A stretch of DNA of 64,000 bases. Origin: a virus. The notes under the pieces were generated by a model. That model worked only from the letters and a program-made list of their open reading frames with translations. It was not told the origin of the DNA and did no database searches. How positions within the stretch are numbered: the first letter of the stretch is position 1; each line of letters starts with the position of its first letter. The position numbers and the translations under genes were made by a program. Shown piece by piece: positions 1-64,000 of the stretch. Where the stretch lies: IMG/VR virus record IMGVR_UViG_3300020463_000007, positions 91,566-155,565 of that record; one strand, written 5' to 3'.

Positions 1-325
1 CAAACTGTTCTTTTGCCTCTATGTAACTTAATACGCCTCTGCTTGGACAATAATGTAAAATTTCTCTAGTAAAGCTGTCTTTGCCTAGTTTAAGCACATC
101 TGCATTCAAATGATCTGAAGATCCCCAATAGTCTCTCCAATCACTTTCTTTATATCCGCGCCTTTTATTAATCTTGCCTTTGAGTGGTGGCTTACTTGTC
201 TTAAATTTTGCTAATTTTTTGCCTATGTACTTTCGATTATTAGTGAGATTGGTTATTAAATATACAAAACCTTCGCAATCACTTGGTAATTCTTCTACTT
301 CGTCTCCTCGATAAGTCCATTGCAT
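1..325 (-). CDS. GIY-YIG family nuclease-like protein (Seg-like), runs off the window edge
   Basis: Not in the ORF track. Manual translation from ATG at 325 gives MQWTYRGDEVEELPSDCEGFVYLITNLTNNRKYIGKK...DWRDYWGSS...FTREIL, with a GFVY-x(10)-YIG motif, open to position 1. Confidence 0.7.
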   Translation of the reverse strand, partial: MQWTYRGDEVEELPSDCEGFVYLITNLTNNRKYIGKKLAKFKTSKPPLKGKINKRRGYKESDWRDYWGSSDHLNADVLKLGKDSFTREILHYCPSRGVLSYIEAKEQF

Positions 326-543
326 TCTGTACTTACCTGAGGGTCTATATCTTGCTGGTCTTTTTTGGCTTTGAATGTATAATGTATCTCTTCCATACGT
401 TCTTTAGCCAAAGATCTTATTTCACGAAGCCATCGTCTACTGCTTGCATGCGTTCTATGTGAGCATCTAGCTTCAAATGCTTCATTAGCTTTATAGTATT
501 CTAAATATGCTTTTGTTAATTTATCATGAATATCATCTGACAT
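295..543 (-). CDS. Small basic helical hypothetical protein (weak resemblance to Hc1-like DNA-binding proteins)
   Basis: 82-aa ORF with a GGAG RBS directly after gp46; basic helix SRRWLREIRSLAKERM. Confidence 0.55.
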   Translation of the reverse strand: MSDDIHDKLTKAYLEYYKANEAFEARCSHRTHASSRRWLREIRSLAKERMEEIHYTFKAKKDQQDIDPQVSTECNGLIEETK

Positions 544-551
544 TTCTCCAC

Positions 552-2324
552 CTACTCTACAATTTCAACATCATTTGCATAACTTGTAAAGCCGTTTTCT
601 TTTACAACTCTTAGTACAGTATTCACACGACCTACAAGTTCATCTTTATGTGAGATGAGATAAACATTTTTTTCACCTTCACGTCCCATTTTCTTAAGTA
701 CAGCTAGTGATCCTTCTACACCAGCAGTATCCATACCACTATCAATTAGCTCATCTATAAACAGTAAGTTAATCTTTTGATATAAACTTTCCCAAACATC
801 ACGGAAAGCAAAGCTCATACCTAATATTAATCTGTTTCTTTCACCCCTACTTAGATTATCAAAGTCTAAATCTTGTCCTAGCTGTGTAATTTCTACATTT
901 AAATCATTTTGAAACACAACTTGATGCGGAAGACCAAGTTTATCTAAGAAGTAAGTGAGTCTATTATTTAGATATGCTAAATTTTGGTCGATAATCTTTT
1001 TACGTATGAAACTATCTTTGTTTGTGAGCAGTTTTAACAAGAATTCTTGATGTTCTTTGAAGTTGTCTAGTCTATTTACAGCTTCCCAGTTTATTTCTTG
1101 TATAGCACTACTGTTTAATTCGTCAATCTGTTTTTGATAAGGATCAATCTCTTCTTGTTTACTGACCAATGACTGTTTTAAAGTCTCAACATTCTGTCTA
1201 TGTTCATATGCTTCTTTAGCTGTTTCATAAAATGTATTTGGCTTACCGTTTATATCACCAATTTCATCAAGAGACTTCATAACATCTGAACATTTTACTT
1301 TTATTTCATCTGCGTATGCTTTTGCATCTTCAAGTTCTTTGTTTTTCTTTTCTAATATTTCATCTTTTTTGTCAGCCTGTAAAGATTGACCACAAGTATA
1401 GCAAGTAGCATTATCTAAATCTGTTATATCTTTAGCAACTGCATCAACTGATCTGTCTGCACGTTGTAGTGCTGGCTCTAGTGTAGCTAATTCTTTCTTA
1501 AGTCCTGTGATCTGATTATTATGTTCGTTCCATGCACCTAGTTTTTCATGTGACTCAAGTTCAGTATCAATATCTAAATGTTCCAGTTCAGTAATACTAC
1601 TTTCTAGTTTTTTAACATCTTGATCTTTTTTTGCAAGCCAAGCACGTTGGGTGCCTTGTAAATTTTCTATAGTAGAATTAATTTTTTCATTAGCAGTTTG
1701 TATTGCTTCAATTTTTAATGTTTCTTCAGTAATTAATTCTCTTGTTTTTTTAATTTGTTCTTTTAAAGACTCTGCCTTTTCAGATAGTATTGTTATTCCA
1801 AGTAGTTGTTCAATTATTGCACGTTGATCATTTTGTTTCATAGCAAGGAAAGGCTCAGTATATGTGTTTAGTGCAACAATATGTTTGAACATGTCGTGAC
1901 TCATATCTAACAAGTCATTAATAAACTCTTGAGTTTTACGTGAATCACCTTGCGACTCGTCTGTCATTTCTTGTTCTTCGTTATTCACATAAAATTTTAA
2001 TAAATTAGGACTACGTCCTCGTTCAATTCTGTAATCAACTCCGTTCTTTTCAAAATGTAGTGTAACTAACATTCCTTTGCTGTTAGTTTTGTTAATTAAA
2101 TTGTTTCTTCTTATGTTTGTTAGTGCTTGTCCAAATAATGCATAGCTTAAGGCATTAATGATAGTAGTTTTTCCAGTTCCGTTACGTGAACCACTGTCAT
2201 CACCTCCTTGATCTAAGTTTTCACCAAGCACTAGAGTAAGTTGATCTTGATTAAAATCAACAGCCTGAGTCTGGTTACCCACACTCATAAAGTTTTTTAC
2301 GGTTAAGTCTTTAATTTCTATCAT
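552..2324 (-). CDS. gp46: Recombination endonuclease ATPase subunit (T4 gp46 / SbcC / Rad50 family)
   Basis: Walker A GSRNGTGKT, central coiled coil with zinc hook CYTC, signature LSRGE, Walker B LLFIDE, H-loop ISH. Confidence 0.95.
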   Translation of the reverse strand: MIEIKDLTVKNFMSVGNQTQAVDFNQDQLTLVLGENLDQGGDDSGSRNGTGKTTIINALSYALFGQALTNIRRNNLINKTNSKGMLVTLHFEKNGVDYRIERGRSPNLLKFYVNNEEQEMTDESQGDSRKTQEFINDLLDMSHDMFKHIVALNTYTEPFLAMKQNDQRAIIEQLLGITILSEKAESLKEQIKKTRELITEETLKIEAIQTANEKINSTIENLQGTQRAWLAKKDQDVKKLESSITELEHLDIDTELESHEKLGAWNEHNNQITGLKKELATLEPALQRADRSVDAVAKDITDLDNATCYTCGQSLQADKKDEILEKKNKELEDAKAYADEIKVKCSDVMKSLDEIGDINGKPNTFYETAKEAYEHRQNVETLKQSLVSKQEEIDPYQKQIDELNSSAIQEINWEAVNRLDNFKEHQEFLLKLLTNKDSFIRKKIIDQNLAYLNNRLTYFLDKLGLPHQVVFQNDLNVEITQLGQDLDFDNLSRGERNRLILGMSFAFRDVWESLYQKINLLFIDELIDSGMDTAGVEGSLAVLKKMGREGEKNVYLISHKDELVGRVNTVLRVVKENGFTSYANDVEIVE

Positions 2325-3331
2325 AGGTCGTTGTAAATATCCATAAGTGTCTTTTTGTTAAATTGATCGGAGTCAATTGCTGAAATCTCACCAGCAACTA
2401 TTTGGTCAACTGATTCAAATTGTTGTATATCTAGTTCAGTAGATATTTCTTCAATTTGTTTTTGTGGAATTAATGAAATTTCTCTGCATTTATGTTGATT
2501 AATAAAAGTTTCTTTTATAAAACTGGCTTCTTCATAGCTGATCGGTACATCTATAGTAACTCTAAGATACATTTTACTTTTAATAATGTCTTGTTTAGGA
2601 TCTAATAGTTTACTTAGTGTAGTCGTTCTATACTTAGGACAGTCTTCCCAGTTTATATATTCAGGCTCTTTGTTGTTTTCTCTGTCAAGAATCATCATGC
2701 CACGTTTGTCGTCCCAAGCATCTGCATAATTATGTGGAAAAGCATTTCCTAAGTAATGGATTTTTCCTTGTTGCTGTCTTTTATGGAAGTGTCCGCTAAA
2801 CACGTATTCTTGATGTTTGAAATGTTCTGCTTTAAGTTCGCCTGTGTCGGGCATTTGAACCATTGCGTTCATATAAAAACTCGGTAATTCAAAATGACCA
2901 AACATATATTTGCTTTTTATGTCTTTAATCTTTTTCCATTCTTCTCCTACTAACCAAGGTACTAAAGTAACATCTTCTTGTGTTGTAATTTCATCAATAA
3001 AAGTGATACCTGGAATATGTTTTGCAAAGGCAGTTGAATTCACATCTCGTTTATCTTTATAATATAAATCATGGTTACCATCAAAAAAGAAAAACTGTTC
3101 AAACGCTGCGCCAAGTTTTTCCATACTACGAATAGTTGCATCCATAGTGGTAAGATTCAAACTATTTCTATTATGATGCCAATCGCCACAAAAGATTCCT
3201 GTTTCACAATTATTTTCTTTTGCATTCTGTATAAACCAATCTACAAATTGCTCACAGTCATCATTATGTACTTTTGAATTGCCTTTTAATCCCAGATGGA
3301 TGTCAGTAAAGACTGCTGCTTTCTTGAACAA
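2321..3331 (-). CDS. gp47: Recombination endonuclease nuclease subunit (T4 gp47 / SbcD / Mre11 family)
   Basis: Metallophosphoesterase motifs TDIHLG, GDWHH, GNHD, GHF, SGHFH. TTG start with AGGAG RBS; overlaps gp46. Confidence 0.95.
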   Translation of the reverse strand: MFKKAAVFTDIHLGLKGNSKVHNDDCEQFVDWFIQNAKENNCETGIFCGDWHHNRNSLNLTTMDATIRSMEKLGAAFEQFFFFDGNHDLYYKDKRDVNSTAFAKHIPGITFIDEITTQEDVTLVPWLVGEEWKKIKDIKSKYMFGHFELPSFYMNAMVQMPDTGELKAEHFKHQEYVFSGHFHKRQQQGKIHYLGNAFPHNYADAWDDKRGMMILDRENNKEPEYINWEDCPKYRTTTLSKLLDPKQDIIKSKMYLRVTIDVPISYEEASFIKETFINQHKCREISLIPQKQIEEISTELDIQQFESVDQIVAGEISAIDSDQFNKKTLMDIYNDL

Positions 3332-3357
3332 ATATTACTCCTTATATTTCCTGTATT

Positions 3358-3386
3358 ATTATAAAGTCTTATGTATAAAAAGTCAA
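3358..3386 (-). promoter_or_regulatory. sigma70-type promoter for gp47-gp46
   Basis: Minus strand TTGACT (3386-3381), 17-bp spacer, TATAAT (3363-3358). Confidence 0.8.
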
Positions 3387-3389
3387 CAA

Positions 3390-4223
3390 TTAGTTTTGTT
3401 TAGCCCTTGCTTCGGCTTCCCTTTTCATATAACTTTCCCATTCACCTGCATGTTGTCTAGTGTAACTTGGATCCATACCGTTTTGTTCTAAAATATCATC
3501 TCTGATATTTTGATTGCGTTTTTCCAAATTTATTACTCTTACAAAACTGTTTGTTACAGCCGCAGTATAGTATGCAAATGGATTATTTGATTTTGATTCG
3601 TCAAATTGTAAACCAATTTGTGCTAATTGTAGGATTGCTTGACCTTTCATTTCATCATTATATGTATATCCTCGAACATTTCCTCTCGTAGCGTATCTTT
3701 CGCATAGTTTGATCCACATATTAGCTAGTTTGGGAGTAGCTTGTCCTTCTGTTTTGGAAAAATAGCCGTTTTCCATTCCCCCAACCCAATGACTTTTACC
3801 TATACAAATTAAATCATCGTGTTCGTTAAATTTCCAATGTTGGAATGGAGGAAAATTTAGTTTTACTCTTGTGTCTGCTATTGTTTTAGGATTTTTCTTC
3901 CTGCCTTTTTCTTCTGGAATATGATCGAACGTCATTATTCTAAAAATAAGTTCTTGTTTTGTAATTTTCTTATAATCAACCTCACATTCGGCTAGTTTTA
4001 CTTTTATTCCTTGTGCTTTTTTGCTATCATAGTCTTGTAATCCTAGTCTTTTTGCTTTATTTCTTTTTGCTTCAGCAATAGTTCTAATATTAATCCTTTC
4101 CAAACTTGGAAGAATTATATCAAATTGATTGTATGAGTCGTCAGTAAAGCTACTAAATGTGCTTTTTGACTTATGTATTTCGGATAATATATCCTTGTTG
4201 TTTAAGTAGTTAATTTTTTTCAT
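3390..4223 (-). CDS. gp55: Late-transcription sigma factor (T4 gp55-like)
   Basis: N-terminal NYLNNKDIL, then RGYTYNDEM and FDESKSNNPFAYYT motifs typical of gp55 homologues; T4-like synteny with gp47/gp46. Confidence 0.8.
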   Translation of the reverse strand: MKKINYLNNKDILSEIHKSKSTFSSFTDDSYNQFDIILPSLERINIRTIAEAKRNKAKRLGLQDYDSKKAQGIKVKLAECEVDYKKITKQELIFRIMTFDHIPEEKGRKKNPKTIADTRVKLNFPPFQHWKFNEHDDLICIGKSHWVGGMENGYFSKTEGQATPKLANMWIKLCERYATRGNVRGYTYNDEMKGQAILQLAQIGLQFDESKSNNPFAYYTAAVTNSFVRVINLEKRNQNIRDDILEQNGMDPSYTRQHAGEWESYMKREAEARAKQN

Positions 4224-4244
4224 CTTTACTCCAAGTTATATTCT

Positions 4245-4273
4245 ATTATAATGTATGTAGTTAATTTTGTCAA
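4245..4273 (-). promoter_or_regulatory. sigma70-type promoter for the gp55-like gene
   Basis: Minus strand TTGACA (4273-4268), 17-bp spacer, TATAAT (4250-4245); perfect consensus. Confidence 0.85.
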
Positions 4274-4274
4274 C

Positions 4275-4280
4275 TAAATA
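4275..4280 (+). promoter_or_regulatory. Putative T4-like late promoter core (TAAATA) for the baseplate operon
   Basis: CTAAATA 22 nt before the ATG at 4303, followed by AGGAG; resembles the T4 late TATAAATA box. Confidence 0.6.
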
Positions 4281-4302
4281 ATGTATAGGAGTTACCAAAA
4301 AT

Positions 4303-5151
4303 ATGGCAACAAGATTTTCAAGTATACGTAACGCATTAGCCACAGATAGTGGACAGCTAGCCAACGCCGCTGCAAGTGTATCTGCAACAGTTGGTTCAGA
4401 AGCGTTAAATGTAGGCAAAGGCGTACTGGGCGGAGCAGTCCAACGTGCTACAGATTTTTTATCAGATACAGGTTTTGGCAAAGCGGCTAGAGCAGTAAAT
4501 TTATTAGCAGGAGCAAATCCATTAGCAAAGGGTATTGTAGGTGCAACGTTTGGCACTTCCTCTGAATATGATTGGCGTGTCAAATTAAGTATTCCTCAGA
4601 CAATGGCAAGCAGTCCTTTATTAGCACCTTTAACTGAAACCGGCGGTCTAGTATTTCCATATACTCCACAAATTATGATGCAACATGATGCTGCATATCA
4701 AGCTGTAACACCTGTACATAGTAATTATCCGTATTTTGCATATCAGAACTCAGATCCGAAAGCAATGGTTGTAACTGGACATTTTATGATAGAAAATAGT
4801 TTGGAAGGACTTTACTGGGTAGCGGCTGTGCATTATTTGCGTTCTGTAACCAAAATGGCATACGGTGATACAAGTAATCAAGGTTCTCCACCACCGCTTG
4901 TAAAACTTACAGGTTATGGCGATTATGTTTTACCTAAAGTTCCTGTAATTATTACAAACTTTACTGTAAACTTAGAACCAGATGTTGATTACATGAAGGT
5001 TGACATCGGACCACAAGGATCATGGGTGCCTACTTCAAGTATGATATCAGTTACATGTCAACCAATTTACAGCAGACGCAAAGTTGCAAGATTTAGCCTA
5101 GATGATTTTGTAAATGGCGGAAGCCTTGTAGACGGAGATGGATTTATTTAA
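4303..5151 (+). CDS. Baseplate/tail-tube initiator-like structural protein
   Basis: First gene of the baseplate operon. GLVFPYTP and GSPPPLVKLTGYG...PVIITNF motifs suggest a tube-protein-type fold. Confidence 0.55.
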   Translation: MATRFSSIRNALATDSGQLANAAASVSATVGSEALNVGKGVLGGAVQRATDFLSDTGFGKAARAVNLLAGANPLAKGIVGATFGTSSEYDWRVKLSIPQTMASSPLLAPLTETGGLVFPYTPQIMMQHDAAYQAVTPVHSNYPYFAYQNSDPKAMVVTGHFMIENSLEGLYWVAAVHYLRSVTKMAYGDTSNQGSPPPLVKLTGYGDYVLPKVPVIITNFTVNLEPDVDYMKVDIGPQGSWVPTSSMISVTCQPIYSRRKVARFSLDDFVNGGSLVDGDGFI

Positions 5152-5453
5152 TGGCTACTTATGATAATAACAGTCCTTATGCTAATACTGAAGTAGTTAA
5201 TGGGCAATATTTAGATATTCTAAGTATTAGACCAGTACCAGCATATGATGATGACATTTTATATACTATTGAATCGCAATACCAATATCGTCCAGATCTT
5301 TTAGCCTATGATCTTTATGGATCAACAAAATTATGGTGGGTGTTTGCCCAGCGTAATATGAATGTTATAAAAGATCCTGTATACGATATGCAAACAGGCA
5401 CAAAAATTTATTTGCCACAAGGAGCAAAACTTACAGAAGTATTAGGAGGGTAA
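5151..5453 (+). CDS. Baseplate wedge protein (gp53-like, LysM-like)
   Basis: YRPDLLAYDLYGSTKLWWVFAQRN motif characteristic of gp53/LysM baseplate proteins. Confidence 0.75.
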   Translation: MATYDNNSPYANTEVVNGQYLDILSIRPVPAYDDDILYTIESQYQYRPDLLAYDLYGSTKLWWVFAQRNMNVIKDPVYDMQTGTKIYLPQGAKLTEVLGG

Positions 5454-7895
5454 ATGGATCCTTTATTAAAAATATCTCCAAATATTGATATTAACGGACT
5501 TAATAGTGCAGTTGAAGGATCTGTTAATGAAATCAAAGGTGCAATAACCTCGTTATCAAAAACAGTTCCAACAGTAGCAACTTCTTTATTAGGTGCAACT
5601 TTAATAGAAGAACGTTTTAAAACATTGATTCCTAGAGGTGTTGGAGCTCCCCCTTGGTCTAACGCATTAGAACCTTATGCAAGTGTAAATTATATATGGA
5701 CATTATCCTGTTTGACTGTAGATGAATTAAATCGTCCAGATGCAACATACAGGCGGTATGGACCAAAAAAAATTATTTGTAGATCAGGAGGTTCAGGAGC
5801 TGCCAAAGTTAAAACAGCATCTGAACTTGCTCTTGGTGGAGTTGAATTTTATATAGACGATGTTGAAGTTAAAACAGTTGTTACACACAATAAAGGAACA
5901 AAACAAGCAGATGCTATAAACGGATCTTTCAAAATATTTGAACCTTATAGTATGGGATTATTTTATGAAACATTACAAATTGGTGCTCTTAGTTGCGGAT
6001 ACAAAAACTACATAGATGCACCTTTCATGCTTACTTTACATTTCAAAGGATTTGATGATAACGGTAATGTGAGTTTAGTACCAGGGGCTACAAGATATTT
6101 CCCCATACATATTATAAACAGTACATTCAATGTAACCGAGCAAGGTAGTACATATGATGTAGCATATGTCAAGCATAACGATCAGTCATTTGGCGATAAT
6201 CAACAAGCAACAAAAAATGATTTAAACTTGTCTGGAAGAGATATACAGGAAGTATTACAAACAGGTGGTAAAAGTTTAACCAGTGTTTTAAATGAAAGAT
6301 TACTTAAAGGAAAAGAAGCAAAACAAGTTAGCAAAACAGATCAATATATAATTATGTTTCCAAAAAGTAGGAGCACAGCTAAAGAAGCAATTCTTGGAAA
6401 ACCTAGTGAAGAAGCTACAGGTGCTACAACTTCTACTCCTGCAGAAGGAGAGCTTAAAGATTTAAGTCAAGAAAGAAAACAACAAATTTTTGAAAGTATA
6501 GCTGGAATACAAGCAGGTGATGTACCTAAGAAGTTTGACGAAACAATTAATAAATTGTTGGGTGTTACAATTCAAAGATCAGAAGTAGGTGAGACAATAC
6601 GAAAATATGCAGAAAATCCAGAAAATATAAATGATATAGGAAAAGCAAAAATTGTAAAATCAAAAAATGATGCAGGAGCAAAACCGCAGACAGAACCTAA
6701 TGTTGCTACAATGAACAATGGCGTAGTTTGCAGAGCAAAATGTTCTATGCCTGAAACAACAAGAAGTTTTCAATTTAAGGCAGGAACAAAAATACAAGAT
6801 ATAATCGAAGAAATTATTATCGCAAGTGAATATGGTAGAGGTTTGAAAAAGAGACTAGAAAATACTGATAAAAATAATATGGTAGATTGGTTTAAAATTG
6901 AGTCTCAAGTGTTTGAAACAAACGATGCTGCTACAGTAGACTCAACAGGCAAGAATCCTAAAATTTTTGTTTACAGAATTGTGCCATATAAAGCTAATGC
7001 AGGAAGATTTGCGTCTCCAAGTAAAATTACACCAAAGATAGAAGATTTAAAATTACAAGCAGCCAAAGAATATAATTATATCTATACTGGAAAAAACAAA
7101 GATGTTTTAGATTTTGATATACAATTTAACAACGCATTTTTTGTAGGTATTGGTGCACAAAAAGGGCAAGCATCTAAAGATTCAAAAACTGGATCTCAAG
7201 GATCAGCTGTGGCAAAAGATAAAGAGTCGCCAAATAAACAAAATCCAGGAGATGCAAAAGTGTTACCTGCAGAAGGTATTTCAAAAGTAAATGAAAAAGC
7301 AAAGAAAGCAGTTACTCCCTCAGGCGGAGGAGGACAAGAATGGTCAGAAACACAAGTTGCAAGAGATTTCAATGAAGCTTTACTAGATAGTCCAGTTGAT
7401 TTAATTAAAGTTGATTTAAAAATTTGGGGTGATCCTTTTTGGCTTAATGATAGTGGCGCAGGAAATTACACCGCAGAACAAACAGACTTTATTAATATTA
7501 CAAAAGACGGTAGTATGGATTACCAAAGTTCTGAAATTGATTGTGTTTTAAATTTTAGAACTCCGTTTGATTTACCAAACGATGATGGATTTATGGTATT
7601 TGGGGGTAAAACAATTCCAACAAAAGCATTTAGCGGTTTGTATCAATGTATTGGAGTACAAAGTGAATTTAGTGGCGGAAAATTTGAACAAACACTTTCC
7701 TTAGTTAGACGTAGAAACCAAGAAGAACCTAAGAAATCTGAAAGTCCTGCTCAAAAAACTAAAACTGACAAAGGACTTGCAATTACAAATCCACCAGGAC
7801 TGAAAATTGAAAATCCACAACAAGCATCAAAATCACAGAATGCTCTTTATATTGAGGGTAATACTGAAAACCAAATTGATTCGGGAGGCTTTTAG
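5454..7895 (+). CDS. Baseplate hub protein (gp27/GPD-like)
   Basis: Lies between gp53-like and gp5-like genes. C-terminal LKIWGDP...SGLYQCIGVQSEFSGGKFEQTLSL hub-type motif. Confidence 0.55.
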   Translation: MDPLLKISPNIDINGLNSAVEGSVNEIKGAITSLSKTVPTVATSLLGATLIEERFKTLIPRGVGAPPWSNALEPYASVNYIWTLSCLTVDELNRPDATYRRYGPKKIICRSGGSGAAKVKTASELALGGVEFYIDDVEVKTVVTHNKGTKQADAINGSFKIFEPYSMGLFYETLQIGALSCGYKNYIDAPFMLTLHFKGFDDNGNVSLVPGATRYFPIHIINSTFNVTEQGSTYDVAYVKHNDQSFGDNQQATKNDLNLSGRDIQEVLQTGGKSLTSVLNERLLKGKEAKQVSKTDQYIIMFPKSRSTAKEAILGKPSEEATGATTSTPAEGELKDLSQERKQQIFESIAGIQAGDVPKKFDETINKLLGVTIQRSEVGETIRKYAENPENINDIGKAKIVKSKNDAGAKPQTEPNVATMNNGVVCRAKCSMPETTRSFQFKAGTKIQDIIEEIIIASEYGRGLKKRLENTDKNNMVDWFKIESQVFETNDAATVDSTGKNPKIFVYRIVPYKANAGRFASPSKITPKIEDLKLQAAKEYNYIYTGKNKDVLDFDIQFNNAFFVGIGAQKGQASKDSKTGSQGSAVAKDKESPNKQNPGDAKVLPAEGISKVNEKAKKAVTPSGGGGQEWSETQVARDFNEALLDSPVDLIKVDLKIWGDPFWLNDSGAGNYTAEQTDFINITKDGSMDYQSSEIDCVLNFRTPFDLPNDDGFMVFGGKTIPTKAFSGLYQCIGVQSEFSGGKFEQTLSLVRRRNQEEPKKSESPAQKTKTDKGLAITNPPGLKIENPQQASKSQNALYIEGNTENQIDSGGF

Positions 7896-7897
7896 TA

Positions 7898-9385
7898 ATG
7901 GCTGTAGAAACCAGAACCAGTAGTATTGATCTTAAAGGAGATCCCGGCCCGTTTTTAGCAAGGATTGTAAGCCATCTTGATACTACCTACATGGGCGGTT
8001 TAGAAGTTGAAATTCTAAAAACAACAGAAGAAGGCAACAATGCAGAAACTACTGGACAAACTGCTCAAGTAAAATATCTTCCAGGATTTTATGGCGTCAC
8101 ACCATTTAGTGCAAATAGTGATAATGAAGGATACAAGTATTCACAACAAAGTTATGGCATGTGGGCAGTACCACCTGATGTAGGAAACTTAGTTTTAGTC
8201 ATTTTTGTGGAAGGCAATATTTCAATGGGATATTGGTTAGGCTGTGTGCCTGATGAATTTATGAATTTTCAGATTCCAGGAAATCCGTCTACTACTTTTA
8301 ATGATAAAGATAAAACAAAAAATTTACCAGTAGGAGAATATAACAAAAAATTATCAAAACACAAAGGCCAAGATCCTACAAAATTTGTAAAACCAGTAAA
8401 CACAGATTTAGAAGCAAGGCTTACATCAGCAGGTTTAATAGATGATAACACTAGAGGATTAAATTCATCTAGTTCAAGAAGAGAATTGCCAAGTATGGTT
8501 TTTGGTTGGAACACACCTGGCCCTTACGATAGACGTCCAGGAGCACCAAAATACAAATATGGAAATAAAGGTTCACAAACACAAGTACCGTCATCACGAT
8601 TAGGGGGATCATCTTTTGTTATGGATGACGGCGATTCAAATTTTTTACGTAAAGGTTCCGCATCAACATCGGGTCCAGAGTATGCAAATGTAGAAAGTAT
8701 GGAAATGGGCGGAGACCCTACTATTCCACAAAATGAATTAGTACGTTTACAGACAAGAACTGGGCATCAAATTTTATTACATAATTCTGAAGATTTAATT
8801 TATATTGGAAATGCAAAAGGTACAACTTGGATAGAACTTACATCAAATGGTAAAATAGATATTTACGCAAAAGATAGCGTAAGTGTGCATACAGAGAATG
8901 ATTATAACATTACTGCTGATAGGGACATAAACTTTACAGCTGGCAGAGATATAAACTTTACAGCAACTACTGATATTAGACAAACAGCAGTAGCTGGCAA
9001 TTGGGAAATAATGGTAGGTAAAGATGGTAAGATTACATGTGGAGGTACAAGTAATATTACAAGTAAACATCATTTAGAAACAGCAGATAAAATTGATATG
9101 AACGGTCCGCCAGCAGCCAAAGCAGGATCAGCTAAAGTTCCAACAAGATCACCGCAGGCGGAACCTTGGGCAGGACACGAAAACTATCTTCCTAATGCAC
9201 ATACTCCAATTAACACTGATGCTAGATTAGCTATTGTTAATCCTGCAGGTTCAGCAAAAGGCACAACATCAACTACAGTAGCAGACACTAGAGCACAAGC
9301 AGAATTGAAAGCCGCTCAAAATGATACAATGAAAAAGAAATGTGCAGAAAAAGCACCTGGCTCTTCTGCAATGGGACCAACATAA
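7898..9385 (+). CDS. gp5: Baseplate central spike (gp5/VgrG-like), no lysozyme domain evident
   Basis: OB-fold motif SYGMWAVPPDVGNLVLVIFVEG, RTGHQILLH, beta-helix repeats ADRDINFTAGRDINFTA; followed by a PAAR gene. Confidence 0.8.
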   Translation: MAVETRTSSIDLKGDPGPFLARIVSHLDTTYMGGLEVEILKTTEEGNNAETTGQTAQVKYLPGFYGVTPFSANSDNEGYKYSQQSYGMWAVPPDVGNLVLVIFVEGNISMGYWLGCVPDEFMNFQIPGNPSTTFNDKDKTKNLPVGEYNKKLSKHKGQDPTKFVKPVNTDLEARLTSAGLIDDNTRGLNSSSSRRELPSMVFGWNTPGPYDRRPGAPKYKYGNKGSQTQVPSSRLGGSSFVMDDGDSNFLRKGSASTSGPEYANVESMEMGGDPTIPQNELVRLQTRTGHQILLHNSEDLIYIGNAKGTTWIELTSNGKIDIYAKDSVSVHTENDYNITADRDINFTAGRDINFTATTDIRQTAVAGNWEIMVGKDGKITCGGTSNITSKHHLETADKIDMNGPPAAKAGSAKVPTRSPQAEPWAGHENYLPNAHTPINTDARLAIVNPAGSAKGTTSTTVADTRAQAELKAAQNDTMKKKCAEKAPGSSAMGPT

Positions 9386-9672
9386 TGCCAGCTGTACATA
9401 GACAAGATGATGGAAGATCCTGTGGAGCGACAACTAATGTTGCCGGCCAAAGCAAAGTATATGCAAATAATAAATTAGTGTCAGTTCATGGTGATCCAAA
9501 CACACACGGAGGTGGAGGGTTAATAGCTGGCTCTAAGAATGTTTACATTAATAACTTACTTGTAGTTAATCACACACCAGATCAAGCAAACCCCGATAGC
9601 ATATGTCCTATACCACCACATTGTAATCCAGAAACAGCCGGAGGTTCACCTGATGTTTTTGTTGGTGATTAA
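9385..9672 (+). CDS. PAAR-repeat spike-tip protein (gp5.4-like)
   Basis: ATG at 9385 overlaps the gp5 stop (TAATG). MPAVHRQDD...CG...HGD...H...GSPDVFVGD PAAR pattern with His/Cys metal ligands. Confidence 0.85.
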   Translation: MPAVHRQDDGRSCGATTNVAGQSKVYANNKLVSVHGDPNTHGGGGLIAGSKNVYINNLLVVNHTPDQANPDSICPIPPHCNPETAGGSPDVFVGD

Positions 9673-9689
9673 AGCAAGGTAAATACGTT

Positions 9690-10139
9690 ATGAGTTCAAG
9701 AGAGAAAAAAATTTATGCAGAAATTACAGTACCAGGCAACAAATCTGAGCAATCTGTAAACACAAAAACTACATATAGAGGCATGAGTACAGTAAATTCT
9801 GATAATAATACTGTAAGTCTATACGATATCTCATTAATAAAACAAGATTTAATTAATCATTTTCATATACGCCAAGGTGAAAAATTAAGTAATCCTGAAT
9901 TTGGTACAATAATTTGGGACGCTTTATTTGAACCATTAACTGAAACACTCAAAGATGCAATTACGCAAAATGTAACAAAAATTGTAAACAGCGATCCAAG
10001 AACAAATGTAGACAAAATAGTTATTGATCAATACGAACAAGGAATACAAATAGAATGCACTATCACTTATCTTCCGTTTAATATATCAGAAACTTTAAGA
10101 ATGAGATTCGACGAAGATGCAGGCTTTTTGAAGTCCTAA
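9690..10139 (+). CDS. gp25: Baseplate wedge protein gp25-like
   Basis: IKQDLINHFHIRQGEKLSNPEFGTIIWDALFEP...DPR gp25/GPW motif. Confidence 0.85.
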   Translation: MSSREKKIYAEITVPGNKSEQSVNTKTTYRGMSTVNSDNNTVSLYDISLIKQDLINHFHIRQGEKLSNPEFGTIIWDALFEPLTETLKDAITQNVTKIVNSDPRTNVDKIVIDQYEQGIQIECTITYLPFNISETLRMRFDEDAGFLKS

Positions 10140-10192
10140 TTATATGCGTACTTTACTATATACAATAAATAGTGTAACAAGGAATATTACAT

Positions 10193-13100
10193 ATGCCGGC
10201 AACAGATAGACAGAATAGATTATTATTAGCAGAAGATTGGAGACGCATATACCAATCTTTTAGAAATGCTGATTTTCAAAGCTATGACTTTGACAATTTA
10301 CGTCGGACTATGATAAACTATCTTAGGGAAAACTATCCTGAAGATTTCAACGATTATATTGAATCAAGTGAATATCTAGCACTTATAGATCTCATTGCTT
10401 ATATGGGACAAAATATCTCATTTAGAATTGATCTTAACGCACGAGAAAATTACTTAGAATTAGCTGAGCGTAGAGAAAGTGTTTTACGTTTGGCACGTTT
10501 GCTGTCATACAATCCTAAAAGGAATCAAGCAGCTAACGGTTTAGTAAAAGTTGAAAGTGTAAGCACTACAGAAGAAATACTAGATTCTAATAATGTTAAT
10601 TTAGCAAATCAAACCATTGTTTGGAATGATCCAACAAACCCTGATTGGTATGAACAGTTTGTAAAAGTACTTAATTCTACCTTACCAGTAAATGCAAAAT
10701 TTGGTCGTCCTATTAAAAAAGATATTTCTAGCGGAATCCCAACTGAACAGTATCGCATGTTAAGCACAAATACAGAAGTACCTGTGTATAGTTTTTCAAA
10801 AAACATAGACGGCAGAAGTGCAAGATTTGAAATAGTATCAACAGATATTAATGATCAAGTAATACAAGAAGAAGCACCATTTCCAGGAAATAATTTTGCA
10901 TTCTTATATAGAGATGATGGGAGAGGTAGTGCAAGTTCAAACACAGGATTCTTCAGTCATTTCAGAGAAGGAGCGATAGACGAAGGTGTTTTTAATATTA
11001 CTACACCTAGCACTAATCAAGTTGTATCAATAGATGCTACAAATGTTAATAATACTGATGTATGGTTATACAAATTAGACTCATTTGGATCAGAACAAGA
11101 ATTATGGACAAAGGTAGATTCTGTTGAAGGCAACAATGTTGTGTACAATAGTTTATCAAAAAGTATTAACAATATTTACGCTGTTTTAACAAGGGTAGAT
11201 GATAGAATTAGTTTAATGTTCTCAGACGGCGTTTTTGGAAATCTACCAAAAGGAAGTTTTAGAGTTTTTTACAGAGTCAGTAAAAATGAAAGAGTTATAA
11301 TTACTCCAGATGATATGAGGGGTATTACTGTCTCTATTCCTTATCTTTCCAAGACAGACAAAGTTGAAACATTAACCTTGACTTACGAATTAAAATACAC
11401 CATTGATAATTCTACAGAAAGTGAGTCTAACGCAAGTATAAAACAAAATGCTCCTTCAACATATTATACACAAAATAGAATGGTCACAGGTGAAGATTAT
11501 CAAATTGCACCATTAGGAATAAGTCAAGAAATAATAAAAGTAAAATCTATTAATAGAACGTCTAGTGGAATTTCACGTTACTTTGATTTAATAGATGCTA
11601 CAGGCAAATACAGTAAAACAAATTTATACGGTACAGACGGAGTTTTGTTTAAGGAAAATTTAGATCCTAAAACATCATTTAGTTTTGTTACAAAAACTGA
11701 TGTTGAAGGAGCAATAATTAATACGATACAACCTATTTTACGGGATAAAAAATTAAGAAATTATTACTATGATAATTTTCCTAAAATTTCAACAATTGAT
11801 CTTGGTGTTACTTGGGTGCAATCTACAAAGACAACTAATTTAAGCACAGGGTATTTTAAAAATTCAGCAGGTGTAACATCTCAGTTAGGTGCATTTACTT
11901 CATCTTTGTTGAAATTGTTAGTACCTGGGTCATTAATTAAATTTTTACCCCCAACCGGGCAAAGTTTTTTGAATACAGATCTTGTTAGCACCACAGGATA
12001 TCAAGGGAAAAAAGGTGTAGTAGATTATAAATGGGTAAAAATTGCCGCAGTGACAGGTGATGGTACTATTGTTGCAACTACAGGACAGGGTCCTGTATCT
12101 TTAAATGATATTATTCCTAACGGTTCAAGATTATCAGAAATTATTCCAGGACTAGCAGGTTCATTGGAAACAGACGTAGCAACACAATTAATTGATCAAG
12201 TATTTGCATATAAAACTTTTGGTCTGAGATATAGTACGGATTCACAATCTTGGAGAATAGTCACTGAAAACAATTTAAATATAAATTCTCCTTTTAGTAC
12301 AGGTAAGACAGGAGATATTTCTAATCAACAACTAGATAGCAGTTGGTTGTTGCTATTTGAAACTAATGGCGAAACATATACTATTAAAAATCGTGCTATG
12401 AGATATATTTTTGAAAGTAATCAAGAGATGAGATTTTATTTTGATAAAACAGATAAAATTTACAATAATTTAACCGGTAAAATTGTTAAGGATAAAATAA
12501 GTGTTTTAAATATTAATACACAACCAGATAGTGCTTCACCATTTACTGTTAACTACGATTGGGAATTAACAGAAGAATACAGAGATGCTGAAGGATATGT
12601 TGATAGTAAAAAAATAGAAATTACCTTTTTTGATAGCGATGACGATGGCGTAGTTGACGACCCTAATATTTTTGATACTATTGTTGATGAAACAACAAAT
12701 CCTCTTACAAAATATATTTTCCAGGAAAAAATTACTACCACAGACGGAGTAGAAGATTTTAATTATATTTCTGCTACATCGTTAAATGTTATTGTTCTAA
12801 GCACTGAAGGGTCACTTAATCCTTTAAGCACATATACAAATGGACAGTTATTTTATTTTGCAACTCCTAATATATTTAAAATTTATGATAGTAGCATAGG
12901 AATTTTAGTCCAGACTACAAATTATAGAGCAAGAGTTGGTAGAGACGATATTACCTTTCATTATATACATGGAGCAGATGATAGTTCGAGAATAGATCCT
13001 AGTGCAAGTAATATTATTGACACATATATTTTAACTAAAAGTTATGATACGGATTATAGGCTTTATTTAAATGATGCAGGTACATTGCCTTTACCACCTA

Positions 13101-13807
13101 GTTCAGATGCTTTAGCTCTTTCTTATAATGCTGAATTAGCAAAAATTAAATCATTATCTGATGAAATAATTTATCATCCAGTTAAGTATAAAGTACTTTT
13201 TGGAAGTAAAGCGGAGGCAGATTTGCAAGCAACATTTAAAGTAGTAAAAAACCCAGATCTAGTATTAAATGATAACGATATTAAATCAAGAATTATTGCT
13301 GCCGTTAACGAATACTTTGCACTCGAAAATTGGGATTTTGGAGATAAGTTTTTCTTCTCAGAAATGGCAAATTACGTTATGTCTCAAATGACACCAGACT
13401 TAGTTACTTTTATTATAGTGCCTAATCAATCATCTCAAGTGTTTGGTAGTTTATATGAAATTAAAGCAGAAAGTGATGAAATTTTTATAAGTGGTGCCAC
13501 AGTTGATAATATAGATGTTATTGATGCAGTCACAGCAACAAGACTACGAGCTGATGGTACTGTTGTCACATCAAGCACAAGAGTAAGTGCAGGTATACAA
13601 AGCTCTACAACAACAGCACAAACAACAACAGGAGCAACTACTACATCAACTGGTTCTAGTAGTTCTAGTACTGCAACTGGTTCAACAGGAGCAACAGGTA
13701 GTAATTATGGCACAAGTAGTTCAAGCAGTTCATCAAGCAGTTCATCAAGTAGTTCATCAAGTAGTTCATCAGGTAGCTCAGGTTCAAGTAGTAGCGGAGG
13801 TTACTAA
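10193..13807 (+). CDS. gp6: Baseplate wedge protein gp6-like with Ser/Thr/Gly-rich C-terminal tail
   Basis: DFDNLR...YPEDFNDYIESS, ENYLELAERRESV, FSDGVFGNLP, QNRMVTGEDY gp6/baseplate-J motifs; ATAAATA upstream at 10165-10171. Confidence 0.85.
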   Translation: MPATDRQNRLLLAEDWRRIYQSFRNADFQSYDFDNLRRTMINYLRENYPEDFNDYIESSEYLALIDLIAYMGQNISFRIDLNARENYLELAERRESVLRLARLLSYNPKRNQAANGLVKVESVSTTEEILDSNNVNLANQTIVWNDPTNPDWYEQFVKVLNSTLPVNAKFGRPIKKDISSGIPTEQYRMLSTNTEVPVYSFSKNIDGRSARFEIVSTDINDQVIQEEAPFPGNNFAFLYRDDGRGSASSNTGFFSHFREGAIDEGVFNITTPSTNQVVSIDATNVNNTDVWLYKLDSFGSEQELWTKVDSVEGNNVVYNSLSKSINNIYAVLTRVDDRISLMFSDGVFGNLPKGSFRVFYRVSKNERVIITPDDMRGITVSIPYLSKTDKVETLTLTYELKYTIDNSTESESNASIKQNAPSTYYTQNRMVTGEDYQIAPLGISQEIIKVKSINRTSSGISRYFDLIDATGKYSKTNLYGTDGVLFKENLDPKTSFSFVTKTDVEGAIINTIQPILRDKKLRNYYYDNFPKISTIDLGVTWVQSTKTTNLSTGYFKNSAGVTSQLGAFTSSLLKLLVPGSLIKFLPPTGQSFLNTDLVSTTGYQGKKGVVDYKWVKIAAVTGDGTIVATTGQGPVSLNDIIPNGSRLSEIIPGLAGSLETDVATQLIDQVFAYKTFGLRYSTDSQSWRIVTENNLNINSPFSTGKTGDISNQQLDSSWLLLFETNGETYTIKNRAMRYIFESNQEMRFYFDKTDKIYNNLTGKIVKDKISVLNINTQPDSASPFTVNYDWELTEEYRDAEGYVDSKKIEITFFDSDDDGVVDDPNIFDTIVDETTNPLTKYIFQEKITTTDGVEDFNYISATSLNVIVLSTEGSLNPLSTYTNGQLFYFATPNIFKIYDSSIGILVQTTNYRARVGRDDITFHYIHGADDSSRIDPSASNIIDTYILTKSYDTDYRLYLNDAGTLPLPPSSDALALSYNAELAKIKSLSDEIIYHPVKYKVLFGSKAEADLQATFKVVKNPDLVLNDNDIKSRIIAAVNEYFALENWDFGDKFFFSEMANYVMSQMTPDLVTFIIVPNQSSQVFGSLYEIKAESDEIFISGATVDNIDVIDAVTATRLRADGTVVTSSTRVSAGIQSSTTTAQTTTGATTTSTGSSSSSTATGSTGATGSNYGTSSSSSSSSSSSSSSSSSSSGSSGSSSSGGY
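13727..13774 (+). repeat. 12-bp tandem repeat (AGTTCATCAAGY-like x4) encoding poly-Ser
   Basis: agttcatcaagc agttcatcaagt agttcatcaagt agttcatcaggt, read directly. Confidence 0.9.
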
Positions 13808-16800
13808 TGGCTTACGATAATCATCAAAAAGATGGCAACGCTGATCCAAACGCTAAAAGAAAATCAGAACAACATCTACCTAAATATTTTAGAACAGTAC
13901 CTAACAGCAAATTTCTATCAAGCACAATAGATCAATTAATACAGCCTGGAACAGTAGAAAAACTTAATGGATATTATGGCCGTGAGACTGCGGCTTCATT
14001 TAACAAAGATGACAACTATATTGGAGATTTCTCAGACAGCAGAGAGAATTACCAGTTTGAACCTGCTACAGTAATTAAAGATAATTTAGGTAGCGTAAAA
14101 TTTTACAAAGATTATAATGATTATATGAATCAGCTTGTAAGTTACAATAGTAAGGTTAAAGATCATAGTGTCACAAATAAACAAGAGTATTACAGTTGGA
14201 ATCCCCACATTGATTGGGATAAATTTATAAACTTTAGAGAATATTATTGGTTACCTAGCGGACCACAAACAATAGATGTAAGAGGACAAACCACTGAAGT
14301 AGTCAGCACTTATACTGTTACACTAGCAGATAACTTAGATAATTTTGGTTATGTGTTTTCACCTGATGGTCTTACACAAAATCCGACTATTAAATTATTT
14401 AGGGGAATTACATATAAGTTTGATATCAACACACCAGGATTACCTTTTACTATTAGAACTAAAAGATCATTAGATGATACTTTTTTACTTACAAATACCA
14501 CAAGTAATATTGATAATCAAGGTACAGAAGAAGGTGTAATTACTTTTACTCCAACTGATACTACTCCTGATATTTTATATTATGTAGCAGATAATGATAT
14601 AGAAGCAGCAGGTTTGATCAAAGTTGCTAATATTGAAGAATCTTCAGCTATAGATATTGACGCAGAAGTATTAGGTAAAAAAACTTATACAACAGGAGCA
14701 GGTTTTGATTTATCAAACGGAATGAAAATAAAATTTATCGGGGAAGTTACTCCTGAAAAATATGCTACTGGTGAATATTTTGTTGAAGGAGTTGGCGATA
14801 AAATTGTTTTAATAAATCAAAATGAATTAACTGTTCCTAGTGCATTTGTTAACGATGTATCCGTTAATTTTGATCAACAAGGTTTTGATAGACAACCTTT
14901 TGATACCGCTATTGGTTATCCTACAGTTAGAGATTACATGTTAATAAACAGATCTGCTAATGATGGAAACTTATGGAGTAGATATAATAGATGGTTTCAT
15001 AAATCAGTAATTGAACAAAGTGCCTCTTTAAATGGACAACCTGTAAGCGTAGATGAATCAGCTAGAGCTAAAAGGCCAATTATTGAATTTAACAAAGGAC
15101 TTAAATTATTTGACTTTGGAACACAAACTAAAACTAATGTAAATCTTTTAGATACCCATACACAAGATGTATTCTCTACTATAGAAGGTAGCACAGGATA
15201 TAATATTGACGGAGTAGATCTTATAGATGGTATGAGAATACTTTTTACAGCAGATCCAGATCCCTTAGTCAACGGTAGAATTTTTGAAGTGAAATTTTTT
15301 AAATTTGATGGACCAGAAATAGAAATAGATCAAAATATTAAACAAATTTCTTTGATTGAAGTAGCAGACTCTAAACCAATTACCAATGAAGTAGTATTAG
15401 TAAGCCAAGGCAATACATATAAAGGATTGATGTATTATTATAACGGTACTACATGGAAGCAAGCTCAAACTAAGACTAAGGTAAACCAGCCACCTTTATT
15501 TGATTTATTTGATGAAAATAATAAAAGTTTTAGCGATACCACCGTATATAATTCTTCATCATTCAAAGGTAACAAAATTTTTAGTTATAAAGAAGGAACT
15601 ATAGGTACTGCTGATAATGAAGTTGGCGTGATTTTATCTTATAGGACTATCACAAATGTTGGAGACATAACGTTTAAATTTGATCTACTTACAGAATTTT
15701 TTGAGTATTTAATAGGTAGTCAATTATATTACAAAAATACTGATATAGGATTTTTACAAAAATATTCTGCAATCGCAAGTTACACTAATTTAAACGCTTG
15801 GCAAAAGGCTCCTACAGATAGTAAGCAACCTGTAATAAGACAATATGTATTTGATAATTCTACATCTATATTTGACATAGATGTTTATGAAGATAGTGCC
15901 GCTTTAGCTGATTTAAGTTTAACTGTATTTTTAAATAATGAATTAAAATTGAAAGATGTAGATTATGAAATAGGCACATCTCCTAATAATCTTAAAACAG
16001 TTAAATTTTTATCTCCAGCTTGGACAAGTCAGACAGGACTTACTGTAGGAGATAAGGTGGTTTTAAAAACCACATCATCAGCACAAAAAAATGACAACGG
16101 TTATTATGACTTTCCAAGTAACTTAGAAAGAAATCCACTTAATAATAATTTAAATGAATTTACAGTAGGAGAAGTTAATAACCATGTATCAAGTATTGTT
16201 GAAGACCTATCTGATTTTTCTGGAAAATTTCCTGGCAAAAGTAATTTAAGAGATTTAGGAGACGTAACAAAATACGGTAACAGATTTGTAAAACATAGTT
16301 CTCCGCTAAACTTAGCAATGTATAGTATGTTAGATAAAGAGTCTAACTTAATATCTTCCATGAGATTTGCAAGAAGAGAATATAGCAAATTTAAAAGATC
16401 ATTTTTACAGGTAGCACACGATTTAGGTTGGGAAGGTCCAGTAAAAGAACATGTAGATAGGATTATGGCAGATTTGAATAAGGATAAAATTAATTCAATG
16501 CCATTTTACTTTTCAGATATGGTGCCTCAAGGATCTTTCACAAAAACAACACATCAAATAGATGACAACACAGAGGAATATTTTTTACTTTCTAAAACAT
16601 TTACATTAGATACAGTAAGTAGAGATTCAGTTCAAGTATACCTTAATAGCAAACAATTAGTTCATAACAGAGATTACACGTTTAACAGCGAAGGCTTTTG
16701 TAGAGTAACTGCACCTAAAACAGGTGGTGATTTGTTAGACATATACGAATATGAAACTACAAACGGAAGTTACGTGCCTCCTACTCCTACAAAACTTGGT

Positions 16801-19800
16801 CTGTATCCAAGTTATGAACCAGAGGTATACATAGATAATACGGTGCAAATAAATGCTCCGGTATCTCCTTCTGGCGCATATAAATTTTATGGGGTAGCTG
16901 GCGCTAATCAAATGGGTGCAGGAAAATTGGGTTGGTTTTGGCCATTATATGCTACACAATCTGAAGCTGTTGCCAAAGATATAGAGCAAGGTGGAGCAGG
17001 AGCAGCTCATAGACATACTTTTGTTGGATTAAACAGAACGTTTTATATGCCTAACACAAGTTCTAACCACGGCACTACTGAACCTGAACAAAATATTGAT
17101 GAATGGATAGAAGGCGCACCAGTAATCCAAGGTCATGATGGTAGTAAAACTGTTGCATATAAAGATTATAGAGATACCTTACTTTTAGAATTAGAATTAA
17201 GAATTTTTAATAATCTTAAAGTAAAATACGATACAAATTTATTTGATATACATGACTTTCAAGGAGGCGAATATAGAAAAACCGATTTTGATAAATCAGC
17301 TGTAGATAGTCCAATGTTGTCAGACTTCATTCAATGGACTAACTTAGTAGATAAAGATTATACATTACACGATTTTTATAACAGAACAAATACATTTACT
17401 TTTAATTATGAAAGTGCAGCATCGCCTAGCGGCACACTTATGCCAGGTTTCTGGAGAGGTGTATATAGAGATGCATATGATACAGATAGACCACATACTC
17501 ATCCTTGGGAAATGCTTGGCTTTTCAATAAAACCTACTTGGTGGGAAACACAGTATGGTCCTGCACCTTATACAAAAGATAATTTAGTGTTATGGACAGA
17601 TATACAAAACGGAGTAGTCAGAGAGCCTAATAAAAAAATTAAAATTTTAAACAAATACAAAAGGACAAATTTATTAGATCATATTCCTGTAGATGAAAAT
17701 GGTAATCTTATTAGTCCAAACGATTCAGGATATGTACAAAGTTTCGATTCCGCAAGACTAGGACAGTCCTTTAAATTTGGTCATGAAGCGCCTGTAGAAA
17801 CTGCATGGCGAAGAAGCAGTGAATATCCTTTTAGTTTAATTACGGCTTGGACACTCAGCCAGCCATCTAAAGTTTTGGCTACAGGATTCGATAGAGCAAA
17901 CCAAGTAAAAAATTTAACTAATCAAATTGTTTACAAAACACAAAATAATCAGATAAGGTTATCTAATTTAATTTTTCCAAACACACACTTAGATACAACA
18001 CAAACTTATACTTCGGGGCTGATTAATTACATTGCAGGATATATGGCAAGTAGTGTAGTATTATCATATACAGAGTATAAAAATAATATTAAAAATATTA
18101 CAAATCAAATTGGATTTAAAGTAGGCGGATATACTGATAAAAATAAGTTTAAATTAATTTTAGATAGTAGAACACCTCTTAATGAAGGTAATGTTTTTGT
18201 ACCAGATGAAAACTATAATATCTTTCTTAATAAAAGTTCTCCAGTACAAACTATATCATATAGCGGATTAATTATAGAAAAAAGACCTAATGGATATAAA
18301 ATTAAAGGGTATGACAATTATACAACTGCCTTTAAATATTTCCCTCATTTTGAAAGAGATAGAGATCCAGTAATTACTGTTGGAGGAACATCTGAACCAT
18401 ACTCAGAATTTGAAGGAGGGCGAACTTATACTGTAGGTAGCATTGTAGAAAACGCAGGAAAATTTTATAGAGTAACTACACAGCACATAGCTGGAGATAC
18501 ATTTGATGATTCTAATTTTGCATCATTGACAAAATTACCAGTGCAGGGCGGCCGTGAAATTATTTTACGCCGGGAGTTTGCGTCTTTTGCTCCTTTAGAA
18601 TTACCTTATGGAACTATTTTATCAAGTATTCAAGATGTTTGTGATTTTATTCAAGGCTATGGAAAGTATTTAGAATCATTAGGTTTTGTATTTGATAATT
18701 TTAGAAAATCTGCAAGTGTAGTAGATGACTGGGAAACAGCTACTAAAGAATTCGCATTTTGGACTTTACATAATTGGTCTGCAGGCACGCTAATAAGTTT
18801 AAGTCCAGCAGCAAATCAACTAAAATTTAGAAGTAATTATAGTGTAGTCGATAATATCTTTGAAGGATTTTTTGGATATACATTATTGAAAGTAGATGGT
18901 CGGAAATTAACAAATGATTTTGTGCAGGTTGATAGGCAGAATCCAAATGAATTTATTTTAAGGCCAAAAAATACTGCTGACGGAATTTTTGCAATCAAAC
19001 TTCCATTAGTGCAAAAAGAGCATGTTGTGTTATTAGATAACAAGACAGTATTTAATGATACAATATATGATCCAGAGCCTGGATATAGACAAGAAAGAAT
19101 TAAAGTATTAGGGTATAGAACTACTAATTGGGATGGTAGTTTAAACATAGAAGGTTTTGTATATGATGAAGCCTATATAGAAGATTGGCAACCTAATAAA
19201 GATTACTTTATAGGAGACATAGTAAAATATAAAGAATTTTATTATAATGCAAATAGCAAAGTTCCTGGAACACAATCATTTGTAGATAAAAACTGGACAC
19301 GCCTAGATTATAAACCAGAATCTGGATTAAGTCCAAATTTCGAGTATAAGACAAATCAGTTTGCAGATTTTTACGACTTGGATAGTGACAATTTTGATAG
19401 TGAGCAACAGAGATTAGCACAGCATCTTATTGGTTATCAAAAAAGAAAATACCTGGAAAATATCATTAATGATGATGTGTCACAGTATAAATTTTACCAA
19501 GGATTTATTCAAGATAAAGGAACAAAAAACGCATTAACAAAATTATTTGATGTATTAGGAAGTGCAGACAAAGATAGCTTAGAATTTTATGAAGAATGGG
19601 CAATAAAACGTGGACAATATGGATCTGCCACAGGTTTTGATGAAGTAGAATATAAATTAGACGAAAACAAATTTAGACTTTCGCCTCAGCCTATAGAATT
19701 AGTAAAAAGTATTACTGGTGAAGAAACCGACTTGGTATATAGAATCCAACCTTATGAAACATATCTTAAACCAAAAAATTACAGTCACTCACCCTTTCCA

Positions 19801-22800
19801 AAGAAATATGTAGCACCTGAACAAGGGTTTGTTAAAGATAGCGGTTATGTTAATCAAGAAGATGTAAAATTTATTGTAAAAGATTTTGATTCAATTTTAA
19901 ATATAGATTTCTCAAATTGTAATCAAGGTGATTTAATTTGGGTCGGCAATGATAAACTTACTTGGAATATATACAGGCATGACACTACTGATTTTATTGT
20001 AGAAAAAGTTACTGGTGGAGATACAGAATTTACTGTATCATTAACTTCTACACCTGCAAATATACAACCAGGAGATATATTCGGAGTATATGACTTAATC
20101 AGTACCACACTTGATCAAGCAGATAGTACTTTTGCGAATGCTAGTACGACTAAAGCAGCTATAGGATCTTTCTTTAAAGTCAAATCTGTCAGCTTAGAAA
20201 AAATTACGTTTGAAAGTCCTGATAAAGTTGATGACGTTGAAGATTGTAAAGGTAGGTTAAGCAAACTTGTTTCTGTAAGAACAGATAGTTTAACTAAATT
20301 AAATGAGTTAGCACAAAAATTAGCTTCCACAAAATCTAAATTTTGGGTTGATAAAGCTGACGGAGATAATTGGACAGTATATGAAGCTACACAAGCATTT
20401 CAAAAATTACAAGATATAAGCAGTGGTGAAAGTATACCTAATGAGACATTTGCAACATCTATCACTGCTAATAAATCTAACACAGTTTTAGCTGTTGGTT
20501 CACCAGACGAGGACGATGGGCAAGTTTACATCTACACTAGAGGTTCAGCTAGTGCAAATTTTGTTTTGTCTCAAGTTATTACTGCTCCTACAGATACTGC
20601 ATTTAGTTTTAAACAGTTTTATACAGGAGTCACTTATACTATAGGAGAATTAGTAAAGGCAAATAATAAATTTTACACAGTTGCGGAGACACATATAGGC
20701 GGTGTAAATTTTGATGTAACAAAATTTACCTTATTAGAGAAACCTCCTAAACTTCAAAAGTTTGGTAGTGCAATATCAATTAGCCAAGACGGCAAATATT
20801 TAGTAGTAGGCTCTCCTAATGCAAGTAATGTAAAAACCAAATATAAACAAGATTACAACGCCAGTACGTCATATATTTTAGATGATATTGTAAATTACAA
20901 CAATAAACTCTGGAAAGCTACTACATCGATAGTACCGCAATCCGTAAGTATACAGTTTACAAGTTTCGGAAGTGTTGTGCAACAAATTGAATCTGTAGGA
21001 AACACTACACAATCTTCAGAACAGATAGATGTGATTTTAACAGGAAAATATCCTTTCACAGGAATCAATGTTGATCACGTCTTGGTAAAACTTCCAAAGT
21101 TAATGTATGCTGGTTTGGATATAAATGATCAAATAAAACTAAAGTGGAATAGTAAAACTATTGCAAATCAAGAGCAAACAACATACACATCAAAGATACC
21201 ATTCCCAGGTGGCGGTATGCCAGAGTTAAGTTCATCTTTCTTTAGTAGCACTCATCAGGTGCAAATGAAAGTAGATCTAATACTTAACATAAATGCCTTT
21301 ACTAACCAACCTGTAGCAGGAGATAAAGTTCAGACTCAAACAGGTTCGGGAACAGTTGCTTATTCATATGAAGTTGGAGGCAGTATAGGATTATACTTAA
21401 ACAATATTACAGGAAGTTTTGATGCCACTGATAGTTTGTTTCTTGCAAGTGGCGACTTCGTAGGAGAATATACTACATCAGCACCGTCAGAATCTATAGA
21501 CGTCAGCAGTTATTATGGTGGCTATGTGATGATTACAGTTCCAGGTGGTTATAATATTTTTGCAACTACATCAGATCAAGCTAAGGGGCTAGTTTATCAG
21601 GAAGCTATTACTGATAGCTCAGCACCATCTAATTATTATTATAATTCAAGAGACTTTGAGACTACTACAGTACAAAGTGAAGATACTTTAGCTAGTTATA
21701 TAGAGACACTTACTTATCAAGGGTTACCAGGCGCAGGCGGAGCGACTACTCCTTTCCTAAGTCCTTTTTATGTAATTAGAGCACCAAAAGCAATCACAGA
21801 CACATTATCTAACGGAAACACTTTTAAATTTTTTGTTCCTTCGTTAGCTAGATACTCCTCAGGTATAGATAATAATCCATCTAATATAGGATTATCTTAT
21901 GCAGAAACAAACAAAGAACTTACTGTATACGATTTATGGGACGGCTATATTAAGTTTCAATTTACAAAATTTAATTTATTTGGTGAGCCTTTTGAACCAA
22001 GAATAGGAGATACTGTAGAAGATGTAACAACAGGCGCTACTGCTGAAATTACATTTTATCAAAGAGATGCGTTGAATGCAACAATATTTGTAAAAAATGT
22101 TGTAGGTAATTTTTCCAATGGTTCATTATTTGGAAACAATGCAGAGATTAAATTTTTAGGAACTCCTACTGATCCAAGTCCTATATATCAAGTTGATCGT
22201 GTGATGGGAGAAATTCAACGAAAATCTTTAGGATTATCCGCAGAAGGAATAGGTAAATTAATTGTAGTTGATTCAGGAGCAAACATTCAGGTTCCATCAA
22301 CTTCTGCAATGACAGATACAGAATATTGGTTTTATCAAGAAAACACAGTTGCAGGAGTACCTGTAGCTGCAAACTTACCTAGTGCAGGCAATAATGACTG
22401 GATTAATGTTTATAGTATTCCAGCAGTAAGTGGTGCAACTGCAAGTGATTTCGAGAATCAAGGAATGTACTCTGTATTTGGCACAGGCTCAACAAATAGA
22501 TATGGATTTTTACAAAGCTATATTGTACCAGAAGCAAAAGAAGATTTTTACTTAGGATCTGAGATAAAGGTTACAAAGAAAAACGATTTGTACAGATTAT
22601 TTGTACACGCTGGTGAGGATTATACTAGATTTAGAGATTTTAGAAATCTTAAAAAAGATCTTGATGATAGCACTTTTCAACCAGGCAGAACTTACTTTGT
22701 TAAGCATGGTACAGACGAGCTAGGAGCAACATGGGATTGGGAATTAGCTAAGGATAAAAGATTTCAAGGTACGTTTAGTAATCTTGTAAGCTATCAAACA

Positions 22801-25800
22801 GATGATGTTGTATACCTTGACAAAGGAATTTTCAAAGCAAATACTAATTTATCTCCAGGAATTTTCAACGGTGCAAACTGGACGCAACAAACACAACCTC
22901 TTGATTATTTAGGTTATGTGCCTAACAACACAGAGATAGTTCCAATTTTTGATAGTGCTGATCCTAGTACAGTTTTAGATCAAGGTGGTTTATTTAATTT
23001 TGGTAGAATAGATGTATCTGATGATGGAGAAGTTTTAATAGGTCTTGCTAGATATAATGCCTTAGGCAAAAGACAAATAGTAGTATATAGAAACAAAAAT
23101 GGAAATTATCAAAGACATCAAAGTATATTAGCAGACAGTTTTCCTGCACCACTTAGTGCAATCGATCTTGATTTATGGTCAACAGGTAATACTTTATGGG
23201 GTGCTGATATTGCTATTAGCAGTGATGGTAATATGATTGCCATAGGTGAACCTTTTGCTGAAGCACAGCGTGATGAAACAGATCCGTCACGTATAGAAAT
23301 TGATCAAGGTAGAGTATTTGTTATGAAGAAAAATACCACTACGGGATTTTTTGAATTATCGCAAACATTATATACTAGAGGAAACGAAGCAGTTGAATTA
23401 TTTGGAATTAAAGTATCTTTTGACGGAAATATATTAGCAATTACTGCAAAAAATGCAGATTCTTCTGCTAAGACAACATTTGATAGTGTTACAGGCATAC
23501 CTCAGACTACATGGGATAATAATTTTACTACATTCGCTAAAAAGTTTGTAGATACAGGTGTTGTACATTTATATGAAAATATAGATGATAATTTAGTATA
23601 CGGACAAACACTTTCTTATGATGACTATAGAGACTCAACACAATCTGTAGCTAATATAGATGCTACAAGTAGTGTAAGAGATTTTGGTATGAATATGTTA
23701 GCAACTAACGGACACGTATATGTAGGATTACCTTTACAAACAGTAGCCGCAGGCGAAAACGGAGCCATTATAGACTTTAGAAAAGAACCTACAAATAACA
23801 TTTGGAATGAATATTCAAAACCAAAAGATACTGTTGATGTAAGTAAGATTAAAAAAGTTTTATTATACAATACAAAAGAAAATAAATTAATAAGTTATAT
23901 AGACTACATTGATCCTGTACAAGGAAAAATTCCTGGAATAGCAGAACAAGAATTAAGTTATAAATTACATTATGATCCAGCTGTTTATACCACAGGTACT
24001 GCTAGTGTTAACACTAACAAGGCAGAAGTATGGGGCGAAGAACAGGTAGGAGAATTATGGTGGGATTTATCAACAGCTAAATTTTTAAATGCTTATCAAG
24101 GCAATACAATCTATAGTGTTAATAATTGGAATACACAATTTACAGGTAATAGTATTGATGTATACGAATGGACAGAAAGTAATATATTACCATCCGAGTG
24201 GAATACTATTTCTGCGACAACTGAAGGAGTCACAGAAGGCATTACTGGAACTACAAAGTATGATGATACAGTATATTCAACAAAAAGAGTATACGATCCT
24301 ATAGCACAAAATTTTAGTACAAGATATTTTTATTGGGTAAAAGGAAAGATTACAGCTCCTTCTATAGAAGGCAGAAAACTAAGTGCCTTTAATGTAGCAA
24401 GGTATATAGACGATCCTGCTGGTATGGGATATAGATTTTTAAACTTTATAAGTCCTACAAGTTTTGTTTTACATAACTGTGAAGGTTTGTTGAAAGATAA
24501 GGAAGTTGCATTAAGTATTCAGTACTGGACTATAGAAAATCAAGATATTAATATACATAATCAATACCAACTATACACAGCGGGTCTAGATACTAGCAAA
24601 CCTAATGCTGATATAGAAAGAAAATGGTTTGATAGTTTAATTGGTTATGATGACGCAGGCAGAATAGTACCTGATCCTAACTTATCTGCAAAGGAAAAAT
24701 ATGGAATATTAAATGATCCTAGACAATCTTGGTTTTTAAATAAAACTGAAGCCCTAAAACAAGTTATAGATAGAGCAAATATTGTTTTAAAACAAAACTT
24801 AATTGTTGATGATAAAATAATTACCCCATTGCTGTCCAAAGAAGCAGTACCTTTAGCAGCTGGTAACACATACGATCTAGCTGTAGATACATTCCAAGAC
24901 TTAGAATTTGTTGGTACAGCTAAAGTAAAACAAGCGGTTTTAACTCCGGTAGTTGTTGACGGAAAAATTGTTAGGGTAACAATCACTGATCCAGGTAGAG
25001 GATATAAAGTCGTTCCAGCAGTAGAAATTAACGGAAGATACGAAACACCTGCAGATATTACAGTAACACTTAATAATGTTGGTGCGGTTACAGCAGTCAC
25101 AGTCAATTCTCAAGGTAGCGGTTACGATTCAACACTAACAACATTATCTGTAAGAAGATTTGCTGTCCTCGTAAGAAGCGATAGTACACTATCAGGTAAA
25201 TGGTCAATTTATGAAAGAAATGTAAACAATACCCTTTGGTTAAGAAAAAGAAGTCAAGTATTTGATGTATCTCTTTTCTGGGAATATATTGATTGGTATG
25301 ATGTAGGATATAATGAATTTACCACAATTAATCATTTAATTGAATCAAGTTATCAATTAGAATCACTGGACGATACAACTGGGGATGTAATTAAAATTGC
25401 AAACGTTGGTACAGGCGGCTGGCTATTGTTAGAAAAAATAGATAATGCTGATTCAATAGATTATACAATAAATTACAAAACAATAGGAAGAGAAAACGGA
25501 ACTATTAAATTTCTTCCAACATTGTTTAACACAGCAGTAGGATCAGGCTTTGATAGTGCAAGTTATGACATAAAGGTATACGATGTGCAGCCTGTAAAGG
25601 AAACAAGAATAATACTTCAATCATTGAGAGACAACCTATTCATAGATGAACTAGCTGTAGAATATAATAATTTATTTTTATCAAGTCTTAAGTACGTATT
25701 TGCAGAACAAGGATTAGTTGACTGGGCGTTTAAAACTAGCTTTATTAAAGCAAGGCATAATGTTGGAGATTTAAATAAAAAAATAACATTTCAAAACGAT

Positions 25801-28800
25801 AATTTACCTAGCTATGAAGAATATCTTAAAGAAGTCAAACCTTTTAAATCTAAGTTACGAGAATATATAAGTGATTATAATCAACTAAATGTATCTGCGA
25901 ACTTAGTAACTGATTTTGATTTACCTCCAAGATGGGATGATACTAGGAAACAAATTGTTCCTCCAGCAGTAAAAGTAATAGATAACGCTATAGTAGGAAC
26001 AGATACAGACCTAACAACATATCCTAACAAAAATTGGGTCGATAATTTAGCTTACAAAATTAAACGTATAGAAATATCCGATCCAGGCACAGGATACACA
26101 CAAGCACCTGTAATTAATTTTGTAGGGGAAGATTTGTCAACTACGGAAACAGGTACTGGCGCAACAGCTATAGCTAGATTAGGACAAGGTGGAAAAATAG
26201 CATCTGTAGAAGTTATTAATCAGGGAACAGGATATTTAAATCCGCCGACCATTGAAGTAAATGGATCTATTGCAGAAGGTGGAAGGCAAGCTAAATTGAT
26301 TGCTGTGCTCGGTGACGGACTAGTCAGAGGCATGCACACAACAATCAAATTTGATAGGATTACTGGAAAATTTGTTGTTACAAAACTAAGTGAATCACAA
26401 ACATTTGCGGGTACAGGAAGTTCATATGTATTTGATTTAATATTTCCAATGGATTTAAGAACAAATACTGTAGAAATTACGGTAGCTGGCGAACTAGCAT
26501 TACAAAGTGAATATACATATGAAAATATAAAAGATATTTCAAAAGGTTATGATAGGTATTTTGGTAGAATTACATTTGTTAAACCACCGGCAAACAATAC
26601 TTCTATTGTAATTAATTATAAGAAACCAATTGAGTATTTAAGTGCATCGGATAGAGTGAGTTTAGCATACAATCCAGTTGCAGGACAATTTGGTAATGAT
26701 TTGTCGCAAGTAATGGACGGTATAGATTACGGTGGAGTAGAAGTTAAAAGTTTTGAGTTTGGTGGAAATACAGGTTGGGACTCTGCGCCATGGTTTACTG
26801 ACTCTTGGGACACATATGATACAACATATGAAGATGAAGTATTCAAATTAGATGGCAGTACAATTAGTATTACTCTTAGTAAACCTCTTGAAAATGGAGT
26901 AGTGTACAATCTATATAGAAACGGAATTAGATTAGATGATCCAAATTGGGCACCGGAACCAAATTATGACTCAACACTAATAAGAAATCCTAATGCAATA
27001 ATGCAAAGCATTACAGGTGATGGTGTAACTACGGTAATAGAATTACAAGAGTATGAAGTACCTACACAAGCAGACGATGTAATTATTGTAAGAAAAGTAA
27101 CAAGTGACGGTAGCTTTATTAATGACCCAGAAAGTTATGATACATCAATAAGTGGCGGCTCATTAGCATATAATTCTGCAACAGGTTTAAAAGCAGAAGA
27201 TATTACTATTGACGGCGATGGGTTTGTGACGCCTACAACAAGTAAAGGACCAGAAGAAATTATTCCTGGACAAGTTTTAGATGCAGTTGATATTTCAGTC
27301 TATGAAAGACCAGTAGGCGGAAGTAGTATAGTTGTTAATAGAAATCATACTGGCGATGGATCAACTAAATCTTTTGATATAGGTAAATCTCCTTTTACTG
27401 GTAGTTCATTGTTTGTAAAAGTTGATTCAGATATAATGGAACCAACTACTGATGATTCAACATTAGGATACACAGTAAATTATAAAAATAAAACTGTTGA
27501 CTTTGAAGTAGCGCCTACAGACGGAGCAAAAATTAATTTGACTTTAGTTGAAGTTGCAGGCTTACAAATTTTAGATATAGACAGTTTTGTAAGTGATGGT
27601 AGTTCAAACTCTTTTGAAACAAATGTTCGTTGGACAGATAATGTGCAAGGTATTGCTACAAGTAATGGAAAGAAACTAGATGCTGTGCTTACAAAAAGCA
27701 CTGGAGAATATCCAAATAATGTAGAATTAGTCTTAGCTAGTCCATTACAGGCAGGCGATGTTGTAAGATTTGCATTGTTTATAGGAGATGGAAATGAAAT
27801 AGATTCATTCAGTCAAGTAGTTGTAGACGACTTTATTGCAACTACTCCACAAGGCAACGACACACTTAATTTAAGTCAGGCACCTTTCTCATATGGTCCT
27901 GCAGGTATACACACACTTGTACAAGTAGGCGACGATATATTACATTCGGGATACAACCAAGAATTTACAGTATCTAATGACAGGGAATATAAGTTAGATC
28001 TTTGGCAAATACCTATTGCTTTAATACAAGCTGCACAAGTGCAAGTTTATCTAAATGGTAGACAACTTACTTACACAGTAGATTGGACTTTTACATCTGC
28101 AGAAGCATTTGATAGTGATACTCCTTTAGATCAACAAAAAGGGAATACTGTTAAACTTGCTGACGGCACAGGAGTTGCAGGCGACAAACTGCTTGTGTAT
28201 ATTATCACAGAAAGTCAATATAGATTTGGTTACTTTGAACAACAAGGAGATTCATCCTCTGTGTTTGTACCAACTCCTACTATATGTTCTTTCGAAGTTG
28301 ATCGTCCAATTGGTACAAGAATGAGGGTATTCCAGTTTAGTAATAGTACTGCCCAGAAATTTTCAAGAGAATCTTACACAGTTCAAGAAAATACTCCTAT
28401 CACAAAAGGAAGTGCAGATTATTATTTCTTAAATAATTTACGTGCAGGCTTATTTAAATTAAGAAATCAAGCTGTTGATTCTAAATATGTTTGGGTAATT
28501 TTAAATAATAAATTACTAAAGGCAGATGTAGACTATAGTGTAACACATGACAAAAATTTTGTAAAATTTGTAAGTCCTCTAAATCAAGGTGATAGAGTCG
28601 AAGTTTTACATTTTGGAAATCCAACTGTAATTACTAAATTTGGATTTAGGCAATTTAAAGACATGTTGAATAGAACACATTACAAGAGAATAGATGGTGA
28701 TAAAAATTATATATTAGGAAAAGATTTAAAACCATATGATAAAGTTATAGAACTTGTTGATGCAAGTGGTATTACTAATCCAACTGTTGGTTCAGAATAT

Positions 28801-29367
28801 CCTGGCATTATTTTTGTAAATGGCGAAAGAATTGAATATAGACAAAAAGAAGGTAATTTGTTAAAACAATTACAAAGAGGTACTTTAGGTACAGGAGTAA
28901 ATGATTTACATACAAGTGGCACTGAAGTTTACGATCAAAGTATAGATGCTTCTATGCCATACAAAGATGAAACAATAAGTACAGTATTTACAGCAGACGG
29001 TACAAGTTCTACGTTTGAGTTAGATTTTACACCAGGAGCAGGCGGAGTAAACGAGTTTGATGTATTTGTAGCAGGACAACGTTTGAGAAAGAATTCAATA
29101 TCTTCTTATAAGTTTGAAACTACAATAAATGGTGTAACAACAAGCAGTATAGCCCAAGATAGTCCAGAAGGTGATCAAACACTACCAGCACAATTTTCAC
29201 TTACCGGTAGTACTTTATCTTTACTTAATGCTCCAGGAGAGAATCAAAAGGTTATTATTATTAGAAAACAAGGAAAAATATGGACAGATCCAGGTAAACC
29301 ACTAAGTCAAGCAGATTCTGATATAGGCAGATTCTTACGAGCTACAAGTGTTGACTTACCTCGATAA
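13807..29367 (+). CDS. Giant (5186 aa) mosaic baseplate/virion structural protein
   Basis: Uninterrupted ORF coupled to gp6 (TAATG). Contains CBM5/12-like aromatic repeats, FG-GAP-like propeller blades, GxI/V-x-V-x-I-xxPGxGY repeats and (F)TGDGxTxxF repeats. Confidence 0.8.
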   Translation: MAYDNHQKDGNADPNAKRKSEQHLPKYFRTVPNSKFLSSTIDQLIQPGTVEKLNGYYGRETAASFNKDDNYIGDFSDSRENYQFEPATVIKDNLGSVKFYKDYNDYMNQLVSYNSKVKDHSVTNKQEYYSWNPHIDWDKFINFREYYWLPSGPQTIDVRGQTTEVVSTYTVTLADNLDNFGYVFSPDGLTQNPTIKLFRGITYKFDINTPGLPFTIRTKRSLDDTFLLTNTTSNIDNQGTEEGVITFTPTDTTPDILYYVADNDIEAAGLIKVANIEESSAIDIDAEVLGKKTYTTGAGFDLSNGMKIKFIGEVTPEKYATGEYFVEGVGDKIVLINQNELTVPSAFVNDVSVNFDQQGFDRQPFDTAIGYPTVRDYMLINRSANDGNLWSRYNRWFHKSVIEQSASLNGQPVSVDESARAKRPIIEFNKGLKLFDFGTQTKTNVNLLDTHTQDVFSTIEGSTGYNIDGVDLIDGMRILFTADPDPLVNGRIFEVKFFKFDGPEIEIDQNIKQISLIEVADSKPITNEVVLVSQGNTYKGLMYYYNGTTWKQAQTKTKVNQPPLFDLFDENNKSFSDTTVYNSSSFKGNKIFSYKEGTIGTADNEVGVILSYRTITNVGDITFKFDLLTEFFEYLIGSQLYYKNTDIGFLQKYSAIASYTNLNAWQKAPTDSKQPVIRQYVFDNSTSIFDIDVYEDSAALADLSLTVFLNNELKLKDVDYEIGTSPNNLKTVKFLSPAWTSQTGLTVGDKVVLKTTSSAQKNDNGYYDFPSNLERNPLNNNLNEFTVGEVNNHVSSIVEDLSDFSGKFPGKSNLRDLGDVTKYGNRFVKHSSPLNLAMYSMLDKESNLISSMRFARREYSKFKRSFLQVAHDLGWEGPVKEHVDRIMADLNKDKINSMPFYFSDMVPQGSFTKTTHQIDDNTEEYFLLSKTFTLDTVSRDSVQVYLNSKQLVHNRDYTFNSEGFCRVTAPKTGGDLLDIYEYETTNGSYVPPTPTKLGLYPSYEPEVYIDNTVQINAPVSPSGAYKFYGVAGANQMGAGKLGWFWPLYATQSEAVAKDIEQGGAGAAHRHTFVGLNRTFYMPNTSSNHGTTEPEQNIDEWIEGAPVIQGHDGSKTVAYKDYRDTLLLELELRIFNNLKVKYDTNLFDIHDFQGGEYRKTDFDKSAVDSPMLSDFIQWTNLVDKDYTLHDFYNRTNTFTFNYESAASPSGTLMPGFWRGVYRDAYDTDRPHTHPWEMLGFSIKPTWWETQYGPAPYTKDNLVLWTDIQNGVVREPNKKIKILNKYKRTNLLDHIPVDENGNLISPNDSGYVQSFDSARLGQSFKFGHEAPVETAWRRSSEYPFSLITAWTLSQPSKVLATGFDRANQVKNLTNQIVYKTQNNQIRLSNLIFPNTHLDTTQTYTSGLINYIAGYMASSVVLSYTEYKNNIKNITNQIGFKVGGYTDKNKFKLILDSRTPLNEGNVFVPDENYNIFLNKSSPVQTISYSGLIIEKRPNGYKIKGYDNYTTAFKYFPHFERDRDPVITVGGTSEPYSEFEGGRTYTVGSIVENAGKFYRVTTQHIAGDTFDDSNFASLTKLPVQGGREIILRREFASFAPLELPYGTILSSIQDVCDFIQGYGKYLESLGFVFDNFRKSASVVDDWETATKEFAFWTLHNWSAGTLISLSPAANQLKFRSNYSVVDNIFEGFFGYTLLKVDGRKLTNDFVQVDRQNPNEFILRPKNTADGIFAIKLPLVQKEHVVLLDNKTVFNDTIYDPEPGYRQERIKVLGYRTTNWDGSLNIEGFVYDEAYIEDWQPNKDYFIGDIVKYKEFYYNANSKVPGTQSFVDKNWTRLDYKPESGLSPNFEYKTNQFADFYDLDSDNFDSEQQRLAQHLIGYQKRKYLENIINDDVSQYKFYQGFIQDKGTKNALTKLFDVLGSADKDSLEFYEEWAIKRGQYGSATGFDEVEYKLDENKFRLSPQPIELVKSITGEETDLVYRIQPYETYLKPKNYSHSPFPKKYVAPEQGFVKDSGYVNQEDVKFIVKDFDSILNIDFSNCNQGDLIWVGNDKLTWNIYRHDTTDFIVEKVTGGDTEFTVSLTSTPANIQPGDIFGVYDLISTTLDQADSTFANASTTKAAIGSFFKVKSVSLEKITFESPDKVDDVEDCKGRLSKLVSVRTDSLTKLNELAQKLASTKSKFWVDKADGDNWTVYEATQAFQKLQDISSGESIPNETFATSITANKSNTVLAVGSPDEDDGQVYIYTRGSASANFVLSQVITAPTDTAFSFKQFYTGVTYTIGELVKANNKFYTVAETHIGGVNFDVTKFTLLEKPPKLQKFGSAISISQDGKYLVVGSPNASNVKTKYKQDYNASTSYILDDIVNYNNKLWKATTSIVPQSVSIQFTSFGSVVQQIESVGNTTQSSEQIDVILTGKYPFTGINVDHVLVKLPKLMYAGLDINDQIKLKWNSKTIANQEQTTYTSKIPFPGGGMPELSSSFFSSTHQVQMKVDLILNINAFTNQPVAGDKVQTQTGSGTVAYSYEVGGSIGLYLNNITGSFDATDSLFLASGDFVGEYTTSAPSESIDVSSYYGGYVMITVPGGYNIFATTSDQAKGLVYQEAITDSSAPSNYYYNSRDFETTTVQSEDTLASYIETLTYQGLPGAGGATTPFLSPFYVIRAPKAITDTLSNGNTFKFFVPSLARYSSGIDNNPSNIGLSYAETNKELTVYDLWDGYIKFQFTKFNLFGEPFEPRIGDTVEDVTTGATAEITFYQRDALNATIFVKNVVGNFSNGSLFGNNAEIKFLGTPTDPSPIYQVDRVMGEIQRKSLGLSAEGIGKLIVVDSGANIQVPSTSAMTDTEYWFYQENTVAGVPVAANLPSAGNNDWINVYSIPAVSGATASDFENQGMYSVFGTGSTNRYGFLQSYIVPEAKEDFYLGSEIKVTKKNDLYRLFVHAGEDYTRFRDFRNLKKDLDDSTFQPGRTYFVKHGTDELGATWDWELAKDKRFQGTFSNLVSYQTDDVVYLDKGIFKANTNLSPGIFNGANWTQQTQPLDYLGYVPNNTEIVPIFDSADPSTVLDQGGLFNFGRIDVSDDGEVLIGLARYNALGKRQIVVYRNKNGNYQRHQSILADSFPAPLSAIDLDLWSTGNTLWGADIAISSDGNMIAIGEPFAEAQRDETDPSRIEIDQGRVFVMKKNTTTGFFELSQTLYTRGNEAVELFGIKVSFDGNILAITAKNADSSAKTTFDSVTGIPQTTWDNNFTTFAKKFVDTGVVHLYENIDDNLVYGQTLSYDDYRDSTQSVANIDATSSVRDFGMNMLATNGHVYVGLPLQTVAAGENGAIIDFRKEPTNNIWNEYSKPKDTVDVSKIKKVLLYNTKENKLISYIDYIDPVQGKIPGIAEQELSYKLHYDPAVYTTGTASVNTNKAEVWGEEQVGELWWDLSTAKFLNAYQGNTIYSVNNWNTQFTGNSIDVYEWTESNILPSEWNTISATTEGVTEGITGTTKYDDTVYSTKRVYDPIAQNFSTRYFYWVKGKITAPSIEGRKLSAFNVARYIDDPAGMGYRFLNFISPTSFVLHNCEGLLKDKEVALSIQYWTIENQDINIHNQYQLYTAGLDTSKPNADIERKWFDSLIGYDDAGRIVPDPNLSAKEKYGILNDPRQSWFLNKTEALKQVIDRANIVLKQNLIVDDKIITPLLSKEAVPLAAGNTYDLAVDTFQDLEFVGTAKVKQAVLTPVVVDGKIVRVTITDPGRGYKVVPAVEINGRYETPADITVTLNNVGAVTAVTVNSQGSGYDSTLTTLSVRRFAVLVRSDSTLSGKWSIYERNVNNTLWLRKRSQVFDVSLFWEYIDWYDVGYNEFTTINHLIESSYQLESLDDTTGDVIKIANVGTGGWLLLEKIDNADSIDYTINYKTIGRENGTIKFLPTLFNTAVGSGFDSASYDIKVYDVQPVKETRIILQSLRDNLFIDELAVEYNNLFLSSLKYVFAEQGLVDWAFKTSFIKARHNVGDLNKKITFQNDNLPSYEEYLKEVKPFKSKLREYISDYNQLNVSANLVTDFDLPPRWDDTRKQIVPPAVKVIDNAIVGTDTDLTTYPNKNWVDNLAYKIKRIEISDPGTGYTQAPVINFVGEDLSTTETGTGATAIARLGQGGKIASVEVINQGTGYLNPPTIEVNGSIAEGGRQAKLIAVLGDGLVRGMHTTIKFDRITGKFVVTKLSESQTFAGTGSSYVFDLIFPMDLRTNTVEITVAGELALQSEYTYENIKDISKGYDRYFGRITFVKPPANNTSIVINYKKPIEYLSASDRVSLAYNPVAGQFGNDLSQVMDGIDYGGVEVKSFEFGGNTGWDSAPWFTDSWDTYDTTYEDEVFKLDGSTISITLSKPLENGVVYNLYRNGIRLDDPNWAPEPNYDSTLIRNPNAIMQSITGDGVTTVIELQEYEVPTQADDVIIVRKVTSDGSFINDPESYDTSISGGSLAYNSATGLKAEDITIDGDGFVTPTTSKGPEEIIPGQVLDAVDISVYERPVGGSSIVVNRNHTGDGSTKSFDIGKSPFTGSSLFVKVDSDIMEPTTDDSTLGYTVNYKNKTVDFEVAPTDGAKINLTLVEVAGLQILDIDSFVSDGSSNSFETNVRWTDNVQGIATSNGKKLDAVLTKSTGEYPNNVELVLASPLQAGDVVRFALFIGDGNEIDSFSQVVVDDFIATTPQGNDTLNLSQAPFSYGPAGIHTLVQVGDDILHSGYNQEFTVSNDREYKLDLWQIPIALIQAAQVQVYLNGRQLTYTVDWTFTSAEAFDSDTPLDQQKGNTVKLADGTGVAGDKLLVYIITESQYRFGYFEQQGDSSSVFVPTPTICSFEVDRPIGTRMRVFQFSNSTAQKFSRESYTVQENTPITKGSADYYFLNNLRAGLFKLRNQAVDSKYVWVILNNKLLKADVDYSVTHDKNFVKFVSPLNQGDRVEVLHFGNPTVITKFGFRQFKDMLNRTHYKRIDGDKNYILGKDLKPYDKVIELVDASGITNPTVGSEYPGIIFVNGERIEYRQKEGNLLKQLQRGTLGTGVNDLHTSGTEVYDQSIDASMPYKDETISTVFTADGTSSTFELDFTPGAGGVNEFDVFVAGQRLRKNSISSYKFETTINGVTTSSIAQDSPEGDQTLPAQFSLTGSTLSLLNAPGENQKVIIIRKQGKIWTDPGKPLSQADSDIGRFLRATSVDLPR

Positions 29368-29389
29368 ATACAATGACAGGAAAAATAAT

Positions 29390-30004
29390 ATGACAGACAA
29401 ATTACAGGATATGAGCGGAGTTTTAATACAAGGACACATAAAAATTCACGACCCAGAGTCTAATCATACGTTTGTAGATAAGCGTAATGCAATTCATTAT
29501 GAAAATATGAGTTTAAGCCTAGCGGAAAGTATTGGTAACGGCGGATCAGGTTGGATATATGAAATGAGCTTTGGAAATGGCGGAACAAGTGTTGACCCAA
29601 CTGGTATTATTACATATCTTACTCCTAACTCTACAGGCACTAATGCAAGTTTGTATAATCAAACGCATACAAAAGTAGTTGATGATAGAAGTGTTAACAA
29701 TCTAGATCCTGTCAGAAATAAAATAGAAACTAGACACGTTAGTGGTACAAATTATACAGATGTATTAGTTACATGTTTACTTGATTATAGTGAGCCAAGC
29801 GGACAAGATGCATATGATACTGCAACAGACGGTTCAAGTCTATATGTGTTTGATGAACTAGGTCTAAAAGCATATTCAGCTGATGGAACAGGCAGATTAC
29901 TTACACATGTAATATTTCATCCGGTGCAAAAATCACTTAACAGATTAATTCAGATAGATTATACAGTTAGAGTACAAAGTTTAACTGGTTTTAATGAGGC
30001 GTAA
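29390..30004 (+). CDS. Conserved virion/baseplate protein (gp8-position hypothetical)
   Basis: ATG at 29390 after GATAAATA (29363-29370). VFDELGL...LLTHVIFHPVQKSLNRLIQIDYT resembles baseplate/fibre-attachment proteins. Confidence 0.6.
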   Translation: MTDKLQDMSGVLIQGHIKIHDPESNHTFVDKRNAIHYENMSLSLAESIGNGGSGWIYEMSFGNGGTSVDPTGIITYLTPNSTGTNASLYNQTHTKVVDDRSVNNLDPVRNKIETRHVSGTNYTDVLVTCLLDYSEPSGQDAYDTATDGSSLYVFDELGLKAYSADGTGRLLTHVIFHPVQKSLNRLIQIDYTVRVQSLTGFNEA

Positions 30005-30009
30005 AATAA

Positions 30010-32034
30010 ATGGCATATACTATATCATATACAGACGCCGCTAACAAAGGTACAATAGTTTTAGAAGATAATACTTTAAACACTTCTACTTCTTTACAAA
30101 TTCCAGGTAGAAACACTACTGCATATGGATCAGCTATTGCAACAAATTTTTTACATTTATTAGAAAATTTTGCGTTCAATACTGCACCAACTAATGGTGT
30201 AGAAGGCCAGTTATGGTATGATAACACAGCAGGGTCTGAGACTTTAAAAGTTTATGATGGAACCAACTGGGTATCAGCAGCCGGAATTAAAAAAGCAGTT
30301 TCTTCACCAGACGTTTCTGCATCACAGTTAGGTGACTTATGGGTTGATACAGATAACCAACAGTTGTATCTGTTTTCAGGATCTGGTTGGGTTTTAATTG
30401 GGCCTGAATTTAGTGATGGGTTATCTACAGGTGTTACACCTGCAACAATAGTAGGCACAGATAATGTGTCATATACTGTTATTCAATTAGATGTCTTATC
30501 TAAGCCTGCTGCAATTATCTCAACTAGTGCGTTTACTCCAAAAACAGCTATATTAGGGTTTACTACAATTCAACCTGGTGTAAATTTGAGTTCAGTAGAC
30601 ATCACTGGTGCAGGAAATTTAAAATATATAGGAACAAGTGAAAAAGCTGAAAGTTTAGTAGTATCAGGATCTCCTGTAGCTGCCGCAAACTTTTTAAGAG
30701 CTGATGTAATAAGCACAACAAATTATCCTATCAATATTCAAAATAATACAGGAATAAATTATGGTTTGAATGCAGAATTAAATATCGGCATTGAAGGTAG
30801 TGCAGGAGTTATACAGCATCAGATCGAAGGTTCAAACATAGACATAAGAGTTAAAAATAATGGAATATTAACAACAGTATTGAGAGTAGATTCTAATTTA
30901 AGAGTAGGTATTAATAATACAGCACCAGACGAAGCATTAGATATTACAGGCAATTTAAAAGCTAGTGGCACAGCCGCTATAGATTCAACTACACAAAGTG
31001 AAACAATAGGAACAGGAGCTATTGTAACTAAAGGTGGTGCGGGTATTGCAAAAAATATATATGCTGGCGGAACTTTAAATGTTGCAGGTACCAGCACACT
31101 AAAAGATATTATGCCAGTTGCTCATAATTCATATAACCTAGGTACAGATGCTATCAAATGGAAAAACATACATTCAGTTAGTTTTACAGGTAACTTGGTT
31201 GGTAACGTAAGTGGTACTGTATCAGGTAGAGCAGGTTCTGCTGATAAATTAACTTCAGCTACAACCTTCCAATTAGCAGGTGATGTTACTGCCGCAGCTT
31301 TTACTTTTGATGGTCAATCAGGAGGCACTACTAAAACTTTTAATGCAACAATAAGTAACACAATTATTGGTGGTAAAAGTGCAACAGTTAGTTCACAAGC
31401 AGATGATGAGTTTTTATTAAACAGGGTCACTGGCGCAACAGGATTAGCAAAAATTACAAGAGCAAATTTATTTTCTTCAGTGGCAACAAACCCTGCAGGC
31501 GTAATGATGGCTTATGGCGGTAACACATCGCCACAAGATTGGTTAATGTGTGATGGAACTGAATATAGAATTTCAGATTACACATTATTGTTTGCGGCAA
31601 TAGGATATAATTTTGGTGCAGAAGCATCAGTAACAACAGGATTTTTTAAAGTTCCGGATTTAAGAGGTAGAACTACTGTTGGTAAAGATAACATGGGTGG
31701 TACTAGTGCGAATGTAATTACTGACGAATCAGCAGATATTATGGGTTCACAAGACGGACAAGAAAATATAGACATACAAATTACTAACTTACCAGATCAC
31801 AAACACGATTTACGTGGCGATGCATTAACACAGTTTTATGCAATCAACGATTTAGCGGCTCCAACCACAGATACAGGAGCATTTAGAGGAGATGGTCCTA
31901 CAGCAACAAACGGTGGACAGTATTTGCCAAACAGTGGTGGAATTGAATCTGATTCAGCAGTTGGACAGCCTTTAAATTTAATGAATCCGCATTTAATTAT
32001 AAATTATATAATTTATACTGGTAGGAGTACGTAA
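30010..32034 (+). CDS. Tail fibre protein with C-terminal tail-collar domain
   Basis: N-terminal LLENF...GQLWYD anchor; collar motif PAGVMMAYGG...WLMCDG...FKVPDLRGR...MNPHLIINYII. Confidence 0.85.
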   Translation: MAYTISYTDAANKGTIVLEDNTLNTSTSLQIPGRNTTAYGSAIATNFLHLLENFAFNTAPTNGVEGQLWYDNTAGSETLKVYDGTNWVSAAGIKKAVSSPDVSASQLGDLWVDTDNQQLYLFSGSGWVLIGPEFSDGLSTGVTPATIVGTDNVSYTVIQLDVLSKPAAIISTSAFTPKTAILGFTTIQPGVNLSSVDITGAGNLKYIGTSEKAESLVVSGSPVAAANFLRADVISTTNYPINIQNNTGINYGLNAELNIGIEGSAGVIQHQIEGSNIDIRVKNNGILTTVLRVDSNLRVGINNTAPDEALDITGNLKASGTAAIDSTTQSETIGTGAIVTKGGAGIAKNIYAGGTLNVAGTSTLKDIMPVAHNSYNLGTDAIKWKNIHSVSFTGNLVGNVSGTVSGRAGSADKLTSATTFQLAGDVTAAAFTFDGQSGGTTKTFNATISNTIIGGKSATVSSQADDEFLLNRVTGATGLAKITRANLFSSVATNPAGVMMAYGGNTSPQDWLMCDGTEYRISDYTLLFAAIGYNFGAEASVTTGFFKVPDLRGRTTVGKDNMGGTSANVITDESADIMGSQDGQENIDIQITNLPDHKHDLRGDALTQFYAINDLAAPTTDTGAFRGDGPTATNGGQYLPNSGGIESDSAVGQPLNLMNPHLIINYIIYTGRST

Positions 32035-33947
32035 TGAGTTACAGAATTAATAAAACAAATGGTGACTTACTAGTAGATTTAGTTGACGGACAAATTGATG
32101 TATCTACTTCAAGTTTAACTTTAGTAGGAAGAAACTATACAGGATTTGGTGAAGCTGTTAATGAAAACTTTATAAAACTTTTAGAAAATTTTTCTAACAC
32201 TACTGCACCTGGCACACCTGTAACAGGACAGCTTTGGTTTGATACCCAAGAACAAAGACTAAAAATATATAACGGAACTGCCTTCAAATCTGCTGGTGGC
32301 CCTATAGTGTCAGCATCACAACCTACAATGGTTGCAGGTGACCTATGGATTGATAGTAAAAATAATCAACTATATTTTTTCGATGGAACAGATTTAGTAC
32401 TTGCAGGTCCTCCATATCAAGCAGGACAGCAAAAAACTGGATTTGAAGTTGAATCAGTTATAGACTCAGTAAATGTTACAAGGACTGCATTGAAGTTATT
32501 TATAGGCGGAGCCTTAGTTGGAGTATTTGCAGACAGTCAATTTTACGTTGAGCTTGTAAATGGCATTCCTGGATATCCACAAGATGCTAATGATACACAA
32601 ACTCCTAAACGACAATTATACAAAAAAGGATTTAATCCTATAGCATCTGATTTCAAATACTTAGGAATAGCAGAATCAGCAGAAAGTTTAATTGATGCCG
32701 GCGGTACAAAATTCAATACAGCAAGTTTTATGAGTGCAGTTGGTAATACACAAACTACAGGAAAACTTTCAGTAAAAAATCAATCTGGACTTGCAGTCGG
32801 AGTTGGAGATATTGAATACGGTATACTGAAAGTAAATTCTGGAACCAACCAATTAGAATTAGAAGCACAACAAGCTAACACAGATATAAATTTTAAAGTT
32901 AGAAAAGGTAATGCATATATTTCAGGAATAGTTATAGATGCAACAAATGAAAGAGTAGGTGTATTTAATGATACTCCAACTGTAGAGCTTGACGTCATCG
33001 GCGCCGGCAAATTTTCAGGAAATGTTACAGTCGGTGGTAATTTACTTGTGTCTGGTGATACTACATTTTTAGATACAACAACTTTACGTGTTGAAGATAA
33101 AAATATAGAATTAGGTTTACAAAGTGATAGCACCCAAGCAAATGATGCCGCAATAGATGGCGGAGGCATTGTACTACGCTCAGTAGATGGAAGTAAAGAC
33201 ATACTTTGGTATGATGCAACAAACAGTTGGACATTTAATCAAAATGTTGATCTTACAACAAATGCAATTAATCCAAACCCAGCTTTTAAAATTGATGGAA
33301 CATCTATATTAACAAAAACCGAATTAGCTTCAACAGTTACAACAGCCACAGGCCTTGTAAATATCGGCACACTAGGTTCTATTGATATTGATAATATAAA
33401 TTTAGATGGTTCAACGATAACAGTGACCGGTGGCGGACTTAATATTGTAGCTTCCGGCGACATTTCTGTTAACACACAAAAAATTACAGGGGTAGTTGAC
33501 CCCATAGCTGCTCAAGGAGTAGCTACAAAAAATTATGTTGATACTACTATAGATTCAGAAAATGTAGGATTAGCATTAGATATTACCGGATTTTCAAATC
33601 CAAACGCCGGCGGCGTAGGAAATGGTCCGATAAACGATGTAATTGCAGTATTACAAACATTGTATCCTGCAAATACAAAAAATGGCTCTATAGCCACAGT
33701 ACATTGCACAAACTATGCAGGTGCAAGTATTAATATTAGCCAAGGATTGCTATCTGGGGCACTTAATAAGTCTTATATAGCAGTAGATAAAGACAATGTA
33801 TCATCATCTACATCTGTTATGCAGGATTTAGCAGTTGATGCAGCTGGTGTATCAGGTTCTGCAACCATTACACCAACAAGATATACAATGACTTTTACTA
33901 GTAATGGGTCTACTTGGTCACATGGTAGCACGAGTAATTATCCGTAA
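32034..33947 (+). CDS. Tail fibre protein
   Basis: Same N-terminal anchor (GRNYTGFGEAVNENFIKLLENF...GQLWFD); DP...ATKNYVD fibre motif. Confidence 0.8.
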   Translation: MSYRINKTNGDLLVDLVDGQIDVSTSSLTLVGRNYTGFGEAVNENFIKLLENFSNTTAPGTPVTGQLWFDTQEQRLKIYNGTAFKSAGGPIVSASQPTMVAGDLWIDSKNNQLYFFDGTDLVLAGPPYQAGQQKTGFEVESVIDSVNVTRTALKLFIGGALVGVFADSQFYVELVNGIPGYPQDANDTQTPKRQLYKKGFNPIASDFKYLGIAESAESLIDAGGTKFNTASFMSAVGNTQTTGKLSVKNQSGLAVGVGDIEYGILKVNSGTNQLELEAQQANTDINFKVRKGNAYISGIVIDATNERVGVFNDTPTVELDVIGAGKFSGNVTVGGNLLVSGDTTFLDTTTLRVEDKNIELGLQSDSTQANDAAIDGGGIVLRSVDGSKDILWYDATNSWTFNQNVDLTTNAINPNPAFKIDGTSILTKTELASTVTTATGLVNIGTLGSIDIDNINLDGSTITVTGGGLNIVASGDISVNTQKITGVVDPIAAQGVATKNYVDTTIDSENVGLALDITGFSNPNAGGVGNGPINDVIAVLQTLYPANTKNGSIATVHCTNYAGASINISQGLLSGALNKSYIAVDKDNVSSSTSVMQDLAVDAAGVSGSATITPTRYTMTFTSNGSTWSHGSTSNYP

Positions 33948-33993
33948 TGCTGATAAATACTATTAATATAATGCATATTAGGGGTTAATAAAA

Positions 33994-35520
33994 ATGGCAT
34001 ACACAATTGACAGATATAATAATTCTCAACTTACAGTTGTCGAAGATGGAACCATTGACCAAACTACCGACATTAAATTAGTTGGTAAAAATTATGCCGG
34101 ATACGGAGAAATACAAAATGAAAATTTTGTTTTCTTATTAGAAAACTTTTCAGGAACATCAGCACCTCCTAAAGCAATCTCAGGGCAAATTTGGTTTGAT
34201 AGTTCGACGAAAAAGTTAAAGTTTTATGACGGAACAAAATTCCGCACAACAGGTGGCGCAGAAGTTAGTGCTACACAACCAGCAGGCTTAACAGAAGGTG
34301 ACTTTTGGTGGGATACTGTAAATGAGCAACTTTATGCTTTTAATAATACAAGTTTTGTTTTAGTTGGACCACAGGACGCTGGTTCACTCTTAACACAATG
34401 GAAGAGTGCTACAATAAACGACAATGCAGGGGTTTCACGTTCTATAATTAAAGCAATTATTAACGATGAAGTTGTAATGATTGTTTCTAATCAGGCATTT
34501 ACAATAGATAGTACAGATGCAACAAACGCTATAGCAGGTTTTGATGTCGTAAAACAAGGCATGACACTTAAAAATACTGTTAATGCAACAGGCGGTGTTA
34601 CTTCTACAAACTTTAGATATTGGGGTACTGCATCTAATGCAGACAAACTAGGCGGGGTCGATGCCGCTAGTTATTTACGAGCAGGTGATGCAAACTTTAC
34701 TTCTCTAGCAGAATTTGCAGACATAGGTTTAGCGGTAGGTGATTCAAACGATTTTAGAATTAAAATTGAAAATGGCAATGAAGCAGTACTTGCAAACGAA
34801 ATAGGTACTTTAATTACCATAAGAGCCAAAGATACTGGCGGTTCTCTTAAAAATACATTAAAAATCCAAGCTAATTCTGTAATCCCTGGATTAGCTAGTG
34901 ACGGTATTTCAACTGAGACTGTAACTTTAGGTACAGCAGATCATCAATTTAATAATGTATTTGCAACAAATTTTACAGGGCTTGCTGAAAAAGCAACCAA
35001 TCTTGTAGTTGCTGGTACAAATAGAGCAGGGTCTGAAACAGTGGCAAACGGAACTGTAGCAACAAGGACCGAAGCTTCAGAGGTTATTAATGCACAGACT
35101 ATTCCAGCAGGATCACTGAAAGCAAACTACTTTGTTGGAATATCAACACAAGCACAGTATGCTGACTTAGCAGAAAAATATACCACTGCTGAAGAATATC
35201 CAGTAGGAACAGCAATGGCTATATGTAGACATGGAGATCATGAAGCAGACCTAGCATCAGACGTAGATATGTGTATTGGTGTAACATCTGATTCACCAGC
35301 ATTGCTTATGAATGCTAATAGTGAAGGACAACCAATAGCATTAAAAGGTAGAGTACCAGTAAGAGTGTTAGGAAAAGTAGAAAAGGGCGATCCTGTATAC
35401 GTAGGAGAAAATGGGGTATGTCAGTCAGCTGATTCACAAGGGCGAGATATTGTAGGTATTGCATTAGAGTCTAATGAAGATGAAAACGAAAAGCTGGTTG
35501 AATGTGTATTAAAAGTATAA
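33994..35520 (+). CDS. Tail fibre protein with probable C-terminal autocleaving chaperone domain
   Basis: Shared N-terminal anchor; C-terminal AQYADLAEKY...PVGT...IALKGRVPV...IVGIALE resembles intramolecular-chaperone (peptidase G2/S74-like) domains. GATAAATA upstream at 33952-33959. Confidence 0.75.
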   Translation: MAYTIDRYNNSQLTVVEDGTIDQTTDIKLVGKNYAGYGEIQNENFVFLLENFSGTSAPPKAISGQIWFDSSTKKLKFYDGTKFRTTGGAEVSATQPAGLTEGDFWWDTVNEQLYAFNNTSFVLVGPQDAGSLLTQWKSATINDNAGVSRSIIKAIINDEVVMIVSNQAFTIDSTDATNAIAGFDVVKQGMTLKNTVNATGGVTSTNFRYWGTASNADKLGGVDAASYLRAGDANFTSLAEFADIGLAVGDSNDFRIKIENGNEAVLANEIGTLITIRAKDTGGSLKNTLKIQANSVIPGLASDGISTETVTLGTADHQFNNVFATNFTGLAEKATNLVVAGTNRAGSETVANGTVATRTEASEVINAQTIPAGSLKANYFVGISTQAQYADLAEKYTTAEEYPVGTAMAICRHGDHEADLASDVDMCIGVTSDSPALLMNANSEGQPIALKGRVPVRVLGKVEKGDPVYVGENGVCQSADSQGRDIVGIALESNEDENEKLVECVLKV

Positions 35521-35538
35521 AAATAGGATTAGTTCGCT

Positions 35539-36438
35539 ATGACAGTTAACGCCCAAGAATTAATTACAGCAGCAACCTTTAACGGATTACAGAGTAGAAT
35601 TGAGACTGTACTAGGACAAGGGTTTAGTGATACTGGGTACGGACAAACACTAAGTAGTTCAATTGTTGCAGCAAATACTGTAATTACGGCTACACATCTT
35701 TCTAATTTAAAATCAGATATAGATAAATGTAGAGCTCATCAAACAGGTAGTCTTACATCTCTATCAACAATTAATGCTACTGATAGAATTGGTGCATCAG
35801 AATCTATAGACAAAGATGGTACTACAGATACTAGCAAAGGTGTCAATGATTATCTTTCTATACTTTCTTCTCTAGAAGCAGACAAACAATTATGTGATGA
35901 TACACAAGCATCTGTTGAGTCAGTATTGCAAAGCACAAGAGTATCTGAATGGAATGGTACTATTACACATGTTTTTACAGTGACGTTCACAGACGCAGAT
36001 GCAAGACGTCATTTTTTTAACGCTGGAGGACAAATTAGATTTCAAGCTAACTTATCTAATGGTAGTGGAGGTAAAGACTCAGATTGGGCTTCTATGTTAG
36101 CGGCTATGGGGACAGTATCAATAGCATCACATGCAACTACACAAACAGGGGCAGGAGTGCCAACAGCAATAGGAAATTTTGAACTTACTAGTTCTTCTCA
36201 AAGAATATTTCATAAATTAGGCACAGCTTACGATTATCAAAATAACATGTATACTGTAAATGCTCGTACACTTGCTGATAATATTATTGAATTTAATATA
36301 GAATTTCAAGATAATGCTGACGGCGGCGGCGATCCAAATGTAACAGGCGACATATTAAGTTCAATTACACACCGTAGACCATCGGGTACATACGTTTCAG
36401 TACCATCGCCCACATACAACAACACTTCAGAACTCTAA
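35539..36438 (+). CDS. Virion structural protein (paralogue A)
   Basis: GYGQ...RRHFFNAGGQIRF...DWASML; Thr/Ser/Gly-rich; in the tail module. Confidence 0.6.
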   Translation: MTVNAQELITAATFNGLQSRIETVLGQGFSDTGYGQTLSSSIVAANTVITATHLSNLKSDIDKCRAHQTGSLTSLSTINATDRIGASESIDKDGTTDTSKGVNDYLSILSSLEADKQLCDDTQASVESVLQSTRVSEWNGTITHVFTVTFTDADARRHFFNAGGQIRFQANLSNGSGGKDSDWASMLAAMGTVSIASHATTQTGAGVPTAIGNFELTSSSQRIFHKLGTAYDYQNNMYTVNARTLADNIIEFNIEFQDNADGGGDPNVTGDILSSITHRRPSGTYVSVPSPTYNNTSEL

Positions 36439-36495
36439 AACAAACACCTAATCTTTCGATAAATACATTATATTACAGTATAATGGAGAAAAAAT

Positions 36496-37515
36496 ATGCC
36501 ATCTGTTGGGTCTAATGTTGAAGCGGCGTTGTATAATGACTATGTACAACGAGTGAATTTAATATTGGGTATTGGTACCGGTAAGAAAGGCTACGGTGTG
36601 GCAATGTCAAACACCGGCACAGCAGTAGTCGGCACTACTGATATCAGTGCATCTCAATGGGCTGGCTTAAGAACAGACTTAAATTTAATTCATCAACATC
36701 AACTTAACACTACAACTGCAATAGGTGAAATTGTAAGTGGCAATATAATTGGCGCAGATGAGTCAAATGTTGGTACCGGCTCAACAGTACTTAGAGATAA
36801 TGCCACTGATACCTTTACCATTGTTAATCCAGATACTAATAAAGGGGTAAATGATTTTGGAATAACATTTACTGCCATTGAAGCAGATCCAGAACAGGTA
36901 TTTGCTAGTCATTTAGTGCTAGAATCTAAAATTACTCCTTCAACATCGGGTGCATCTTATACTACTACATGGAACGGCACATTGACAGCAATTATAGACG
37001 TTGCATTTGCTGGCGGCTATACTTGTAAAAACAACGATGGATCCAGTGTAACTGCAAATGGTGATGATCATAGGAGACATTTTTTTAACACAGGCGGTGA
37101 TATTAGATTTTCAACAGCAGGAGCAAACGGATCCGGAAGTAAATCAGCAGATTGGAATACTATGCTTACTAATTTTGGAACTATTACTTTCAAAAATAGT
37201 TCTACTACTACAACAGGAACTGCTACAGTCGGCTCAGGGTTTGGTTCAGAAGATTTAACAACGTCATATCAGCAGGTTGCAGTAAAATTTGGCTCAGCCG
37301 CAAATTATGCAGAAAATAGTATCAAAGTCGAAGCTAAACACAATGGTAGTGGCACAATAAGTTTCCGATTTACATGGGCAGATACAGATACTGGAGATCC
37401 GTTTACTGATGAAAGTGTTGATTTGGATATTAATCTTTCCATGTCTCAGACCCGTTGTAATGGTCCTATTAGTATTGCAACACCAACATATTCTTTAGCT
37501 CAATCCATTAGCTAA
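36496..37515 (+). CDS. Virion structural protein (paralogue B)
   Basis: GYG...RRHFFNTGGDIRF...DWNTML; paralogous to 35539-36438. GATAAATA upstream at 36458-36465. Confidence 0.6.
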   Translation: MPSVGSNVEAALYNDYVQRVNLILGIGTGKKGYGVAMSNTGTAVVGTTDISASQWAGLRTDLNLIHQHQLNTTTAIGEIVSGNIIGADESNVGTGSTVLRDNATDTFTIVNPDTNKGVNDFGITFTAIEADPEQVFASHLVLESKITPSTSGASYTTTWNGTLTAIIDVAFAGGYTCKNNDGSSVTANGDDHRRHFFNTGGDIRFSTAGANGSGSKSADWNTMLTNFGTITFKNSSTTTTGTATVGSGFGSEDLTTSYQQVAVKFGSAANYAENSIKVEAKHNGSGTISFRFTWADTDTGDPFTDESVDLDINLSMSQTRCNGPISIATPTYSLAQSIS

Positions 37516-37528
37516 GCCAATTATACCA

Positions 37529-37557
37529 TTGACAACTATCAATTTTTAGTATATAAT
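37529..37557 (+). promoter_or_regulatory. sigma70-type promoter for the glycosyltransferase block
   Basis: TTGACA (37529-37534), 17-bp spacer, TATAAT (37552-37557); AAGGAG RBS downstream. Confidence 0.85.
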
Positions 37558-37582
37558 AATAGTATTACTGAAGGAGTATTCT

Positions 37583-37930
37583 ATGGATGAAAGGCTAGAA
37601 AAAGCATTAGATTTTTCCAATCACATGATTACGTTAAACAATCAACGTAGTCTTATTCATGAAAAATTTTTGGAAAACTGTGTTCATTATGTCAACGGCG
37701 GAAAATTTAACGTAAACAGAGAATTAATTAATTTTTGTAATACTTTGATACAAAATAATCAAAGCAGTTCAATTCTTATAGATGATAACAATTCTCCAAT
37801 TGAAATTGAAAATTTACAAGATTTTCTTGATAAAATTTTAGATATATATTCTACAAATTCAAATTTGTATTTACAAAAATTTAATGAACTTAAAAAAACT
37901 AGAACTGTTGAAGGCATTCTAGATCTATGA
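37583..37930 (+). CDS. Hypothetical protein
   Basis: 115-aa ORF with a strong RBS; overlaps the next gene. Confidence 0.7.
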   Translation: MDERLEKALDFSNHMITLNNQRSLIHEKFLENCVHYVNGGKFNVNRELINFCNTLIQNNQSSSILIDDNNSPIEIENLQDFLDKILDIYSTNSNLYLQKFNELKKTRTVEGILDL

Positions 37931-38784
37931 CGCAAGGTGTATTACTCTTTGCATTAAATAATTTAGAAGTAGACTATATTAAACAAGCAGTTTTTTGTGC
38001 AAAGAAAATTAAAGAACATTTAAGGTTGCCTGTAGCTCTTGTTACAGATAATTCTCAGTATCTAGAAACAACCTATACATTTTACAAAAAATATATAGAT
38101 CAAGTAATAGATATTCCTAATACACATACAGAACAAAAACGTATTTTTCTAGATGGAGTATATAGTACAAAAAAGTTAGCATGGAAAAATCATTCAAGAC
38201 CAGACTGTTATAATTTAACACCGTTTGATGAGACTATAGTATTAGATGCAGATTTTATTATTTGTAATGATAAATTGTTAAATTGTTTTGACATAAATCA
38301 AGATTTTTTAATTTATAGGCATCCAACTGATATTGCAAAAACTTTGAGAAGATTGCAGAAATTTGATAGGATAAGCGATCGTTCGATTGATATGTGGTGG
38401 GCAACAGGTTTTTACTTTAAAAAAACAGACTTTATGGAAATGTATTTTAATTTAATACAACACATAAAAGATAATTGGTCTTATTACAGATTAATGTATC
38501 AAATTCCTAACAATAATTATAGAAATGATTTTTCTTTCAGTATGGCAATACACATTTTGCAAGGATTTCAATTAGGCCCTTGGCCACAAAAAATGCCAGG
38601 GAATATGTATATGGCATCAGACGGTGATATGTTACATGAACTTAAAGGCAATAAGATGTCGTTTATCTGTGATTATACAAGTGGTGGTAGTTTTGTAGGA
38701 GCAACAATTGAAGACTCAAATGTACATGTAATGAATAAATTTAGTTTAGGAAGAGCAATAGATAAAGAGTTTGAAAATGAGTGA
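37927..38784 (+). CDS. GT-A fold glycosyltransferase-like protein (GT8/mannosyltransferase-like)
   Basis: PVALVTD, TPFDETIVLDAD DxD motif, RNDFSFS, HVMNK. Confidence 0.7.
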   Translation: MTQGVLLFALNNLEVDYIKQAVFCAKKIKEHLRLPVALVTDNSQYLETTYTFYKKYIDQVIDIPNTHTEQKRIFLDGVYSTKKLAWKNHSRPDCYNLTPFDETIVLDADFIICNDKLLNCFDINQDFLIYRHPTDIAKTLRRLQKFDRISDRSIDMWWATGFYFKKTDFMEMYFNLIQHIKDNWSYYRLMYQIPNNNYRNDFSFSMAIHILQGFQLGPWPQKMPGNMYMASDGDMLHELKGNKMSFICDYTSGGSFVGATIEDSNVHVMNKFSLGRAIDKEFENE

Positions 38785-39604
38785 TGGATTTTGTTTACTA
38801 GCACAGAATAATTCTACGGTAGATTATATTAAACAAGCATATGCTCTGGCCGTAAGTATTCATAAATTTAATAAAGGACAAAACATATCCTTAATTACAA
38901 ATGATAAAGTGCCTGAAAAATATAAGCATGTGTTTGACAAAATAATTAATATTCCTTGGACTGATCAAGCAGAGCATACAGATTGGAAGATTGAAAATAG
39001 ATGGAAAGTGTATCACGCTTCTCCTTATGAACATACTATTGTAATGGATGTAGACATGCTAGTCTTGCATGATATATCGCATTGGTGGAAGGAACTGAAA
39101 AAAAGAAATTTATTTTTTGTAAGCAATGTAAAAAATTACAGAAATGAAAATGTAATTTCTAGACATTATAGAAAAACATGGGATGAAAATAATCTTCCAA
39201 ACTTGTATAGTGCATTTTATTATTTTAAAAAGTCTGACAAAGCTCATGAGTTTTTTAAATTATTAGAAATAATTATGATTAATTGGGAATTATTTTATGG
39301 AAAGTTTGCAGGAAATTACTATCAAAAATGGTGTAGTATGGATTTAAGCTGTAGTATTGCTAGTAAAATATTAGACAATACTTTAGAAATTACTGATATT
39401 AATTCTTTTATTACATTTACTCATATGAAGCCCTATTGCCAAAATTGGCATGAAACTCCTAATAAATGGACAACTGTTTTAGGAGGGTATTTTACAAAAG
39501 ATCAAACTATGCTGATTGGCAATTTTTTACAACGAAATATTTTACACTATGTTGAACCAGAATTTTTAACAGATAGATTAATTGATAGACTGGAGTCTGT
39601 GTAA
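38777..39604 (+). CDS. GT-A fold glycosyltransferase-like protein, paralogue of the preceding gene
   Basis: SPYEHTIVMDVD DxD motif; FTHMK; shared N-terminus (N-x-x-VDYIKQA). Confidence 0.7.
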   Translation: MSDGFCLLAQNNSTVDYIKQAYALAVSIHKFNKGQNISLITNDKVPEKYKHVFDKIINIPWTDQAEHTDWKIENRWKVYHASPYEHTIVMDVDMLVLHDISHWWKELKKRNLFFVSNVKNYRNENVISRHYRKTWDENNLPNLYSAFYYFKKSDKAHEFFKLLEIIMINWELFYGKFAGNYYQKWCSMDLSCSIASKILDNTLEITDINSFITFTHMKPYCQNWHETPNKWTTVLGGYFTKDQTMLIGNFLQRNILHYVEPEFLTDRLIDRLESV

Positions 39605-40167
39605 TGTTTTATGTCTACTATAGTGATTCAGGAGATTTATTATCAGTTACAAACGAATTAACCAGTGATAATCCGCATTTAGTAATTGATAAAGATCTAT
39701 ATGTTGATTTTGTATCTGGTAAGTGTAATCTTGTAGATTATTATGTTCTTTTAAGTCCTGAATCTCCACCAAAATTTTTAAGGAAAGATGAAACAGAGAA
39801 TTTTGATGTTGATAAAAGTATACACGAAATAAAGAGATTAGATAAAGTTACAAAATATGATCCTTTATCATTTTATATTTTCCAAGATAAAAAGAAAGAA
39901 AAATGGCAGGGAAAAGCTAATATTTCAGGACTAGTTGAGTCAAGAATCCTTAACAATAAATATTTGAGCCAGTATAAAAAAGTTTATGTTACAGAGGAGA
40001 ATAATCCTAATATATTACTAGGACAATTAACTATAGACATGAAAAAATTTGCAGATAAAAAATTATTTGATATAGAATCTGATAACAATAGTATTGTTGT
40101 GTTAGATAAGATTAGTTTATATTGCCCTGTAAATGATGAAATTTTTTATCATGTTGTGAGGAAATGA
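39604..40167 (+). CDS. Hypothetical protein
   Basis: 187-aa ORF translationally coupled (TAATG). Confidence 0.65.
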   Translation: MFYVYYSDSGDLLSVTNELTSDNPHLVIDKDLYVDFVSGKCNLVDYYVLLSPESPPKFLRKDETENFDVDKSIHEIKRLDKVTKYDPLSFYIFQDKKKEKWQGKANISGLVESRILNNKYLSQYKKVYVTEENNPNILLGQLTIDMKKFADKKLFDIESDNNSIVVLDKISLYCPVNDEIFYHVVRK

Positions 40168-40174
40168 AATATAT

Positions 40175-41110
40175 ATGCCTAATAAATTTAAAGTTTTGGA
40201 TTATGATGTTATCTATTTAAGCTATGATGAACCAAATGCAGAAGAAAATTATTCAGATTTACTTACAAAAATTCCCTGGGCAAAACGTGTACATGGTATA
40301 AAAGGTTCAGATGCAGCTCATAAAGAATGTGCAAAATTAAGCGAAACAGATAGATTTATTACAGTAGACGGTGATAATAAAATTAAAGATAATTTTTTAA
40401 AAGAAGAAATATCTTTTGAAGATGATGTAGAATTAGAAAACTGTGTAATTAGTTGGGCTGGAAAAAATGAAGTAAACGGCTTAGTATATGGAAACGGTGG
40501 ACTTAAATGTTGGCCAAAAGAATATGTCCTTAAAATGCGTACACATGAAAATGCGGATCCAGATAACGAACATGCTCAGGTTGATTTTTGTTGGGACTTA
40601 AAATATGTGCAAATGAATAGTTGCTTTTCAGATGTATATAATAACGCTACGCCACAACAGGCATGGCGAGCGGGCTTTAGAGAAGGTGTAAAGCTATCAT
40701 TAAATCAAGGTATAAAACCTGAAAAAAATGATTTTTTAAACTTACACTGGAGATGTTTACACTGGTTATATATATGGGCAATGGTAGGCGCAGATGTTAA
40801 AAACGGTGACTGGGCAATGCTTGGTACTCGAGCAGGTGTATATAAAACAATGTGTACTGATTGGGACTATGTTAATGTAAGAGATTTTGAATATTTAAAT
40901 AATCTATGGCAAGAAGAATTTTCTTTGATAGATAGCAACAAAGTTACTGAAGAGTCAACTTCATATGGTACAAAACTTGTTAATGAATTACAGCTACCTA
41001 TTGCTATAGAGCCTTTTACAGAAAGTGCTAGTAAATTTTTTAAGGTAATTTATCAACAACCTGATCGAGTCAACAGACATAAAGGACTATCTGGATCAGG
41101 GGTTAAATAA
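40175..41110 (+). CDS. Glycosyltransferase-like protein (GT-A, DGD motif)
   Basis: DVIYLSYDEPNAEENY...KRVHG...AH...FITVDGDN...YGNGGLK...AWRAGFREGVKL. Confidence 0.6.
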   Translation: MPNKFKVLDYDVIYLSYDEPNAEENYSDLLTKIPWAKRVHGIKGSDAAHKECAKLSETDRFITVDGDNKIKDNFLKEEISFEDDVELENCVISWAGKNEVNGLVYGNGGLKCWPKEYVLKMRTHENADPDNEHAQVDFCWDLKYVQMNSCFSDVYNNATPQQAWRAGFREGVKLSLNQGIKPEKNDFLNLHWRCLHWLYIWAMVGADVKNGDWAMLGTRAGVYKTMCTDWDYVNVRDFEYLNNLWQEEFSLIDSNKVTEESTSYGTKLVNELQLPIAIEPFTESASKFFKVIYQQPDRVNRHKGLSGSGVK

Positions 41111-41113
41111 CAT

Positions 41114-42085
41114 ATGCACAAAGATATGATTTATGATGTCCTAGACCATCATCACAAAGAGGCCAAGGACTGGGTCGTTGTGAATTGGAACTTAGGAAAT
41201 ATGTGTAACTACTCTTGTAGTTATTGTCCTCCTATTTTAAACAACGGTAGCTTTGGTTGGCAAGATTTTGAAGTAATTAAAAAATTTATCGATACATGCG
41301 AAAAACACTATGCACCGAGAAAAGTATATTTTGAATTCACTGGTGGAGAAGTTACGTTATGGAAAGACTTTATTAAATGTGCTCAATACATAAAGTCCAA
41401 AGGGCATGACATAGGATTTATAAGTAATGCAAGTCGTACTATTCGTTGGTGGGAAAAAAATAAAAATAATTTTGATCATGTTTGTTTAAGTTTTCATCCT
41501 GAGAGTGCTGAAGCTGGTCATTTCTTAGAAGTAGTAAAAATTATGTCTAAGGTATGTAGGACACATGTCAATATTATGATGCATACCGATCTTGGTAGAT
41601 TCAACAATGGTGTTGAATTAACAAAAAAATTAGTAAAAGAAGTACAAAATTTCAGTCTAGCTTTACAACCTCTTGTGGTTGACTTTGGAACAGAAAGATT
41701 TCCATATACAGAGCAACAACTAGATACAATAGATAGGCAATGGGAAGATTTTGGTAAGCATATTAAATATAATAAAGACTTTAAGTTATATAGAGGCAGT
41801 ATGGATATGATTAATTCTAAAACCGGCAAAACAAAAAATCAAGCGCCTCATAGGTTTATTGCCGATAATACTAACAACTGGGAAGGGTGGAAATGTTATA
41901 GCGGTGTTGAACAAATCGTTGTAGACTTTGATGGTACTGTAATGATTGGCTGGTGTAGGGTAGGAGGTTCTTTAGGGAATATGAAAGATCCTGATAATAT
42001 AGCGTGGCCAGTTGATCCTGTAATATGTAATAAAAGTTATTGTCATTGTAATTTTGATATAATGAGTAAAAAGGAGCTTGTCTAA
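41114..42085 (+). CDS. Radical SAM protein with C-terminal twitch/SPASM-like domain
   Basis: CNYSCSYC, FTGGE, C-terminal C...VDFDG...C...CNKSYCHCNFD. Confidence 0.9.
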   Translation: MHKDMIYDVLDHHHKEAKDWVVVNWNLGNMCNYSCSYCPPILNNGSFGWQDFEVIKKFIDTCEKHYAPRKVYFEFTGGEVTLWKDFIKCAQYIKSKGHDIGFISNASRTIRWWEKNKNNFDHVCLSFHPESAEAGHFLEVVKIMSKVCRTHVNIMMHTDLGRFNNGVELTKKLVKEVQNFSLALQPLVVDFGTERFPYTEQQLDTIDRQWEDFGKHIKYNKDFKLYRGSMDMINSKTGKTKNQAPHRFIADNTNNWEGWKCYSGVEQIVVDFDGTVMIGWCRVGGSLGNMKDPDNIAWPVDPVICNKSYCHCNFDIMSKKELV

Positions 42086-43480
42086 GTGGATCAACCTACA
42101 GGCAACAAACAGCTCCGAATTTATAATAAAAATAATCAGTATAGTCTGTTTAGTGTAGATGAAGTAATAGCTAATAACCTAAATACTTGGCAAGGTTGGA
42201 AGTGTAGTGCTGGTGTAAGGAGTTTGTATATAGATTACGATGGAAATGTATGGATAGCAAATTGTGCAAGTGCATCACACTATGGTAAAATTCATAATGA
42301 ACGAGTAAAAAATTATACTAATCGTGATCAAAAATTAATAGATAGATTATGGAAAGAATACAGAGAATCTGTTATTGGTGCAGACGGAAGCGAAAAACGT
42401 AAAGAGTGGATAAATGCAAATACTGAAAATGGCTGGCCGATGCCGAAGTATAATTATAAAGAAAGTGAACAGCAACATAAGTTAATGGCTGAAATTGGAA
42501 GACTTGAAAAAAAATTCTTTGATGATCCTTATAAACAATTTATGAAAGATCCTGCTACTTGGCAATGGAAAGCAGGATTAGATACCAAAGTATGGGGCTT
42601 ACAAGGTAGTATATTTACAGGTTGGAATACTCCTAAAGAGTGGACAACTTGTCCTCTTGCAAGTTGTGGGTGCGGAGCAGATGTAATTTTAAGTAAAGCC
42701 AAAGACGAATCAGCTTTGCAAAATTTAAATGTTACAAAATATGGTTATGACGGACAAGATAAAGGAAACTACCAAGATGCTGTTGCTAATCCATATAATG
42801 CATTTGATACTACACCTGTAGGAATTGAAATGAACTTTCCAATTGATTATCAGATTCTTTGGGATATCACCAGAAGATGTAATTATGACTGTGATTATTG
42901 TTGGCCAAGTGTACATAATAACAAAGAAGCACATCATGATTATAATAAAATTATAGAAACTATAGATAAAGCAATTGATTCATGGAGTAAAGGTGCAAGT
43001 ATAAGATGGAACTTTGGAGGCGGAGAGCCTACAATAAATCCTAAATTTTTAGATATACTTAAACATCTAAAAAGTAAAAATCAATGGGTGCTTGTAACAA
43101 CAAATGGTAGTCGTAGTACAAAATACTGGACAGAAGCATGTAAATATATTAATAGTGTAAATATGAGTGCTCATTTCGGTAGTATGGATTTGTATCCAGG
43201 TAATGAAGAAAGATTTATAAAAAACTGTGAAATAATTATAGAAAGACATAAACAAGTATCAGATGATCATTGGTTAGAAATTAAATTAATGACACCTCCT
43301 GGTATGCTAGACAGAGCAAGAGAATCTTACAGCAAAATTGTAAAATTAGGAATAAATGATATAGGCGCAAATGAGAGACAAATAGGAGCAATAAGTTTAG
43401 TACCAATACGTGGTCATGACAGCGGGCAATTAGTAGGATATAGTGATAATGAAATTGGATTTTTCCAACAACAAGGATAA
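42086..43480 (+). CDS. Radical SAM protein with N-terminal (permuted) twitch-like domain
   Basis: N-terminal WQGWKC...IDYDG...C...CPLASCGCGAD; C-terminal CNYDCDYC, FGGGEP, TTNGSR. GTG start with AAGGAG RBS. Confidence 0.88.
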   Translation: MDQPTGNKQLRIYNKNNQYSLFSVDEVIANNLNTWQGWKCSAGVRSLYIDYDGNVWIANCASASHYGKIHNERVKNYTNRDQKLIDRLWKEYRESVIGADGSEKRKEWINANTENGWPMPKYNYKESEQQHKLMAEIGRLEKKFFDDPYKQFMKDPATWQWKAGLDTKVWGLQGSIFTGWNTPKEWTTCPLASCGCGADVILSKAKDESALQNLNVTKYGYDGQDKGNYQDAVANPYNAFDTTPVGIEMNFPIDYQILWDITRRCNYDCDYCWPSVHNNKEAHHDYNKIIETIDKAIDSWSKGASIRWNFGGGEPTINPKFLDILKHLKSKNQWVLVTTNGSRSTKYWTEACKYINSVNMSAHFGSMDLYPGNEERFIKNCEIIIERHKQVSDDHWLEIKLMTPPGMLDRARESYSKIVKLGINDIGANERQIGAISLVPIRGHDSGQLVGYSDNEIGFFQQQG

Positions 43481-45662
43481 TTATCTTTTGTTATATACCG
43501 CTGGTGTAGGCGGAGAAATAATTACGTATGCATTAAGTCAGTGTGTGCGAGAATTAAATTCTATTCCCACAATAAATGTAGGTAAAAATAGATGGTTTAC
43601 AATATGTAAAAAAGTCTATTGCAGAGACTCAAATCCCCATACACATATATACTCTGGTGAGGATGATCCAAACAAAAGCGATTTGTACAAAGATCACTTT
43701 GATCCTCTAGTATTATCTTATTGGGATAAAGACATGACTGTGTTGTGTTTTAATCTCACAAAAAACTTTGAATACTGGACAAAATTAGCTTGGCATAAAC
43801 TAAAAGATATAGAACCTATAAAAGACGACTTTATTGATACACATGTTGATCAACACAAAAAGGATTTAACAATATTAAATCAATATGTAAATCATTTTAA
43901 AAAAACACATCTAATAAATTTAGATGACTTAGATAAAAATTGTGAAAGCCTTATAGTTCAATTACAGAGAATATTTCCTAGTTTAAAGACAGTAAAATTT
44001 AGGAAAATTATTACAAAATGGATAAAGAAAAATAATAAAATTTTACAAAAAAAATATACAAAACCAATGTCTTTTGATTTGAATATTTTTCGTACAATGC
44101 AACAACGTATTGAAATGATACAGCATCCAGATTGTCCTATTGACGTAATGGTAATAGTTGCAGAGTTTGACAAAGATCAACAAGTACTTGAAGCGTTATG
44201 GAACAACCCAAATTTACCTAATATGGACTCTCCACAAGGGCGTAAAATAAGGACACTACTAAAATTAAGATTAGAAATAGATACAGATAAATTAGATAAA
44301 ACACAAGAAAATATTTTAATCAACAAAGATAGATGGAAAGCATTTTGTCCTATTGCGTGGAACCATTTAGCAACAAATGCAGATGGAAGTATACGCATGT
44401 GTTGTCAAATGATTTATAATCCATATGGAACTGTGTATAAAGAAGATGGTACAGTTCTTACCGGAAAAGATAATATTACAGAACATAGAAATGCTCCAGT
44501 CTGGAAAAAATTAAGACAAGATATGATGAACGGTATAGATCCAGAATTGTGTAGATTATGCACAGCAGAAGAACAAAATGGAATCGGTAGTAAACGACAG
44601 TGGACAAGAAAGTTGTATGAGGATACATATCATAAAGCAGTAAGTCTTACAAAAGCAGACGGTTCTATAGATGACAAAGATTTTCCTATTACATATATGG
44701 ATTTAAGATTTGGTAACAAGTGTAATTTAAAATGCAGAAGTTGTGGACCTACAGATAGTAATTTATGGTATGATGATTGGGTAAAATTACATCCTGGTAA
44801 ACCGTTTAATTATAGAGAACATAATAAAGTATCTATAGAAACTTTACCTGATGGTACAAATACTGTGCCTAATTTATTCGAACCAGATGAAACATATAGT
44901 AAGCTGTGGATTCATATAATGAATAATTTAGACACTATTAAACGATATTATTTTACAGGTGGCGAGCCAACTATTAATTTAAAGCATAGAGAATTATTGG
45001 ATTATTACATAAAAAGAGGAACTGCAAATCAAGTTATTTTAGATTATAATACTAATATGGCTGGAGTGCCCAGTAAGGTGTTTGAACAATGGAAATATTT
45101 TAAGCAGATAAACTTAGGAATGAGTATAGATGGAATAAACAATCATTTTGAATTTATAAGACATCCAGGAAAGTTTTCTACTGTTCTAAAAAATATGCGT
45201 AGAGTTGATAGAGAAAAAGGTTTTGAAAAATTAATTGCAAGTATCACTTTAACACTGAGTGTACAAAATGTTTTACACTTTCCTGAAATGCAGTGGTGGA
45301 TGAAAGAACAGAATTGGAATCGTATAGAGGAAGTTATTATTGTACATAATCTATATGGACCAGACATGTTAAATATTCAAAATTTACCTATAAAATATAA
45401 AAAATATATTGATTCAAGATATAAAAAATTTATTAAAGATATTAACAATAGATGGAATAACAGCATAGATGAAAAATCATTTTGTCGTAAAGTCGAACAA
45501 AGATGTAATAGTATTCTACAGCATTTATGGGATAAAGAACCAAACACAGATGCATATGAAAGATTATGGCCCTGGATGGAACAATTAGATTCTATTAGGA
45601 ATGAATCTTGGAAAAAATCATTGCCTGATATACAAAGAATGATTGAGGAATGTAGTGAGTAA
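43449..45662 (+). CDS. Multidomain radical SAM protein (N-terminal extra domains, twitch domain, rSAM core)
   Basis: FCPIAW...DGSIRMCC...CRLC, then DLRFGNKCNLKCRSC, YFTGGEP, YNTN, SIDG. Confidence 0.88.
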   Translation: MKLDFSNNKDNYLLLYTAGVGGEIITYALSQCVRELNSIPTINVGKNRWFTICKKVYCRDSNPHTHIYSGEDDPNKSDLYKDHFDPLVLSYWDKDMTVLCFNLTKNFEYWTKLAWHKLKDIEPIKDDFIDTHVDQHKKDLTILNQYVNHFKKTHLINLDDLDKNCESLIVQLQRIFPSLKTVKFRKIITKWIKKNNKILQKKYTKPMSFDLNIFRTMQQRIEMIQHPDCPIDVMVIVAEFDKDQQVLEALWNNPNLPNMDSPQGRKIRTLLKLRLEIDTDKLDKTQENILINKDRWKAFCPIAWNHLATNADGSIRMCCQMIYNPYGTVYKEDGTVLTGKDNITEHRNAPVWKKLRQDMMNGIDPELCRLCTAEEQNGIGSKRQWTRKLYEDTYHKAVSLTKADGSIDDKDFPITYMDLRFGNKCNLKCRSCGPTDSNLWYDDWVKLHPGKPFNYREHNKVSIETLPDGTNTVPNLFEPDETYSKLWIHIMNNLDTIKRYYFTGGEPTINLKHRELLDYYIKRGTANQVILDYNTNMAGVPSKVFEQWKYFKQINLGMSIDGINNHFEFIRHPGKFSTVLKNMRRVDREKGFEKLIASITLTLSVQNVLHFPEMQWWMKEQNWNRIEEVIIVHNLYGPDMLNIQNLPIKYKKYIDSRYKKFIKDINNRWNNSIDEKSFCRKVEQRCNSILQHLWDKEPNTDAYERLWPWMEQLDSIRNESWKKSLPDIQRMIEECSE

Positions 45663-46938
45663 GAAATATAATTTAGATATAGAATCACAAATAAAAAATA
45701 ATCCTGCATTCTGCACAATGCCGTTTACTCATCAGTATATTGCAACAGATGGTTTTGTAAATCTTTGTTGTCTTGCTGATTATAATAAACCAATTGTAAA
45801 AAATGTGCAAGGACATGATTTGCAAAAAGTATGGACTAGCAACATAATGCAAGAAATACGCAAAAAAATGCTAAAAGGGGAATTCGAACCAAGATGCAAA
45901 ACTTGCTGGAAGCAGGACAAAGAAGGAGGCGGGTCTGATCGTGAAAGTTTGAATACAGTATATCTTAAACACAAATTAAAACAACATCCTATCACTTTAG
46001 ATATCGAAAAAGGAAATAGCACAGGTGGCCCTACATGGGCAGATTTGCGTCCAGGAAGACTGTGTAATTTTGGCTGTAGAATGTGTTTTGGATCAATAAG
46101 CAGTACAATAGCTCAGGAACAGTTAGAACATCCTGAAACTCAGGATATTATGTTCGAAGAATGGAAAGATGTAAAAGACTGGATAGACGATCCAGTATGT
46201 TTCGAAAGTATTAAAAAACAAATTCCAAAAATGAATCTAATTAAACTAGCTGGCGGCGAACCTTTGTTTATGCCAGGTGTATTTAAGCTACTAAAATGGT
46301 GTATTGATAGCGGTAATACACACTTAATGTTGGATGTGACTACAAATGGTAGTAGGATAAAAGGAAAAACAACTAGTTTATTACCTAAATTTGCAAAAGT
46401 AGATTTACAATTTAGTATGTGTGGAGTTGGAGTTGCAAATGATTATATCAGGTATGGAGCAAACTGGGCTCAATTAGACGAAGCGTATAAACATTATTTA
46501 AAGCTCTCTGGACTAAGGGTGCAATTACTTGCAACTGCTCAAATTTACAACGCCTGGGACTTAGCAAATCTTATTGACTACTGGTATGAGACAGGTTCAT
46601 CTCCAAATATTGTTTTCAATCCAGTCAACGGACCTATAGATTTAACGATAGATTTACTACCATATGCTTATAGGGTTGAAATTGCTGAAGATTTAAAGAA
46701 AAGATTGTGCCTTCTTACACAAGAGCAACAGCGAATAAGTAGAATTCATCATATTATTACAAGACTTACAAAGCCAGAGCCTACAGATTTAGAAACTATA
46801 GACAAATATAAAAATTGGCGCACACATTTTGTGAAAAGAACCTTACTGTATGACAGAATTAGAAAGCAAGATGTTACAAAAATACATCCTAAATTAACAG
46901 AAGTATGGAATACATGGTTGAAAGAATATGCCGATTAA
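45655..46938 (+). CDS. Twitch-domain radical SAM protein
   Basis: FCTMPF...DGFVNLCC...CKTC, CNFGCRMC, LAGGEP, TTNG. Probable GTG start at 45655 after GAGGA (ORF open from 45643). Confidence 0.88.
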   Translation: MSKKYNLDIESQIKNNPAFCTMPFTHQYIATDGFVNLCCLADYNKPIVKNVQGHDLQKVWTSNIMQEIRKKMLKGEFEPRCKTCWKQDKEGGGSDRESLNTVYLKHKLKQHPITLDIEKGNSTGGPTWADLRPGRLCNFGCRMCFGSISSTIAQEQLEHPETQDIMFEEWKDVKDWIDDPVCFESIKKQIPKMNLIKLAGGEPLFMPGVFKLLKWCIDSGNTHLMLDVTTNGSRIKGKTTSLLPKFAKVDLQFSMCGVGVANDYIRYGANWAQLDEAYKHYLKLSGLRVQLLATAQIYNAWDLANLIDYWYETGSSPNIVFNPVNGPIDLTIDLLPYAYRVEIAEDLKKRLCLLTQEQQRISRIHHIITRLTKPEPTDLETIDKYKNWRTHFVKRTLLYDRIRKQDVTKIHPKLTEVWNTWLKEYAD

Positions 46939-48094
46939 TTTTTACTATGATAAAATCACTAATGTAGGCCCTGTGCCCAATGGTATCACTTCGTATTACG
47001 ATGACAATCCAGATGTTTGGCCATTACCTTTCGGCACTATTGATAGTGTAGACAGCATGGTAGAAGTAATATCAAGTTTTTATTATTCAATGCAAAAAAA
47101 TAATGTTGAAATAAGCCTATTTACAGGCGATGATATATTTGATCCTGTAAAAGGATTTAAAGAAGACATATTTTATCCTTTTGAAGTATCATATGGAATC
47201 AATATTAAAATACCACACAAAACGCTAGATTATTTACGTGCTGGAAAAATGAAGGTATTGTTGTTAGGGCAAACATTGCAAGGTTATAATGAAGTAATTC
47301 GTCTAAGACATATAGCAGAAATGTTTATGAGATGTAATGTCCCTATTAAAAATATAATTATTATAACCGCCGATATGAATAATAGCTACCAAGAACTTTT
47401 ACACCCATACAAATCTTATTGCATAGATTGGTGGCAAATAGAAGCTCGTCTAATAATTAACGAAGATACTGAGAAATATAAAAATTTCTTCAAACCTATA
47501 AATGAACCTATGCCTGTGCTAGACTTTGATATGGATAACTGGAATCCTAAACTTTTATACCATAATTTTTCACAGTATCCAGAAGCATTAAATTGTACAG
47601 AATTGCATACAGCATTAGAAGCCAATGACTTGTATGATCATGGTACCATTATACACAAGGATGATAATATTGATTACCATAAAAACAGCTTAATAAGTAT
47701 ATTAACTCCTTGGGCACCTAATAAAAGTGATAAAATATATGTTAGTGAAGTAAATTCATTGTTCACTGATTTGGATTTATGGCAAATATTAGTAATGGGT
47801 AAACCTTTCATAGTGTTCGGAAGTCAACAAATAATGAAGTATCTTAATCAACAAGGTTATTTTACTTTTTTTGATCTAATAAATGAAAAATATGATACCT
47901 ATGTTGATCCAAATATTAAAGCAGACTTAATTTGCAAAGAATTAAATAGGATTAAAAAAAATAGGAACACAAATGAGGTTAAGGAGGCCTTAAAAATGCT
48001 AAAAAAATTTGCTGTAGTAAATAGAGCTAAATTTTTAGAAAGATCCCACATGCCTATGTTCTTAAATTTATTTGATAAAATAAGATATGGTTGA
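46928..48094 (+). CDS. Hypothetical protein, degenerate glycosyltransferase-like (GT10-like C-terminus)
   Basis: KPFIVFGS...YLNQQGYFTF...INEKYD resembles phage GT-B-like proteins, but the usual TEK motif is replaced by TDLD. Confidence 0.45.
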   Translation: MPINFYYDKITNVGPVPNGITSYYDDNPDVWPLPFGTIDSVDSMVEVISSFYYSMQKNNVEISLFTGDDIFDPVKGFKEDIFYPFEVSYGINIKIPHKTLDYLRAGKMKVLLLGQTLQGYNEVIRLRHIAEMFMRCNVPIKNIIIITADMNNSYQELLHPYKSYCIDWWQIEARLIINEDTEKYKNFFKPINEPMPVLDFDMDNWNPKLLYHNFSQYPEALNCTELHTALEANDLYDHGTIIHKDDNIDYHKNSLISILTPWAPNKSDKIYVSEVNSLFTDLDLWQILVMGKPFIVFGSQQIMKYLNQQGYFTFFDLINEKYDTYVDPNIKADLICKELNRIKKNRNTNEVKEALKMLKKFAVVNRAKFLERSHMPMFLNLFDKIRYG

Positions 48095-48119
48095 CATTAT
48101 GTCTAAGAAAGTGTATAAT
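48091..48119 (+). promoter_or_regulatory. sigma70-type promoter, probably giving a leaderless transcript
   Basis: TTGACA (48091-48096), 17-bp spacer, TATAAT (48114-48119); ATG at 48125. Confidence 0.85.
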
Positions 48120-48124
48120 TAGTA

Positions 48125-49156
48125 ATGTATGATATAATTTTTGTTGGTGAAAAGACACAACACTATCAAGACCTTAAAAATAAATTTTTTGTGTTGAAAT
48201 ATGCTGAAAATTTTGACTCTGCACAAAAGTTGTCAGTGACTGCTATGTTTTGGGTCATATGGGATGATTTACTTGTAGATAAAAATTTTAATTTTACCTA
48301 CACACCCGAAGAGTGGGACCAAAAAATAATTCATGTATTCAAAAATGGTGACAAGTACAATGGAATATGTCTATATCCGAAAAGAGTAGATGTACATCCA
48401 AGAGAAGCACAATATAGGTTTTTCGCAGACAAGAAAGAAATTGATATTTTAGCAAGTACTCCTAAGCCAGTGTATGATGTGGTGTTTATAAGTTACAATG
48501 AACCTAATTGCGATGAAAACTATAGGAGATTATTAAATAAAATGCCATGGGCAAAGAGGGTACATGGAGTTACAGGTATTCATCAAGCACATATAAAAGC
48601 AGCAAAACTTTGTAAATCGGATATGTTCTATGTGGTTGACGGTGATGCATATATTGACGATAATTTTGACTTCCAAATGACAGTTTCTATTAATGAGCAA
48701 AATATTGTGCATGTATGGAGAAGTCAGAATCCTGTAAATAGGCTTACTTATGGTAACGGCGGAGTAAAATTACTACCAAGAAAACTTACTTTAAATGTAG
48801 ACACTGGAAGCACAGATATGACTACAAGTATTAGTGTGCGTTTTAAAGCCATGGCTGAAGTAAGCAATATATCATTATTCAATACGGATCCTTTTAGCAC
48901 ATGGAAAAGTGCTTTTAGAGAGTGTGTCAAGCTGTCAAGCAAAGTAATACAAGGGCAAAATGATAAAGAAACAGAAATAAGATTAAAAGAGTGGTGTACT
49001 AAAGGAAAAGATAAACCATTTGGACAGTTTTGTATCGCTGGTGCAATAGCAGGAAAAGAATATGGGCAACAATGGAAAGGAGATGCAACTAAACTGAAAA
49101 AAATTAACGACTTTAGTTGGTTGCAGAAAAAATTTGATGACATCTCAGTTAATTAA
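48125..49156 (+). CDS. Glycosyltransferase-like protein, paralogue of 40175-41110, with a duplicated N-terminal domain
   Basis: YDVVFISYNEPN...KRVHGV...AH...YVVDGD...YGNGGVKL...AFRECVKL. Confidence 0.6.
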   Translation: MYDIIFVGEKTQHYQDLKNKFFVLKYAENFDSAQKLSVTAMFWVIWDDLLVDKNFNFTYTPEEWDQKIIHVFKNGDKYNGICLYPKRVDVHPREAQYRFFADKKEIDILASTPKPVYDVVFISYNEPNCDENYRRLLNKMPWAKRVHGVTGIHQAHIKAAKLCKSDMFYVVDGDAYIDDNFDFQMTVSINEQNIVHVWRSQNPVNRLTYGNGGVKLLPRKLTLNVDTGSTDMTTSISVRFKAMAEVSNISLFNTDPFSTWKSAFRECVKLSSKVIQGQNDKETEIRLKEWCTKGKDKPFGQFCIAGAIAGKEYGQQWKGDATKLKKINDFSWLQKKFDDISVN

Positions 49157-49778
49157 AAGTTTATACTATGTACTAGATAATCCTAATTTTAACAAGGATT
49201 GTATTAGCGGTGGGCAATTAAAAAGCAAAGAATGGCTTGTAAAAAAAGTTGAAGAATATTGTCCTGATCTTGGTATTGTTTTTTTATGTGCTGGTTGGTA
49301 TGCAACTCTTGCTACTATGCTATTTGAGTCAAAAGTGCTTATAACAAAAATTAGAAGTTTTGATGTCGACGACACATGCAAGGATATTGCAGAGCAATTT
49401 AATATGCCATGGGTAATAGATCAATGGAAGTTCAAAGCAACAACTTTAGATATCAATACTATACAATATCCAACAACCTACGAAACTTTAACATATGATA
49501 AAAAGTTTGTAACTTTGACAGATATGCCAGATACCATTATAAACACAAGTTGTGAACATATTCCTAATTTTAGTGATTGGTACTCAACTATTCCAAAAGG
49601 TAAACTTGTTATTTTACAAAGCAATAATTTTACTGATTTACAAGAACATGTAAATTGCAGTAGTAGTTTGAAAGAATTTAGTGCAAGTGTTCCTATGACC
49701 GAAACACTTTATGAAGGTGAACTAGATCTTACTGATCAAGGTGGCTATATAAGATTTATGAAAATAGGTGTAAAATAA
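49137..49778 (+). CDS. Class I SAM-dependent methyltransferase-like protein
   Basis: SKEWL, LCAGWYA glycine loop, SFDVD acidic motif, DTIINTSCEH. Confidence 0.6.
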   Translation: MTSQLIKSLYYVLDNPNFNKDCISGGQLKSKEWLVKKVEEYCPDLGIVFLCAGWYATLATMLFESKVLITKIRSFDVDDTCKDIAEQFNMPWVIDQWKFKATTLDINTIQYPTTYETLTYDKKFVTLTDMPDTIINTSCEHIPNFSDWYSTIPKGKLVILQSNNFTDLQEHVNCSSSLKEFSASVPMTETLYEGELDLTDQGGYIRFMKIGVK

Positions 49779-49779
49779 A

Positions 49780-50508
49780 TTAGCCGCTAATCCAATATAG
49801 TTGATGCGTATGTGGTGTAAATTTAGCAGTGGTGCCATCTTTTCTCGCAAAAGTGTTTACATCTGTAACCCCTGTACCAACTGAAGTAGGTGATAAATCA
49901 TCATTCCAACCACCCCATGCTTCCCAGCTTTCTTCATCATAATCACCAAACATGTTAACTGCTTTGTTTGCATAATTAGCACACCAGTTAAAGTATGTAT
50001 CTTTAGACGATTGTATTTGTTCTGCTGTAGGATTTACGGTTCCTGTGCCGCTATGTACCATATTAGAAACAGTTGTGTCCCATTCAGCCTGTAAACGGCT
50101 TGTCATTGTAGCTGAATTTTCATTAGTTTTAAATATATAAGTTGTAATATTTGAATCTACAGTTAGACGTATATGATCAGGACTTGTAGTTTTATCACTT
50201 TGTAAAATATTTGTTATTTTATCCAAGTTTAAAAGCAGACCTGGACCATGAATTACAACGTGTTGTGTATCATCAGTTATATTTTTTGCTAATCGATCAC
50301 CAAATCTAGCGAGACCACTCAAACCTGGTGGCATAATAAAATTGTTAATACCATTTTGTTCATCATTGTGCCGCCATGCTCTCAAAACACCCCATTGTTC
50401 TCTTAGCACGGTTTTTTCACCATATTTTGCAGATAACTTTTCAATTAATTTTGATGCAATAGTACGTATTTCACCAAATCCAAAGCCTACAATAAAATAA
50501 TAATTCAT
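49780..50508 (-). CDS. Hypothetical protein
   Basis: 242-aa ORF with GGAG RBS and minus-strand GATAAATA at 50544-50537. Confidence 0.65.
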   Translation of the reverse strand: MNYYFIVGFGFGEIRTIASKLIEKLSAKYGEKTVLREQWGVLRAWRHNDEQNGINNFIMPPGLSGLARFGDRLAKNITDDTQHVVIHGPGLLLNLDKITNILQSDKTTSPDHIRLTVDSNITTYIFKTNENSATMTSRLQAEWDTTVSNMVHSGTGTVNPTAEQIQSSKDTYFNWCANYANKAVNMFGDYDEESWEAWGGWNDDLSPTSVGTGVTDVNTFARKDGTTAKFTPHTHQLYWISG

Positions 50509-50548
50509 ATTTTTTCTCCGTTGGACTTACTATGTTTATTTATCATAA

Positions 50549-51133
50549 TTAGTGTTCTTTACAATTAGGTAGCATTTTTGCTATTTGTTTAATATTATTT
50601 TCGTTAATGTATAAACTCATTAAAATGTGGTATATATCGTCTGCCATTGCGAAACTGCCGTGTGTTTTCCTTGTGTTTAGTATGTATGGAACACCTTCTT
50701 TGAATCTTTGTATGTTTCCGTCATATATAAACATCCATTCGTCATCTGTAGTCTTGTTTAAAGGAATAAAAATACGGAATTGGTCATTCAGTCTAAATGC
50801 ATCTCTGTGCAATCTAAAAAAACTACCTTTGTCCATAGTTGCTACTCTACATCTTGCAAGTTCTGTCCATTTATCAAAAAACTTTATAATACTAGGACAT
50901 TTTAGTAAGTTTTCATTATATGGTTGATTCCTTTGATGCTTAATTTCCGCCGGAGTGTCTAAACCTAAATCTTCAATAGGACCAGTAAGATTAATTGCAG
51001 TTTTTCCATTAGGCCCTGGCAACCAATCCTTTATTTGTTTTAGTTCTGTGATGGTTTTTTCAGAAAATTTATAATCTAATTCTACTACGTCTCCGTATGA
51101 ACAAAGTATACTATGTAAACTCATTACATCCAT
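50549..51133 (-). CDS. Fe(II)/2OG-dependent oxygenase (Asp/Asn beta-hydroxylase-like cupin)
   Basis: RCRVA...LHRD...RIFIPL...LNTRKTHGS: HxD...H facial triad. Confidence 0.75.
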   Translation of the reverse strand: MDVMSLHSILCSYGDVVELDYKFSEKTITELKQIKDWLPGPNGKTAINLTGPIEDLGLDTPAEIKHQRNQPYNENLLKCPSIIKFFDKWTELARCRVATMDKGSFFRLHRDAFRLNDQFRIFIPLNKTTDDEWMFIYDGNIQRFKEGVPYILNTRKTHGSFAMADDIYHILMSLYINENNIKQIAKMLPNCKEH

Positions 51134-51378
51134 TATAAGTCACCCTTGTCTTTCATTTCCCGTTCTAATTTTGCTACATGATGAATACGTTTTATTTGAT
51201 GATACATTTTAAAAATAGTTATTGGACCGTCAGCTTTATACCAACATGGGAAAATTCCATGTATATAAGATTTAATTGCACAGGCTATTAGCTTGTTACT
51301 TTGGTGAACACTATGCGTTAAGTGTTTCCAGTATCCCCATTCTGTTTCTTCTAAATGTTCTTTAATTTTTTTATACAT
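51133..51378 (-). CDS. Small DUF6356-like protein
   Basis: ATG at 51378 after GGAGGA; HL...YWKHL...IHGIFP pattern. Confidence 0.6.
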   Translation of the reverse strand: MYKKIKEHLEETEWGYWKHLTHSVHQSNKLIACAIKSYIHGIFPCWYKADGPITIFKMYHQIKRIHHVAKLEREMKDKGDL

Positions 51379-51994
51379 ATTTCCTCCAACACCATATATG
51401 ACCATCAAAAGTTTTTTTCCAATCTTGACCGTTGTGTTTAAATGTTCTTTTTGTTGAATGTTCAACAATCCATTCTAAATCAACATTCAAATTATTAGTA
51501 AATTCATGAATTCTACTACGTGGCCAAGATCCTATTCCAATCCAAAATCCGTGTTGTTTTCTTCTTTCTTCTAAATTATCTTCTGTTTCTTTTTTATGTC
51601 TCATTATAAGTAAACCGCCTGGCCGTAACCAAGATAACATTTTTTCTATGTTAGGTTTGTGATATTCATCAGGACACTCATGTAAAACTCCTAAACACAA
51701 GACACCGTCTTGACTTTCTAGTTCTATTGGAGCATCTAAAATTTTGCATACATAATCTTGATTACCATAATCAACAAAATCAAATCCTATCAAATTAGGA
51801 AAATACTTTTTATAAGGATTTACTCCACAACCAGCATCAACTATATTTGCATTACATGAAAATATTTCACGTATATCATGTTTTTTAGAGATTTTTGCAT
51901 TGTTTCTTTTTGCACTAAACCTAGATAAATTTTCAGGCAATTTAAAAAATTTTAATCTACTTTGATCAAATTCCTTAAAATCTTGTATATCCAT
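51371..51994 (-). CDS. Class I SAM-dependent methyltransferase
   Basis: IVDAGCG, GFD, DGVLCLGVLHE, LRPGG. Probable start at 51994 (ORF open from 52012). Confidence 0.85.
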   Translation of the reverse strand: MDIQDFKEFDQSRLKFFKLPENLSRFSAKRNNAKISKKHDIREIFSCNANIVDAGCGVNPYKKYFPNLIGFDFVDYGNQDYVCKILDAPIELESQDGVLCLGVLHECPDEYHKPNIEKMLSWLRPGGLLIMRHKKETEDNLEERRKQHGFWIGIGSWPRSRIHEFTNNLNVDLEWIVEHSTKRTFKHNGQDWKKTFDGHIWCWRKYV

Positions 51995-52023
51995 AAAACT
52001 AGTTCCTTGCATGTATTTAACCT

Positions 52024-52377
52024 CTAAAACACTCCCTCAAAAATAAAGTAGTCAACGACAAATGTAAGCTCTGCACCTATAAACACTGATAGGTAGTAAT
52101 TATCTAGCCTATCCCATAGTATCTTTATAATCCACCACGCTATACCAACTCTTAGTGTATATAATACGTTAGCTTGTATAAAATCAGCTAATTCTGGTAA
52201 TGCTTGTGCTTGAAATAGATAAGCAAAAACCCCGCCGTCATATAAAAAACTTAACTGTGCTGATACTAAAACAGCAAATCCGTAAGGTATATACTTGTAT
52301 AAAAACTTAACTATATGAGCAGTTACTAATAATCTATATAATACATAGACTATGTTAGCTACTAATAATTCTAGCAT
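52024..52377 (-). CDS. Small membrane protein with an internal two-fold repeat
   Basis: Highly hydrophobic 117-aa ORF whose two halves are alignable. Confidence 0.7.
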   Translation of the reverse strand: MLELLVANIVYVLYRLLVTAHIVKFLYKYIPYGFAVLVSAQLSFLYDGGVFAYLFQAQALPELADFIQANVLYTLRVGIAWWIIKILWDRLDNYYLSVFIGAELTFVVDYFIFEGVF

Positions 52378-52381
52378 TCAT

Positions 52382-53098
52382 TTATTCCACAGAATAATAG
52401 TGATCTCGTTCATTTAATATTTTATCAGTATCTTCTGTTCTAGTACCTGTTAACTGTAAACTTACTCTTGGACCGTAGCTTGTGTTAGCCGTTGAATGAG
52501 GAGTATTCGGCCAATCAAAAATATGTATTTCTCCAGCTTTCCATCTTTCATACATTCGATTACCATACATATAAAATTGTCCTGGTTCCCAGTCATTTAG
52601 CATGATTGTTATTCTTACTACTTTAGATGGATCCTCAGGATTAAATTGATAAAGTTTGTCTATGTGTAGATTCCAAAGCTGACCTGTGGTTTGTACATGG
52701 ATTCTTTTTTGAAAATTTTCAAGATGGAAATATTCTGCCATCTCATTTATTTTTGTATATTTCTCACAGTTTCTATTAAAGTTAGATACTTCTAAGTCAG
52801 CACTAGCTCCCGCAGATGTAAGATCATATTCTTCTTGTTCTATAAACTTGTCTTTACGTTCGCCTTTTTTACCTCTTGTAGCCCAAGTAACTGGTTTGCT
52901 ATCTTTTATAACTTGTTTTAATTCTTCTTTCCAATCACCATGGAATGTTCCGCATACACGAAACGTTTCACCTTCACCGTCAACTGTGTTCTTATCAAAG
53001 TGGTAATTACTATTACTTTTTGTCCATTCCCAATTACTTTTATAGTCATCAGGATTAGTCAAATATTTCATCTTATCTTTATCAAATTTAAATGCCAT
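52382..53098 (-). CDS. Fe(II)/2OG oxygenase-like cupin (paralogue 1)
   Basis: LHIDK...DWEPGQF...WKAGEIHIFDWPNTPHSTAN...R-x-S: HxD...H triad. Confidence 0.7.
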   Translation of the reverse strand: MAFKFDKDKMKYLTNPDDYKSNWEWTKSNSNYHFDKNTVDGEGETFRVCGTFHGDWKEELKQVIKDSKPVTWATRGKKGERKDKFIEQEEYDLTSAGASADLEVSNFNRNCEKYTKINEMAEYFHLENFQKRIHVQTTGQLWNLHIDKLYQFNPEDPSKVVRITIMLNDWEPGQFYMYGNRMYERWKAGEIHIFDWPNTPHSTANTSYGPRVSLQLTGTRTEDTDKILNERDHYYSVE

Positions 53099-53119
53099 AC
53101 ATATCTACCTTTCTAGTAT

Positions 53120-53530
53120 TTAAGTCTGCAGCTTACCTTCTTTACGCATCTTGGCACGTAATTCTGTAGCACTTATACTATGTATCTCCTTTCCTAAGTC
53201 ATGCTCTGTAAAGGTATATCCTACCCCACGACCATAACTAATATCTACAATATTAGGGACAATCATAATATTGTATTCCCTATAATATTCAAAACCCTCT
53301 TTAGCAAGTTCCTTTTTTATATTATCTTCTACATCAGCCACGATAAATGGATTGTCATCCTGCGTCATTGTACGTCCGCCTGATGCATCTGTGTCTTGCG
53401 GCACAGTTCTAATCATAATACATACTTGTCCTGTTTCAGCTAAAGCACGTTTGAATAATTCAGTATGTCCTTTATGCCAAGGTTGCCAACGTCCTAACAT
53501 TTGTGTTGTAGGCTTAAAAACATTAAACAC
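53120..53530 (-). CDS. HxGH-superfamily nucleotidyltransferase (cytidylyltransferase-like; candidate minimal ATP sulfurylase)
   Basis: GRWQPWHKGH and SISATELR motifs; coupled to the APS kinase gene. Confidence 0.75.
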   Translation of the reverse strand: MFNVFKPTTQMLGRWQPWHKGHTELFKRALAETGQVCIMIRTVPQDTDASGGRTMTQDDNPFIVADVEDNIKKELAKEGFEYYREYNIMIVPNIVDISYGRGVGYTFTEHDLGKEIHSISATELRAKMRKEGKLQT

Positions 53531-53948
53531 TATTTTTCTCCATGTAATTTTTCACTACTTCCATTAATTGTGCATGTGTATCCTCAAACCATTTTGAAAC
53601 ATGATAGTTAACAGTAGTAGGTTTTTCAAACATTTTATTTGTGTCTTCGTATCTACCTTCTTTAATAGTATCCATCCAAACTAGATAATCTGCATCAAAT
53701 TCTTGTCTTGCTCTTTCTGTAGGACAAATAAAATCAGCAACTGCAACTTTTCCTGCACTAACAACACCATCAGCTAGATAACGCATTCTTTGTGCTTGTC
53801 TAACTCTACCTTCTAAACTAAAATCCCAGTCTTTATATTTGTCTCTTACAGCATCTGCATTTATATGAATTGCACCAATTAATTCTGCAAAAGGTTTTGC
53901 CAGCGTGGTTTTACCACTACCAGGCAAGCCAAATATTAATATTTTCAT
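53523..53948 (-). CDS. cysC: Adenylyl-sulfate (APS) kinase-like protein
   Basis: GLPGSGKTTLA P-loop; NADAVR...DFSLEGR...ADFICP...R matches the CysC DGDxxR/LGFS/ISP core. Shorter than cellular CysC. Confidence 0.75.
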   Translation of the reverse strand: MKILIFGLPGSGKTTLAKPFAELIGAIHINADAVRDKYKDWDFSLEGRVRQAQRMRYLADGVVSAGKVAVADFICPTERARQEFDADYLVWMDTIKEGRYEDTNKMFEKPTTVNYHVSKWFEDTHAQLMEVVKNYMEKNSV

Positions 53949-54586
53949 ACTGCGCCTTTCTTGCTACTTGCTAATTGAATTGTTTTATCTAATACCGATT
54001 CTGCTTGTGATATGTATTTCTTATTCGCATCTTTAGATAATATTTCTAATAGTTTAGTATCATCTATGGTTACTTCATTTGGTAACAATCCTAGTTGTTT
54101 TTCTAAAGATTGTAAATATCTTATCTCATACAAGTATAATAACTCTTGACTAGCAAATATTGTTTTATGGCCAAGTATTAGACTATCTAACTGTTTTATA
54201 AAAAACGGTGTTGTATATTTTCCTCTTACACGTTCTTGCTGTAATTTTACAATATTACTATCTCTTCCTATTATAAGTAATTGTATTTTGCAAAACTTTC
54301 TTGCTACTTCTATAAAATTATTATATTCTGGAATAGTTTCTATACCATCATCAAAATAAGGACAGCTAATACTTGTAATAAAATATTTACTTTGTTTCCA
54401 ATCAAATTCATTTAGCTTTGACGGGTCTTTCCAACACTCTGCGAACGGTTCTAAATCATGACCTTCCCAATATTTTTCTTGTAATTTTGGCCATACAAAT
54501 ATATTTTTGTTTTGTCCTAACGCTTTGCTGAATAAATGGTTACCGCTTCCTTGCGGACCAGTCATTATAGTAAGTAAAGGTTTCAA
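53945..54586 (-). CDS. Sulfotransferase-fold P-loop protein
   Basis: IMTGPQGSGNHLFSKAL 5'-PSB-like loop; IIGRD 3'-PB-like motif; adjacent to cysC. Confidence 0.55.
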   Translation of the reverse strand: MKPLLTIMTGPQGSGNHLFSKALGQNKNIFVWPKLQEKYWEGHDLEPFAECWKDPSKLNEFDWKQSKYFITSISCPYFDDGIETIPEYNNFIEVARKFCKIQLLIIGRDSNIVKLQQERVRGKYTTPFFIKQLDSLILGHKTIFASQELLYLYEIRYLQSLEKQLGLLPNEVTIDDTKLLEILSKDANKKYISQAESVLDKTIQLASSKKGAV

Positions 54587-54783
54587 AGTTTACCCCATTT
54601 TATTATATTCCATATACGTTCGTGTACATAAAATACAAACGTGTTAGCAGTAAGTTGTATAATTGCAATAGAACCGCTTATACTAATGTCACGCAATATT
54701 GCGTAACTAATTAAAAATGTGCAAAGTGTACCAGTTAATCTCCATGATACTGTCTTTACGAGACTTCTTACTTTAGTGTCCAT
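54583..54783 (-). CDS. DUF2061-like small membrane protein
   Basis: RSLVKTVSWR...FYVHERIWNIIKWG signature. Confidence 0.8.
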   Translation of the reverse strand: MDTKVRSLVKTVSWRLTGTLCTFLISYAILRDISISGSIAIIQLTANTFVFYVHERIWNIIKWGKL

Positions 54784-55514
54784 ACTGTATCACGCGATCC
54801 ATTAGCAATAATTTCCCTAGTTTTATCTGATTTTAACCCTGTAATCTGTATGCAGGGTCTTGCAAAATTACTTGTGTTAGCGGTTGCGTGTGGCACATTA
54901 GGCCAATCAAATATATGAGCTTCTCCGGCTTTCCATCTTTCATAGATAAAATTACCATACATATAGAACTGTCCTGGTTGCCAATCATCTAAGAAAAATG
55001 TAATACGACATACTTGTTCAGGATCTTCTATGCATCTATCCCAAAGTTTGTCAATGTGTAAGTTAAACATTTGACCTGTAAGTTGAACATGGGCACGATA
55101 TTTTAATTCGTCCTTACCACCCACTACGCCAAAGTGTTCTTTCATTTTAACAAGCATAGGATAATCCTCTAACTCATCTTTCATATTTGTAAGCATAAGT
55201 TTTTTAGGATCACCTCCTCCTTGTATAATATCATATTCTTCTTGTTTCAACATTGGAGATGCATCTTCTTTATGTCCGAAGAATTTTCTTGTTTCCCAAT
55301 TGATAGCTTTAGTTGCATTTTCAACTAATCTATCTCTATCTATTTTCCATAACTCAGGATTATCAAATCGGCCTAAAACTTTAACCCATTCGCCTTCCTT
55401 GTCTTGAATATTATTATCAAAATGATATTCACTGTGTGCTACAGTCCAATCCCAATTACTTTTGTAATTGTCTGCAGGTTCTAAAGTTTTAGTCCAATTT
55501 GTTTTGTGCATCAT
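54768..55514 (-). CDS. Fe(II)/2OG oxygenase-like cupin (paralogue 2)
   Basis: LHIDK...DWQPGQFYMYGN...WKAGEAHIFDWPNVPHATAN; closely similar to 52382-53098. Confidence 0.7.
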   Translation of the reverse strand: MMHKTNWTKTLEPADNYKSNWDWTVAHSEYHFDNNIQDKEGEWVKVLGRFDNPELWKIDRDRLVENATKAINWETRKFFGHKEDASPMLKQEEYDIIQGGGDPKKLMLTNMKDELEDYPMLVKMKEHFGVVGGKDELKYRAHVQLTGQMFNLHIDKLWDRCIEDPEQVCRITFFLDDWQPGQFYMYGNFIYERWKAGEAHIFDWPNVPHATANTSNFARPCIQITGLKSDKTREIIANGSRDTVWTLK

Positions 55515-57019
55515 ACGTAATCAAGTCCTTTATCTTTTCTAACTAAACTGTTTATAAATATTCCTAATGCAACAACGATACATATAAGGAATATAGGATG
55601 GTTATATATGTTAAATAATTCAAACCACCTAAAGTCGGACATTGAACTTAATCCTGGTTTCCATTGTTTATAACCATAAATCTGCAATGTACCCCAAAAG
55701 TATTCATCTATCTTAAAAGCTACAACGTATGCAACTAGAATTGCTGGTCTACTAATGTTCCACATTTTACATAAGACTCCTATAGCACTTAAGATAGCAA
55801 GTAAAGCTAAATCTTCCCAACCACCTGTGTATTGCATATTAGCATAAATGATTACTGCTAAAATAAAAGTAGCGTAAATCCAAAAAGGCACTTCTAATAT
55901 TTTAAGTATATACTTGTATAAAAATATACTTAATAATGCAACACCAATAGTCCCAAAAATATAACCAAATGCTAAACTATTTGTAAATTGTATATCATCT
56001 AATAGACTTGGTGTACCAATCTCCATACCGAAATACATACATATTGCCATTACCATTGCGGCAAAAGGTGCAGCTGGTATTCCAAACAAACATGCAGGAA
56101 TCATACTAGATACCTTTTGTGCATTGTTTGCTCCTTCACACCCTAATAATCCTACAGGGTTACCTTCACCAAAAGGAACTTCTTGATCTTTTTCTTTATG
56201 TGCGGCCTTTGTGGCACCGTATGCTAAGAAGTCACCTACTGCGCCTCCTACACCTGGTAATAAACCAGTAACGAAGCCAATCAACCCACCACGTATCATA
56301 TCACGCCAGTGTGTTTTTACATCACGGAAGCCTTGGAAAAGACCTGTCCAATAACTTCCATTTATTGGTGGTGCTGCGGATTTTAATTTTCTTCTAAATC
56401 CATCTAATAATTCTGGTACTCCAAACAGGCCTGATAGTAAAACTACCATTCCTATTCCATTTTGCAAATATTCCCAACCAAATGTTAGTCTAGGATTACT
56501 TACAACATCTTCACCAACCATACCTACTGCTAGTCCGAATATGATTGCACATATACTTAAAAATACATTTTTACTTGCCACAAAGCCTACACAGGCTAGT
56601 GCCATTGTCATGAAGCCCAGAAACTCTGGACGTCCGAATAATACTATAATCTTCCCATAATAAGGAAGTAAAAAGAATGTTAGTGCCGCAAATACAACTC
56701 CGTTAAAAGTAGAGTCAGCAATAGCAATACCCATTGCTCTTGAGGCTTGGCCTTTTTTCGCCATAGGATAACCATCTATAACACAGGCCGCGGTTGTACT
56801 TGCTCCTGGTATGCCTGTAAGAATACTTGTATAACTATCTGCACTTGCACAACTTGCTACTATTGCAGTAAGAAAGACTAACCCCAAATAGGGGTCAGCC
56901 ATAAAGTATGCTCCCATGCTAAAGACAGTTATCAGGGCAGTAGTTACACCTGCAATAGGTATAATACCAACTAGCATTCCATACATGGTGCCAATTAATG
57001 CCCAGATAACATAGTCCAT
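55511..57019 (-). CDS. tctA: Tripartite tricarboxylate transporter large membrane subunit
   Basis: About 500-aa polytopic protein with GIIP...GIPG...DGYPMAKKG, GLLPGVGG, EGANNA and FGIPA TctA signatures. Confidence 0.9.
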   Translation of the reverse strand: MDYVIWALIGTMYGMLVGIIPIAGVTTALITVFSMGAYFMADPYLGLVFLTAIVASCASADSYTSILTGIPGASTTAACVIDGYPMAKKGQASRAMGIAIADSTFNGVVFAALTFFLLPYYGKIIVLFGRPEFLGFMTMALACVGFVASKNVFLSICAIIFGLAVGMVGEDVVSNPRLTFGWEYLQNGIGMVVLLSGLFGVPELLDGFRRKLKSAAPPINGSYWTGLFQGFRDVKTHWRDMIRGGLIGFVTGLLPGVGGAVGDFLAYGATKAAHKEKDQEVPFGEGNPVGLLGCEGANNAQKVSSMIPACLFGIPAAPFAAMVMAICMYFGMEIGTPSLLDDIQFTNSLAFGYIFGTIGVALLSIFLYKYILKILEVPFWIYATFILAVIIYANMQYTGGWEDLALLAILSAIGVLCKMWNISRPAILVAYVVAFKIDEYFWGTLQIYGYKQWKPGLSSMSDFRWFELFNIYNHPIFLICIVVALGIFINSLVRKDKGLDYV

Positions 57020-57030
57020 AGGTTAATCCT

Positions 57031-58086
57031 TTACTTTAAAAGCTCTGGCTTATAAATTGATGGAAAGCCATATGCTTCCTGATTCCATTTAACCGCATCT
57101 TTAAGAGCTTTCTCTGTAATTAGGGATTTTAGAGTAGCTAATAATTCTGGGCCATCTTGGATCCAAGGATAAGTTCCTGTTTTAGCATAAATTTCAGCAC
57201 TTGCAACTGGATCATTAATCATTTCAGTTACAGCCGCTTTAATCTTTTCTGCATTAGGATTGCCTTTGTTTACCCAAAGAGACTTTTGGATAGCATCACG
57301 CCAGTTACGTGTTAAGCGATATGCTTCATACAAATCACCTTTTGGTGCTTCGCCCCATAACTTTTCGTACAAGTCCTCGAACTGTGTACCTGGAAAGTTT
57401 GGGTCTGCCATTTGTACTTTATTTTCTAAGTCTAGGATACCGTGTGTGAACCAAAGTTCATTACCTTCGATACCTTCGTAGAAACGTTTCCAAGCCGCAG
57501 GCGATTCACGTGCTACATCAAATTCACCGTTTTTAAAACCAAGACGCTTTTCGCCTCCTGATACACCGTTAACCCAAGTTACACGTTCTCTCCAACATTT
57601 TAGATAGTCGTCTACTGTGTTGCCACCCTGTGGACCACAAAGTAACATTGCAACTGCCGCTGCATCTGGTTCAAAACCTGATCCACCTGCAATAGTCCAG
57701 TTTCCTGATTTTTCATCAGCACCAGCATGTTTACCAAGAACAATATCATTGTTCATAGAACCCATTAGTTCATAGTCGAAGTAGTTGTAGTCAATCTTAT
57801 CTAGCAAGAATGATACACCGTTACCACCGTGTGCAACCATAATTGTTTTGTCATCAAAACGTAGACTGTTGTGGAACTTGTTAAACCCAGGAATATCTCT
57901 TGCTCCTGGAATATGACGTACTACTACTGATTCGCCAATAAACTTTTCTAAGTTCTTAGCGATAATTTCGCTCCATACAGAAGTACCTTTACCGGGTGCC
58001 TGAGGAACAATCAGCGTATAATCAGCAAAAGCTGTTGTAGCTGACATCGTTAAAGCCATAAAGACTCCAATGATTAGTTTCTTCAT
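57031..58086 (-). CDS. tctC: Tripartite tricarboxylate transporter periplasmic binding protein (TctC/Bug-like, divergent)
   Basis: Signal peptide ending AFA; LIVPQAPGKGTS and VVVRHIPGA Bug-type N-terminal motifs; directly upstream of tctA with a strong AAGGAG RBS. Confidence 0.75.
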   Translation of the reverse strand: MKKLIIGVFMALTMSATTAFADYTLIVPQAPGKGTSVWSEIIAKNLEKFIGESVVVRHIPGARDIPGFNKFHNSLRFDDKTIMVAHGGNGVSFLLDKIDYNYFDYELMGSMNNDIVLGKHAGADEKSGNWTIAGGSGFEPDAAAVAMLLCGPQGGNTVDDYLKCWRERVTWVNGVSGGEKRLGFKNGEFDVARESPAAWKRFYEGIEGNELWFTHGILDLENKVQMADPNFPGTQFEDLYEKLWGEAPKGDLYEAYRLTRNWRDAIQKSLWVNKGNPNAEKIKAAVTEMINDPVASAEIYAKTGTYPWIQDGPELLATLKSLITEKALKDAVKWNQEAYGFPSIYKPELLK

Positions 58087-58236
58087 AATGTTATATCTCC
58101 TTTAGTTTATACTACATCATTATTAAATTTTTAAGTTTCAGAGTTGATCCTTAAATATTGCATATAACATAAGTAATTATATGATGCGGATAAAAAAATT
58201 TTTAAAAGTGAATCTTTTTTTATTATTGCATACATT

Positions 58237-58242
58237 TATTTA
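58237..58242 (-). promoter_or_regulatory. Putative late promoter core (TAAATA) upstream of tctC
   Basis: Minus-strand CTAAATA in the divergent intergenic region; short AT-rich motif, so chance occurrence is possible. Confidence 0.4.
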
Positions 58243-58262
58243 GCAAAAAGGAGAAATTTTTT

Positions 58263-59000
58263 ATGAACACTCGAATTTTTAGTTTAATAGACGAAAATTT
58301 AAAGAACTCCTTCAATTTACCTAAATATGACAATATTAATGAACAGATTACAGAAAATACACATATAGGTTCGTTACCTTGGTCACCAGCTAGACTACGC
58401 AAGTTTAAAGACAGTATTACATCTAAGTTACAGCTTGACGTAGAAAGCGTTGATGTGACAGTTAAAGAACTTGTAGCTGATCTTGACAAAAAATATATGC
58501 ATAGGTTCTTTGGGGAGATATGGCAACCTAAGACTGAAATATATCAATACAGTGGTTGGGCTTTAGTTGATGCAATAAACAATGCAAATCCAAAAGCAGT
58601 ACTAGACTTTGGCTGTGGATATCATCCATTTAAAAATAGAATAAAAAATCTAATTGGTATTGACCCTTTTAATAATAGTGCAGACTATATGGTTGACATA
58701 TTAGAATTTGCTGTAGAACCTGAAAGTTATGACCATATTATTGTATTTGGTAGCCTTAACTTCGGCGATAGAAATGACATTGATAAAAGGTTTGAAAAAC
58801 TAGTTGAAATACTAATGCCAGGAGGCAGAATGTATTTTAGAGCCAATCCAGGTCACTTGTGGCCTAAAGGTCCTTATGTTGATATTTTTCCTTGGTCATT
58901 CGAAGTAGCGTATGAACAAGCAAAAGTACACAATCTTGAATTAGAAAAGTTTAAAAAAGACAACGGCGACAGACTATACTTTGAATTTTACAAGCCATAG
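58263..59000 (+). CDS. Class I methyltransferase with an N-terminal ACP-like helical domain
   Basis: VLDFGCG, GIDP, YDHIIVFGSLNFG, LMPGG; about 80 N-terminal residues resemble an acyl-carrier fold. Confidence 0.75.
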   Translation: MNTRIFSLIDENLKNSFNLPKYDNINEQITENTHIGSLPWSPARLRKFKDSITSKLQLDVESVDVTVKELVADLDKKYMHRFFGEIWQPKTEIYQYSGWALVDAINNANPKAVLDFGCGYHPFKNRIKNLIGIDPFNNSADYMVDILEFAVEPESYDHIIVFGSLNFGDRNDIDKRFEKLVEILMPGGRMYFRANPGHLWPKGPYVDIFPWSFEVAYEQAKVHNLELEKFKKDNGDRLYFEFYKP

Positions 59001-59011
59001 GAAACAAAAAT

Positions 59012-59719
59012 ATGTATGATGAAAGTAAACTTATATTCTTTACCGGTGCTCCGGGAAGCAAATGGAGTGCAGTATCGAATGTAATATCAAAAAATACAAT
59101 TATGCCTATAAACATATCTGATCATAGAGATGACAGAGTGTATACGCATACAAGATCTCCAGTTCAACATTTAGGTGCATATTGGGGTCCTGGCCAAGAA
59201 CACGGACAAAAATTTGATCAACTCGAAACATTAACAAAAGAACAAATAATTCAAGAGATAGATGGGCCGTATGCCGATAAAACTTGGGATACTCATAGAA
59301 TTATCAAATGCCATCATTTTTCTTTGCAATTAGATTACATAAGAAAAACTTTTCCATTAGCAAAAATAATAATTGTGCTTCGAACTGAAATAAAAAATTT
59401 CAGAGGCTGGAAAGGTGCCGGCGGCTTTGAGTCTATTGATTATCCAGATTATCATACATATTATAAAAATTATGATCTACTCAAAGAAAAAATATTTGAA
59501 GAAGTAGCCGCGGCAAATAATTGGGTAGGCGAAAATAAGTTAAGAGTTAATGTTTGTGATAGACACTATTTTAAAGAACGTTGGGGTTTAGAATCTAAAG
59601 AAGATTATGATTGGTTGGATTTTTATATTTCTTCTATAGAGAAAAGCCAACCAAAAGAAGTCAACAACTTTAATGGCAGATATGTTCTTGATGTAAATAT
59701 TTGTGAATACAATTTTTAG
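59012..59719 (+). CDS. Sulfotransferase-fold protein (paralogue 1)
   Basis: FFTGAPGSKWS loop, IIKCHHF catalytic-His motif, FPLAKIIIVLR 3'-PB-like motif. Confidence 0.6.
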   Translation: MYDESKLIFFTGAPGSKWSAVSNVISKNTIMPINISDHRDDRVYTHTRSPVQHLGAYWGPGQEHGQKFDQLETLTKEQIIQEIDGPYADKTWDTHRIIKCHHFSLQLDYIRKTFPLAKIIIVLRTEIKNFRGWKGAGGFESIDYPDYHTYYKNYDLLKEKIFEEVAAANNWVGENKLRVNVCDRHYFKERWGLESKEDYDWLDFYISSIEKSQPKEVNNFNGRYVLDVNICEYNF

Positions 59720-59727
59720 GAGAACAA

Positions 59728-60699
59728 ATGGAAAAAAATTATGCTGATGATGCAAATAAAATTTTAAAAAAATCTATCGAAGGTGATAAAGATAATGTGA
59801 ATTACTATTCCGGTGATCGTGTGCAAGATCTTGTGCCAGATAAAGTACCACAAGTTGAAGAAGGTGTGAATATTAATGATAGTAATTACCAAGATGATAT
59901 GTATTCAGAGGAACAACTAGAACGTCATAAAAAATCTAACATGAATGTGTACACCGTAGACGGAATTCCTAGTAGATGGTACCATAATAAACTAAGATCA
60001 ACTTGGCATTTTGATCCAAAAGCAGATCCACAAGAAAAAACATTTACAGTGATGTGTAAATTTAAAGGAGATTGGGAAGCTGGAGTACAAAGAGCTTTAA
60101 GAAAATGTAAAGAACATACTATTGGAAACTATAGGCCAAGAAATTCTAGCCAGCAAGATAAAGATTTACATGAAGGCGAAATGATGGATATAAAACGTGC
60201 ATCAGGTAAGGATGATGTGTCTTGTATGTACCATCACCAAATAGCACATAATGAAAAAAGAGATACACATCCTGATTCTGCTGTTTTTTTTAGAATGCTA
60301 GAAGCAGTCGGCATGTATGACGTACATCAATCACGAATACACATACAACGTCTAGGAGAAGTAACTCCTTTTCATATTGATCAACAGATGAGATACGCAA
60401 GGCCAGAATGGAGAGAAAAATGGATTGCGGCAGGTGCTGACAAAAATCCACTTATGTTACGTAGGATACTAATAGCTTTAACACCCTGGGATTATGGACA
60501 TGTATGGCAGTTTGGTAACACATATTATCAAGGTTATGACGCAGGTGAATGTGTTGTTTATGACTGGTGTAATATGCCGCATGCGGCTTCTAACATGGGC
60601 TACACACCAAGAATAACTTTACAAGCTACTGGATTTATAAATGAAAAGTTTACTAATTTAATGAACAACGGATCGAAAGAGCACATTATAAATGTCTGA
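59728..60699 (+). CDS. Fe(II)/2OG oxygenase-like cupin (paralogue 3)
   Basis: WHFD, RIHIQ, FHID, WDYGHVWQFGN, GECVVYDWCNMPHAASN...RITLQATG. Confidence 0.7.
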   Translation: MEKNYADDANKILKKSIEGDKDNVNYYSGDRVQDLVPDKVPQVEEGVNINDSNYQDDMYSEEQLERHKKSNMNVYTVDGIPSRWYHNKLRSTWHFDPKADPQEKTFTVMCKFKGDWEAGVQRALRKCKEHTIGNYRPRNSSQQDKDLHEGEMMDIKRASGKDDVSCMYHHQIAHNEKRDTHPDSAVFFRMLEAVGMYDVHQSRIHIQRLGEVTPFHIDQQMRYARPEWREKWIAAGADKNPLMLRRILIALTPWDYGHVWQFGNTYYQGYDAGECVVYDWCNMPHAASNMGYTPRITLQATGFINEKFTNLMNNGSKEHIINV

Positions 60700-61489
60700 T
60701 GAACCTATAAGGCCTAGAAAAACAAAAGGACAACAACCTAAAATTCGTAAACAGATTTTTAACGAACCTCACACTATAGATCTATGGAATGGTAAGGATA
60801 CTGAAGAAAATAGTAAACCTTGGGTAGGCGGAAGAGGTCGTGATTTATTTACTGCACACGTTGCTCAAAAAGAAGCCGTTAAAAAACATATAGAATATAG
60901 ATGGAATAGTTTAGGACTCAGGGGACCTGAACCAAATTACAAAGCAAATAAAAAAATTATATTTGGTGGCGGAAGTTTATGTTTAGGAAATGGTGTAAAT
61001 GTAGAAGAAAGTTTTCCCCACATTGTTGCAACAAGTTTAAATGCATCTTATATGAATTTAAGTCCAGCTGATACTCTAACTGATCTTATAGACCCATTAA
61101 TAGAATTTAAAAACTTTGAACCCGATTATATTATTTTAAATGACACAAGATTCTTTCAAAATTATGGTTGGGCATTACGTCAAATATATAAAATGAAAAA
61201 ATTAGAACAAGATGAAGGTTATAAAAAACATTTTACTAATTCTGATATAGATTGTTTAAAATTATTTGACTACTTTTTAAAAGGTTTGTTTCCGAATGCA
61301 AAATTTATTCTTGCATATTGTGAAAGGAGAGCATGGAAATCTATAATTCCAAACTTGAATAATATATATAAAGTACCGTTTGAAGCAAAAGAAACTGTAG
61401 TTGATTTAGCAAGAGATGGATTTCATCCAGGAGTTGAATCACACAAAATTATGGCAGAAATGATTCTAAAAGGAATAAACAATGTATGA
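60692..61489 (+). CDS. SGNH/GDSL hydrolase-like protein
   Basis: NSLGLRG, GGSLCLG (block I Ser), RDGFHPG (DxxH). Confidence 0.65.
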   Translation: MSDEPIRPRKTKGQQPKIRKQIFNEPHTIDLWNGKDTEENSKPWVGGRGRDLFTAHVAQKEAVKKHIEYRWNSLGLRGPEPNYKANKKIIFGGGSLCLGNGVNVEESFPHIVATSLNASYMNLSPADTLTDLIDPLIEFKNFEPDYIILNDTRFFQNYGWALRQIYKMKKLEQDEGYKKHFTNSDIDCLKLFDYFLKGLFPNAKFILAYCERRAWKSIIPNLNNIYKVPFEAKETVVDLARDGFHPGVESHKIMAEMILKGINNV

Positions 61490-62216
61490 AGATTACACAG
61501 GTAAAGATTTAATAATAGCAACAGGTGCTCCAGGAAGCAGATGGAGTGGAACATTGCGTATGATAACATGTAATACAGATATTAATATATCTGACGAAAC
61601 ACCTGATAGGATATATGATCATATAGCAGTCAATCCTAAAACAGGAGCAGAACAAGCTAGAGGATGGCATAGAGGAGCATATTGGGGACCTGATCATGAA
61701 TTTGGAAGCAAGTTTGATGTTATTAACACACTAACTAAAGAAGAAATTGTAGAAGAATTTAAAAAACCATTTGGAAATTGGGAACCTGGCAAAAAAATAA
61801 TTAAAAGCCATTGGTTTGCTTATCATCTGCCATTTCTAAAAGAAATGTTTCCAGATGCTAAGTTTATAGGTGTACAGCGTAGTAACACTGGCTGTTTTGA
61901 ATGGTGGCATGTGTGCGGCGGTTGGGACATTTCATATCCGCATTACTTTTGGTATAAGGACGATGATCGTATGCGTGAACAAATAGCTAAAGAAAATGCT
62001 TGCATTACACAGTTTTTCCCAGACAGGAAAAATCATACCATTGAAGAAATATTTTTAGCATTAGGTCTTCCTAATAAAATAGTTAAGTATAAAGAGTTTC
62101 TTGAAAGAGATGACAAACTTGCAGAAGTATTAGATGATAAAAATAGTGCAAAAAGTGATGACTATCGTCCAGCTTTAGACTTTGTTGTAGGCAAAGTTTT
62201 AACAGGTATTCTGTAA
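61482..62216 (+). CDS. Sulfotransferase-fold protein (paralogue 2)
   Basis: ATGAPGSRWS, HRGAYWGP, IIKSHWF, FPDAKFIGVQR; paralogous to 59012-59719. Confidence 0.6.
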   Translation: MYEDYTGKDLIIATGAPGSRWSGTLRMITCNTDINISDETPDRIYDHIAVNPKTGAEQARGWHRGAYWGPDHEFGSKFDVINTLTKEEIVEEFKKPFGNWEPGKKIIKSHWFAYHLPFLKEMFPDAKFIGVQRSNTGCFEWWHVCGGWDISYPHYFWYKDDDRMREQIAKENACITQFFPDRKNHTIEEIFLALGLPNKIVKYKEFLERDDKLAEVLDDKNSAKSDDYRPALDFVVGKVLTGIL

Positions 62217-62936
62217 TCGTTCTTTATAATATAAGATAGGAAAATAACCTAGTTGCGGCATCTTATAATGTAAGTGTACCTTATCTCCTGTAGAAAACCA
62301 ATCATCGTGTATACAAATATCACCTTTAACAAGTAATTCGTCTGTCTTGTAATCAATTTGATAACAACAATTTAAATTTTCACCCATTATAGGTAAACCA
62401 CCAGGCGCCCATTCTGCATGTCTATCAACATACTTTAATGTTTCAAAAGTTGTGTTTATTGCACATGGACCTATTTCGCTCATACCCCAATTAGCTATTA
62501 CTGTTGCACCTTTGCTAACAAATTTACGAATGTGATCCCATGGAATAATATCACTGCCCATTGCAATAACTTTACCGTTAAAATTAGCATCTTTAAAACC
62601 TTTTGTTTTTATTAATGCTTCACACATTGCTGGGGGCAAAAAAGTATGTGTATATTTTTCAAAGTCTTTAATAAAACTAAAAGGATTAAATTTTGTTATA
62701 AAAATATCACAACCTAATGTATATGCAGGTAAACTCTGTAAAAGTAAACCTCCTGCATGAGTCATTCTTGTACATGTAAATATTTTGCTTTGTGATGTAA
62801 TATATTGATCTTTTATAGCGACAGAATTACATGCTTCTAAATTTTTTGGACTACGAAATATCTGTTTAGGTGTGCCTGTGGTCCCACTACTTGATATAGT
62901 GCAACCTTCTTTTAATATTTTTTTGAAGTCTGTCAT
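62199..62936 (-). CDS. Truncated adenylate-forming (ANL/AMP-binding) enzyme
   Basis: SSGTTGTPK P-loop, THAGG, WGMSE, ELLVKG, WFSTGD; only 245 aa. Confidence 0.8.
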   Translation of the reverse strand: MTDFKKILKEGCTISSSGTTGTPKQIFRSPKNLEACNSVAIKDQYITSQSKIFTCTRMTHAGGLLLQSLPAYTLGCDIFITKFNPFSFIKDFEKYTHTFLPPAMCEALIKTKGFKDANFNGKVIAMGSDIIPWDHIRKFVSKGATVIANWGMSEIGPCAINTTFETLKYVDRHAEWAPGGLPIMGENLNCCYQIDYKTDELLVKGDICIHDDWFSTGDKVHLHYKMPQLGYFPILYYKERLQNTC

Positions 62937-63769
62937 AATTCAGTAGCATACTCAGTTTTTTTCTTTTCATATTGTGCAATTAAAAATTCTGTGACTACAC
63001 CTGTTTTATCAGTTGCTGTAATACCACCACTTGAACTAGTAATAAAAACTTCATCAGCAGATTCAAAAAAATCTGCACTTATAGGCATGCGTTTGAATGT
63101 AGAACCATTTTCATTTGCAATGTCTTCAACAACACTCATTGTTATACCTTTGAGTACATTTTTATCAGATGTCATTATAATTTTATCTTTAACAATACCA
63201 ACATTAAATCCAGGACCTTCAGTTATAAATCCGTTAGTGTCAACTAAAACAGTTGTGTCATAATTACTTGGCTTGTTACGCTGACTCATTGTAAGTTCAA
63301 TCCAAGCCATATTTTTATATGTCTGCCCATAATAATCATCATTTACACGTTTTGTATCTCTATCTAAAAATAGTTTTACTTGTGGTGTACTTGCTATAGG
63401 GTAACTTGGTTTTATGTACATTGCAAAATTTACAGGGCAATTTTCTAAGTCTCTTGGATTTCCACTAGGTGGATAACCACGCCATATTAAAAACCATACA
63501 AATGCATTTTCAATAGGATTGCGTTTAGCTAATTCTTTAATAATCTTTAGAGGATCTACGTCTGGAATTGCAAGGCCGTATCTTTCTGCACTATTCTTAA
63601 ATCTTTGTAAATGTCTTTCATAACAAAATGCTTTGCCGTTATATACTGGCATTACATCATATGTTGCATCGCAATGAATAAATCCAAAATCTAAAATTGT
63701 TGGACCTATTTGTCCTAACGGCTTATATTCTCCATTTTTATATGCTATTAAATCTAATACATTAGTCAT
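62933..63769 (-). CDS. PLP-dependent class IV aminotransferase (BCAT/DAAT/ADC-lyase fold)
   Basis: DFGFIHCDATYD, HLQRF..SA, catalytic Lys in TYKNM, ITEGPGFN, LKGIT, ADEVFITSS. Confidence 0.9.
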   Translation of the reverse strand: MTNVLDLIAYKNGEYKPLGQIGPTILDFGFIHCDATYDVMPVYNGKAFCYERHLQRFKNSAERYGLAIPDVDPLKIIKELAKRNPIENAFVWFLIWRGYPPSGNPRDLENCPVNFAMYIKPSYPIASTPQVKLFLDRDTKRVNDDYYGQTYKNMAWIELTMSQRNKPSNYDTTVLVDTNGFITEGPGFNVGIVKDKIIMTSDKNVLKGITMSVVEDIANENGSTFKRMPISADFFESADEVFITSSSGGITATDKTGVVTEFLIAQYEKKKTEYATEL

Positions 63770-64000
63770 CAAACTTTACCTTTTTAAGTTGTGGATCATC
63801 TGGTAATTTTTTCTTTAATTCTTTTAATCTGTTTATACGCCATTCTAATAATTTAAAATCAAGTATCCAAGGAAAAAAAGCATGTATCAAACTGCCTAAG
63901 CATACAAAAAGCAAGAAAAAGAATTCGTTTATTGCGAGCCTGAAGTGCCAAAAATAACCAGCATCGGGTCTACCTGCTTTTGTTTTTGCTTCATTTAAAT
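63762..64000 (-). CDS. DUF6356-like small protein, start outside the window
   Basis: Not in the ORF track. Manual translation: LNEAKTKAGRPDAGYFWHFRLAINEFFFLLFVCLGSLIHAFFPWILD...KVKFDD*; Y-x-x-H...IHAFFP as in 51133-51378. Confidence 0.6.
   Translation of the reverse strand, partial: LNEAKTKAGRPDAGYFWHFRLAINEFFFLLFVCLGSLIHAFFPWILDFKLLEWRINRLKELKKKLPDDPQLKKVKFDD

What the first reader, a model, noticed from the sequence alone, without database searches (positions are those of the whole stretch)
50549..64000. Candidate phage-encoded biosynthetic/modification pathway: import, adenylation, amination, hydroxylation, methylation, sulfation
Seen: a tightly packed island encoding TctC/TctA, an HxGH nucleotidyltransferase, an APS kinase, three sulfotransferase-fold proteins, four HxD...H oxygenases, two methyltransferases (one with an ACP-like domain), an SGNH protein, an ANL adenylating enzyme and a class IV aminotransferase. 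Known: this enzyme set is what tailoring clusters for sulfated metabolites or glycans use. Inference: a phage pathway that imports a carboxylate or sulfonate, activates and tailors it, and transfers it or sulfate to a target (virion glycans, host envelope, DNA or a small molecule). I know of no characterised phage system with this composition, but I cannot search to confirm that.
Basis: partly seen in the sequence, partly recalled or inferred. Interest (0 to 1): 0.88.

Follow-up and report, generated by a model that had tools for sequence, protein, structure and literature searches.

The report
Phage transporter island with tailoring enzymes
An uncultured ~340-kb marine phage carries its own two-part nutrient importer, kept next to hydroxylating, methylating and sulfotransferase-like enzymes in dozens of related phages; what it imports and makes is unknown, and only the core, not the whole 13-kb island, behaves as one unit.

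Summary
The island is real, tightly packed and lies in the variable tail-fibre region of a jumbo T4-like myovirus. A complete relative is 342.6 kb.

**Confirmed**
- TctA.
- A divergent but genuine TctC-family binding protein.
- Three paralogous Fe(II)/2OG oxygenases.
- Three sulfotransferase-fold proteins.
- An APS-kinase-like kinase.
- An HxGH nucleotidyltransferase.
- Two SAM methyltransferases.
- A class IV aminotransferase.

**Weaker or wrong**
- The "ANL enzyme" is a 245-aa core fragment.
- The SGNH call rests on motifs and one weak hit.
- The fourth oxygenase and the ACP-like domain are unsupported.

**Conservation**
Across 38 related viral loci (five of them in MAG bins), the core order is methyltransferase, TctC, TctA, oxygenase, sulfotransferase-fold, often followed by kinase and nucleotidyltransferase. 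This order holds down to about 40% identity. The ANL, aminotransferase and SGNH genes and the extra sulfotransferase-like copies are accessories of a few close relatives.

**Kinase and nucleotidyltransferase**
This pair is usually one fused protein, with thousands of copies in metagenomes. It also stands alone in cultured Xylella and Stenotrophomonas phages.

**Verdict**
This is a conserved phage import-and-tailor core with swappable cassettes. It is not shown to be a single sulfation pathway. The substrate is unknown. No cultured phage and no paper I found has the module. This scan had already noted it in at least 37 other genomes.

The parts
57031..58086 (-). Periplasmic binding protein with a signal peptide. 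It is a divergent member of the TctC/Bug family and belongs to a virus-specific subfamily.
   Evidence: hhalign A4 vs A7 gives 100% probability, E 5e-53. A7 matches solved TctC/Bug proteins at 1e-21. 13 of 34 A7 members match Pfam TctC. More than 1000 unnamed homologs exist. Present in 36 of 39 loci.
55511..57019 (-). TctA permease (502 aa) with one extra C-terminal transmembrane helix beyond the Pfam domain.
   Evidence: Pfam TctA 1e-85. 77-100% identical across marine loci and about 40% in distant ones. Hydropathy.
54768..55514 (-). Fe(II)/2-oxoglutarate oxygenase of the core. Its start overlaps the tctA stop by 4 nt.
   Evidence: AF2 pLDDT 86. Foldseek E 5e-6. VIA Z 12.8 to proline 3-hydroxylase and ~11.5 to PHD2. 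H153 and D155 are invariant; H209 and R219 are conserved in at least 90% of sequences.
54583..54783 (-). Small membrane protein (DUF2061, 66 aa).
   Evidence: Pfam 2.8e-19. Present in 11 loci. It alternates with two other small hydrophobic proteins.
53945..54586 (-). Sulfotransferase-fold protein of the core, with a non-canonical GPQGSGNH loop.
   Evidence: AF2 pLDDT 85. Foldseek top hits are TPST1/2, E 2e-4. In the VIA wide search the top 14 are all sulfotransferases. Present in 30 loci and single-copy in the complete genome.
53523..53948 (-). APS-kinase-like P-loop kinase (141 aa) with a shortened lid.
   Evidence: Pfam APS_kinase 33 bits, above the 21.1 cut-off. Shares the D, R, F, R, R and F..P motifs with E. 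coli CysC. NCBIfam apsK models score far below their cut-offs.
53120..53530 (-). HxGH nucleotidyltransferase (136 aa), closest to archaeal NMN adenylyltransferases. It overlaps the kinase gene by 8 nt.
   Evidence: Usually fused to the kinase elsewhere: 3186 longer proteins, and fused in L038.
52382..53098 (-). Second Fe(II)/2OG oxygenase paralog.
   Evidence: 46% identical to 54768-55514, with the same conserved residues.
52024..52377 (-). 117-aa hydrophobic protein of unknown function.
   Evidence: No family match. Present in 9 loci. Hydropathy.
51371..52012 (-). Class I SAM methyltransferase and a distant paralog of 58263-59000.
   Evidence: Weak Methyltransf_11/25 hits. DxGCG motif.
51133..51468 (-). 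DUF6356 small protein. Its true start is probably internal.
   Evidence: Pfam 3.5e-11. Homologs are 81-91 aa.
50549..51133 (-). 194-aa protein of unknown function.
   Evidence: No Pfam, NCBIfam, PDB or hhalign support. Found only in the window, L001 and L023/L031.
49780..50508 (-). 242-aa Thr/Gly-rich protein of unknown function. It is the last gene of the minus-strand array.
58087..58262 (.). 176-nt AT-rich divergent intergenic region between the two arrays.
   Evidence: Sequence. The promoter scan was not informative.
58263..59000 (+). SAM methyltransferase of the core family. It sits next to the binding-protein gene in most loci.
   Evidence: Family present in 28 loci. D115, G117, C118 and G119 are invariant.
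59012..59719 (+). Accessory sulfotransferase-like protein.
   Evidence: GAPGS(K/R)WS, KxH and R motifs. The family gives weak Sulfotransfer_3 hits in 7 of 11 members.
59728..60699 (+). Third Fe(II)/2OG oxygenase paralog, with an ~80-aa N-terminal extension.
60692..61489 (+). SGNH/GDSL-like protein (weak call).
   Evidence: NCBIfam GDSL 7.8e-4. GGSL, ND and DxxH motifs are visible.
61482..62216 (+). Accessory sulfotransferase-like protein, a paralog of 59012-59719.
   Evidence: Sulfotransfer_3 1.3e-3..
62199..62936 (-). Minimal ANL-superfamily core (245 aa). It lacks the N-terminal ~150 residues and the C-terminal domain.
   Evidence: AMP-binding 7e-16, profile positions 170-377. Aligns to residues ~150-350 of acyl-CoA synthetases. 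A 247-aa homolog at 51% identity is in L023/L030.
62933..63772 (-). Class IV (D-amino-acid / branched-chain) aminotransferase.
   Evidence: Pfam 7e-35. NCBIfam 1e-23. Found only in the window and L001.
63762..63998 (-). 5'-truncated small DUF6356-like gene, cut by the contig end.
   Evidence: The full 85-aa form is in L036; DUF6356 2e-4.

Best explanation
The island is a composite in the variable tail-fibre region of a ~340-kb jumbo myovirus.

**Core**
The core is an old, virus-specific "import-and-tailor" module with these parts:
- a secreted TctC-family binding protein plus a TctA permease, with no TctB;
- a translationally coupled prolyl-hydroxylase-like Fe(II)/2OG oxygenase;
- a sulfotransferase-fold protein;
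- a SAM methyltransferase beside them;
- often an APS-kinase-like kinase with an HxGH nucleotidyltransferase.

**Proposed mechanism**
- During infection the phage installs its own high-affinity importer in the host envelope. This step is inferred.
- The importer probably brings in an organic acid, as every characterised TTT system does. This step is also inferred.
- The cytoplasmic enzymes then hydroxylate, methylate and possibly sulfate that solute or a target that depends on it.
- The kinase and nucleotidyltransferase would supply a 3'-phospho-adenylyl donor, with PAPS the leading candidate. This is inferred from fold, motifs and gene fusion.

**Accessories**
The extra oxygenase, two sulfotransferase-like genes, the SGNH-like gene, the mini-ANL and the aminotransferase are lineage-specific cassettes added to this core.
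For: **Families and folds**
These are documented.

**Co-conservation**
- In 39 loci the counts are: binding protein and TctA 36, oxygenase 31, sulfotransferase-fold 30, methyltransferase 28, kinase/nucleotidyltransferase 16.
- Locus L038 keeps the whole order at 34-60% identity, with kinase and nucleotidyltransferase fused.
- The oxygenase and the core sulfotransferase-fold families are single-copy in the complete 342.6-kb genome and occur only in the module.
- The genes overlap or are nearly contiguous.

**Virus specificity**
- The binding-protein family occurs in only 5 of 185,579 species genomes. All five are short MAG contigs; three of them (L038-L040) also carry other genes of this phage lineage.

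**Kinase and nucleotidyltransferase**
- 3186 longer proteins contain the nucleotidyltransferase. Most are 250-290 aa and carry an APS_kinase domain.
- The kinase keeps CysC's APS-binding motifs.

**Binding protein against TctA**
- The complex prediction gives weak support only: score 0.53, best of 3 controls 0.00.
- That mark was reached by 58 of 80 solved complexes and 2 of 110 mismatched pairs.
- At 0.60 or under it was reached by only 7 of those 80, and by both mismatches that passed.
- The runs agree in at least 56% of contacts, and the partner's pLDDT is at least 82.

**Presence in other samples**
- The island occurs at ~100% identity in DNA runs of two studies.
Against: - No substrate is identified.
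- The core sulfotransferase-fold family has Gln where sulfotransferases have the catalytic Lys/Arg (PQGSGNH). The accessory family has the basic residue out of register.
- The nucleotidyltransferase is closest to NMN adenylyltransferases (1e-6). It matches ATP sulfurylase only at 0.066.
- No ATP sulfurylase or PAPS reductase is encoded.
- The fused kinase-nucleotidyltransferase stands alone among early or nucleotide-metabolism genes in cultured Sano-type phages. It therefore does not need the module.
- Many loci have the core without it within 10 kb.
- The region is hypervariable, so some linkage could reflect a shared insertion hotspot.
- The best structural matches of both core enzymes include protein-modifying enzymes (PHD2, AspH, TPST). 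This fits protein rather than small-molecule substrates.
Confidence: 0.55

Rival explanations
1. The transporter is a stand-alone nutrient-uptake gene, like cyanophage pstS. It would import a carboxylate such as 2-oxoglutarate or another TCA-cycle acid for energy or as oxygenase co-substrate. The neighbouring enzymes would instead modify proteins: virion fibres or host proteins, by hydroxylation, tyrosine-type sulfation and methylation. They sit together only because this is the phage's variable tail-fibre region.
For: - The best structural matches are protein or amino-acid hydroxylases (proline 3-hydroxylase, PHD2, AspH, viral collagen P4H) and tyrosylprotein sulfotransferases.
- The island lies between tail-fibre genes: a tail collar at 30010-32034, and an Mtd_N fibre just beyond the window in L036.
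- A radical SAM/SPASM cassette lies next door.
- PrmA-like methyltransferases occur in other loci.
- Such variable clusters are described for pelagi- and cyanomyophages (PMC7029224).
Against: - The oxygenase start overlaps the tctA stop, and the order is kept at about 40% identity. This is tighter than hotspot co-location would predict.
- No Tyr-rich or collagen-like protein is in or next to the island.
- The two core enzyme families occur nowhere else in the complete genome.
Confidence: 0.27
2. The island is a self-contained PAPS-dependent sulfation pathway for host-envelope or virion glycans. The nucleotidyltransferase acts as a minimal ATP sulfurylase, the kinase makes PAPS, and the three sulfotransferase-fold proteins sulfate a sugar or lipid. 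The transporter would import sulfate, a sulfonate or the acceptor.
For: - An APS-kinase-like gene lies directly after a sulfotransferase-fold gene in at least 13 loci.
- The kinase-nucleotidyltransferase fusion has the same domain logic as PAPS synthase.
- CysC motifs are kept.
- ATP sulfurylase also uses an HxxH nucleotidyltransferase fold (established knowledge).
- The genome elsewhere carries heptose-pathway genes, according to an earlier scan note that I did not check.
Against: - No glycosyltransferase or sugar-nucleotide gene is in the island.
- The 5'-phosphosulfate-loop residues are non-canonical.
- The nucleotidyltransferase resembles NMN adenylyltransferases, not ATP sulfurylase.
- The fusion occurs in phages that have no sulfotransferase.
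- Characterised TTT systems carry organic acids, not sulfate.
Confidence: 0.15
3. The region is cellular DNA: a mis-binned or chimeric host fragment, or a recent host-derived island that is not a phage feature.
For: - TctA is a typical bacterial family.
- Five relatives lie in MAG bins.
Against: - The flanks are phage baseplate and fibre genes on one contig.
- 33 IMG/VR contigs carry the module, including a complete genome with terminal repeats.
- Independent DNA runs hold it at ~100% identity.
- The MAG contigs are short, and three of them carry other genes of this phage lineage.
- The binding-protein clusters are 99-100% viral in the Atlas.
Confidence: 0.02

Closest known systems
Tripartite tricarboxylate transporters (TTT, TC 2.A.80): Salmonella TctCBA, Bordetella BctCBA and the Bug binding proteins, TphC, AdpC, MatC
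   Same: - A TctA permease next to a secreted TctC-family binding protein.
- The binding protein keeps the N-terminal IVP..PG.GT loop region of the family.
   Different: - No TctB anywhere in the complete phage genome.
- The binding protein is too divergent for Pfam TctC and forms a virus-only subfamily.
- It is encoded by a lytic-type jumbo phage and fused into an operon with tailoring enzymes.
- The substrate is unknown.
Phage and virus nutrient-uptake genes, such as cyanophage pstS (own knowledge)
   Same: A virus supplies a periplasmic binding protein or transporter, apparently to boost uptake during infection.
   Different: - Here both the binding protein and the permease are viral.
- The family is TTT rather than an ABC system.
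- Viral tctA has been reported only as a domain hit of unknown role (PMC4164917).
Bifunctional PAPS synthase (APS kinase + ATP sulfurylase). Analogous pairs are CoA synthase (PPAT + dephospho-CoA kinase) and NadR (NMN adenylyltransferase + ribosylnicotinamide kinase).
   Same: - A P-loop kinase with APS-kinase motifs is joined to an HxGH nucleotidyltransferase. They are usually one ~265-aa protein.
- In the fused form the kinase is N-terminal, as in animal PAPS synthase.
   Different: - The nucleotidyltransferase has 136 aa, against more than 200 for ATP sulfurylase, and is closest to NMN adenylyltransferases.
- The kinase lid is shortened.
- Activity is untested.
- The pair is split into two overlapping genes in this window.
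Host recognition cluster / hypervariable islands of pelagimyophages and cyanomyophages (PMC7029224)
   Same: A large non-syntenic island within the structural region, beside tail-fibre genes. It carries radical SAM cassettes, transport genes and envelope-modifying auxiliary genes.
   Different: - This phage belongs to a different lineage of ~340 kb. Its nearest cultured relatives are PA5oct, Phosso and Atu_ph07, at 43-49% SbcC identity.
- That paper does not mention a TTT transporter, tricarboxylate or sulfotransferases.
Sulfotransferases of natural-product tailoring clusters (StaL, the olefin synthase/CurM ST domain) and tyrosylprotein sulfotransferases
   Same: Same fold. These are the top structural matches of the core sulfotransferase-fold protein.
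   Different: - 10-15% identity.
- Gln replaces the catalytic Lys/Arg in the 5'-phosphosulfate loop.
- No acceptor is known.

Membership tests
TTT transporter (TctCBA) | TctA large permease subunit | tested here: met
   Pfam TctA 1.1e-85, covering profile positions 2-422 of 423.
TTT transporter (TctCBA) | TctC/Bug-type periplasmic binding protein | tested here: met
   No direct Pfam hit. The link is transitive: hhalign to distant relatives gives 100% probability, E 5e-53. Those relatives hit solved Bug/TctC proteins at 1e-21 and Pfam TctC in 13 of 34 members. A signal peptide is present.
TTT transporter (TctCBA) | TctB small 4-TM subunit | tested here: not met
   No PF07331 match at E up to 10 in G000, G001 or the complete G005. 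Small hydrophobic proteins in the module (DUF2061, a 117-aa protein and a 74-aa family) could substitute, but this is untested.
TTT transporter (TctCBA) | Binding protein docks on TctA and delivers a carboxylate | tested here: inconclusive
   The complex prediction gives weak support: 0.53 against a best control of 0.00. The caveats are given in the For line. The ligand was not tested.
Fe(II)/2-oxoglutarate oxygenase | Double-stranded beta-helix fold | tested here: met
   AF2 pLDDT 86. Foldseek gives 212 matches at E up to 1e-3, led by 2OG oxygenases. VIA Z 12.8, rmsd 3.1, 152 residues aligned to proline 3-hydroxylase.
Fe(II)/2-oxoglutarate oxygenase | HxD/E...H iron triad and a basic residue for the 2OG C5 carboxylate | tested here: met
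   H153 and D155 are invariant. H209 and R219 are conserved in at least 90% of 15 sequences. Their placement in the active site was not inspected in 3D.
PAPS-dependent sulfotransferase | Sulfotransferase fold | tested here: met
   For the core protein, the top 14 of 48,161 PDB representatives are sulfotransferases (Z 8.9-11.2, 164-184 residues aligned). P-loop kinases score 8.7 or less. The accessory family has only weak Sulfotransfer_3 hits, best 2.7e-4, in 7 of 11 members.
PAPS-dependent sulfotransferase | 5'-phosphosulfate-binding loop with a catalytic Lys/Arg (PKxGTT type) | tested here: not met
   The core family has an invariant GPQGSGNH loop, with Gln at that place. The accessory family has GAPGS(R/K)WS, with the basic residue two positions later. 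The register was judged from sequence, not from a superposition.
PAPS-dependent sulfotransferase | Binds PAPS and transfers sulfate | not testable with these tools
   Needs a biochemical assay.
APS kinase (CysC) | Family profile match | tested here: inconclusive
   Pfam APS_kinase scores 33 bits, above the 21.1 cut-off, but AAA_33 scores alike. NCBIfam apsK scores 27.7 bits against a cut-off of 138.7. Only residues 3-84 align.
APS kinase (CysC) | P-loop, DGDxxR, GFSxxDR..RR and FISP motifs | tested here: met
   P-loop, D32, R35, F43, R48, R54, F73, P76 and R81 are invariant in an alignment that includes E. coli CysC. The lid region is about 19 residues shorter.
ATP sulfurylase | Family profile match | tested here: not met
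   PF01747 is absent from all three genomes at E up to 0.1. The nucleotidyltransferase hits sopT only at 0.066, over the HxxH motif.
ANL adenylate-forming enzyme | Core motifs A3 (SGTTGxPK), A5 and A7 | tested here: met
   SSGTTGTPK, GMSE and STGD are visible. AMP-binding 7e-16.
ANL adenylate-forming enzyme | Complete N-terminal domain and C-terminal domain with the A10 lysine | tested here: not met
   The protein is 245 aa and aligns only to residues ~150-350 of ~500-aa enzymes. The same short length is kept in a 51%-identical homolog.
Class IV aminotransferase | Family profile and catalytic Lys/Glu motifs | tested here: met
   Pfam 6.8e-35, 121 bits against a cut-off of 28.5. The YKN and TEGPGFN motifs are present. 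Below the NCBIfam equivalog cut-offs, so the substrate class is open.
Single biosynthetic gene cluster (one pathway) | All genes co-inherited across relatives | tested here: not met
   Only the core is co-inherited. The ANL, aminotransferase, SGNH and the 194- and 242-aa genes occur in 2-4 loci. The accessory sulfotransferase-like copies lie elsewhere in the complete genome.

The most novel reading that the evidence does not exclude
The ~265-aa kinase-nucleotidyltransferase, split in this window, would be a minimal synthase for PAPS or another 3'-phospho-adenylyl donor. It is found in thousands of uncultured phages.

Together with the virus-only TctC/TctA importer, the oxygenase, the methyltransferase and the sulfotransferase-fold enzymes, it would let jumbo phages take up an environmental organic acid and convert it into a hydroxylated, methylated, sulfated product of their own. 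That would be a virus-encoded small-molecule pathway with its own uptake system.
Probability: 0.2. Interest if true: 0.85.

Novelty: new variant of a known kind. Interest (0 to 1): 0.6.

Why it matters
- Phage auxiliary genes are usually single enzymes that patch host metabolism. Here a whole importer is viral. It is among the best-conserved genes of the region, at 77-100% identity. It is also hard-wired to tailoring enzymes in many uncultured aquatic phages.
- Scale: the word-index search found 1079 binding-protein homologs. The exhaustive profile search found 612 clusters at 50% identity.
- If the ligand were found, it would name a compound that these phages need during infection.
- It would also give the first function for three large virus-only protein families.
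- It would test whether a TTT system can work without TctB.
- The fused kinase-nucleotidyltransferase is a separate, easily testable enzyme. It occurs in cultured Xylella and Stenotrophomonas phages.

Tried and rejected
- **DNA search.** Megablast of the island against 50,697 phage records found nothing.
- **TctA in cultured phages.** tblastn found only unannotated fragments or bacterial records, at 23-30% identity.
- **Direct TctC evidence.** Direct evidence for the binding protein failed:
  - no Pfam hit for it or for 21 close relatives;
  - PF03401 is not found in the genome at E up to 10;
  - its profile against the PDB gave Bug proteins only at E 0.13-1.7.
  The chain through distant relatives was needed to settle this.
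- **Sulfotransferase-fold families.** Profiles of both families gave no PDB sequence match. hhalign between the two families was not significant, at 11% probability.
- **Oxygenase sequence searches.** The oxygenase profile against the PDB gave only AtsK at E 0.19. I do not use this as evidence for a TauD-type desulfonation role. Homolog searches and the Atlas fold search returned only unnamed viral proteins.
- **Fourth oxygenase.** 50549-51133 has no support from hhalign or the PDB.
- **ACP-like domain.** The candidate Ser in the methyltransferase is not conserved.
- **Promoters and terminators.** Sigma-70 promoter and terminator scans were at chance level. The T4 late motif TATAAATA is rarer than chance, 2 matches against 14.5 expected. 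No statement on timing is possible.
- **NAD-salvage reading of the kinase pair.** No NAMPT is encoded. An NMN/NR route is not excluded.
- **Tyr-rich or collagen-like target nearby.** None was found.
- **Transcription.** Contigs from two RNA libraries of one study match at 90-97% over about 58.8-62.7 kb, over parts of tctA and over 50.9-51.4 kb. They come from a relative, and DNA carry-over is not excluded. This is only a hint.
- **Host.** The host was not identified.

Full report
**Context**

The window is the last 64 kb of a 155.6-kb IMG/VR record, so the island is cut by the contig end. It carries a gp25 baseplate wedge, a gp5-type OB domain, a tail-collar fibre and SbcCD, plus a 5186-aa ORF.

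A relative that carries the same module is a 342,607-bp genome with direct terminal repeats, rated 100% complete. The nearest cultured phages by SbcC are the jumbo phages PA5oct, Phosso and Atu_ph07, at 43-49% identity.

In the close relative L001/L036 the island ends about 1.5 kb beyond the window. There it meets two unknown genes and an Mtd_N-type fibre gene. Upstream lies a cassette of four radical SAM/SPASM genes at 41114-46938.

The setting resembles the variable "host recognition cluster" described for pelagi- and cyanomyophages (PMC7029224).

**The observation**

The genes form three arrays:
- 13 genes on the minus strand, from 58086 down to 49780;
- 5 genes on the plus strand, 58263-62216;
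- 3 genes on the minus strand, 63998-62199.

Most junctions overlap or leave under 25 nt.

Clear family matches:
- TctA, 1e-85.
- Class IV aminotransferase, 7e-35.
- AMP-binding, 7e-16, but only profile positions 170-377 in a 245-aa protein.
- APS_kinase, 33 bits against a cut-off of 21.1.
- DUF2061 and DUF6356.

Weak matches:
- CTP_transf_like and Methyltransf.
- Sulfotransfer_3.
- GDSL.

Ten ORFs had no Pfam or NCBIfam match.

**Unnamed proteins**

*Oxygenases.*
- 54768-55514, 52382-53098 and the C-terminal two thirds of 59728-60699 are paralogs.
- H153 and D155 are invariant. H209 and R219 are conserved in at least 90% of sequences.
- The AlphaFold model has pLDDT 86.
- It matches Fe(II)/2OG oxygenases: Foldseek E 5e-6, and VIA Z 12.8 to proline 3-hydroxylase and about 11.5 to PHD2.

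*Core sulfotransferase-fold protein.*
- The model of 53945-54586 has pLDDT 85.
- It matches sulfotransferases first. TPST1/2 lead in Foldseek.
- In an exhaustive comparison with 48,161 PDB representatives, the top 14 are all sulfotransferases (Z 8.9-11.2). P-loop kinases follow at 8.7 or less.

*Accessory sulfotransferase-like proteins.*
- 59012-59719 and 61482-62216 are paralogs with GAPGS(R/K)WS, KxH and Arg motifs.
- 7 of 11 family members give weak Sulfotransfer_3 hits.
- Neither family has the canonical catalytic Lys/Arg in the 5'-phosphosulfate loop.

*Binding protein.*
- 57031-58086 gave no direct TctC match.
- Its profile found 612 representative clusters.
- It aligns to its distant members at 100% probability, E 5e-53.
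- Those members match solved Bug/TctC proteins at 1e-21 to 1e-14, and Pfam TctC in 13 of 34.
- Language-model features agree.
- A complex prediction with TctA gave weak support: 0.53 against a best control of 0.00.
- No TctB is encoded, even in the complete genome.

*Unsupported claims.*
- The ACP-like domain is unsupported.

**Co-conservation**

A TctA search of IMG/VR gave 33 loci. A search of 185,579 species genomes with the binding-protein profile gave only five short MAG contigs. Three of them also carry other genes of this phage lineage.

I clustered all ORFs of 39 loci:

| Family | Loci |
|---|---|
| Binding protein and TctA | 36 |
| Oxygenase | 31 |
| Core sulfotransferase-fold | 30 |
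| Methyltransferase | 28 |
| Kinase / nucleotidyltransferase | 16 |
| Accessory sulfotransferase-like | 16 |

- The usual order is methyltransferase, binding protein, TctA, oxygenase, (DUF2061), sulfotransferase-fold, (kinase, nucleotidyltransferase).
- Locus L038 keeps it all at 34-60% identity.
- In the complete genome the oxygenase and core sulfotransferase-fold families occur once, in the module. The accessory family has three copies elsewhere.
- The mini-ANL, SGNH-like, 194-aa and 242-aa genes occur only in the window, L001 and L023/L030/L031. The aminotransferase occurs only in the window and L001.
- Other loci carry different neighbours: an MTA/SAH-nucleosidase-like protein, HIT, a class 3 lipase, a Trp-dioxygenase fragment, another 2OG oxygenase and a PrmA-like methyltransferase.

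So there is a conserved core with swappable cassettes.

**Kinase and nucleotidyltransferase**

- The two genes overlap by 8 nt here and are fused in L038.
- Searching longer proteins with the nucleotidyltransferase gave 3186 hits. The best are nearly all 250-290 aa and carry an APS_kinase domain.
- The kinase shares its P-loop, D32, R35, F43, R48, R54, F73 and P76 with E. coli CysC, and has a shorter lid.
- The nucleotidyltransferase is closest to archaeal NMN adenylyltransferases (1e-6). It is hardly like ATP sulfurylase (0.066).
- The genomes encode no ATP sulfurylase, PAPS reductase or NAMPT.
- The fused protein also occurs in cultured Xylella, Stenotrophomonas and Xanthomonas phages. There it sits among early genes, with no transporter or sulfotransferase nearby.
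- It is therefore an autonomous unit that is often recruited to the module.
- PAPS synthesis is a reasonable reading, because a 3'-kinase plus an adenylyltransferase sit next to sulfotransferase folds. It is still unproven.

**Reading**

*Best supported, about 0.55.*
- The phage makes its own TTT-type importer.
- The linked oxygenase, sulfotransferase-fold protein and methyltransferase act on the imported organic acid, or on a target that depends on it.
- What is shown: the families, the folds, the linkage and the restriction to viruses.
- What is inferred: import, the nature of the ligand and all the chemistry.

*Main rival, about 0.27.*
- The transporter is a plain nutrient gene.
- The enzymes tailor proteins, as their best structural matches suggest.

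*Third reading, about 0.15.*
- A self-contained glycan sulfation pathway.

*Rejected.*
- Cellular contamination.

**Prior knowledge**

- No cultured phage carries TctA, the binding protein's partner enzymes or the core sulfotransferase-fold protein.
- Among the papers searched, viral tctA appears only as a domain hit of unknown role (PMC4164917).
- Earlier notes of this scan describe the same module in at least 37 other genomes. One follow-up there reached the same "several modules" verdict. I treated these as leads and tested them here.

**Other data**

- The island is present at about 100% identity in DNA runs of two studies.
- Contigs of a relative appear in two metatranscriptome libraries of one study. 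This is only a hint of expression.

Noticed in passing
window 53120-53948; proteins P0241-P0360; locus L072 5992-6729: The APS-kinase-like domain and the HxGH nucleotidyltransferase are normally one ~265-aa protein. There are 3186 metagenomic hits, and some are named adenylylsulfate kinase by JGI. Cultured Xylella phage Sano gp35 ('kinase') and Stenotrophomonas and Xanthomonas phages carry it. It is an uncharacterised bifunctional enzyme that can be tested in cultured systems.
   Followed up: partly
window 41114-46938: Four consecutive radical SAM genes. In the last two, a SPASM-type Cys-rich domain lies N-terminal to the radical SAM domain. This family co-occurs with the transporter module in 17 loci.
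   Followed up: partly
window 13807-29367: A single 5186-aa ORF directly after a 1204-aa ORF in the baseplate and fibre region. It was not analysed.
   Followed up: no
window 54583-54783 and 52024-52377; L004 13989-14213: Almost every locus has at least one small hydrophobic protein in the module: DUF2061 (66 aa), a 117-aa protein, or a 74-aa family. They alternate between loci and could stand in for the missing TctB.
   Followed up: partly
L038-L042 (MAG contigs): Contigs binned as Chitinophagales, Polynucleobacter, Weeksellaceae, Terrimicrobiaceae and Omnitrophota carry this module. Three of them (L038-L040) also share other genes with the jumbo phage genome. They are probably mis-binned phage fragments, some from fresh water.
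   Followed up: partly
L006 5407-5931; L002 13514-14673: Next to the module in other loci lie a 174-aa fragment of tryptophan 2,3-dioxygenase (Pfam 1.5e-43) and an overlapping pair of an MTA/SAH-nucleosidase-like phosphorylase and a HIT protein.
   Followed up: no
L036 17129-18523: Just beyond the window's end, the close relative has a fibre protein with a major tropism determinant (Mtd) N-terminal domain. No reverse transcriptase was looked for.
   Followed up: no
window 62199-62936: The minimal 245-aa ANL core keeps its length in a 51%-identical homolog. It is therefore a conserved short form and not a broken gene.
   Followed up: partly

Follow-up and report, generated by a model that had tools for sequence, protein, structure and literature searches.

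Two types of enzyme, Sat and CysDN, are known to activate sulfate. A gene cassette of a marine jumbo phage raises the question of whether there is a third: could a nucleotidyltransferase of only 136 aa, encoded beside a short APS-kinase homolog, make APS and so form one half of a stripped-down PAPS synthase? The cassette lies at positions 53120-54783 of the window, by which we mean the whole 64,000-nt stretch of the virus record that was analysed. As the first-pass annotation had described, the ORF listing shows four overlapping genes on the minus strand, encoding a DUF2061 small membrane protein (66 aa, 54583..54783), a sulfotransferase-fold protein (213 aa, 53945..54586), the APS-kinase homolog (141 aa, 53523..53948) and the HxGH nucleotidyltransferase (136 aa, 53120..53530; hereafter NT), which has a GTG start and carries the motifs GRWQPWHKGH and SISATELR. 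Along the cassette, each gene shares 4, 4 and 8 nt in turn with the next, the 8 nt being common to kinase and NT. The cassette continues an operon-like, tightly packed run of minus-strand genes upstream, namely a 351-aa ORF (57031-58086), TctA (55511-57019; PF01970, 288 bits) and a Trp-rich 248-aa ORF (54768-55514). The gene order of this run is repeated in a related phage locus (L015), where TctA is 94% identical, and a megablast search of GenBank phages returned no match to the cassette region. The absence of sat and cysDN, claimed earlier for the window, extends to the entire 155,565-bp record (∼44% complete), in which no Sat, CysD or CysDN was found. Two other cytidylyltransferase-like genes of the record were considered as canonical NMNATs and rejected, as they are HldE/HldC-like. 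Other genes of the island in the window encode an AMP-binding enzyme, an aminotransferase, methyltransferases and oxygenases.

Judged by sequence, the 141-aa kinase is a member of the APS-kinase family and not a nicotinamide riboside (NR) kinase. It matches PF01583 (APS_kinase) with 33.0 bits, above the gathering cut-off of 21.1, and the kinase-half profile finds nothing but APS kinases among its best PDB matches (E 1e-16 to 1e-11; 1e-16 to 1e-12 for the top 17), compared with 2e-5 for shikimate kinase, 2e-3 for NRK1 and 4e-3 for NadR. Pfam also reported a weak AAA_28 match. In the alignment to canonical CysC, residues G7, G12, K13, D32, R35, R48 and R54 are invariant, and F43 and F73-x-x-P76 (FxxP) are conserved as well. 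The kinase has kept the P-loop, the F(I/V)xP motif, the Phe, both of the Arg that bind APS and, in LDGD, the catalytic Asp at the second of the two Asp positions. The same alignment bears out the earlier remark that the KGLY lid is lacking, as ∼20 lid residues (RDxKGLYKKARxG...) are deleted relative both to canonical CysC and to P0210, a CysC fusion described below. Furthermore, NAD replaces DGD: the first LDGD Asp, a Mg2+ ligand, is Asn30 in the window kinase and Asn in all stand-alone short kinases. Across the family this motif toggles between NAD, NGD and DGD, and some fused members keep DGD. In hPAPSS1, the D87A substitution of this Asp abolishes APS-kinase activity (PMC8528679). The Asn at this position and the missing lid are real caveats for an APS-kinase function. 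A complex prediction for kinase and NT scored 0.00, which gave no verdict and was weighed neither way.

NT itself is, by homology, a truncated relative of NadM and archaeal NMNATs and not a reduced Sat. Pfam gave CTP_transf_like at 19.2 bits, below the cut-off, and the ESM Atlas labels the NT cluster only as 'cytidyltransferase-like domain-containing protein'. The ATP-sulfurylase family PF01747 reached a non-significant 14.4 bits (E 0.025, cut-off 24.3, residues 16-43 only) and TIGR00339 reached 12 bits against a cut-off of 323. Similarly, Sat was absent from the profile-to-PDB sequence matches except for stubs of 2.4 and 0.8 bits. The family profile matched NMNATs with E 2e-11 in an alignment running only through strand β-3, and NT stayed below the NadM/archaeal NMNAT cut-offs (PRK01153, 28.5 bits versus 127; TIGR01527, 21.5 versus 181). 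The profile-to-1f9a alignment covers residues 5-67 and then 110-136, with ∼17 profile positions between them. Some 27-40 NMNAT residues after β-3 are skipped in this way (∼68-109 in 1f9a, ∼83-129 in 4yp7), and this segment between β-3 and the last strand is what we take to be the nicotinamide pocket. The AF2 model of NT (pLDDT 88) has a generic HxGH fold with three DSSP strands and 4-5 helices. It resembles NMNAT structures (TM 0.65-0.68 in Foldseek, Z 9.6-10.6 in VIA-align), PPAT as the second-best structural match (VIA-align Z 9.8) and Sat (1v47, VIA-align Z 8.6), and Foldseek and VIA-align did not separate the three.

Conservation within the NT family is concentrated in the catalytic motifs. 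Invariant or near-invariant are G13, R14, Q16, P17, H19, G21, H22, R41, N60, P61, G100, R101, Y105, I119, S120, T122 and R125, and with them the HKGH and I-S-A-T-E-L-R motifs; both NMNAT motifs, GRxQPxHxGH and ISxTxIR, are present. That HxGH and ISxTxxR are invariant argues for an active enzyme. The two His of the HxxH motif are essential in the ATPS domain (PMC11697783). R41 and R101, near-invariant and specific to the family, are candidate anion ligands. The loops GRWQP and YGR(G/D)VGY are placed comparably to QxRNP and GRDHAG, the loops of Sat that bind sulfate and phosphate, a likeness of position only. The ∼200-aa-plus catalytic domain of Sat and its PUA-like N-terminal domain are missing from NT.

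Kinase and NT occur together far beyond chance. The kinase adjoins NT in 72 of the 77 phage loci with enough upstream sequence (other neighbour counts are over 80 phage NT loci), the pair recurs in many cellular genomes, and a single protein family, phrog_10255, covers both. In total, the module was found in at least 447 viral contigs, in very diverse phage contexts that include radical-SAM islands. The first-pass annotation had proposed searching related phages for fusions of the two domains, and these indeed exist in phages as well as in cells. Fused kinase-NT genes are carried by Xylella, Xanthomonas, Stenotrophomonas and Clavibacter phages and by metagenome representatives, and fused frames of 258-289 aa are present in SAR11. 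NT is also fused to a full canonical CysC, as exemplified by P0210 (PF01583, 212 bits), in which LDGD, FISP and KGLYKKAR are intact. This protein is identical on four contigs, and at least 37 marine loci encode it over its whole length at 62-99% identity; on a 103-kb contig, a fusion of this type is separated by two gene positions from a TPR-Sulfotransfer_3 protein (160 bits). A search for the Sulfotransfer_3 family gave no match in the phages Salvo, DLP_6 and Bacata, which carry the fused gene, and this counts against a role in PAPS supply. Apparent fusions that join NT to pieces of chorismate synthase, DHQS_C or UCH (P0169, P0194, P0242) and an internally duplicated protein (P0131) were set aside as probably chimeric or fragmentary predictions.

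The DUF2061 protein matches PF09834 over its full length (69.7 bits, E 3e-19, cut-off 23.1, profile positions 1-52 of 52). Of the 80 phage NT loci, 24 have DUF2061, in most cases with kinase and NT on either side of it; the order kinase, DUF2061, NT occurs in ∼22 phage loci and in one SAR86 genome (G030), and DUF2061 abuts NT in both this genome and another (G037). The sole CysD-bearing SAR86 genome (G017) has no NT and contains an operon of CysD, CysN-CysC, DUF2061 and CysQ. Set against the kinase-DUF2061-NT order of G030, this arrangement suggests that NT occupies the CysDN slot. DUF2061 fusions among longer proteins were limited to one uninformative 184-aa protein. DUF2061 would appear to be a recurrent small membrane partner of PAPS-synthesis modules. 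As for the make-up of the module, the kinase-NT pair held up, with DUF2061 as its recurrent third member, whereas the 213-aa gene proved optional, adjoining NT in only 2/80 phage loci.

Does the phage also encode an enzyme that would use PAPS? The 213-aa protein had been called sulfotransferase-like, a description that holds for its fold but not for sequence families: it has no Pfam, NCBIfam or PHROG match, nor a PDB sequence match. With its AF2 model (pLDDT 88.5), the best Foldseek match was the sulfotransferase 4gox (E 4.7e-4), TPST1/2 were matched at probability 1.0, and sulfotransferases took every one of VIA-align ranks 1-13 (Z from 12.9 down to 9.3), ahead of generic kinases at ≤9.2; 4gox aligned with Z 12.9 and an rmsd of 3.8 over 173 residues. 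The family has an invariant G10-P-Q-G-x-G-N-H17 loop with no basic residue where the 5′-PSB usually has its catalytic Lys/Arg, and R108-D109, which follows a strand and is also invariant, is a candidate for the 3′-PB Arg; both positions were assigned by eye. Modelled structure thus makes the 213-aa protein a probable PAPS consumer. Possible further consumers are two plus-strand ORFs with weak, below-cut-off matches to PF13469 (Sulfotransfer_3), of 235 aa (59012..59719; 15.3 bits, E 0.024) and 244 aa (61482..62216; 19.5 bits, E 0.0013).

A clearer link to sulfotransferases is found in cells. SAR86 operons have the order Sulfotransfer_3 (135-157 bits), kinase, NT, and the sulfotransferase is directly upstream of the pair in 10 SAR86 genomes. 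Across 61 SAR86 genomes, 26 have both NT and a sulfotransferase, 2 only NT, 4 only a sulfotransferase and 29 neither (Fisher p 7e-11, in a test that ignores phylogeny), while Sat and CysD were each detected in 1/61. The four sulfotransferase-bearing genomes without NT also have neither Sat nor CysD, which counts against reading the pair as a PAPS module. On a complete SAR86 chromosome with two sulfotransferases, Sat, CysD, CysH and AprA are all absent, and no APS-kinase homolog occurs apart from the one that adjoins NT. SAR86 genomes with sulfotransferases and the pair, lacking Sat, CysD and AprA, thus seem to have no other source of APS. A second HxGH gene of SAR86 (L267, ∼372 aa), considered as a candidate for the NMNAT of the cell, gave no PDB sequence match. 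In SAR11, the association between NT and sulfotransferases is only moderate (15/10/6/20 in the same order, p 0.011, again ignoring phylogeny). SAR11 has been described as having cysC and cysQ and missing sat, cysD and cysH (PMC5069961), and assimilatory sulfate reduction is missing from 135 complete genomes, while SAR11 sulfotransferases sit in its hypervariable glycan region (bioRxiv 10.64898/2026.04.03.716430).

We propose NT as a sulfate adenylyltransferase because of its pairing with the kinase, the CysC fusions, the operons with sulfotransferases, its co-occurrence with sulfotransferases in genomes without Sat or CysDN, and the shared DUF2061. It is likely, in our judgement, that the 136-aa protein makes APS and that it forms a stripped-down PAPS synthase with the short kinase. 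NT would be a drastically reduced NMNAT-type HxGH enzyme that lost the segment from β-3 to the last strand and gained an invariant Gly-Arg loop (YGRxVGY). At its active site, sulfate instead of the NMN phosphate would attack the ATP α-phosphate, giving APS and PPi. The short kinase would then phosphorylate the 3′-OH of APS to PAPS and pull the unfavourable adenylylation forward, and PAPS would feed the phage sulfotransferase-fold protein(s) and/or host sulfotransferases. Sulfate as the substrate, APS and PAPS as the products, the coupling between NT and kinase and the molecule that is sulfated are what we infer from genes, homology, fusions, operons and phyletic patterns. Sulfate adenylylation is thermodynamically very unfavourable, which counts against an NT without a GTPase partner. 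With slightly less assurance, we also consider it probable that a third, minimal class of sulfate adenylyltransferase (∼120-136 aa, of NMNAT-type descent), working with an APS kinase that has no lid and in many cases with DUF2061, is what makes PAPS in streamlined marine bacteria, SAR11 and SAR86 among them, and that hundreds of the phages of these bacteria have acquired it, probably for sulfating surface glycans or metabolites during infection. A literature search, covering few subscription journals, found no described enzyme of this kind and no publication on the NT family.

An unlikely alternative is that PAPS is indeed the product of the module and APS the substrate of its kinase, but with APS coming from host Sat/CysDN or AprBA, and that NT has another role in the pathway, either an adenylyl transfer that activates another anion or acceptor or a structural or regulatory one as a stand-in for the kinase lid. 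SAR11 has AprBA (989 bits), which could supply APS without any sulfurylase, a Stellaceae genome (G005) holds CysD and CysH alongside the kinase-NT pair, and hosts of the terrestrial phages with the fused gene presumably have CysDN. The insignificant similarity of NT to Sat points the same way. This alternative does not account for the SAR86 genomes in which sulfotransferases and the pair occur without Sat, CysD or AprA. It is also at odds with a canonical CysC fused to NT exactly as to Sat or CysN in known bifunctional enzymes, with NT in the CysDN position beside DUF2061, and with the invariance of the catalytic HxGH and ISxTxxR motifs.

It is improbable that the pair makes some other 3′-phospho-adenylyl compound or NDP-activated metabolite, on the model of HldE or of PPAT acting with dephospho-CoA kinase, for instance a CoA-like or novel cofactor for nearby tailoring enzymes. 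The rank of PPAT among the structural matches, the enzymes of the window island and the diversity of phage contexts with their radical-SAM islands would fit such a role, but the kinase scores as an APS kinase and retains the Asp/Arg/Phe/Arg and FxxP pattern that is specific to this family, and neither the fusion to a genuine CysC nor the operons in which genuine sulfotransferases and CysQ take part would be explained. Least probable of all is a permuted, split NadR-like pair, in which the kinase acts on nicotinamide riboside and NT is an NMN adenylyltransferase for phage NAD+ salvage, e.g. against NAD-depleting defence: NadM/archaeal NMNATs are the best sequence and structure matches of NT, the kinase has its AAA_28 match, and the upstream neighbour of the fused gene in phage Bacata is annotated COG3236, which we take to be the NADAR domain, but the kinase profile favours APS kinases by many orders of magnitude over NRK1 and NadR, the NT-NMNAT alignment ends after β-3, and the >10 contexts examined contain no NAD-salvage gene, whereas links to sulfotransferase, CysC, CysQ and DUF2061 recur.

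Should NT indeed be a sulfate adenylyltransferase, it would be a third type, one third of the size of Sat, and a case of non-orthologous displacement in a well-studied pathway. It would explain why no ATP sulfurylase of a known type is found in SAR86 or in SAR11, the most abundant bacterium of the sea, although both keep cysC, cysQ and sulfotransferases, and would bear on the sulfation of their hypervariable, phage-receptor-bearing surface glycans. The phage copies would constitute a widespread auxiliary metabolic module supplying the activated sulfate donor. A PAPS synthase of ∼260-310 aa could also serve as a compact PAPS-regeneration part for enzymatic sulfation.

Compared with known systems, NT is closest to the archaeal/NadM NMNATs (1f9a, 4yp7, 2qjt; NadR N-domain). 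The GRxQPxHxGH motif is nearly identical and the NPF loop and ISxTxIR are shared, whereas NT is ∼30-45 residues shorter and has a short Gly-Arg loop in place of the stretch from β-3 to the last strand. Sat-type ATP sulfurylases (PF01747; yeast Met3, T. thermophilus 1v47, the PAPSS ATPS domain) belong to the same HxGH superfamily and catalyse the reaction proposed for NT. The two share a C-terminal ISxTxxR helix and an HxxH motif in which a basic residue stands between the His (HKGH in NT), and each of them occurs in fusions or operons with APS kinase. However, Sat has ∼350-400 aa against 136 in NT, which is without the PUA-like N-domain, and its GRDHAG is matched by the YGRxVGY loop in position only. 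CysDN and CysN-CysC hold the pathway position proposed for NT and have the same SAR86 neighbours (DUF2061, APS kinase), and CysD and NT are mutually exclusive in the SAR86 sample. The fold of CysD, a PAPS-reductase-like ATP pyrophosphatase, is unrelated to that of NT, and CysN drives the reaction by GTP hydrolysis, whereas NT has no such GTPase partner. Among bifunctional PAPS synthases, the kinase-NT order is that of metazoan PAPSS (APSK-ATPS) and the NT-CysC order that of bacterial Sat-CysC (2gks). Unlike in these enzymes, most kinases here have no lid and carry Asn at the first DGD Asp, and the two-enzyme unit measures ∼260-310 aa instead of ∼550-630 aa. The proposed coupling logic would nevertheless be the same, with an unfavourable adenylylation tied to a kinase.

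The window is the final 64 kb of a 155,565-bp IMG/VR virus record (GC about 32%; completeness about 44% by CheckV). Its 136-aa HxGH nucleotidyltransferase (NT) recurs unchanged on a 342,932-bp contig and as a close relative on a 342,607-bp UViG, indicating that the source is a marine jumbo phage. A minus-strand run comprising a 351-aa ORF, TctA, a 248-aa ORF, DUF2061 (54583-54783; secure Pfam assignment), a 213-aa ORF (53945-54586), a 141-aa kinase (53523-53948; APS_kinase threshold passed) and NT (53120-53530; CTP_transf_like, NMNAT and ATP-sulfurylase signals, all sub-threshold) is translationally coupled. The last four genes overlap by 4, 4 and 8 nt, confirming the cassette described in the first-pass annotation, and its remark that sat and cysDN are missing holds beyond the window: no Sat or CysD was found anywhere in the 155,565-bp, about 44% complete record. 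The phage-borne TctA (288 bits) and the preceding 351-aa ORF, which lacks a Pfam match and is possibly a TctC-like binding protein (55511-58086, minus strand), also head the cassette in three related phages (L015, L016 and L018). Two paralogous Trp-rich proteins of 238 aa (52382-53098, minus) and 248 aa (54768-55514, minus) flank the cassette; their sole family signal is a faint Asp_Arg_Hydrox match (E 0.074), which makes them possible oxygenases of the cupin or 2OG type.

Elsewhere in the window, a single 5,186-aa ORF (13807-29367, plus strand), preceded by a 1,204-aa ORF (10193-13807), presumably encodes a giant structural or fibre protein. A 245-aa AMP-binding (ANL) enzyme, half the usual size, overlaps a 279-aa class IV aminotransferase (62199-63772, minus). 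Outside the window, the same record encodes an HldE-like bifunctional heptose kinase/adenylyltransferase (L006, 736-1890) and a protein that joins an HldC-like domain to a mannose-6-phosphate-isomerase-like cupin (L007, 973-1734), which together suggest phage-encoded activated-heptose synthesis.

From their sequences, the kinase and NT are predicted to be a functional unit. A single PHROG profile covers both, and the kinase was found in 72 of the 77 phage loci (out of 80) with enough upstream sequence, overlapping or abutting NT in 52 of them; in about 22 phage loci only the DUF2061 gene parts the two. The first-pass annotation had proposed looking for fusions of the two domains. Cultured phages of Xylella, Xanthomonas, Stenotrophomonas and Clavibacter carry such genes (about 245-290 aa), as do many metagenome representatives and SAR11 genomes. 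NT also forms the N-terminal part of the metagenome protein P0210, whose other part is an entire canonical CysC (212 bits). P0210 is identical on four contigs; this architecture recurs at at least 37 further loci (62-99% identity) and, on a 103-kb contig, lies two genes away from a TPR-Sulfotransfer_3 protein. In Xylella phages Salvo (L001, 3593-4339) and Bacata (L003, 2593-3333), the fused gene overlaps an upstream COG3236-annotated gene, with a MazG-like pyrophosphatase nearby; since a search for Sulfotransfer_3 only found none in the terrestrial phages carrying the fusion, its role there may differ. In a related phage (L015, 6443-7830; contig JGI24004J15324_10000008), NT is directly followed by DUF6552 and by genes for a PNP_UDP_1 nucleosidase-like protein (237 aa) and a HIT-family protein (147 aa). 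Because certain HIT proteins have adenylyl-sulfate or AMP derivatives as substrates, this arrangement could be part of the nucleotide-sulfate metabolism proposed for NT.

When a profile built from the kinase halves of the fused relatives was searched against the PDB, the top matches were all APS kinases (E 1e-16 to 1e-11), with shikimate kinase, PSTK, NRK1 and NadR following later (E 2e-5 to 4e-3). Aligned with canonical CysC, the kinase keeps the P-loop, D32 (the second Asp of LDGD), R35, F43, R48, R54 and FxxP; about 20 lid residues (KGLYKKAR...) are absent, as initially noted for the KGLY region, and Asn replaces the first Asp of LDGD. This Asn is a real concern, because D87A and D89A each abolish the APS-kinase activity of human PAPSS1 (PMC8528679). 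At this site fused family members carry NAD, NGD, SGD or canonical DGD, and one of them, P0263, is almost canonical.

The AF2 model of NT (pLDDT 88) adopts a minimal HxGH Rossmann-like fold. Foldseek ranks archaeal NMNAT first (TM 0.65-0.68), and for this predicted structure the VIA-align scores of NadM (10.6), PPAT (9.8), Mj-NMNAT (9.6) and T. thermophilus ATP sulfurylase (8.6) appear effectively tied. The family profile matches NMNATs (E 2e-11) only through beta-3, then omits about 27-40 NMNAT residues, which probably carry the nicotinamide pocket, and resumes at GYxV...ISGTEIR; an invariant Gly-Arg loop, YGR(G/D)VGY (R101), replaces the omitted stretch, and R41 is near-invariant. The ESM Atlas labels the cluster only 'cytidyltransferase-like', and we found no paper describing the family.

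All 13 best structural matches of the 213-aa model (pLDDT 88.5) were sulfotransferases (Z 12.9-9.3), so the label 'sulfotransferase-like' stands by predicted structure, although no Pfam, NCBIfam or PHROG family matched the sequence. Its gene adjoins NT in only 2 of 80 phage loci and is thus an optional consumer rather than core. Weak Sulfotransfer_3 signals were seen in ORFs 59012-59719 and 61482-62216.

In cells, NT was found at no fewer than 214 loci, mostly in SAR11 and SAR86; a complete SAR86 chromosome and Pelagibacter isolates are among the carriers, and the short kinase accompanied NT in every context examined. SAR86 operons combine Sulfotransfer_3 (135-157 bits), kinase, NT and a 2-hydroxyacid dehydrogenase, the sulfotransferase lying about 0.55 kb upstream of NT in 10 of 28 NT-positive genomes. 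In a sample mostly of MAGs or SAGs (≥80% complete), and counting selected sulfotransferase families only, 26 of 61 SAR86 genomes had both NT and a strong sulfotransferase, 2 NT only, 4 the sulfotransferase only and 29 neither (Fisher p 7e-11, shared ancestry ignored); the corresponding counts for 51 SAR11 genomes were 15, 10, 6 and 20 (p 0.011, likewise ignoring ancestry). Sat and CysD were each present in one of the 61 SAR86 genomes, the latter NT-negative. Two sulfotransferases are encoded on the complete SAR86 chromosome, whose lone APS-kinase homolog is the one beside NT; no Sat, CysD, CysH or AprA was found on it. SAR11 strains have been tabulated with cysC and cysQ (and aprA) and without sat, cysD and cysH (PMC5069961). 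A set of 135 complete Pelagibacter genomes reportedly lacks assimilatory sulfate reduction and carries sulfotransferases in the hypervariable surface-glycan region (bioRxiv 10.64898/2026.04.03.716430).

Several neighbours of the cellular genes were also recorded. The D-2-hydroxyacid dehydrogenase (160-169 bits; L103, 4165-5121; L104, 3965-4921) always follows NT in the SAR86 sulfotransferase-kinase-NT operon and may hint at a sulfated metabolite. A PF03601 (YeiH-type) membrane protein lies directly upstream of the kinase on the complete SAR86 chromosome (L040, 6649-7548), and in Pelagibacter HIMB1495 the pair has a PF04143 'Sulphur transport' fragment in its vicinity (L059, 10636-11055). Contig 2 of HIMB1495 carries a glycan-biosynthesis island whose genes include those for a formyltransferase, a PPDK-like protein, a GATase, an NTP-transferase and a 364-aa protein (L102, 4956-6050, minus); in the last, a near-canonical APS-kinase domain (118 bits) precedes a C-terminal half, about 215 aa long, of no assigned family. 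The closest 'cellular' NT matches (57-63% identity; L022-L031) have the phage-like form of 131-136 aa and lie on very long contigs (among them L029, 336,904 bp, Pelagibacteraceae SAG AG-426-I21; L025, 461,811 bp) from genomes of single cells labelled as SAR11, SAR86 or Alphaproteobacteria. The contigs could belong to jumbo phages captured along with the cells, in which case they would give a clue to the host.

If NT were not a sulfurylase, APS would have to come from another source; this is viable for SAR11, where AprBA is present, and for phages of CysDN-bearing hosts, but it fails for SAR86, and we consider it unlikely overall. That the pair makes some other 3'-phospho-adenylyl or NDP-activated product is a good deal less probable, leaving unexplained both the CysC fusion and the operons with sulfotransferase and CysQ. 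Least probable is a NadR-like pair of NR kinase and NMNAT, against which stand the kinase's family affiliation, the missing NMNAT segment and every gene context examined.

The proposal of the first-pass annotation, that NT makes APS and together with the short kinase forms a stripped-down PAPS synthase, is supported. Like all family members, NT would bind ATP via its HxGH and ISxTxxR motifs; a small anion pocket (candidates R101 and R41) would take sulfate instead of the NMN phosphate, yielding APS and PPi from sulfate and ATP. The coupled or fused kinase would convert APS to PAPS, pulling the unfavourable equilibrium forward, and PAPS may serve phage sulfotransferase-fold proteins (53945-54586, perhaps 59012-59719 and 61482-62216) or host sulfotransferases. 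We regard the NT family as a putative variant of sulfate adenylyltransferase that is both new and minimal. The sole CysD-bearing SAR86 genome (G017) has an operon of CysD, CysN-CysC, DUF2061 and a CysQ-type phosphatase, and a sibling genome (G030) has kinase, DUF2061 and NT; DUF2061 thus marks PAPS-synthesis operons, and NT occupies the place of CysDN. In P0210, NT is the partner of CysC, whose known fusion partners are Sat and CysN.

Follow-up and report, generated by a model that had tools for sequence, protein, structure and literature searches.

A solute-binding protein and TctA permease of the tripartite tricarboxylate transporter family, encoded without a detectable TctB by uncultured aquatic jumbo phages

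The window, that is, the whole stretch of 64,000 nt analyzed here, makes up the last part of a jumbo-myovirus contig of 155 kb. Its source is an uncultured giant aquatic phage, and the genes for a predicted nutrient-type importer that it carries are common to hundreds of related viral contigs. Two of these genes encode a solute-binding protein (SBP) of the TctC/Bug type and a TctA permease, both components of tripartite tricarboxylate transporters (TTT). The SBP gene has a Shine-Dalgarno sequence and lies 11 nt upstream of tctA, and the pair is surrounded by a cassette of genes for putative small-molecule-modifying enzymes and small membrane proteins (Table 1).

Table 1. Genes of the transporter pair and of the surrounding cassette (positions in the window)
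Product	Position	Strand	Features
Class I SAM-methyltransferase-like protein	51371..52012	-	213 aa; weak Methyltransf_11/25 matches; paralog of 58263-59000
Small hydrophobic four-helix protein, no known family	52024..52377	-	117 aa; internal duplication (hydrophobicity scan)
Second 2OG/Fe oxygenase-like paralog	52382..53098	-	238 aa; 44% identical to 54768-55514 product
Small nucleotidyltransferase-like protein	53120..53530	-	136 aa; weak CTP_transf_like and NMN-adenylyltransferase matches
P-loop kinase, partial APS-kinase likeness	53523..53948	-	141 aa; matches N-terminal half of phrog_10255
P-loop protein, distantly sulfotransferase-like	53945..54586	-	213 aa; no Pfam match
DUF2061 small membrane protein	54583..54783	-	66 aa; PF09834 E 2.8e-19
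2OG/Fe(II) oxygenase-fold protein (predicted)	54768..55514	-	248 aa; start overlaps tctA stop (ATGA)
TctA permease, canonical length, without TctB-like C-terminal domain	55511..57019	-	502 aa; PF01970
Divergent Bug/TctC-type periplasmic solute-binding protein	57031..58086	-	351 aa; Sec signal peptide; two near-invariant Cys
SAM-methyltransferase-like protein, divergently transcribed	58263..59000	+	245 aa; invariant D-x-G-C-G in family alignment
Sulfotransferase-like protein	59012..59719	+	235 aa; TGAPGSxWS motif conserved in family
Third 2OG/Fe oxygenase-like paralog	59728..60699	+	323 aa; member of family alignment; cross-hits in tblastn synteny
Second sulfotransferase-like paralog	61482..62216	+	244 aa; 36% identical to 59012-59719 product

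The SBP reading frame is intact and, as the preliminary description had it, begins with a signal peptide; this is of the typical Sec kind and, as read from the sequence, ends in AFA, before DY. The identification of the protein as TctC is right but not trivial. None of the Pfam and NCBIfam models matches it even at E 10. A profile that includes distant SBP relatives matches the Bug proteins of the PDB at E 2e-22, a profile of the phage-clade SBPs only reaches BugD at E 0.0016, and the best 11 PDB entries for the AlphaFold model (pLDDT 95) are all Bug/TctC proteins. The Bug-specific fold, that of a type II binding protein with two lobes, on which the earlier reading depended, is present in the model. 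The contigs that carry the distant SBP relatives are only 1.5-3 kb long; one of them shows an SBP followed by a permease of >558 aa.

The Bug receptors with solved structures (BugD, BugE, Bug27, AdpC, MatC and TphC/TBP) are 12-17% identical to the phage SBP, which differs from them in about 50 extra residues, in the missing Pfam match and in residues invariant in its own clade, namely W38, H86-G-G-N-G, R193, R263-D264 and Q267-K268. In Bug proteins two backbone pincer loops hold the carboxylate of the ligand by way of water molecules. Pincer loop 1 can be aligned (P-Q-A-P-G-K-G-T-S in the phage, P-F-A-P-G-G-S-T-D in BugE); the alignment placement of the candidate pincer loop 2, A-G-G-S-G in the phage, is unreliable. 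The bias of the SBP gene toward C-ending codons (0.42) is the highest of 42 genes, which would fit selection for high expression. Its GC is 40%, compared with about 32% around it; recent transfer was rejected as the cause because the family is old in phages and because of the C-ending codon bias. A scan for promoters and terminators gave counts equal to chance (72 vs 68 and 6 vs 6.2); a candidate promoter, TTAAAA-18-TATAAT, lies upstream of the SBP gene at 58205-58176.

The tctA reading frame is also intact. Its product was correctly recognized in the preliminary description: the match to PF01970 (E 1.1e-85, 288 bits against a cut-off of 28.9) covers profile positions 2-422 of 423. A hydrophobicity scan gives about 12 hydrophobic segments, just one of them after residue 420. 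TTT permeases have a Gly-rich motif, G-x3-G-x3-G-x2-P-G-x-G, in TM1 and TM7 (Winnen 2003, quoted in PMC5812351). In the phage protein it reads G-FVT-G-LL-P-G-V-G in TM7 and, as a one-residue variant, G-TMY-G-MLV-G-II-P-IA-G in TM1, and its Gly and Pro residues are invariant in 22 TctA homologs. The SBP and TctA genes are under strong purifying selection (dN/dS 0.06-0.10; 0.06 for TctA).

The gene that overlaps the end of tctA encodes a protein that has no Pfam match. In an alignment of 32 sequences its H153 and D155 are invariant and H209 and R219 near-invariant, and the top Foldseek matches of its model (pLDDT 94) are proline hydroxylases, AspH, AndA, PHD2 and other 2OG oxygenases (E 2.5e-6). 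At the level of predicted fold and motif it is confirmed as a 2OG/Fe(II) oxygenase, a class marked by a double-stranded beta-helix, an HxD...H iron triad and a basic residue for 2OG. The family is present in 64 of 91 related loci, where this gene and the paralog at 52382-53098 match the same genes. The methyltransferase-like family is found in 75 of the 91; its profile reaches TehB and phosphoethanolamine N-methyltransferases at E about 1e-3, and the gene at 58263-59000 has a dN/dS of 0.09. Eight of 34 members of the sulfotransferase-like family match PF13469 Sulfotransfer_3 (best E 2.6e-5), while the second paralog, at 61482-62216, stays below the cut-off (E 0.0013). The atlas neighbors of the 59012-59719 product are nearly all viral. 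Searched against PDB sequences, the oxygenase-like family profile found nothing significant and the sulfotransferase-like profile no significant chain; an AtsK match obtained with these family profiles has E 0.8 and was not taken as evidence.

The preliminary description had placed the transporter pair at the head of an operon running into an oxygenase, a sulfotransferase-fold gene and cysC. The genes do form a tightly packed co-directional run, and the oxygenase is borne out by fold and motif; the other two names are less secure. The P-loop product of 53945-54586, found in 36 loci, resembles the sulfotransferase-like family over the TGPQGSG / TGAPGS region (hhalign 52%, E 1.5e-4). The supposed cysC product, encoded at 53523-53948, matches AAA_33 with 34.9 bits and PF01583 APS_kinase with 33 bits (cut-off 21.1), in the latter case only over profile positions 5-91 of 152, and scores 27.7 bits with NCBIfam apsK against a cut-off of 138.7. 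The next gene product, of 53120-53530, matches the C-terminal half of phrog_10255.

No TctB, a small subunit of 4-5 helices, was detected with the pair, in agreement with the earlier remark that none was obvious. PF07331 has no match at E 10 in the 155-kb contig and none in five related records, two of which are complete genomes. An HMM of the fused C-terminal domain of cellular relatives found nothing in the 91 loci, and the phage TctA has no C-terminal extension that could be a fused TctB. The TctCBA system of Salmonella enterica (TTT, TC 2.A.80) has a 12-helix TctA of similar length (504 vs 502 aa) and a periplasmic Bug-fold receptor, and ion-coupled uptake is presumed for both systems (PMC5812351). 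The Salmonella system, however, possesses a separate TctB of 143 aa (PF07331 E 6e-22), where none was found in the phage; its TctA is only 25% identical to that of the phage, and it takes up citrate under TctDE control.

The nearest named cellular relatives come from alphaproteobacterial replicons in a plasmid database and are two-gene TTT systems with a long TctA: Sagittula stellata E-37 (WP_005861842/WP_040604922), Gemmobacter fulvus, Thalassospira marina, Rhizobium rosettiformans and Paracoccus liaowanqingii. Their TctA proteins are 29-35% and their SBPs 29% identical to those of the phage. Like the phage, they have the two genes, in either order, and no separate tctB, and their SBPs are long, with a C-terminal helical extension and a Trp in loop 1. 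These SBPs pass the Pfam TctC model, whereas the phage SBP does not. Their permeases measure 644-666 aa and end in 3-5 (about four) extra helices, whereas the 83 phage permeases measure 474-506 aa and none has the extra C-terminal block. The phage TctA is 35% identical to residues 54-458 of the 659-aa Sagittula permease, the C-terminal block of which is TctB-like, as judged from its topology and one match 0.7 bits below the Pfam cut-off. In a tree with only 8 cellular sequences, all from plasmid and phage collections, and with SH-aLRT support only, the 83 phage permeases make up one clade, on a very long stem (3.7 substitutions per site), nested among the fused cellular forms. On sequence grounds, the phage TctA belongs with those cellular permeases that end in a fused TctB-like module. 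New here is that the nearest named cellular relatives are two-gene systems whose permease carries an apparently TctB-like fused block, and that the phage permeases lack this block and form a clade nested among the fused forms.

We consider it rather probable that the pair is a virus-specific two-component TTT which has shed its TctB-like module and feeds a compound to the neighboring enzymes. The SBP, probably made in large amounts, would reach the periplasm of the host by way of its Sec signal peptide, capture one anionic small molecule and pass it to the 12-helix TctA. TctA would move the molecule into the cytoplasm at the expense of an ion gradient, without TctB. The ancestor would have belonged to the cellular branch with a TctB-like module at the TctA C-terminus, which the phage lineage then lost. 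Occurrences of the pair away from the enzyme cassette are very rare (tblastn synteny), and since it almost always lies among the same tailoring-enzyme genes, the importer probably brings one compound in for modification. By this guilt by association, the compound would most likely be a substrate of the adjoining 2OG/Fe oxygenases and the methyltransferase-like and sulfotransferase-like paralogs. The cargoes suggested in the preliminary description, 2-oxoglutarate, citrate or an organosulfur compound, are speculative candidates. More tentatively, the whole viral TTT clade may have dispensed with TctB altogether, the importer being the dedicated feeder of a viral small-molecule tailoring pathway (hydroxylation, methylation, possibly sulfation), the product of which would be needed during infection of aquatic bacteria.

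The system could still be tripartite if TctA needs a small membrane protein that either the host, with its own TctB, or the phage, with the 117-aa four-helix protein or the DUF2061 protein, contributes. The small subunit is essential in TRAP transporters, and TctB shows poor conservation and is too divergent for reliable detection (Rosa et al. 2018, PMC5812351), so that its absence from Pfam and HMM searches leaves room for an unrecognizable small subunit. The 117-aa protein, made up of two mutually homologous halves (hhalign 97%, E 1e-10), has the size and helix number of a TctB and always lies inside the cassette, its gene directly following tctA in loci L003-L006 and the SBP gene in L057, L059 and L060. 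However, it occurs in only 21 of the 91 loci and is missing from three near-complete relatives, and two genomes that are complete by their direct terminal repeats (DTR) lack it and keep SBP and TctA. As a TctB homolog it was rejected, since neither the TctB of Salmonella nor the C-terminal domain fused in the cellular permeases showed any similarity to it in BLASTP and hhalign, and it is regarded as a candidate accessory only. The DUF2061 protein, to which hhalign found no relation, occurs in 18 of the 91 loci; the cassette contains these small proteins in 32 of the 91. As for a host TctB, no named cellular TctA exceeds 35% identity to that of the phage, which makes a fit across many host lineages less likely. 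Altogether, a third partner appears unlikely.

Somewhat less likely still is that the pair boosts metabolism in general, independently of the neighboring enzymes, and fuels the infected cell with a common carboxylate such as citrate, another TCA intermediate or 2-oxoglutarate as the co-substrate of the oxygenases. Tri- and dicarboxylates are the classic TTT cargo. The cellular loci carry a tctDE-type two-component regulator and carboxylate-catabolic neighbors (4-oxalomesaconate tautomerase, TcuA and isocitrate/isopropylmalate dehydrogenase-family genes), where the phage loci have oxygenase, methyltransferase-like and sulfotransferase-like genes. At least one of these three families is missing from the fetched flanks in 47 of the 91 loci. 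Against a booster speaks the confinement of the pair to the cassette, and 2-oxoglutarate is already abundant in the cytoplasm. Moreover, the ligand has probably changed, since the SBP is so distant from its cellular relatives and has invariant residues of its own.

A role other than transport, for instance a secreted SBP serving as sensor or decoy or a TctA that perturbs the membrane, is very improbable: some Bug-family proteins are indeed orphan receptors without an adjacent permease (PMC5812351), but here the SBP and TctA genes show tight linkage and are conserved together, and the transport motifs of TctA are invariant.

The DNA that bears the pair is viral and not chimeric, as the preliminary description had assumed in calling the transporter phage-borne. 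The pair is found in 264 IMG/VR contigs and lies internally in two complete DTR phage genomes of 328 and 343 kb. A scan of 185,579 species genomes, run with narrow patterns and therefore reporting close relatives only, matched just six short MAG contigs, each of a different and unrelated lineage, whose sequences nest among the viral ones in the tree. That host DNA was misassembled onto the contig, or is a recent passenger without viral function, has a negligible chance of being true against these observations, the purifying selection and the near-saturated synonymous divergence inside the viral SBP/TctA clade, even though the cassette occupies the final 14 kb of a linear contig, structural genes being absent past it, and the SBP gene is raised in GC.

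Organic-acid transporters had been called unusual phage cargo. This is so for GenBank, where 50,697 phage records contain no SBP homolog, and TctA matches, at 22-30% identity, occur only in bacterial records or unannotated fragments; it does not extend to the uncultured aquatic jumbo phages, in which such genes are common (264 IMG/VR contigs, >1,000 protein clusters). Cyanophages encode PstS, a periplasmic phosphate-binding protein thought to raise uptake during infection. They bring the binding protein only and use the ABC permease of the host, whereas here the phage also brings the permease, that of a secondary transporter. In the literature searched, there is no description of a complete phage secondary transporter, permease with its own receptor, that is conserved in hundreds of genomes of jumbo phages; a tctA domain match on SUP05 viral contigs (PMC4164917) is the one trace of it.

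Whether TTT systems require TctB in order to work has been a question since 2003 (PMC5812351). The phage SBP and TctA are a compact natural pair on which it can be tested, with the fused cellular relatives as a ready comparison, and if TctB is indeed dispensed with, they would be natural evidence that TctA and a binding protein suffice as an SBP-dependent secondary transporter. That the putative importer is locked to recurrent genes of the oxygenase, methyltransferase-like and sulfotransferase-like families hints at the uptake and transformation of a specific dissolved compound by abundant aquatic phages. If so, this would constitute a so far unmeasured, virus-driven flux of dissolved organic matter.

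The window is the terminal 64 kb of a linear IMG/VR virus record of 155,565 bp with a completeness of 44% (CheckV). T4-like virion genes for baseplate hub, baseplate wedge and fibre-like proteins lie at 4-50 kb, and the wedge protein shares 34-36% identity with its counterparts in jumbo phages such as Salicola SCTP-2, Atu_ph07, PA5oct and the Rak2-like group. The virion genes and the wedge match indicate that the contig is a piece of a jumbo myovirus of about 350 kb. The GC content of the window is about 0.32 overall and rises to 0.41 at 56-58 kb only. A giant single ORF immediately 3' of the 1,204-aa wedge gene presumably encodes a virion or fibre protein. Four radical-SAM genes in succession stand immediately upstream of the cassette formed by the binding protein (SBP), the permease TctA and their neighbours; about 20 related loci also have relatives of these genes close to the cassette.

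Coordinates of the features discussed (positions in the window)
Feature	Position	Strand	Size	Remarks
Giant ORF product	13807-29367	+	5,186 aa	single ORF
Radical-SAM proteins (four)	41114-46938	+	323, 464, 739, 431 aa	SPASM domains in two
DUF6356 protein	51133-51468	-		E 3.5e-11
Hydrophobic protein	52024-52377	-	117 aa	two homologous two-helix halves (hhalign 97%, E 1e-10)
P-loop kinase and nucleotidyltransferase-like protein	53120-53948	-	141 and 136 aa	8-nt overlap
TctA	55511-57019	-	502 aa	Pfam PF01970, E 1.1e-85, profile essentially full
SBP	57031-58086	-	351 aa	classical Sec signal peptide; Shine-Dalgarno sequence; 11 nt upstream of TctA ORF
AMP-binding (ANL) match and class IV aminotransferase	62199-63772	-	245 aa (ANL match)	C-terminal part only, profile positions 170-377

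The cassette lies within the final 14 kb of the contig, which made a check for chimerism necessary. A scan of IMG/VR with a back-translated pattern identified a relative in 264 contigs. The gene is internal in contigs of 342,607, 322,647, 306,714 and 328,292 bp, two of which have direct terminal repeats and a 100% completeness rating. The same SBP/TctA pair occurs in independent JGI, NCBI and Logan assemblies amid PhoH, RNA ligase, DnaJ/ClpB and radical-SAM genes, surroundings that are typical of large phages. The contig is thus not chimeric, and the pair is phage-borne, as the preliminary description had it. In cellular genomes (185,579 species, one genome each) close relatives were found only on six short MAG contigs of 1.9-34 kb from six unrelated lineages (L087-L092: Chitinophagales, Polynucleobacter, 'Marine bacterium B5-7', Weeksellaceae, Terrimicrobiaceae and Omnitrophota). 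Their TctA sequences nest among those of viral contigs in the TctA tree, so that the simplest reading is phage DNA that was probably mis-binned with bacterial genomes. Pairwise Nei-Gojobori comparison with 70-97% identical homologs gave a median dN/dS of 0.10 for SBP (33 pairs) and 0.06 for TctA (31 pairs), at dS of 0.8-1.6. The SBP is present in none of 50,697 GenBank phage records, and the few TctA matches in such records are bacterial or unannotated fragments of 22-30% identity.

No entry of Pfam, NCBIfam or PHROGs matches the SBP, even with the threshold relaxed to E 10. An exhaustive search returned 300 cluster representatives at E <=0.001. PF03401 is matched by 16 of 60 full-length representatives scanned, and a profile built from those 60 matches eleven Bug/TctC PDB sequences (E 2e-22 to 1e-13); with a profile of the phage clade only, BugD is still top-ranked (E 0.0016). 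The AlphaFold model (pLDDT 95), whose 11 best PDB matches are all Bug/TctC proteins, completes three independent lines that assign the SBP to the Bug/TctC family. By alignment the SBP retains the first Bug 'pincer' loop, and it has a set of invariant residues of its own. Its gene ranks first of 42 window genes in GC, GC3 and share of C-ending two-fold codons. Since the family is long established in phages, this bias may reflect selection for high expression, which would fit a binding protein. The permease of the window has about 12 hydrophobic segments. In 83 of 83 phage sequences the TctA ORF is 474-506 aa long. TctA is defined by Gly-rich motifs in TM1 and TM7 (quoted in PMC5812351); both are found in the phage protein and are invariant across 22 homologs.

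The usual third subunit, TctB (PF07331), was not found at E 10 in the source contig or in five related records, two complete genomes included. This search is counted as sensitive because it gave a match in 12 of 14 control genomes (above the curated cut-off in three), and the earlier remark that no TctB is obvious therefore holds. Two small multi-helix proteins are encoded in the cassette, DUF2061 (66 aa) and the 117-aa protein, and no others. The latter matches no known family, and as a TctB homolog it was rejected, showing no similarity to TctB. Among 91 loci, 21 encode it, every time within the cassette, and in four of these (L003-L006) it immediately follows tctA. Its counterpart in the 359-kb contig L002 is split into two half-size ORFs, and it is missing from three near-complete relatives. 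DUF6356 is likewise encoded near the cassette of L002.

Among named cellular sequences, those that match the phage TctA best (29-35% identity) are encoded on Alphaproteobacteria replicons of a plasmid collection. Six annotated regions were opened (Sagittula, Gemmobacter, Thalassospira, Rhizobium rosettiformans, Paracoccus and Pannonibacter) and share a common layout. In all six the permease measures 644-666 aa and a separate tctB is lacking, and in five a TctC of 361-370 aa adjoins the permease. Most of the regions also contain a two-component system of tctDE type together with genes of carboxylate catabolism, namely those for 4-oxalomesaconate tautomerase, TcuA or a member of the isocitrate/isopropylmalate dehydrogenase family. 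The long permeases have 3-5 further predicted helices, typically about four, past the last canonical one, and these systems (L099-L103 and L105) appear to be a distinct bipartite sub-branch of TTT transporters. The B module is absent throughout the 83 phage permeases. The phage TctA aligns with the 659-aa Sagittula permease over residues 54-458 (35% identity). In Sagittula the extra helices align with nearly the whole Pfam TctB profile (positions 2-137 of 137; E 2e-6, 0.7 bits below the curated cut-off), a near-threshold match seen in only one of the long permeases; TctAB fusion occurs 'in some rare cases' (Rosa et al. 2018, PMC5812351). Sagittula TctC and the phage SBP share 29% identity (E 1e-19). 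The SBP also has the C-terminal helical extension and the loop-1 Trp of the Sagittula branch, two features absent from Salmonella TctC. In a maximum-likelihood tree (LG+C20, 480 columns; 32 phage representatives, six fused and two unfused cellular sequences), the phage permeases form a single clade on a long stem (SH-aLRT 100), which falls inside the fused group when the tree is rooted with Salmonella. Kinship to the fused branch counts, with the gene identities, the fold, the viral origin, the conservation and the absence of a recognisable TctB, as established by the analysis. The simplest reading of the pair's origin would be one ancient capture from that branch, after which the B-like module was lost, a reading that is provisional because cellular sampling is thin.

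The window genes were compared by tblastn with the 91 related loci. In 77 of these SBP and TctA are neighbours on the same strand (42 with SBP first, 35 with TctA first), and in 8 they are a few genes apart; SBP is without TctA in 6, all at contig ends. Three paralogous families accompany the pair: an HxD...H family (64 loci), a class I SAM-methyltransferase-like family (75) and a sulfotransferase-like family (54) with a TGAPGSxWS motif, 8 of whose 34 members match Sulfotransfer_3; all three are present in 44 loci. The HxD...H family has three copies in the window, and by its model (pLDDT 94) it groups with the 2OG/Fe oxygenases, its nearest matches being hydroxylases of free amino acids and of proteins. 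Between 58086 and 51371 the genes form a co-directional run with overlaps of 4-16 nt or gaps of at most 21 nt, which also includes DUF2061, a P-loop protein, the 141-aa kinase and a small nucleotidyltransferase. The proposed operon is borne out in the run and its oxygenase-fold gene; the gene called cysC shows only partial APS-kinase likeness. This kinase and the 136-aa protein correspond to the N- and C-terminal halves of phrog_10255 (230 positions), and therefore represent either a split gene or a form fused elsewhere. At the contig end the ANL-matching protein adjoins a class IV aminotransferase, a duo also found in L007, L070 and L071.

The searchable literature holds no description of a phage TTT system beyond one tctA domain match, on SUP05 viral contigs (PMC4164917). 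Transport itself, its direction, the coupling ion, the cargo and a functional tie to the neighbouring genes are what we infer. Most likely, the pair would work as a TTT without TctB that takes up one anionic small molecule, dependent on the SBP and coupled to an ion, and the imported cargo would then supply the adjacent tailoring enzymes.
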